19,444 nucleotides of DNA. Source: Candidatus Babeliales bacterium. GTDB taxonomy: Bacteria; Babelota; Babeliae; Babelales; Vermiphilaceae. Shown in pieces: positions 1-19,444 of this stretch. The notes beneath the pieces are model-generated. The model saw only the letters and a list, made by a program, of their open reading frames with translations. It did no database searches and was not told the origin of the DNA. The translations under genes and the position numbers were made by a program. The stretch lies in NCBI GenBank assembly GCA_044451405.1, contig JBIOKB010000019.1, positions 1-19,444 on the forward strand, given 5' to 3'. Position 1 is the stretch's first letter, and each line of letters starts with the position of its first letter.

Positions 1-93
1 GGGTATATCAATGGACCAAATAGTCAGCCCGATATTTTATCAGTTGATGAGGCAAATACGATCACTGTCGTGCATGATGCATTAGCAGATTAA
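1..93 (+). CDS. 3' end of an unidentified gene running in from the left edge
   Basis: Frame 1 is open from base 1 (GYINGPNSQPDILSVDEANTITVVHDALAD) to TAA at 91-93, just before a strong hairpin. Confidence 0.6.
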   Translation, partial: GYINGPNSQPDILSVDEANTITVVHDALAD

Positions 94-100
94 AGTTAGC

Positions 101-138
101 AAAGATCCCCGTGAGACGTTAATCTCACGGGGATCTTT
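101..138. terminator. Probable bidirectional intrinsic terminator
   Basis: Perfect 16-bp inverted repeat AAAGATCCCCGTGAGA / TCTCACGGGGATCTTT with a 6-nt loop and T-rich tail, between convergent stops at 93 and 160. Confidence 0.85.
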
Positions 139-159
139 ATTTTGCTTAACTAAAAATTA

Positions 160-804
160 TTAGTTGTTTTTGCTAAAAAGATATTTAACAGTTAAAGCAG
201 CCATCAAGGAAAGTGTTCCTAGGAATATTGTTGCTTCTGGCTGAGCACAAATACCAACCGCAAGTGGTAAAGTAACTGCTGTAATTCCTGTTACCTTGAA
301 TAAATTGTCGCCAAAATCACCTGCATTGAATGGGTCGTTTATTGCCGGTATTTCTGCACGTTTTGCTTCAATTGCTGCTTTTTTAGCTGCGATCATTTTA
401 TCTATTGTTATATGGGCTTCTGTTGGTATTTGATTTGCTGCATCTATTTCTTCTATGTGTTTTGCAAGTGCTTGTCTATCCGCTTCAGATGAGAGTGAAT
501 CACCAAAAGAAGATTTTAATTCAGCTTTTTTGTTTAATAATTCACCGAGCTCTATTTGTAGTTTTTTAAGCTCTTCAGTTTTCTTTTTTGCAGTTTCTTT
601 ATCTGCAGCAAGCTTTGCAATGGCATCTTTTTTGTACCATTTATAACCATAACTGATTGCTTTACCGGTTGCCATTAAGCCAGCGAACGGCAGAACGAAA
701 TATTTAAGCAACGCTTTAGTTTGACTAGCATCAGCTTGTGCTACAGGTGTAATGGTAGTTGTAATAAGTGCTGCTAAGGCAACACGAGATACGATACGTT
801 TCAT
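160..804 (-). CDS. Exported/membrane hypothetical protein (214 aa) with coiled-coil centre
   Basis: Start moved to ATG at 804: GGAG RBS upstream, signal peptide MKRIVSRVALAALITTTITPVAQA, and it removes the overlap with the next gene. Lys/Glu/Ala-rich helical middle, hydrophobic segments near both ends. Confidence 0.8.
   Translation of the reverse strand: MKRIVSRVALAALITTTITPVAQADASQTKALLKYFVLPFAGLMATGKAISYGYKWYKKDAIAKLAADKETAKKKTEELKKLQIELGELLNKKAELKSSFGDSLSSEADRQALAKHIEEIDAANQIPTEAHITIDKMIAAKKAAIEAKRAEIPAINDPFNAGDFGDNLFKVTGITAVTLPLAVGICAQPEATIFLGTLSLMAALTVKYLFSKNN
732..804 (-). repeat. Signal-peptide-coding direct repeat, copy 1 (partner 1456-1528)
   Basis: 64 of 73 nt identical to 1456-1528 by manual alignment. 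Confidence 0.9.
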
Positions 805-868
805 AATAATTACTCCATTTAAGAGGGGTTTTACATAATTCCCGCATAACCTGCGCGGGATACATTTT

Positions 869-1528
869 TTACTTATTTTTTGCGTATTTAAAATACAGGC
901 TTCCGAGTAATCCGAGTGTTCCAAGTGCTGCACAAGTAGCGGTGATACCGTAACCAACTTTTTTGCCTGATTCTAATTGTTCGTCGGTAGGTATGTCTGC
1001 TTTTTTTAATCGATCGTGAATGGTTTTTATTTTGTAATATTGACATACTCTATCGATGTTTCGGTTAAAATAATTACATGCTTGGCGTATGTCCTCTATA
1101 TCTCTCTGTGATATAGCATAGTGATTAAAGATAGAAACCCAATGCTCACCATATGATATTCTGCCATCTATTCCACGAGTAGAGAAAGAAGGTCTATATT
1201 CCGATCTGTATACAGGAAAACTTTCTTTTAATTCTTTTAATTGGGCATCAACGTCAATAGGATTTTGGTTATCTTTGTTTTGTTCAAGTCTTGCTTCAAT
1301 AATATCCAGCGCATTTTTTGTTGTGCGTTCATCATTACGCTTTTGAATATTTGCTGTGTGAATAGAAGGAATTGATAGGCCTCCAAAAATACCAAATGCT
1401 AATAACACGCTTGAAAATATAGGTGTAAAAGGGTGCTTAAATAAATCTGAAACTCCAGCTTGTGCTGTTGGTGCGACGGTTGTTGTAATAAGTGCTGCTA
1501 AGACAACACGAGATACGATACGGTTCAT
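869..1528 (-). CDS. Exported/membrane hypothetical protein (219 aa), probable paralog of 160-804
   Basis: GGAGG RBS, signal peptide MNRIVSRVVLAALITTTVAPTAQA, hydrophobic segment after the leader and a C-terminal hydrophobic segment followed by KYAKNK. Confidence 0.8.
   Translation of the reverse strand: MNRIVSRVVLAALITTTVAPTAQAGVSDLFKHPFTPIFSSVLLAFGIFGGLSIPSIHTANIQKRNDERTTKNALDIIEARLEQNKDNQNPIDVDAQLKELKESFPVYRSEYRPSFSTRGIDGRISYGEHWVSIFNHYAISQRDIEDIRQACNYFNRNIDRVCQYYKIKTIHDRLKKADIPTDEQLESGKKVGYGITATCAALGTLGLLGSLYFKYAKNK
1456..1528 (-). repeat. Signal-peptide-coding direct repeat, copy 2 (partner 732-804)
   Basis: 64 of 73 nt identical to 732-804. Confidence 0.9.
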
Positions 1529-1571
1529 GAAAATCCTCCATACATAGTTATTAAAACTTTGATTAATTACA

Positions 1572-1599
1572 AGTATGCCATAATAAAAAGAGGGGGCAA
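1572..1599 (-). promoter_or_regulatory. Putative sigma70-type promoter with extended -10
   Basis: TTGCCC-N16-CATACT with TGn directly before the -10, 44 nt upstream of the ATG at 1528. Confidence 0.35.
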
Positions 1600-1619
1600 A
1601 TGGGGGGTCAATAAGTCGA

Positions 1620-2429
1620 TTAGGTCGAGATATAGACTATTAAGAATTCCTGCGCCAGCACATAGATAATAGCCCCGATGGCCAGGAATGGCCCGAAGGG
1701 GATCTTGGTATCTTTCTTTGATCCACTGAGCAGAATGTAGCCAATACCAATAAGGGATCCGAGTACTGACCCTATGCACAAGGCTACCCAGCTGCCAATA
1801 ATGCCCGTAAATGCTCCGATAAAGGCTAACAGCTCAACATCCCCCTGGCCGATGCCAATCTTGCCCGTAGCTTTATAAAAAAGCCAGGAAATAGCATACA
1901 AAAAGCCTGCGCTTACAAAAATTCCTAGGATGCTATCTGAAAGCGTAATAGGCAGATACCCGAGTGCACTTGCTCCAATACCGAGTGGTATCAAAAAGAG
2001 GGTAACAAAGCGGGAGATGAGCATGGTTTCAAGATCTGAGCGGATGGTAACGATTAATGCAGAAAAGAAGATGAAGTAGGTGGGAAAATAGATGAGGGGA
2101 ACCATCGCATAGAGTAGTGACATAACTAGAACAGTGAGCACTTCAATGAAAGGGTAGAGTGGTGAAATGCGCGCTGTGCAATATCTGCAATGGCCATGCA
2201 GTATAACATAAGAAAGTACGGGGATGAGATCGTACCACGCGAGTGTGTGTTTGCATGATGGGCAGCGTGAGCGGGGCTTTACCACACTTTCATCACGCAT
2301 GAGGCGGTAACTAAGCACGTTTAAAAATGAGCCCCAGCAGGCGAAGACAGGCGTTAGCCAGACGTAGCCTAGGTGGAACTTCGACGTTATTCCAGCGTAG
2401 GCGAAGACTGGTACTAAAAATAGCACCAT
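1620..2429 (-). CDS. pilD: Prepilin peptidase (A24A, PilD-like) with an apparent 20-aa N-terminal insertion
   Basis: GSFLNV..YRL start, CPSC and CRYC zinc motifs, catalytic Asp motifs (SDLE, GQGD), IPFGPFL C-terminus. ATG directly abuts the rbfA stop. Confidence 0.92.
   Translation of the reverse strand: MVLFLVPVFAYAGITSKFHLGYVWLTPVFACWGSFLNVLSYRLMRDESVVKPRSRCPSCKHTLAWYDLIPVLSYVILHGHCRYCTARISPLYPFIEVLTVLVMSLLYAMVPLIYFPTYFIFFSALIVTIRSDLETMLISRFVTLFLIPLGIGASALGYLPITLSDSILGIFVSAGFLYAISWLFYKATGKIGIGQGDVELLAFIGAFTGIIGSWVALCIGSVLGSLIGIGYILLSGSKKDTKIPFGPFLAIGAIIYVLAQEFLIVYIST
2358..2411 (-). repeat. Palindromic element, family A, inside the prepilin peptidase CDS
   Basis: CCAGTC-TTC-GCCTA-N26-TAGGC-TAC-GTCTGG (54 nt), with an additional TGGAA/TTCCA stem in the interior. 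Confidence 0.8.
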
Positions 2430-2810
2430 TTACTTTTCCTCGTCTGTAGTTTCTACGGACTTAACCGTATCAAGTAAGTTTTCAAGCTTGAGTTGCTTTT
2501 CAAACTGCTCATCAAATTTAAATACTAAATCGGGGGTATAGCGAGCATCCATAATTTTAGCTATGGCAGCACGCATGGATGGTTTGTAGAGAATCAGAAC
2601 TTTTAGGATTTCTTTAAAATAATCTTGTCCGCGTGGGGAGTAAAAATAGATAACGCACATACTTTTACTATCTGATAAACTGACGCGATTAATAAAAGTA
2701 TCCGCGATGCGTGAATCATCAAGGGAGATTTGCATTAATAATTGTGAAATGGAACGCATCAAAAGAGATTCTTTTTGGGCTCTTTTGATGCTGCTAACTC
2801 TGTTTGACAT
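2430..2810 (-). CDS. rbfA: Ribosome-binding factor A
   Basis: 126 aa; DSRI...INRVSLS.S and RYTPDLVFKFD match the RbfA pattern. Confidence 0.9.
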   Translation of the reverse strand: MSNRVSSIKRAQKESLLMRSISQLLMQISLDDSRIADTFINRVSLSDSKSMCVIYFYSPRGQDYFKEILKVLILYKPSMRAAIAKIMDARYTPDLVFKFDEQFEKQLKLENLLDTVKSVETTDEEK

Positions 2811-2830
2811 CTATGATTCTTAACGGAGCG

Positions 2831-3043
2831 TTAGACGTGTTTTTGTGAAGCAAGGCGCATAAGATTTTGCTTAATTGCGCGCACTAAGCGTTTACGTCTT
2901 TTTTGTGTAGGTGGCTCAAAGTAGACGGTACGTTTCATGTCACGAACAACACCTTCCCGTTCAATCTTCTTTTTAAGCTGACGGAGTGCTTTTTCAATGT
3001 TCGTGCTTACATGTACTTCGATATTAGATTTTCTTTTTGACAT
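2831..3043 (-). CDS. rpsU: 30S ribosomal protein S21
   Basis: IEKALRQLKKKIEREGVVRDMKRTVYFEPPTQKRRKR is the bS21 signature. Start set at ATG 3043 (70 aa, GAAGG upstream). Confidence 0.95.
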   Translation of the reverse strand: MSKRKSNIEVHVSTNIEKALRQLKKKIEREGVVRDMKRTVYFEPPTQKRRKRLVRAIKQNLMRLASQKHV

Positions 3044-3120
3044 GCGATTATATCGCCTTCTTTCGAAAAAATCGGTTAAAAATAATAAACAGTGCGCACT
3101 AAAGCGCACAACTTGTACCT

Positions 3121-3148
3121 ATTCTAGCAATTTAGCCCTCAATGTCTA
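3121..3148 (-). promoter_or_regulatory. Putative sigma70 promoter for rpsU-rbfA-pilD
   Basis: TAGACA-N16-TAGAAT with TGn extended -10. Confidence 0.5.
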
Positions 3149-3160
3149 GAGGAGCTTACT

Positions 3161-3245
3161 TTCAAGGAGAACAAGACCCCCCGTTCGTCCTGAGCCTGAC
3201 GAAGGATACGAACGGCCTAGTACATGATGTTCAAGGAGAACAAGA
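3161..3245. repeat. Perfect 16-bp direct repeat pair TTCAAGGAGAACAAGA (3161-3176, 3230-3245)
   Basis: Exact match at 69-nt offset, bracketing a palindrome and the stop codon of the 3217-4638 gene. Confidence 0.9.
3181..3215. repeat. REP-like palindromic element, family B (35 nt)
   Basis: CCGTTCGT...ACGAACGG 8-bp outer stem with TCCT/AGGA inner stem; GC-rich, no U-tract, 1 nt from the stop codon. Confidence 0.75.
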
Positions 3246-4638
3246 GCGTACCGCTATTAAATGCCCGCTGCTGCTTGAATGGCAACTGATACAGGAACCC
3301 AAGAGAGAAATCAGGGGAAATATCATAATTAAGGTCAAAATTAAACACTTGAACGGTAAAATCAGACTTACATTCAAGAAGTTCAGGTAAAAAGGAGGGG
3401 TCAGAGGTTTTAGGGGTAATTTTGTCTTCTTTATGTTTTATAATCACATACTGCACATAGCAGGAAAGCCGTTCTAAAAAGTGATAGGCGCTCATTTTTG
3501 CCCCAAAGTGCCAGTTATCCCCCGGTTGGATGCTTGCTGACGTAGCAAATGGATAGATGCCGCTTTGGCAGTTGCTGGTAGGGATGTGTACATTGCAAAA
3601 ATCACGCTTGAAAAAATGATCAAAGCCGCCTTCAATCCCCAGTTCAATTGATTGGGCAAAATCAACATCAAAACCACCCGTAAAGCCAAGCGCATGGTGG
3701 GAGTTGCTGCCAAAAGAGATATCAAATGCTTTGTTGTAATGGCGCTCTTTGCCAGCGGCTACGCTTCCTTCAATAAAGAGGAACGGTGTAAATAAAAATA
3801 TGGGCCACTCTTTGCGCTCGCGATTAATGGGGAACGCATGGCGCCAATATAATGTTGCACGGATATCTTCTACTGATGAAGTATCAAAGGTACACATCTC
3901 AAAGTTAATTTCATTGGTGATGGTTTGCACGTTTTGCATGAGCGTGCCGTTAACATTTGTTTTGGTGAGGTTAGGGTTAGTCGGATCAGGAGTGAAGGTG
4001 GAATTGGGGGTTAAATTGAGTAAATTAACCGGTGCAAAATAAATATTGGCAACACCGGTCTGCAATTTAAGACCAATGTCGCACAGTAGCTGCAGATCAA
4101 ATTCAAAACGGACGCCACGTTTACGATATTTCATAGGAATAGTAAAAAAACCAAACTGCTGGCTAGGATCAATAGCAAGCGTATCATCTATTGGTGTGCC
4201 CAGCGGAACCATGGGGAACAACGTTTGACGTGCTGCGAGCAAGCTTGGTGGTAACGTTTGTCCTGTTGGTGTTGGCCCAAAGAGTAATGCAATCATGTCC
4301 CAGCGGCCACCAATATCGCCAAGTTGTATTGTTTGGTAATTAGGCGTAATGCTATCATCAGTAGCTAATGAAAAGATATTGTGGTTTCCAGCATTTCTCG
4401 CATTTTGACCAAAGGGAGAGACGCTAAAATTAACGCGTTCTGATCTATCTGCATCGGGTGTTAATCCCATGAATTTAAGTTTGTCGCGGGTGTATAAAAA
4501 TTCATGAGGATCAAGTGTGTTGTAGATGGGAAACGGATCTTGTCGTGAATAGCTGGTCATTCCATAAACGTGGGCACTTGAGAAGGTTAAAAGCGCGCAC
4601 ACTAACGTACATAACGATCGCAACATGGTATGTGCCAT
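3217..4638 (-). CDS. Exported hypothetical protein, probable outer-membrane beta-barrel (473 aa)
   Basis: Signal peptide, many alternating-hydrophobic strands rich in Gly and aromatic residues, C-terminus LLFSLNIMY resembling a beta-signal. Confidence 0.65.
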   Translation of the reverse strand: MAHTMLRSLCTLVCALLTFSSAHVYGMTSYSRQDPFPIYNTLDPHEFLYTRDKLKFMGLTPDADRSERVNFSVSPFGQNARNAGNHNIFSLATDDSITPNYQTIQLGDIGGRWDMIALLFGPTPTGQTLPPSLLAARQTLFPMVPLGTPIDDTLAIDPSQQFGFFTIPMKYRKRGVRFEFDLQLLCDIGLKLQTGVANIYFAPVNLLNLTPNSTFTPDPTNPNLTKTNVNGTLMQNVQTITNEINFEMCTFDTSSVEDIRATLYWRHAFPINRERKEWPIFLFTPFLFIEGSVAAGKERHYNKAFDISFGSNSHHALGFTGGFDVDFAQSIELGIEGGFDHFFKRDFCNVHIPTSNCQSGIYPFATSASIQPGDNWHFGAKMSAYHFLERLSCYVQYVIIKHKEDKITPKTSDPSFLPELLECKSDFTVQVFNFDLNYDISPDFSLGFLYQLPFKQQRAFNSGTLLFSLNIMY

Positions 4639-4677
4639 TACCTGAATCCTTTCTTTGCATTCAAAACTATGGATACA

Positions 4678-4707
4678 GATATAGCACCTTTAACGCAGCA
4701 ACGTCAA
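4678..4707 (-). promoter_or_regulatory. Putative sigma70 promoter
   Basis: TTGACG-N18-TATATC with TGn before the -10. Confidence 0.3.
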
Positions 4708-4730
4708 TTGCCTATATTAAGCGGTTATTT

Positions 4731-6200
4731 TTATTCATGTAATAATGCAATGCACTTGGCTTTTCCATCACCAGTAATTTCTGATTCTTGTGCATAAGTG
4801 CTTGCTTTTTTGCCACTGGCATCAACTAGATTTGTATCAGCTCTGTGTTGTAAGAGAAGTTCAACAACTGCAGGATGTGCTTGATCAGCTGCACGCATTA
4901 ATGCCGTAGTTCCTGCTGTTTCTTCAATGTATTCAGCTTTCCCGCCTTGGAAACGGTAACGTTTTCCTCCTGCTCGTGGATCACGTACTCTAAAGCGTCG
5001 ATTAATACTATGCTGAGTTGAATATGTTGTTTGTGCATTAACGGCAGCAAAAGTATTGGCCTGTAATAGTAATGCTACAACTTCTGGTGATCCTTGTTCA
5101 GCAGCAAGATGAAGTGGGGTGGTACCATGTTCGTCGCACATCGGAATGAGAGCGAATGTATTTTTTGGATGAGGCATAATAAGCGTAGCATTGTGTTTAA
5201 GTAAATATTCCACTGCTTGTTCGTTGCCACATTGCGCTGCATAATGAAGGGCTCGTTTGCCATTTGAGTTTGAAATGTTAGCCCTGCAACCACTTTCAAG
5301 AAGATGTAATACTCTTCGTGCCATTGGATCTGTTGCGCATGCTTCACATGCATCAAGGAGTTCTTGATCATCAGCATATGCATATTCTGCTACTAATTTA
5401 CCTAGTGGACGTGGGAATTGGGTAACATCACAAATTGCGATCATCTCGTGTTTAGGTGCTATCATGTCGCGGATGGCGCGTAATGTATCTTTGTGCATAC
5501 CTTTTACTTCACATAATTCGACAACCGTTTTTCCATTGCGATCTTTTATATCTGTACGCGCTCCGTGTTTTAGTAAGAGCTCAACTGCTGGTATATAACG
5601 ATTACCAGCACGAGGTTTTCTTAAAGCGTTTGTTACTGCTATATGAAGTGGTGTTTGAGATATTGTATCTCTCGTAGCATATGAGGAAGGATAATCCCAT
5701 GTATGCGTATTAACATCAGCTCCAGCATTAATAAGCTGTTCTACTGCATAAATATCATGTATTCCACGGGTAATTCCGCATGCAAGGTGGTGTTGCCAAC
5801 TTTCTGGGTGTTGTGCTTGTAGATGCTTGACAATACAATCTAATATCGCAGGATTGATTCCCTTTTGCGCTGCCTCATAACAATTTTCTTCAAGAAGTAC
5901 ATAAGGACCAAAAGCAGTAAGCAGAAACTGTAGCATTTCTACATGATTATGCTTAATCGCGTGACCAAGAGAACGATAGACATCAGAACTATGTTCTTTT
6001 GCTGCGTCAGCTACAATTGCTGCATTTTCGGCGCATAATTGTTGTACTTGTGTCAGGTTATTATTTGTAACATAGTATTCTAGATCGGATGTAAATTGAT
6101 GCTTTGGTGGTAAACCGGTGAATCTATACCCCATGCCATGTATTGAGCCTGCTATCAGGAACCCAAGAAGGGCCAGCGTGTGTAGTAGTGAAACTTTCAT
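4731..6200 (-). CDS. Exported ankyrin-repeat protein with a central F-box-like motif (489 aa)
   Basis: Signal peptide ending IHGM, AGGAGG RBS, ankyrin consensus repeats (TPLHIAV, ALHYAA, TPLHLAA, TALMRAA, LL..GA.VN). Confidence 0.92.
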   Translation of the reverse strand: MKVSLLHTLALLGFLIAGSIHGMGYRFTGLPPKHQFTSDLEYYVTNNNLTQVQQLCAENAAIVADAAKEHSSDVYRSLGHAIKHNHVEMLQFLLTAFGPYVLLEENCYEAAQKGINPAILDCIVKHLQAQHPESWQHHLACGITRGIHDIYAVEQLINAGADVNTHTWDYPSSYATRDTISQTPLHIAVTNALRKPRAGNRYIPAVELLLKHGARTDIKDRNGKTVVELCEVKGMHKDTLRAIRDMIAPKHEMIAICDVTQFPRPLGKLVAEYAYADDQELLDACEACATDPMARRVLHLLESGCRANISNSNGKRALHYAAQCGNEQAVEYLLKHNATLIMPHPKNTFALIPMCDEHGTTPLHLAAEQGSPEVVALLLQANTFAAVNAQTTYSTQHSINRRFRVRDPRAGGKRYRFQGGKAEYIEETAGTTALMRAADQAHPAVVELLLQHRADTNLVDASGKKASTYAQESEITGDGKAKCIALLHE

Positions 6201-6242
6201 ATATCCTCCTAAATATTTTTCAATTTAATCATATTATTACTA

Positions 6243-6270
6243 ATAGTAACAAATTCATAAAATATCGCAA
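6243..6270 (-). promoter_or_regulatory. Putative sigma70-type promoter for the ankyrin gene
   Basis: TTGCGA-N16-TACTAT with TGn extended -10. Confidence 0.45.
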
Positions 6271-6330
6271 CCGGTGATTTTTTAGGGTAAAATGAGCATA
6301 TTTAACCAGAAATGTTACCAGGAATTACCC

Positions 6331-6582
6331 ATGTCCTATTGTGCCTATTACCAAGCCCAGGTTGAGCGTTCCCGCTCTCTCTTTTTAGTTGCCCTGTTGC
6401 GCAGCTATGAACACGTATCATTTGACCGTACCCTTGATGTGCCAAATAGTATCTTTGAGTTTTATGTTCCCGAAGATCAGGAAGAGAGCTTTTTAGGTAT
6501 TATGCATGCCCTTGAGCAGGAAGGGATCATTCAACATCTGAATAAATTACCCAATCGCTTAATCACCGAAGAACTTTATTAA
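6331..6582 (+). CDS. Small hypothetical protein, DUF4911-like (83 aa)
   Basis: LLRSYEHVSFDRTLD...FEFYVP pattern recalled as DUF4911-like. AGGA upstream of ATG 6331 favours this start over 6292. Overlaps the gltX 3' end by 20 nt. Confidence 0.6.
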   Translation: MSYCAYYQAQVERSRSLFLVALLRSYEHVSFDRTLDVPNSIFEFYVPEDQEESFLGIMHALEQEGIIQHLNKLPNRLITEELY

Positions 6583-8005
6583 TTCGCGCGTCTACTTCTT
6601 GAATGCCGAGCATAACAATAAGATCAGCAATAGAAGGGCCTTCAACTTCTTCCATGAGCATTAAACGTAAGAATGTATACAGATCTTTTAATGCAATCTT
6701 TTTTTCTTTAGCAGCAGTTTTAAGATTAGTTAAGAACGTGTCTGCATTAGTGTGCAGTAACGGACGGTGTTCAAGAACGAGCGCTGTAATATCTTCTACA
6801 ACGTTTGGCGTCATATGGTTTGCAATATCATGCTTGGTCAGTGCGGGCACATTAAAATAAAAATGGAGCGCGTTGGTAACTTCAGTGAGTGTTGTAAGAT
6901 CAGTTTTAATAAGTTGGATGAGCTTAGTAACGATTGTGATATCCATAGTTGTTACTGCTGGATATGCTTTTTCTAAAAAGGGCAGGCAGTAGGCAGTTAA
7001 CGTAGCTGGTTCAAGACGATTAATCCATTTATGATTAAGCCACGTTAATTTTTCAACATCATACCGAATTTGGCCAGTACTATGAATGGCATCAAAATTA
7101 AGTGCCGCAATAAGTTCTTCTCGCGACATAATTTCATGCTCAAAGGTGCCACCACCAATAATTGCTAAATAGTTGCACAGCGCTTCAGGTACAAAGCCGC
7201 CATCACGTAAATCTTGCAATGAAAATCCAAAATCACGTTTAGATAGTTTTTTACCATGAATGTTAAATAAAATAGGTAAATGCCAGTAGGTTGGTAACGG
7301 TGTTTTAAATGCTTGAAAGAGTGCAGCTTGGCATGCAGTATTAGTTAAATGATCTTCCCCACGTATGATGAGGTTCATCTTCATGAGCATATCATCAACA
7401 AAATTAGCAAAAATAAAGGTGACGGTGCCATCTTGGCGTGTTAAGGGGAAATCAGAAAAATTTTTGTAATCAAAGGCAATTGAACCATGAGCAAGGTCAG
7501 TGATAGTAACCTGCGCATTTTGATCTAATTTCATGCGCCAGATAAACGGAATGCCGTTGGCTAGTTTATCTTCAATAACCGATGCCGATAAGTTTGCACA
7601 CGTGCGATCATAACGTGGCGGCAACTTAAGATCCATTTGGCGTTGGCGCTTTTTTTCTAATTCTTCTACGGTGCAAAAACAGCGATATGCGTCATGCTGT
7701 GCTTGTAATTCACGGAGCTTTTCTTGATAGATATTTTCCCGCTCTGATTGGATATATGGCCAATATGGGCCACCAACATCCGGACCTTCATCATGGGTGA
7801 TACCAAGCCAGGCAAGATCCTGTATAATTTGTTTGCCTTGCGGATCATAATTGCGTTGTTGGTCAGTGTCTTCAATACGGAGTACAAACGTTCCGCCTTT
7901 TTGTCGCGCAAAGAGATAATTCATTAACGCGGTGCGCACATTACCTAAATGCATAAGACCAGTGGGAGCAGGAGCAAAACGGACACGTAAGGAGGCTTTA
8001 TTCAT
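6563..8005 (-). CDS. gltX: Glutamate--tRNA ligase
   Basis: RVRFAPAPTGLMHLGN (HIGH), LRIEDTD, IIRGEDH, KLSKR (KMSKS), full-length anticodon-binding domain. Confidence 0.97.
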   Translation of the reverse strand: MNKASLRVRFAPAPTGLMHLGNVRTALMNYLFARQKGGTFVLRIEDTDQQRNYDPQGKQIIQDLAWLGITHDEGPDVGGPYWPYIQSERENIYQEKLRELQAQHDAYRCFCTVEELEKKRQRQMDLKLPPRYDRTCANLSASVIEDKLANGIPFIWRMKLDQNAQVTITDLAHGSIAFDYKNFSDFPLTRQDGTVTFIFANFVDDMLMKMNLIIRGEDHLTNTACQAALFQAFKTPLPTYWHLPILFNIHGKKLSKRDFGFSLQDLRDGGFVPEALCNYLAIIGGGTFEHEIMSREELIAALNFDAIHSTGQIRYDVEKLTWLNHKWINRLEPATLTAYCLPFLEKAYPAVTTMDITIVTKLIQLIKTDLTTLTEVTNALHFYFNVPALTKHDIANHMTPNVVEDITALVLEHRPLLHTNADTFLTNLKTAAKEKKIALKDLYTFLRLMLMEEVEGPSIADLIVMLGIQEVDARINKVLR

Positions 8006-8056
8006 TGACCAATTCCTAAAGCAATGGGGACTATGCCATCTGAAATATAATTCTTT

Positions 8057-8084
8057 ATTTTACTTATAATACGTACTAAGTCTA
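8057..8084 (-). promoter_or_regulatory. Putative sigma70 promoter for gltX
   Basis: TAGACT-N16-TAAAAT upstream of ATG 8005. Confidence 0.35.
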
Positions 8085-8095
8085 GGTAGGAACTT

Positions 8096-8125
8096 TTGAC
8101 ATGGTAAGCTCCATTTTGTTACCTT
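8096..8125 (+). promoter_or_regulatory. Putative sigma70 promoter upstream of the structured leader and acylphosphatase
   Basis: Consensus TTGACA (8096-8101), N18, TACCTT preceded by TGn. Confidence 0.5.
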
Positions 8126-8174
8126 CTTCCCCGTAGTAATGAACCCAGTCTGGTGTGCATGAGCACACTAATTT

Positions 8175-8216
8175 GCTTATCCGGGCTCTCAAGCTCGGTA
8201 GGCTACGGCGGGCAAG
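8175..8216 (+). repeat. Palindromic element, family A, left arm truncated
   Basis: GCTTA-N19-TAGGC-TAC-GGCGGGCAAG; shares TAGGCTACG with the 2358-2411 copy; interior hairpin CCGGGC/GCTCGG. Confidence 0.55.
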
Positions 8217-8272
8217 TATGTGCTAGAAGCGCTTACTTGGCACAAAAAAAAAGGAGTAAGGAGTGAGGGGCA

Positions 8273-8554
8273 ATGATCAAATGTCTTAAAATTGTTATGT
8301 CAGGTTCTTTTCCTGACGGGTTTGCGCGAGAATTTATTCAAAAACATGCACGCAATTTAGATCTTGAAGGAATTGCGCAAGCATTACCGGATGGTACCAT
8401 TCGGGTTCTGGTCTGCGGTCTTAAAGATCCGGTGGATCATTTTCTTGATGCGCTCCATAAAGGAGAGGGGAAGGTGATACCTGAAATGGTTGAGGTTGAG
8501 CCGTTTGTTAAGGATAGGGATTTTAGAGGGGTGTTTAGGGTCCTCGAGGGATAA
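8273..8554 (+). CDS. acyP: Acylphosphatase-family protein with degenerate active site
   Basis: 93 aa; LEGIAQALPDGTIRVLVCG fits the acylphosphatase fold pattern, but GxVQGVGFR reads GSFPDGFAR. Confidence 0.7.
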   Translation: MIKCLKIVMSGSFPDGFAREFIQKHARNLDLEGIAQALPDGTIRVLVCGLKDPVDHFLDALHKGEGKVIPEMVEVEPFVKDRDFRGVFRVLEG

Positions 8555-8559
8555 GCGTT

Positions 8560-8585
8560 AAGAGGTGTTGTGCGGTACACCTCTT
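8560..8585. other. Intergenic hairpin
   Basis: 9-bp perfect inverted repeat AAGAGGTGT / ACACCTCTT after the acyP stop; no U-tract, so a terminator role is uncertain. Confidence 0.5.
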
Positions 8586-8650
8586 CAAAAACCTCAATTA
8601 TGCTATGCTAATGAGCATTAATTCATCCATTTTTTGCTCACTTGGTATAC

Positions 8651-11539
8651 ATGCACCGTTTGTTTCTTTATATAATCACATGCACATATTTTTTAACGGT
8701 ATCAGCAACACCAGCTGATACCATCATTTATATTTCAGCACATGATGATGGTGCTGCGTGTATCACCAAGCACATCAGTGAGCCTTTTTATCTTGAAGAA
8801 TTAACGTGGGAAAGTGATGCACAGATGCAATCATCTGAATTTAAGTATTTAGTTGATATTGCTGAGCATGCGATGGTGAGTCCAGAGGATCTGGTACGAG
8901 CAGTTACGTATTTACATAAAAAAAATAAATTTGAGCGCATTGTGCTTACCCTACAAGGTCCGAATGATAAAAAAGAACTACACATGGAATTGGAGGCGGC
9001 GTGGACGTTTAAGCGGCTGAAGTTGCACGGTTTTATGCTTGGTAAAGAAGCGTATCGCCATTGCTATGGATTAGAACCAGGTGAGCGATTTGATAAAAAA
9101 AAGCATGAGCATGGGATTGCTGCAATTAAACAAGCATTACATGATCAAGGCTATGTGCATGCGCAGGTGACCACAACCTGTGATTATGATGATATCAATA
9201 AATCGGTAACGGTGCATGTAACGCTTGCTCGAGGAGCATGCTATACGTTTGGAGCATTACACGTTGTGGTACAGGCAGACAAGCAGGTTGAGCCGCACGA
9301 ATATGAGTATATGCGCGTGCAGTTGGGCAAAAAGGCCCGCGCATTAGTGGCAAAACAACCGTATACACAAGAGAGTCTTGCAACTATGGTGCAGCGGTTG
9401 CGCCGATTTTTAGCTGAGCAAGGATTTTTGCATGTGTCTCTTGATACGCAAGAACAGATTAATCATCACAAAGAAACGGTTGATCTTACTATAACCGTAG
9501 ATCTTCATCGCAAAAAAGAGTGTGTATTTATGGGTAACCATGATATTACCCGTGAAGAACTCTTTGACGCGCTCTTATTATTTGGTGACGCACTCTGGAT
9601 GGTTCCTGCTTCTATGATTCAAGAAGAACTTACGCAGGTGTATCACGCACGTGGTTTTTTGCAGGCACACATTCAAGTACATGAAGATGAAACGCATTAT
9701 ACCTGCATTATCGATGAGGGCGAGCGGGCACATATTGATGCCATACGCTATAATCATGTGCAGTGGTATAACCATGATCACCTCACTACTACTTATGGTA
9801 GTAAAGTGCTTAATCACTATTATGATGAACAGGTCGTACAACAATTTGTGCATGATGTCATAAGCGCATATATCCGTGATGGGTTTTTAGATGCACGCAT
9901 GGTAAAAACAAGCTGTATTGCTCATCCTACACAACCTGACCATTACACACTTTCATTAACTATTGATGAAGGGAATCAAGCCCATATTGCATCAACAACG
10001 CTTGATCAATTTCCTGAGCTGAGTAGTCGCGCGCCATTTGTTTCTGATACACAGCTTGTATGTACGCAACACCAGTTAGAGGAGCAGCGTCTTTTTTTGC
10101 TCGAGCATTGTCATCAGGCAGGGTATTTGAAAGCGCAGATTAATCCTGAATTACGCCGTGTAGGAACTGATGTCCATGTACATTGGAAAGTTCAACTGCA
10201 ACCTGATACGCGCACCTTTGGTAAGACGATTTTGGTAACTGATACTAACTTTCCTTTTGAATATATTACACGAGAATTGCGCTATAACGAGGGTGAAGTT
10301 TGGGATGATTATAAAGTACAAGAATCCCTTGAGCGCTTAAAAGCCTTAGATATATTCGAGTCGGTTCATCTGTATCCAGCAGTGGGCTCTCGGCAGCAGG
10401 GCGAGCAGCCCATGATACTCAAAGTATATGAAGATGATCCGTATGAACTGCGAACCCGGCTTGGATTTGGTCTTCAAAACGTTGACCCGCGATTAAAATT
10501 TGCAGGGGTTACCTATATTATTGGTGCTACTGCTCTTGCGCGTAACGTAGGTAATCATGCAGGAGTTGTTCAGGCAGATGTCGATATCACTCGCTTGCAG
10601 CGCAACTTTCAACTCCGGTATGTACGCCCGTGGCTTTTTAATAAACCGATAAAAACAGAGCTGCAAGGATATAGTAACCACTACTGGCAGCCCGGTTTTG
10701 TAGGTATTCGCACCAAGTTGTATGAAGTGGTACAACATGGATTCTTGCTTGAACTCACCCGTTTTATTAATACCATACGGTTAGGTCTTGTGACCGGTAT
10801 TGATGGGGTTAAAACAGTTATGTCATCTGATGAGCGGATAAATGCATATGCCGCAAAAATTGCCCACGCCATTAACTTTAAACCCCGATTGATTGATAAA
10901 ACCGTAGCCTATTTAATTGTACAACCTACCTTGGTAGCCAATTATGTTGATGATAATTTAAATCCGCGCCAGGGTTCATTAACCGTTGCTACGCTCAAAG
11001 GAGTAATACCGCTTAATCGGCGCCATGAGGTGCCGCCATATCTTAAAGTTCTGTTAGAGCAATCATTATTTATCCCCGTTGACCCGCTGGTTATTGCATT
11101 CCGTGCACGTGTCGGGCATATTTTCCGTGCCGATTTTAGTAGCCTTATGCCCAATGATCGTTTTTACTTAGGCGGGGCAAACTCGATACGCAGCTATGAA
11201 TCAGATTTATGCCCTCCGGTGGGTATTTTTGAAAATGATAAAGGGAGAAAGCAAGTAGTACCGCAGGGGGGTAAAACGATGGCTAATATTAACGTTGAGC
11301 TACGCTTTCCCTTGCTGTATAAAAACATGAGCGCGGTGGCTTTTCAGGATTTAGGGATTCTTTCGAGCAATAAGCTCACTAAAATACATGCTAAAAATAT
11401 ACTTGCTGCTACGGGCTTTGGCTTGCGTTTAAATACCCCTATTGGCCCGTTACGCTTTGATATAGGGTGGAAGTGGAAGTGTGATGACCTGTACACGCAT
11501 AACTATGCGTGGTTTTTAACATTCGGCAACGCGTTTTGA
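8651..11539 (+). CDS. Omp85-family outer-membrane assembly protein (TamA/BamA-like) with multiple POTRA domains
   Basis: Signal peptide from ATG 8651 (alternative TTG 8642), repeated POTRA-like GY/GF..A.V motifs, DRFYLGGANSIRSY, GFGLRLNTPIGPLRFDIG, terminal FGNAF. Confidence 0.92.
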   Translation: MHRLFLYIITCTYFLTVSATPADTIIYISAHDDGAACITKHISEPFYLEELTWESDAQMQSSEFKYLVDIAEHAMVSPEDLVRAVTYLHKKNKFERIVLTLQGPNDKKELHMELEAAWTFKRLKLHGFMLGKEAYRHCYGLEPGERFDKKKHEHGIAAIKQALHDQGYVHAQVTTTCDYDDINKSVTVHVTLARGACYTFGALHVVVQADKQVEPHEYEYMRVQLGKKARALVAKQPYTQESLATMVQRLRRFLAEQGFLHVSLDTQEQINHHKETVDLTITVDLHRKKECVFMGNHDITREELFDALLLFGDALWMVPASMIQEELTQVYHARGFLQAHIQVHEDETHYTCIIDEGERAHIDAIRYNHVQWYNHDHLTTTYGSKVLNHYYDEQVVQQFVHDVISAYIRDGFLDARMVKTSCIAHPTQPDHYTLSLTIDEGNQAHIASTTLDQFPELSSRAPFVSDTQLVCTQHQLEEQRLFLLEHCHQAGYLKAQINPELRRVGTDVHVHWKVQLQPDTRTFGKTILVTDTNFPFEYITRELRYNEGEVWDDYKVQESLERLKALDIFESVHLYPAVGSRQQGEQPMILKVYEDDPYELRTRLGFGLQNVDPRLKFAGVTYIIGATALARNVGNHAGVVQADVDITRLQRNFQLRYVRPWLFNKPIKTELQGYSNHYWQPGFVGIRTKLYEVVQHGFLLELTRFINTIRLGLVTGIDGVKTVMSSDERINAYAAKIAHAINFKPRLIDKTVAYLIVQPTLVANYVDDNLNPRQGSLTVATLKGVIPLNRRHEVPPYLKVLLEQSLFIPVDPLVIAFRARVGHIFRADFSSLMPNDRFYLGGANSIRSYESDLCPPVGIFENDKGRKQVVPQGGKTMANINVELRFPLLYKNMSAVAFQDLGILSSNKLTKIHAKNILAATGFGLRLNTPIGPLRFDIGWKWKCDDLYTHNYAWFLTFGNAF

Positions 11540-11550
11540 GCTTTGCGAAA

Positions 11551-11604
11551 CCCTTCGAAGCCTTTACATCTTTTGCTTATCTTCGTAGGGAAGGCGTAGT
11601 AGGG
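11551..11604 (-). repeat. Palindromic element, family A, intergenic
   Basis: Minus strand CCCTAC-TAC-GCCTT-N26-AAGGC-TTC-GAAGGG (54 nt), same geometry as 2358-2411. Confidence 0.8.
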
Positions 11605-11633
11605 CTAAAATCCCAATTTTAGCTTTATTTTTT
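11604..11633 (+). terminator. Possible intrinsic terminator after the Omp85 gene
   Basis: GCTAAAAT / ATTTTAGC 8-bp stem followed by TTTATTTTTT; the stem is AT-rich. Confidence 0.5.
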
Positions 11634-11713
11634 GTGAAAAAGATTTAATGTATTAGATAATCAACGTATAACCTTTCCGTAAATGGACATAGGGACACCC
11701 ACAAGGAGTTTTA

Positions 11714-12409
11714 ATGGATACTCATTTTAACGATGAACAACATTATCATGAGCACGGACATTCACTAATACAAGAGATTATGTACCATCTGCCGTATGCT
11801 ATTTTTTCAGTAGCATTTGGGCTAGCGGCACTGAGTTTTTTGGTTTATCAGGCATTTTTAGCAGGCGCTACTGATGATTCAATCTGCAATGGCTCTGAGG
11901 TCCTTTTTCACAGTTTCCATTTTATGCATATTGTATTTGCCGCTACAGGTACCGTGCTTACGTACTTTAGATTTTCAAAGAACATATTCAAAGGACTGTG
12001 CACCGGAGCATTATGCGCGTCTTTCTTTTGTACTTTGTCAGATGCTATTTTGCCGTATATTGGTGGTACATTAATGGGCGTGCATATGCATTTGCATCTT
12101 TGCTTTGTAACAGAACTCCATAACATTCTTCCTTTTTTATTTGTAGGTCTTTTAAATGGATTTTTATTGAGCCGTCACCATGAGTCAAAACAAGCCCTTT
12201 ATTCTCTTTTTTCCCATTTTATTCATATTTTGATTAGCTCATTTGCTTCTATTTTTTATTTGGTATCCCAGGGATGTACCAATTGGTATACCAACATAGG
12301 CATAGTATTTCTATTTTTAGTTGTTGGGGTTGTAGTACCGTGTACGTTATCTGACGTGGTCGTACCTATGGCATTTGCACGGGTGGGTAAAAAACATGCG
12401 AAGCATTAA
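11714..12409 (+). CDS. His-rich polytopic membrane protein with internal duplication (231 aa)
   Basis: AAGGAG RBS, about 6-7 hydrophobic segments, two HFxH and two CTLSD motifs; overlaps the potA start. Confidence 0.8.
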   Translation: MDTHFNDEQHYHEHGHSLIQEIMYHLPYAIFSVAFGLAALSFLVYQAFLAGATDDSICNGSEVLFHSFHFMHIVFAATGTVLTYFRFSKNIFKGLCTGALCASFFCTLSDAILPYIGGTLMGVHMHLHLCFVTELHNILPFLFVGLLNGFLLSRHHESKQALYSLFSHFIHILISSFASIFYLVSQGCTNWYTNIGIVFLFLVVGVVVPCTLSDVVVPMAFARVGKKHAKH

Positions 12410-13553
12410 AATAGAACATGTTAAAAAGTCATTCCATGGGGAACTGATTCTTGAGAATCTTAATCTTACCATTCCCAGTGGTAAGTTTTTTGCTTTGTTA
12501 GGTCCAAGTGGAAGCGGTAAAACCACCGTATTGCGTCTTATTGCAGGGTTTGAACAACCAGATGCAGGCCGTATTTTTTTGGGCAATCATGATATTACCA
12601 TGATGCCTATTAATGAGCGGCGCATTAATACCGTATTTCAACATTATGCATTGTTTCCGCACATGAATGTGTTTGATAATGTTGCGTATGGATTGCGTAT
12701 CAAAAAAGTTCCGCATGATGTGATTGAGCAAAAAGTAGTAAAAATATTACGTGCCGTGCATTTAGAAAAACAGATTTATAAATCGATTCACCAGTTATCC
12801 GGTGGCCAACAACAACGGGTAGCATTAGCACGCGCTATTGTTAATGAGCCTGAGGTATTGCTCCTTGATGAACCGCTGGCAGCACTTGATGTTAAATTGC
12901 GTGAGGCCATGCTTTTGGAATTAATTGAATTGCAAGATACGTTAAAAACAACGTTCGTATATGTAACGCATGATCAGCTTGAAGCGCTTACCGTAGCAGA
13001 TTATATGGCTATCATGAATCAAGATGGTGAAATTGAACAAGTGGGTACGCCAAAAGAAATTTATGAATTTCCGGTGTCATCATTTGTTGCAACGTTTGTT
13101 GGTTCTACCAACTTATTCCAAGGGACCTTGCAGTTACAGGATGGTTCACCAAAAATAGAGGTGCCTGGATTAGGCTTGTTTGAAATTTCGCTCCATAAAA
13201 ATCCGTCCCTCTTCGTTCTTACTAACGAAGCAAAACCTCAGGAAGTGTTAAACTTCGCCGGACTAAAGAGAGATTGGGTTACTGAAGGGCGGCGTATCGT
13301 GATGAGTATACGTCCTGAGAAATTTGAGATCAGCAAACAACCATTGCAGGGATTTTCTAACTGTTTAAAAGGTACGGTTAAATCAATTGTGTATCATGGT
13401 CGGTCTACCCAATATAATGTACGGTTATCTAATGATATGATCGTGCAAGTATTTGAACAAAATGAGGAGCATTTCCCTCAAGAAGTAATCGATTATGATG
13501 ATACGGTGTATTTGTACTGGCAAAAAGAAAATGTGGTGTTATTAGAGCGATGA
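12396..13553 (+). CDS. potA: Spermidine/putrescine ABC transporter ATP-binding protein
   Basis: Walker A GPSGSGKT, VFQHYALFPHM, LSGGQQQRVALARA, LLLDEP, C-terminal TOBE-like region. Start set at ATG 12396. Confidence 0.93.
   Translation: MRSIKIEHVKKSFHGELILENLNLTIPSGKFFALLGPSGSGKTTVLRLIAGFEQPDAGRIFLGNHDITMMPINERRINTVFQHYALFPHMNVFDNVAYGLRIKKVPHDVIEQKVVKILRAVHLEKQIYKSIHQLSGGQQQRVALARAIVNEPEVLLLDEPLAALDVKLREAMLLELIELQDTLKTTFVYVTHDQLEALTVADYMAIMNQDGEIEQVGTPKEIYEFPVSSFVATFVGSTNLFQGTLQLQDGSPKIEVPGLGLFEISLHKNPSLFVLTNEAKPQEVLNFAGLKRDWVTEGRRIVMSIRPEKFEISKQPLQGFSNCLKGTVKSIVYHGRSTQYNVRLSNDMIVQVFEQNEEHFPQEVIDYDDTVYLYWQKENVVLLER
13202..13262 (+). repeat. Palindromic element, family A variant, inside the potA CDS
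   Basis: TCCGTC(CCTC)-TTC-GTT-N33-AAC-TTC-GCCGGA, with alternative perfect stem CTTCGTT/AACGAAG (13211-13230). Confidence 0.55.
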
Positions 13554-14401
13554 AACATGAACTAAAACAATTAGTACAACAAGAAATAGCGTGGTTTTTG
13601 GCAGTTCCTGCTTTTTTATGGCAGCTGCTGTTTTTTTGTATCCCGTTGCTCTTTATCCTCGTATTGAGTGTTGTTGATGATACGTATCAGATAACTACCG
13701 CACACATCGCTTCCGTTATTAATGGTGAATCGGCACATATTATTATTCGTTCATTATGTCTCGCGTTAGTAAATGCCTCGTTGTGTGCAATTATTGCCTA
13801 TCCACTTGCGTATCATCTTGTGTTTAACGTTATCCGCTGGCGTACTACGCTCCTCTTTTTTTTAATGTTGCCTTTTTGGACTAATTTATTGGTTCAAGTA
13901 TATGCATGGTTTTTTCTCCTTGATACGTATGGGATGATTAATACGATACTCCTTTCATTGGGCATGCTGTCTAAACCACTCCATATGCTTAATACACCGT
14001 TTGCCGTGTATCTGGTGATGATATTTTATTACCTTCCCTTTATGGTAATGCCCCTCTATGCAAGTTTAGAAAAATGTGATCGGCGCTTATTTGAAGCGTC
14101 AGCTGATTTGGGTGCAACGCCGTGGGAAACATTTATACGGGTAACACTTCCCTTATCGCTATCAGGAATTAGAACCGGATTTTTTCTCGTATTTGTTCCT
14201 TCGTTTGGTGAGTATGTAATTCCGATGCTTATGGGCGGTGGTAAACAATTGTATGTTGGTTCATTAATTTCACACTATTTTTTAGTAGTGAAAGATGCTC
14301 ATGTAGGAGCGGCATTTACCTGTGTAACGGGCGTTGTTCTTTTAGTAAGCGCATTGATTATGCTCTTTCTCTTTAAACAAAAAGTAGTAAAAGGAGGGTA
14401 A
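13550..14401 (+). CDS. potB: Polyamine ABC transporter permease
   Basis: LPFWTNLLV, EASADLGA (EAA loop), GEYVIPMLMGG; ATGA overlap with potA. Confidence 0.92.
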   Translation: MKHELKQLVQQEIAWFLAVPAFLWQLLFFCIPLLFILVLSVVDDTYQITTAHIASVINGESAHIIIRSLCLALVNASLCAIIAYPLAYHLVFNVIRWRTTLLFFLMLPFWTNLLVQVYAWFFLLDTYGMINTILLSLGMLSKPLHMLNTPFAVYLVMIFYYLPFMVMPLYASLEKCDRRLFEASADLGATPWETFIRVTLPLSLSGIRTGFFLVFVPSFGEYVIPMLMGGGKQLYVGSLISHYFLVVKDAHVGAAFTCVTGVVLLVSALIMLFLFKQKVVKGG

Positions 14402-14402
14402 T

Positions 14403-15200
14403 ATGGGACGTTTCATGCGCTCAAAGAGTGCTTCCTATTATACATTAACTGCATGTGTAGCTGCAGCATACATTTTCTTATACATGCCCATTATTATTTT
14501 GATTCTTTTTTCCTTTAATAATTCTTTATTTCCGTATGCATGGAAAGGATTTACTCTGCGCTGGTATGCAGCGTTATGGGAATCAACTGAAGTGTGGGAT
14601 GCGCTCAGAAATTCAGTTATAGTGGCGTTTTCCGCAGTTTTTTTAAGTGTTACGTTTGGTGTGTTGGTGGTGTATTACAGTAGTCGCAGCTTTTTAGCGC
14701 GATTGCTCATTATTTTTTATGGGACGTTGGCGGTGCCAGAAATTGTTATTGCAGCAGGTCTGCTCAGTGTTTTTGTAGGCATGTTTGTTCCGCTCGGTCT
14801 TACTACCTTAATTGTTGCCCATACGCTCTTAGGGATTGGCTATGTTATACCACTGGTGCACACGCGCTTTGCTGAGCTTAATTATGCACTGACTGAAGCA
14901 TCATTAGATTTAGGTGCTACCCGCACACAAACATTTTTTACTATTATTTTACCGCTCCTTTCGCAAGTAATTATTGCAGCATCATTATTAGTTTTTGTTA
15001 TTTCACTGGATGATTTTTTATTGGCCTTTTTCTGCGCTGGTGCTACCACACAAACATTGCCTATGTATATTTTTTCTATGATTCGTTCAGGAGCAACTCC
15101 GTTGGTTAATGCACTGTCAACGGTACTTTTATTAATAAGCTCGTTGCTCGTACTTATTTTTTCATCATTAAATGTTAAAAAAGCGGATATGTTGTCATGA
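14403..15200 (+). CDS. potC: Polyamine ABC transporter permease
   Basis: FLYMPI..LILFSFN, GFTLRWY, EASLDLGA, SLDDF, TLPMYIFS. Confidence 0.92.
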   Translation: MGRFMRSKSASYYTLTACVAAAYIFLYMPIIILILFSFNNSLFPYAWKGFTLRWYAALWESTEVWDALRNSVIVAFSAVFLSVTFGVLVVYYSSRSFLARLLIIFYGTLAVPEIVIAAGLLSVFVGMFVPLGLTTLIVAHTLLGIGYVIPLVHTRFAELNYALTEASLDLGATRTQTFFTIILPLLSQVIIAASLLVFVISLDDFLLAFFCAGATTQTLPMYIFSMIRSGATPLVNALSTVLLLISSLLVLIFSSLNVKKADMLS

Positions 15201-16249
15201 TGGAACTGCGTGTACTCACTATGCGTATTACTATGGTTGGCGTGTGGCTTGTAGCTTTTGCTGCATGGTTATATGCGCCATTGTTATTTCAGCGTTGGCA
15301 GCGTACGCAAAGTTTAAACATATTGATATGGCCGACCATGCTGGACGCAAAAAAACTTGCAGAGTTTGAACATAACACCGGCATAAAATTATATATCAGC
15401 TACTATGAAAGTAATGATGAATTAGTGCGTAAATTACGGGTGACCAAGGGAGCGCAGTATGATCTTGTTATAGCCGCTGATACGGCAGTACACGCACTCA
15501 TACAGGAGAAGTTAGTGCAACCAATTGATACCAACAAGCTGTCATTTTATAGCGATGTGCGTCCGTGGTTGTTGCATCATTATTTTGATCCGAACAATCG
15601 CTATTCAGTTCCCTATTACATGAGTATGTATGGGCTTGGTATTGATCGGCGTTATTTTAAAGAGCTCCCGTCAGCAAGCTGGGCACTGTTGTTTGAAAAT
15701 AACGGATATCGAATTACCATGACCGATGATCCGCGTCGAGCGCTATTAATAGCAGCTAACTATCTGTTTGGATCATTTGATGATCTTGATAACCCAGAGC
15801 GTATAGCAGATATTAAGCATCTATTATTGCAGCAAAAAAAATGGGTTGAACTATATAGTGATATTCGTGGAGAAGAAGTATTAGCAGCACAAAGTTGTCC
15901 GGTAGCATTAACGATTAGTTCAGATTTAACACGTGTGCAGCGGGAATACCCAACCTTGCAGTTTTTGATTCCGCAAGAAGGCACGTTTATGACCATTGAT
16001 TCCTGCATTATTCCGGTAGCAACCTCTAAACAGGAGTTGGTATATCAATTGCTTAATGTTATCTACCAACCTGATATGATTCGCTATCATGCTGATAAAT
16101 ATGGATTTTGTCCGCCACTAAAAAGTGTGGCACCCGCTGAACATATTATATGTCCTGATGAACAGCAATTGAAACAGATAGATTTTTTTAGAAATGTAGT
16201 TCCCAAAGATGTGATTGATAAACTTTGGGTAGCAGTTATGGCCCATTAG
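15197..16249 (+). CDS. potD: Polyamine ABC transporter substrate-binding protein
   Basis: FEHNTGIK...YYESNDEL, YDLV, FDPNNRYSVPY, SWALLF, IPQEG; N-terminal hydrophobic anchor; last gene of the operon. Confidence 0.88.
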   Translation: MMELRVLTMRITMVGVWLVAFAAWLYAPLLFQRWQRTQSLNILIWPTMLDAKKLAEFEHNTGIKLYISYYESNDELVRKLRVTKGAQYDLVIAADTAVHALIQEKLVQPIDTNKLSFYSDVRPWLLHHYFDPNNRYSVPYYMSMYGLGIDRRYFKELPSASWALLFENNGYRITMTDDPRRALLIAANYLFGSFDDLDNPERIADIKHLLLQQKKWVELYSDIRGEEVLAAQSCPVALTISSDLTRVQREYPTLQFLIPQEGTFMTIDSCIIPVATSKQELVYQLLNVIYQPDMIRYHADKYGFCPPLKSVAPAEHIICPDEQQLKQIDFFRNVVPKDVIDKLWVAVMAH

Positions 16250-16265
16250 TATCTACGTGACCCAG

Positions 16266-16313
16266 CCGTCGCCTGCAACAGAATAACTATGCAGTTTAAC
16301 TTGGCTATGGCGG
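16266..16313 (+). repeat. Palindromic element, family A variant, intergenic
   Basis: CCGTC-GCC-N29-GGC-TAT-GGCGG with one-sided TAT bulge; interior TGCA/TGCA stem. Confidence 0.65.
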
Positions 16314-16365
16314 GCTACGGAACTGATGAGGCAAGGGTTAATTTAGTTACGAGAAAGTATGCATT

Positions 16366-18294
16366 ATGATTACTGATAGTAAATGCTATATTACAACGCC
16401 TATTTATTATGTCACCGCAGCTCCCCATCTAGGGTCACTCTACTCAACCTTACTCGCTGATGTGCTTGCACGCTGGGCACGGTTACAAGGTAAAGAAACC
16501 TTTTTCTTAACCGGTACTGATGAACATGGACAAAAAGTGGCACAAGCGGCACAAAAAGCGGGAATGGAGCCACAAGCCTTTGTAAATAGTTTTATTCCTG
16601 CATATAAAGATACCTGGCATCTCTATAACATTAGTTACGATTATTTTATTCGTACCACTGATAAGCAGCATGTTAAAGCGGTACAACACTGGATACGTGA
16701 ATTACAAAAAAAGGGTGATATTTATAAAGCGCTCTATCAAGGCTGGTATTGTGTGTCAGATGAAGCGTTTGTAACGGAAAAAGATGTTGCAGATCCTGCA
16801 TTGCTTGATCCGCGTGGTAATGGTCCTGCATGTCCAACCTGTGGCAGAGCAACCCAGTACATTAGTGAAGAAACCTACTTTTTTAGATTATCTAAATACC
16901 AAGATGCGCTCTTAAAATTGTATGAAGAAAATCCCCACTTTGTAGTACCAAAAGAGCGTATCAATGAAGTGATTAATTTTGTAAAAGCAGGATTAAAAGA
17001 TTTAAGTATTTCGCGTACCTCAGTACGTTGGGGGATCCCATTTCCCGATGATCCAGCACATGTAGCGTATGTGTGGATTGATGCGCTCAATAATTACATC
17101 ACCGCAATTGGCTATGGTGATCCAGCACGTACGCAGGAATTTAATCGCTGGTGGCCAGCTGATATACAAGTATTGGGTAAAGATATTCTGCGGTTCCATG
17201 CGGTCTATTGGCCTGCATTATTAATGGCAACGGGGTTACCTGTTCCAAAAACGTTACTTGTACATGGTTGGATTCAAATAAACAATCAAAAGATGTCAAA
17301 ATCATTTGGTAACGCGGTTGATCCAGTTCAGCTTTATCATCACTATGGCGTTGACCAGGTGCGCTATTATCTCATGCGTACTATGGCAATTAATCATGAT
17401 AGTGAATTTAGCATTGCGGATTTAGAACTACGTATTAATGCAGATCTTGCAAATGATTTAGGGAATTTACTCAACCGTATGGTATTGCTTGCTGAAAAAA
17501 CTGATGCATTCACCCTTGCGCATCCAACAGACTGGTCACCGTCAGCTATGGCTTTGCGCGATCAATGTGCGGATATGATTGGGTACGTACGCGAGTACAT
17601 GAATGAGTATCAGTGTCATATGGCATTAGCATCGGTTTGGAAATTTATTAATCAGGCTAACGCGTACTTTCATGCCCATGAGCCATGGAAATTAGCAAAA
17701 ACAGATAGAGCTGCATTTGAGCAGGTTCTTTGTGCTACTGCTCATAGCTTGCGTGCCATTGGCATTATCTTAACACCGTTTATGCCAACCAAGATGGATC
17801 TGTTATTACAAAGTTTAGGCACACCATATAACCCAGAGAAAGATACTAATCTTGTGCATTGTGCAGTATGGCGCCAAGACTTTCAGTTGAACAAAATTGC
17901 AAATTTATTCGAAAAGATACAGCCTAAGGAGGCACCCGTGAGCGAATCCGTTAAACGAGACACTAACTACATAACCATCGATGATCTGGTAAAAGTAGAA
18001 CTTATCGTTGGTACTATTGAACAATGTGAGATAGTAGAAGCATCTGATAAATTGCTCAAAATGCAGGTGAATTTTGGTGATAAAGGCATGCGCCAAATTC
18101 TTGCCGGTATTCGCCACTCCTATCAACCGGCCAATCTTATTGGCAAGCAGGGGGTCTTTGTATTTAACTTGAAGCCGCGGGCTATGGTAGGGTTGGAATC
18201 CCAAGGTATGATGCTGGTGGCTGAACAGGCTGACGGCAAGGTTGCGATGGCTACTATTGCAAAGCCGGTACCTAACGGCTCAAGGTTGAGATAA
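16366..18294 (+). CDS. metG: Methionine--tRNA ligase with C-terminal tRNA-binding domain
   Basis: YITTPIYY..AAPHLG, TGTDEHGQK, YVWIDAL, GKDILRFH, KMSKS, C-terminal OB domain (NLKPR...SQGM). Confidence 0.97.
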   Translation: MITDSKCYITTPIYYVTAAPHLGSLYSTLLADVLARWARLQGKETFFLTGTDEHGQKVAQAAQKAGMEPQAFVNSFIPAYKDTWHLYNISYDYFIRTTDKQHVKAVQHWIRELQKKGDIYKALYQGWYCVSDEAFVTEKDVADPALLDPRGNGPACPTCGRATQYISEETYFFRLSKYQDALLKLYEENPHFVVPKERINEVINFVKAGLKDLSISRTSVRWGIPFPDDPAHVAYVWIDALNNYITAIGYGDPARTQEFNRWWPADIQVLGKDILRFHAVYWPALLMATGLPVPKTLLVHGWIQINNQKMSKSFGNAVDPVQLYHHYGVDQVRYYLMRTMAINHDSEFSIADLELRINADLANDLGNLLNRMVLLAEKTDAFTLAHPTDWSPSAMALRDQCADMIGYVREYMNEYQCHMALASVWKFINQANAYFHAHEPWKLAKTDRAAFEQVLCATAHSLRAIGIILTPFMPTKMDLLLQSLGTPYNPEKDTNLVHCAVWRQDFQLNKIANLFEKIQPKEAPVSESVKRDTNYITIDDLVKVELIVGTIEQCEIVEASDKLLKMQVNFGDKGMRQILAGIRHSYQPANLIGKQGVFVFNLKPRAMVGLESQGMMLVAEQADGKVAMATIAKPVPNGSRLR

Positions 18295-18331
18295 CACTTT
18301 CTTCCCCTTAAAATCACCTATAATTGACCAT

Positions 18332-18359
18332 TTGCAAATATATGTAAGCCTGATATGAT
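18332..18359 (+). promoter_or_regulatory. Putative sigma70-type promoter for the WD40 gene
   Basis: TTGCAA-N16-TATGAT with TGn extended -10. Confidence 0.5.
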
Positions 18360-18365
18360 TAAGAG

Positions 18366-18390
18366 TACCCTATAAAAATAGGGTATTTTT
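18366..18390 (+). terminator. Terminator-like hairpin between metG and the WD40 gene
   Basis: TACCCTAT / ATAGGGTA 8-bp stem followed by TTTTT. Confidence 0.45.
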
Positions 18391-18432
18391 AATCTATTCC
18401 TTAGGGAAACTGGGGAATTAAAAAGGAGTGTT

Positions 18433-19444
18433 ATGACACGTATTCTTATCGGTTTATATACCGTTCTTATATCGGCATCTATCGGTGCTGCACAAGTTAC
18501 ACCTGAACCAGTAAAACCTGCACAACGGGCAATTGCATGGGATGGCCCGCAGATAGAAACTAAAGCTAAAAAAGAACAAGAAGAAAAGAAGAAAAAGGCA
18601 GCAGTTGCAACTACTGCATTAATTAAAAAAGATAATCTTATTCGTGGACTTGAAGTCATATATGGCTGTGAGTTTAATGAGAAAGAACAGAAATTTGAGC
18701 AACAAATAAGAGAAGAAGATAGATTTGATGCAAATACAAAAGAAATGGTAAAGCACAGATATATACCTCAAGGGTTACCTAAAACATTAATTAGAATAAT
18801 TGTTGAGTATGCAAGTCATTTTGGACGTTCTCGTATTTTCACTATTCCAGATCTTGGGCCTAAAAAAATTGACTACAGAGAAGACTTGGAGTCAGGTATG
18901 TGTGCAAGTTTCGTCAATTCAGATAACATGCGCATATATATTGTAGAATGTAAAAAACCAGGTCATTTTAAGTTGTATGATGAACAGGGTAGAGAGTGCG
19001 CATATTGCACGGCACATAAAGCGCCACTGACTAGAATTTTTGTTGTGCCAGAATTAGCTGGGAAAAAATATGCGTTCGTTACCGGTTCCCGAGATGGTAC
19101 CGTTCGATTTTGGAATGAAAAAGGTGAAGAGCTGGGTCATGTAGCATTTGAAAAATCTAGGGTGTGCGATTTTGATATAGCTACAGATGTTGCTGTACAA
19201 GATAAAAAGTTGGATTTTTTAGTAATTGCACTTGGTCTAGGGACCAACATTATTGTATGTGATATTTCTGCAGTTGATCATATAGTTACCTATAATCAAG
19301 CAGGATGGGGCAACGTGGGAGCTACTCGCGTTAAATTATTAGTATTTAATAATCGATTGATAGCAGTGACGTGTGAAGAAGCTATGAGTGGTGATCCTGT
19401 CTTTGGTGAGAAAGAACAAGCAGTGTGTTTCTATGATGTTATAA
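18433..19444 (+). CDS. Exported WD40/beta-propeller protein with F-box-like motif, truncated by the window edge (absent from the ORF track)
   Basis: AAGGAG RBS, ATG 18433, frame open to the end. Signal peptide MTRILIGLYTVLISASIGA, LPKTLIRIIVEYA, WD40 repeat AHKAPLTRIFVV...FVTGSRDGTVRFWN. Confidence 0.85.
   Translation, partial: MTRILIGLYTVLISASIGAAQVTPEPVKPAQRAIAWDGPQIETKAKKEQEEKKKKAAVATTALIKKDNLIRGLEVIYGCEFNEKEQKFEQQIREEDRFDANTKEMVKHRYIPQGLPKTLIRIIVEYASHFGRSRIFTIPDLGPKKIDYREDLESGMCASFVNSDNMRIYIVECKKPGHFKLYDEQGRECAYCTAHKAPLTRIFVVPELAGKKYAFVTGSRDGTVRFWNEKGEELGHVAFEKSRVCDFDIATDVAVQDKKLDFLVIALGLGTNIIVCDISAVDHIVTYNQAGWGNVGATRVKLLVFNNRLIAVTCEEAMSGDPVFGEKEQAVCFYDVI

Follow-up and report, generated by a model that had tools for sequence, protein, structure and literature searches.

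G000, a 1.02-Mb Dependentiae/Babeliales (TM6) genome that is 95.7% complete in 89 contigs, includes the 19,444-nt stretch of DNA analysed here (the window) as its contig C19. The window contains five members of a family of small, hairpin-forming DNA repeats dispersed across this genome, and the family is confirmed as real. The thing inserted is the whole unit. Spacers receive it in either orientation; where it lands in frame in housekeeping genes, the protein tolerates it as one additional loop, about 18–22 residues long; and there is a striking preference for the 3' ends of tRNA genes, where the element lies in the tRNA's orientation and its first three bases are the tRNA's CCA. We consider it probable (roughly 0.6) that these repeats are a non-autonomous mobile DNA hairpin of the order Babeliales, similar to Rickettsia palindromic elements (RPEs) and REPs, that prefers tRNA 3' ends and is moved by an enzyme acting in trans. 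The first-pass annotation had proposed a hairpin family of this general kind, mobile or protein-recognised, whose mobilising enzyme is not encoded in the window, and the excess over shuffled genomes, the covariation of the stems, and the presence or absence of copies at orthologous loci support it. The members in the window are listed below, with E-values from an nhmmer profile and a covariance model (CM).

1620–2429, minus strand: pilD (prepilin peptidase), the host gene of site 1.
2352..2411, minus strand: site 1, a 60-nt copy comprising a 54-nt hairpin and a 6-nt tail, CTAACG (nhmmer E 1e-8, CM E 4.7e-8); it occupies pilD codons 7–26, in frame, and encodes PVFAYAGITSKFHLGYVWLT.
8145..8213, plus strand: site 5, a full-length composite copy in the divergent spacer between gltX and the acylphosphatase gene.
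8151..8174, plus strand: a 24-nt mini-hairpin nested in site 5, where it replaces the 5' loop; it belongs to a second repeat family.
11545..11604, minus strand: site 2, a 60-nt subfamily C copy (nhmmer E 5.2e-9, CM E 7e-10).
13203..13268, plus strand: site 3, a 66-nt subfamily A copy (nhmmer E 9.2e-8, CM E 3.7e-14), in frame within potA (12375–13553) and encoding PSLFVLTNEAKPQEVLNFAGLK.
16262..16320, plus strand: site 4, 59 nt long and assigned to the divergent subfamily E, with loops GTC and TAT.

All five sites are members of the one dispersed family, and the first-pass annotation gave their letters correctly. Site 2 is intergenic, 5 nt past the bamA stop, and antisense to both adjoining genes. 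Site 3 is a 66-nt insert whose bounds had been given as 13202–13262. Site 4 lies between potD and metG and is weak by profile (nhmmer E 0.02, CM E 0.225); it is identical to the copy at C32:7436 in 48 of 61 aligned columns, both arms included, and its GTC/TAT loop pair occurs in a subgroup of five copies. Its earlier parse is corrected to CCAGCC/GTC/GCC...GGC/TAT/GGCGGG, from 16262. Site 5, matched by neither profile and formerly regarded as truncated, consists in order of the outer arm CCAGTC, the nested mini-hairpin, a subfamily D interior, the 3' loop TAC and the outer arm GGCGGG. Its full length can be aligned with that of two sister composites, C2:9726–9812 and the tRNA-Thr(cgt) trailer of C4; plain D copies align with it over their right two thirds.

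A strict descriptor (6-nt outer stem with at most one mismatch, TTC, TAC or TAT on both sides, 5-bp inner stem, N26) has three matches in the genome: sites 1 and 2, and C5:3160, which is plainly homologous. An nhmmer profile iterated from six seeds retrieves 44 copies from G000 at E<1e-3 and 47 at E<0.05, against none at E<0.05 in ten dinucleotide-preserving shuffles of the genome. The covariance model (R1) retrieves 65 at E<0.05, rising to 68 when the limit is E<=1, with the best E-values down to 5e-17. Among relatives, all of which belong to other genera, 27 of 41 genomes have matches at E<=1e-3; in a sample of the phylum, the CM matches 49 of 96 genera (65 of 151 genomes) at E<=1e-4. None of five outgroup genomes, labelled Chlamydiae or Aerophobetes, matches at E<=0.01. 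Chance resemblance among unrelated local hairpins could be argued from the first descriptor, which was adjusted from site to site, and from fold energies that are unremarkable at four of the five sites: only site 1 folds better than its shuffles (z -2.75), the others ranging from z -2.1 to +0.15. Single-copy folding is not informative, and the shuffles, the CM E-values, and the homologous copies in other genera together with the outgroup result refute chance, to which we assign practically no weight.

Copies are about 35–87 nt long, mostly 53–63 nt. The non-coding portion of the genome, about 11%, holds 51 of 66; the other 15 are in genes by crude ORF calls, on which this count depends, and those at the N-termini of AlaRS and L9 may precede the true start. 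Nothing points to recent activity, which counts against mobility: pairwise identity peaks at 94.4%, and no pair reaches 95%.

The RNAalifold consensus of 28 copies has the outer stem, internal loop, inner stem and apex that were first read from the five sites. The outer stem has six positions (CCNNNC / GNNNGG), the fifth of which is usually mismatched; it is non-Watson–Crick in 45 of 66 copies, in keeping with the recurrent mismatch noted earlier. The internal loop is a symmetric 3x3 closed by invariant C–G and G–C pairs (outer pair 6 is C–G in 66/66 copies, inner pair 1 G–C in 65/66), and C-T-W-C-G is near-invariant in both arms. The 3' loop is TAC in 36/66. Positions 3–6 read CGTC, CCTC or TGTC in 24/66 copies and AGTC in 11/66. 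The inner stem is at least 3 bp long, the apex is exchangeable and varies from about 3 nt (a minimal apex) to more than 40 nt, and the unit ends in a 6-nt 3' tail, CTNNCG. Stem positions covary. In the 28-copy alignment, 93.3% of cells are paired versus 79.0% in shuffles, and 38 cells show double-sided changes versus 13.7; the observed score or percentage paired was reached by none of 500 shuffles. Across 66 copies, outer pair 3 is CG in 35, AT in 15 and TA in 2, and inner pair 3 is TA in 40 and CG in 23. One-sided changes of the G–U type are found in 0 of 224 cells; a need for both DNA strands to fold would predict this, although the set of pairs is small.

One part of the first description does not survive. 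The family was said to be defined by structure rather than sequence, yet a sequence-only profile retrieves 47 copies, the core is near-invariant, and the interiors, described as variable, are not free but fall into about five conserved subfamilies. Subfamilies A and D recur almost unchanged in other genera, whose PilD proteins are only about 50–60% identical. Such constancy, like the fixed position at tRNA CCA, would also fit a host function.

Several insertions lie within genes. The 22 residues at site 3 are absent from all nine aligned PotA orthologues (70–79% identity); in an AlphaFold model of PotA that is weak as a whole, residues 276–299 form a coil of pLDDT <50, flanked by two strands modelled with confidence. 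Site 1 adds 20 residues to PilD. Synteny of rbfA and pilD is kept in 13 of 13 loci, and the interval from the first start codon to a WGSFLN-type motif is 8–18 residues in 11 of these orthologous loci (8–12 in the four that start with ATG) against 30 in the window; the other two loci are not readable, because the open stretch lacks a start codon or the spacer is 446 nt long. TruB, aligned with PDB 8jfx, has a 16-residue gap exactly at its element copy. Further copies occur in MutL, in PheT, and inside a methyltransferase domain, so that 6 of the 15 in-gene copies are in identified conserved proteins. At C24:5612, a D copy is nested between the ...CCTC and AGGA... of an A copy, without duplication. 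A mobile element of this sort would be recognised as a folded hairpin of single-stranded DNA, with the conserved C-TWC-G loop and the mismatch as the recognition feature. The enzyme would act in trans, and would be something other than a RAYT encoded in G000. Insertion would proceed without target duplication, and may be drawn by the stem-plus-CCA geometry of tRNA ends, or by sequence similar to that at the 5' end of the element itself (CCAGTCT).

The connection with tRNA genes bears both on the mobile reading and on a possible host function. In G000, 11 of 35 ARAGORN tRNA genes are followed, on the same strand, by a CM match that shares the CCA, and three more (Thr-cgt, Ser-gct and Lys-ctt) were recognised by eye, making 11 to 14 of 35; of the 11 best-hit loci in other genera, 6 likewise sit at a tRNA CCA. 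The repeats might alternatively be primarily an RNA or DNA module of tRNA genes, a 3'-trailer hairpin in which the encoded CCA pairs with a TGG further on. It would serve in processing, 3'-end protection or termination and be inherited across Babeliales, the copies elsewhere being by-products. The invariable orientation at tRNA genes fits this, as do the core and interior sequences conserved between genera, and the repetition of the element's start (CCAGTCT, CCAATCT) just past the 3' tail of tRNA-linked copies, often with a T run. However, 52 to 55 of 66 copies lie away from tRNA genes, the intergenic ones among them show no orientation bias (19 share the direction of the upstream feature and 20 do not), 15 are within genes, a T run of at least four within 15 nt downstream follows only 14 of 66, and the stems show no G–U pairs. 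The tRNA-Arg(cct) gene, inspected by eye in 28 genera, speaks both ways: a hairpin embeds the CCA in 13 (10 of the family type and 3 simple and perfect), but 10 have none, and the family-type hairpins differ in their interiors between genera, which implies turnover rather than simple inheritance. We judge a host module to be a possible explanation, although clearly a less probable one than a mobile hairpin.

The repeated element start bears also on a mechanism that needs no dedicated enzyme, namely replication template switching, or recombination, at microhomology to the 5' end of the element (CCAGTCT...), with the nascent strand jumping into a donor copy and back. At C8:6697 the idiosyncratic CCATGTCTT is common to both sides of the copy; in pilD, the start of the element and the sequence immediately past its end form a 12-nt near-repeat (11/12 identical); and no transposase candidate was found in G000. 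But most non-tRNA copies lack such a repeat, including those in potA, TruB and MutL and the nested D-in-A copy, and the flanks of 55 non-tRNA copies show only a weak trend to CC and then T-rich sequence downstream, with no upstream motif. Near-invariant C-TWC-G in unpaired loops is also better explained by protein recognition, and we regard template switching as unlikely.

Searches of G000, the richest genome, returned no Y1_Tnp, RVT_1, TnpB-type or IS110 match, and so neither a RAYT, a reverse transcriptase nor a TnpB; they returned two Xer-like tyrosine recombinases (about 310 aa) and two DDE_Tnp_1 genes. That no mobilising enzyme came to light is a point against the mobile reading, and the lack of a Y1_Tnp match counts against the repeats being strict REPs moved by a RAYT (REP-associated Y1 transposase), a link raised in the first-pass annotation. 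The elements are indeed palindromic, high in copy number and mostly outside genes, the TAC loop gives GTAG when read in reverse complement, and Y1_Tnp genes are present in 8 of 41 related genomes, with a D-type copy about 385 nt from one of them (G004:C21). That GTAG, though, is internal rather than a terminal unpaired tag. The copy-rich G001, G006, G016 and G017 lack Y1_Tnp, G038 has three Y1 genes but no element match, an element lies within about 1–1.5 kb, on one side only, at just one of six full-length Y1 loci examined, and none is near a truncated Y1 fragment in G024. Mobilisation by RAYTs is, in our estimation, very improbable.

If the repeats are mobile hairpins, the RPEs are among their closest counterparts (Di Nocera et al. 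2013, PMC3733652). Both are short palindromic repeats in the reduced genome of an obligate intracellular bacterium, with many in-frame copies in conserved housekeeping genes that remain unbroken and with no associated transposase; both have tRNA pseudouridine synthase B among their host genes (PMC3733652). RPEs belong to Alphaproteobacteria rather than Dependentiae, and the two are compared here by description. The Babeliales element has a two-stem design, the conserved 3x3 C-TWC-G internal loop and a modular apex, and it shares the tRNA CCA precisely, a feature we did not find described for RPEs in the passages of PMC3733652 consulted. The CGTC-tagged REP superfamily is similar in its lack of a dedicated transposase, its intragenic copies, its recurring CCA, and a CGTC, TGTC or CCTC tetranucleotide near one end (PMC3733652). 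In those REPs the tag is unpaired and terminal, a single 8–9-bp helix starts with two A–T pairs, the loop is 4–5 nt, and CCA is the 3' tail (PMC3733652). In the Babeliales element, again compared by description, the tetranucleotide is inside the outer stem, an internal loop splits two stems, the apex spans about 3 to >40 nt, and the unit begins with CCA at its 5' end, often with another CCA after the tail. GTAG REPs and REPINs, too, are dispersed imperfect palindromes, mostly extragenic and non-autonomous, and are thought to be recognised as folded single-stranded DNA, according to PMC2817692, PMC8266576 and PMC3733652. The Babeliales element differs: it lacks a terminal GTAG, the richest genomes encode no RAYT, and it does not flank the Y1 genes.

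The tRNA genes of one archaeon offer a further likeness, a conserved palindrome on the 3' side of about half of them, proposed there to be a maturation signal; it is a simple spaced motif, without CCA overlap, and is not dispersed elsewhere or in genes. Integron attC sites are defined largely by the folding of one DNA strand. Such a site has two stems, a central spacer that is unpaired, a conserved base left unpaired or mismatched, and a variable terminal structure of very different lengths. The likeness here is in how the two might work. Babeliales copies are dispersed singly rather than in cassette arrays, the core sequence is different, and no integron integrase was identified in G000, only the two Xer-like recombinases.

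The mini-hairpin in site 5 is of the type tgGTG[CT]GC-N3-9-GC[AG]CAC-tatttt. A scan with this pattern gives 48 matches in the genome, one of them at 8153–8168, versus 0–2 in 20 mononucleotide shuffles.

The five hairpins of the window belong to a Babeliales-wide family of mobile palindromic repeats, akin to REP elements and Rickettsia palindromic elements (RPEs), that combines a C-TWC-G core with an exchangeable apex and inserts in frame into genes. A REP/RPE-like hairpin family was also the core inference of the first-pass annotation, and it is supported by a genome-wide excess of copies, by covariation in the stems and by inserts that are absent from orthologues. The window is contig C19 of the genome concerned (G000), which comprises 1,023,543 bases in 89 contigs, with 40% G+C, and is 95.7% complete. 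The window itself carries ordinary housekeeping genes, no tRNA genes, and no Rfam matches at gathering score. Long ORFs without a Pfam match lie at 160-957, 869-1528, 3217-4638, 11714-12409 and 18318-18659.

Genes of the window and copies of the element (sites 1-5)
1620-2429, minus strand: pilD
2352-2411, minus strand: site 1
2430-2810, minus strand: rbfA
2831-3109, minus strand: rpsU
4731-6200, minus strand: ankyrin-repeat protein, 489 aa
6563-8005, minus strand: gltX
8145-8213, plus strand: site 5
8273-8554, plus strand: acylphosphatase
8642-11539, plus strand: bamA
11545-11604, minus strand: site 2
12375-13553, plus strand: potA
13203-13268, plus strand: site 3
13550-15200, plus strand: two permease genes
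15197-16249, plus strand: potD, solute-binding protein gene
16262-16320, plus strand: site 4
16366-18294, plus strand: metG

The letters first reported for the five sites all agree with the sequence. Single-copy folding against shuffles is uninformative for four of them: site 1 alone beats its shuffles (z -2.75), site 2 has a z of about -1 and site 4 a z of 0, and site 3 folds differently from the way claimed. A strict descriptor scan returns sites 1 and 2 and one further place in G000, C5:3160 (contig:position), visibly of the same sequence family, and slightly looser descriptors add C2:8823, C44:5166 and C29:9892. An nhmmer profile seeded with the six descriptor-found copies finds 44 copies in G000 at E<1e-3 and 47 at E<0.05, versus none at E<0.05 when the same profiles are run on ten dinucleotide-preserving shuffles of the genome. 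A covariance model (CM), R1, built from 28 copies, reports 65 places at E<0.05 in the same 1.02 Mb, dispersed singly across 39 contigs. The sites form one dispersed repeat family, as had been proposed. The profiles place sites 1-3 firmly in it and site 4 only weakly; site 4 shares 48 of 61 aligned columns and both arms with C32:7436, and belongs to a subgroup with GTC/TAT loops. Site 5, found by neither profile, can be aligned over its full length with two sister copies.

In the RNAalifold fold of the 28 copies, an unpaired position separates four outer pairs from a fifth, and a 3x3 internal loop leads on to the inner stem; this reproduces the outer stem, 3-nt loops and inner stem originally described. 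Paired cells make up 93.3% of this alignment versus 79.0% in column shuffles, and double-sided changes occupy 38 cells versus 13.7; none of 500 shuffles attains the observed score or percentage paired, and pairing falls to 41-52% when partner columns are slid by one. Covariation of the stems, a check suggested at the outset, is thus upheld. Outer pair 6 is C-G in every one of 66 copies, and 65 of them have G-C at inner pair 1; outer pair 3 is CG in 35, AT in 15 and TA in 2, outer pair 4 is GC in 31 and TA in 13, and inner pair 3 is TA in 40 and CG in 23. The recurrent non-Watson-Crick pair noticed in the window copies is common: outer-stem position 5 is mismatched in 45 of the 66 (T.C 27, T.T 8, A.A 7). 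The 5′ loop reads TTC (36 copies), TAC (18) or GTC (5), and the 3′ loop TAC (36), TTC (19) or TAT (7). From these loop and closing-pair counts, both arms read C-TWC-G—a direct repeat inside an inverted repeat. The unit begins CCN and ends NGG, and directly 3′ of the 3′ arm follows a 6-nt tail, mostly CTNNCG. Core lengths range from 46 to 81 nt, and units are mostly 53-63 nt; minimal forms of 35-37 nt, in which the inner stem closes on few bases, occur in relatives. G-U-type one-sided changes are absent from the 224 cells of the 28-copy alignment, and we read this pattern, cautiously, as a sign that selection may act on a hairpin that has to fold as DNA whichever strand is concerned.

The interiors had been taken to vary freely. 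They sort instead into about five discrete types, A-E, by pattern rules and partly by eye.

Subfamilies of the element by interior (apex), with the window copies
Type A, 62-63 nt: site 3
Type B, mostly 57 nt: site 1, with a B-type GGAATAAC...TCGAAGT interior (filed under A by the crude pattern rules)
Type C, about 60 nt: site 2, assigned by eye (placed nowhere by the pattern rules)
Type D, 53 nt: site 5
Type E, GTC/TAT loops: site 4

A two-hairpin fold of type A, in which CTTCG pairs with the interior CGAAG (the RNAfold drawing for site 3), was rejected by eye because copies with a TAC loop keep CGAAG, that is, without compensation.

The insertion history of the unit can be read directly from genes and from nested copies. 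The PotA protein of the window has 392 aa, and residues 277-298 (PSLFVLTNEAKPQEVLNFAGLK), encoded by nt 13203-13268, are site 3. These 22 aa are missing from all nine aligned orthologues (70-79% identity; locus L056, which has a stop in its range, was left out). An AlphaFold model of PotA (10 sequences; weak, mean pLDDT 61.5) predicts a coil of low confidence for residues 276-299, with a confident strand on each side. Several contigs with a potA 67-74% identical to that of the window (L035, L042, L045, L049 and others) are labelled ‘uncultured Pseudomonadota’, ‘Verrucomicrobiae’ or ‘Acidobacteriota’, labels that probably do not reflect their true lineage. At pilD, which has rbfA directly upstream in 13 of 13 related loci, 8-18 residues separate the first start codon from a WGSFLN-type motif in 11 of the 13 (8-12 where the start is ATG, in four loci), and 30 in the window; one of the remaining loci lacks a start codon within its open stretch, and the other has a 446-nt spacer and a longer open frame. 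PilD minus the 20 residues encoded by site 1 is the common form. Comparison of orthologous loci, another of the checks suggested, thus finds the insert lacking at potA and the spacing shorter at pilD. Site 1 is flanked by a 12-nt near-repeat (window 2340-2411; 11 of 12 identical), with CCAGTCTTCGCC at its start and CCTGTCTTCGCC right after the tail, so that PVFA is encoded twice in PilD.

TruB differs from human TRUB1 (8jfx) by a 16-residue gap exactly at a copy of the element. Further in-gene copies in G000 lie in the MutL linker, in PheT and inside a methyltransferase domain, and others in the C-terminal tails of a rhodanese, a C39 peptidase and, on the strand opposite to the gene, a secretin. 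For AlaRS and L9, the true start may lie downstream of the copy that seems to sit at the N-terminus. Crude ORF calls place 15 of the 66 copies in genes, 12 of these on the coding strand, and leave 51 intergenic, within the roughly 11% of G000 that is non-coding. D-type copies are nested within A-type interiors at C24:5612-5698 and C2:35097-35179. At C24:5612 the D copy sits complete between ...CCTC and AGGA... of the A copy, without duplication, which shows that the whole unit, including the tail, moves. The flanks of 55 non-tRNA copies have no upstream motif, no target motif and no duplication. Classical MITEs have terminal inverted repeats and a target-site duplication, and derive from a resident IS. 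The element is not of this kind: neither potA nor the nested D-in-A copy has a duplication, and the flanks have no motif. Six copies in G000 lie less than 600 nt from contig ends, and elements probably contribute to assembly breaks.

The element has a marked and precisely positioned association with tRNA 3′ ends, a feature that the first-pass annotation does not mention. At 11 of the 35 tRNA genes called by ARAGORN, the CM match starts at the encoded CCA, on the same strand as the tRNA, and three more (Thr-cgt, Ser-gct and Lys-ctt) have a composite, half or disrupted copy there; CCA is the 5′ start of 27 of the 66 copies. Downstream of the tRNA-linked unit, CCAGTCT or CCAATCT usually appears again, often followed by a T run. 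Six of 11 best-match loci in other genera are also at a tRNA CCA. The trailers of tRNA-Arg(cct) in 28 genera, classified by eye, contain a family-type hairpin from the CCA in 10, with an A, D or minimal interior according to genus; a simple perfect CCA-embedding hairpin in three; none in 10; and a gene call without terminal CCA in five. By these trailers, tRNA ends are a conserved hot spot whose occupant turns over. For the tRNA-linked copies, a trailer hairpin that serves the host is a serious rival explanation.

At C29:9761-10318 of G000, five copies of this mobile family occupy a stretch of about 560 nt that includes tRNA-Cys and tRNA-Leu(taa); tRNA-Cys is bracketed on both sides by inverted copies, the 5′ end of each facing the tRNA. 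A simple perfect hairpin, CCAGTCATTTC-loop-GAAATGACTGG, extends from the tRNA CCA at C27:11076 (tRNA-Ser tga), C16:13986 (tRNA-Asp) and loci L156, L158, L165 and L168. It is followed by CAGG, then by a second CCAG and a T run, and recurs behind various tRNA genes of several genera; the element's arms may derive from it as an ancestral trailer. Two odd ARAGORN calls without a CCA end, C3:34504-34577 (undetermined anticodon loop) and C3:34746-34818 (tRNA-Ile aat), are possibly false or degenerate tRNA genes. Intrinsic terminators are stable hairpins followed directly by a T run and oriented with the upstream gene. The element was rejected as one: a run of at least four T within 15 nt downstream accompanies only 14 of 66 copies, and the non-tRNA copies are oriented 19 versus 20.

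At E<=1e-3, R1 has matches in 27 of the 41 related genomes, among them 19 of 24 other genera of the same family and seven of 16 other families of the order. A sample taken across the phylum gives matches at E<=1e-4 in 65 of 151 genomes and 49 of 96 genera, and R1 matches none of five genomes labelled Chlamydiae, Rhabdochlamydia, Parachlamydiales or Aerophobetes. The element could be used to mark the Babeliales lineage. G000 is the genome richest in copies. Pairwise identity among these reaches at most 94.4% (median best partner 82%), and since no two attain 95%, nothing points to a very recent burst. The freely accessible literature searched yielded no description of such repeats in Dependentiae, and term searches within two papers, on the genome of Babela and on the comparison of TM6 genomes (PMC4378268, PMC4776705), find none.

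A RAYT link, put forward in the first-pass annotation for checking, is not supported by the distribution of Y1_Tnp or by the neighbourhoods of Y1 loci. G000 has no matches to Y1_Tnp (RAYT/IS200), RVT_1 (reverse transcriptase), TnpB-type or IS110 proteins. Y1_Tnp occurs in eight of the 41 relatives and is absent from the copy-rich G001, G006, G016 and G017; another relative, G038, has three Y1 genes and no element match, and of six full-length Y1 loci only one has the element in its vicinity, on a single side. G000 does encode two Xer-like tyrosine recombinases (Phage_integrase matches) and two DDE_Tnp_1 genes, and the element was not found at their loci. Eight loci (two each for Y1, IS110, DDE_Tnp_1 and tyrosine recombinase) gave no significant CM match, the best having E 0.15.

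At tRNA-linked copies and at pilD, the first bases of the unit recur after its end, once even in an idiosyncratic form, so that homology-guided insertion or template switching is conceivable. We infer that the element is recognized as folded DNA. The unit might be inserted exactly at the discriminator/CCA junction by an enzyme of the host that recognizes ‘helix plus CCA’ on folded single-stranded nucleic acid, conceivably one of tRNA-end processing or of Xer type, although we consider this rather unlikely. Were it so, the element would donate the CCA of about a third of tRNA genes, its mobility would be transposase-free, and its 5′ arm would mimic, or have been born from, a tRNA 3′ trailer; it would then be a bacterial, DNA-level counterpart of tRNA-linked repeats, kept across an order of intracellular parasites.

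Integron attC sites occur in arrays between gene cassettes, next to an integron integrase. The element may resemble them in its working, given its two stems, unpaired spacer, mismatched base and variable apex. It was rejected as an attC site, with its single dispersed copies, no cassettes, and two Xer-like proteins as the Phage_integrase matches of G000. The parts of Di Nocera et al. (2013; PMC3733652) drawn on here distinguish GTAG- and CGTC-tagged REP superfamilies, give REPs a size of 20-40 bp, and place some Rickettsia RPEs and Neisseria dRS3 in the CGTC type. That type is described there as having no dedicated transposase, a CCA tail at its end, and copies inside genes, including truB; its structure is a single stem of 8-9 bp that starts with two A-T pairs and carries a loop of 4-5 nt, the terminal tag being unpaired.

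The element's 53-63 nt, or 35-37 nt in the minimal forms of relatives, compare with the 20-40 bp given in those parts of the source. Like GTAG REPs, it is a short imperfect palindrome of high copy number and mostly extragenic (51 of 66). GTAG REPs end in an unpaired GTAG, whereas the element's GTAG is only internal, as the reverse complement of the TAC loop (3′ TAC, 36 of 66), and GTAG REPs flank a RAYT gene, whereas G000 has no Y1_Tnp. Resemblance to CGTC REPs, as described in the same parts, lies in the recurring CCA; in having no candidate for a dedicated transposase in G000; and in intragenic copies (potA, pilD, truB, mutL, pheT and a methyltransferase gene). Positions 3-6 read CGTC (11 copies), CCTC (11) or TGTC (2) in 24 of the 66 and AGTC in another 11, and may correspond to the CGTC tag; however, the outer stem pairs positions 3, 4 and 6. 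In place of the single stem, short loop and 3′ CCA tail, the element has two stems, a 3x3 loop, a CTNNCG tail and a 5′ CCA, and so, compared by description with what those parts contain, it fails the structural definition of the CGTC-tagged type.

With Rickettsia palindromic elements the family shares in-frame palindromes in genes that stay open (potA +22 aa, pilD +20 aa, and the 16-aa gap of TruB); the hosts differ in phylum. ‘Selfish DNA inside protein genes’ is classically tied to Rickettsia. Its extension to an unrelated phylum of obligate intracellular bacteria therefore suggests convergent tolerance of in-gene elements in reduced genomes. For Dependentiae MAGs, the elements add loops of 16-22 residues to housekeeping proteins and blur start-codon calls (pilD, AlaRS and L9). 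The shared tRNA CCA and the modular apex on a C-TWC-G core make a sharply defined substrate, and the movement of transposase-less palindromic repeats, a long-standing question, thereby becomes testable.

A second small repeat family, tgGTG[CT]GC-N3-9-GC[AG]CAC-tatttt, has 48 matches in G000 versus 0-2 in 20 mononucleotide shuffles: two in the window, at 3092-3109 and 8153-8168, and 46 elsewhere. With its GC-rich hairpin of 6-7 bp and the T-rich run behind it, it resembles an intrinsic terminator. Copies are nested in main elements at site 5, C33:787, C8:4229, C2:32150, C4:22274 and C22:10581, and others adjoin main elements.
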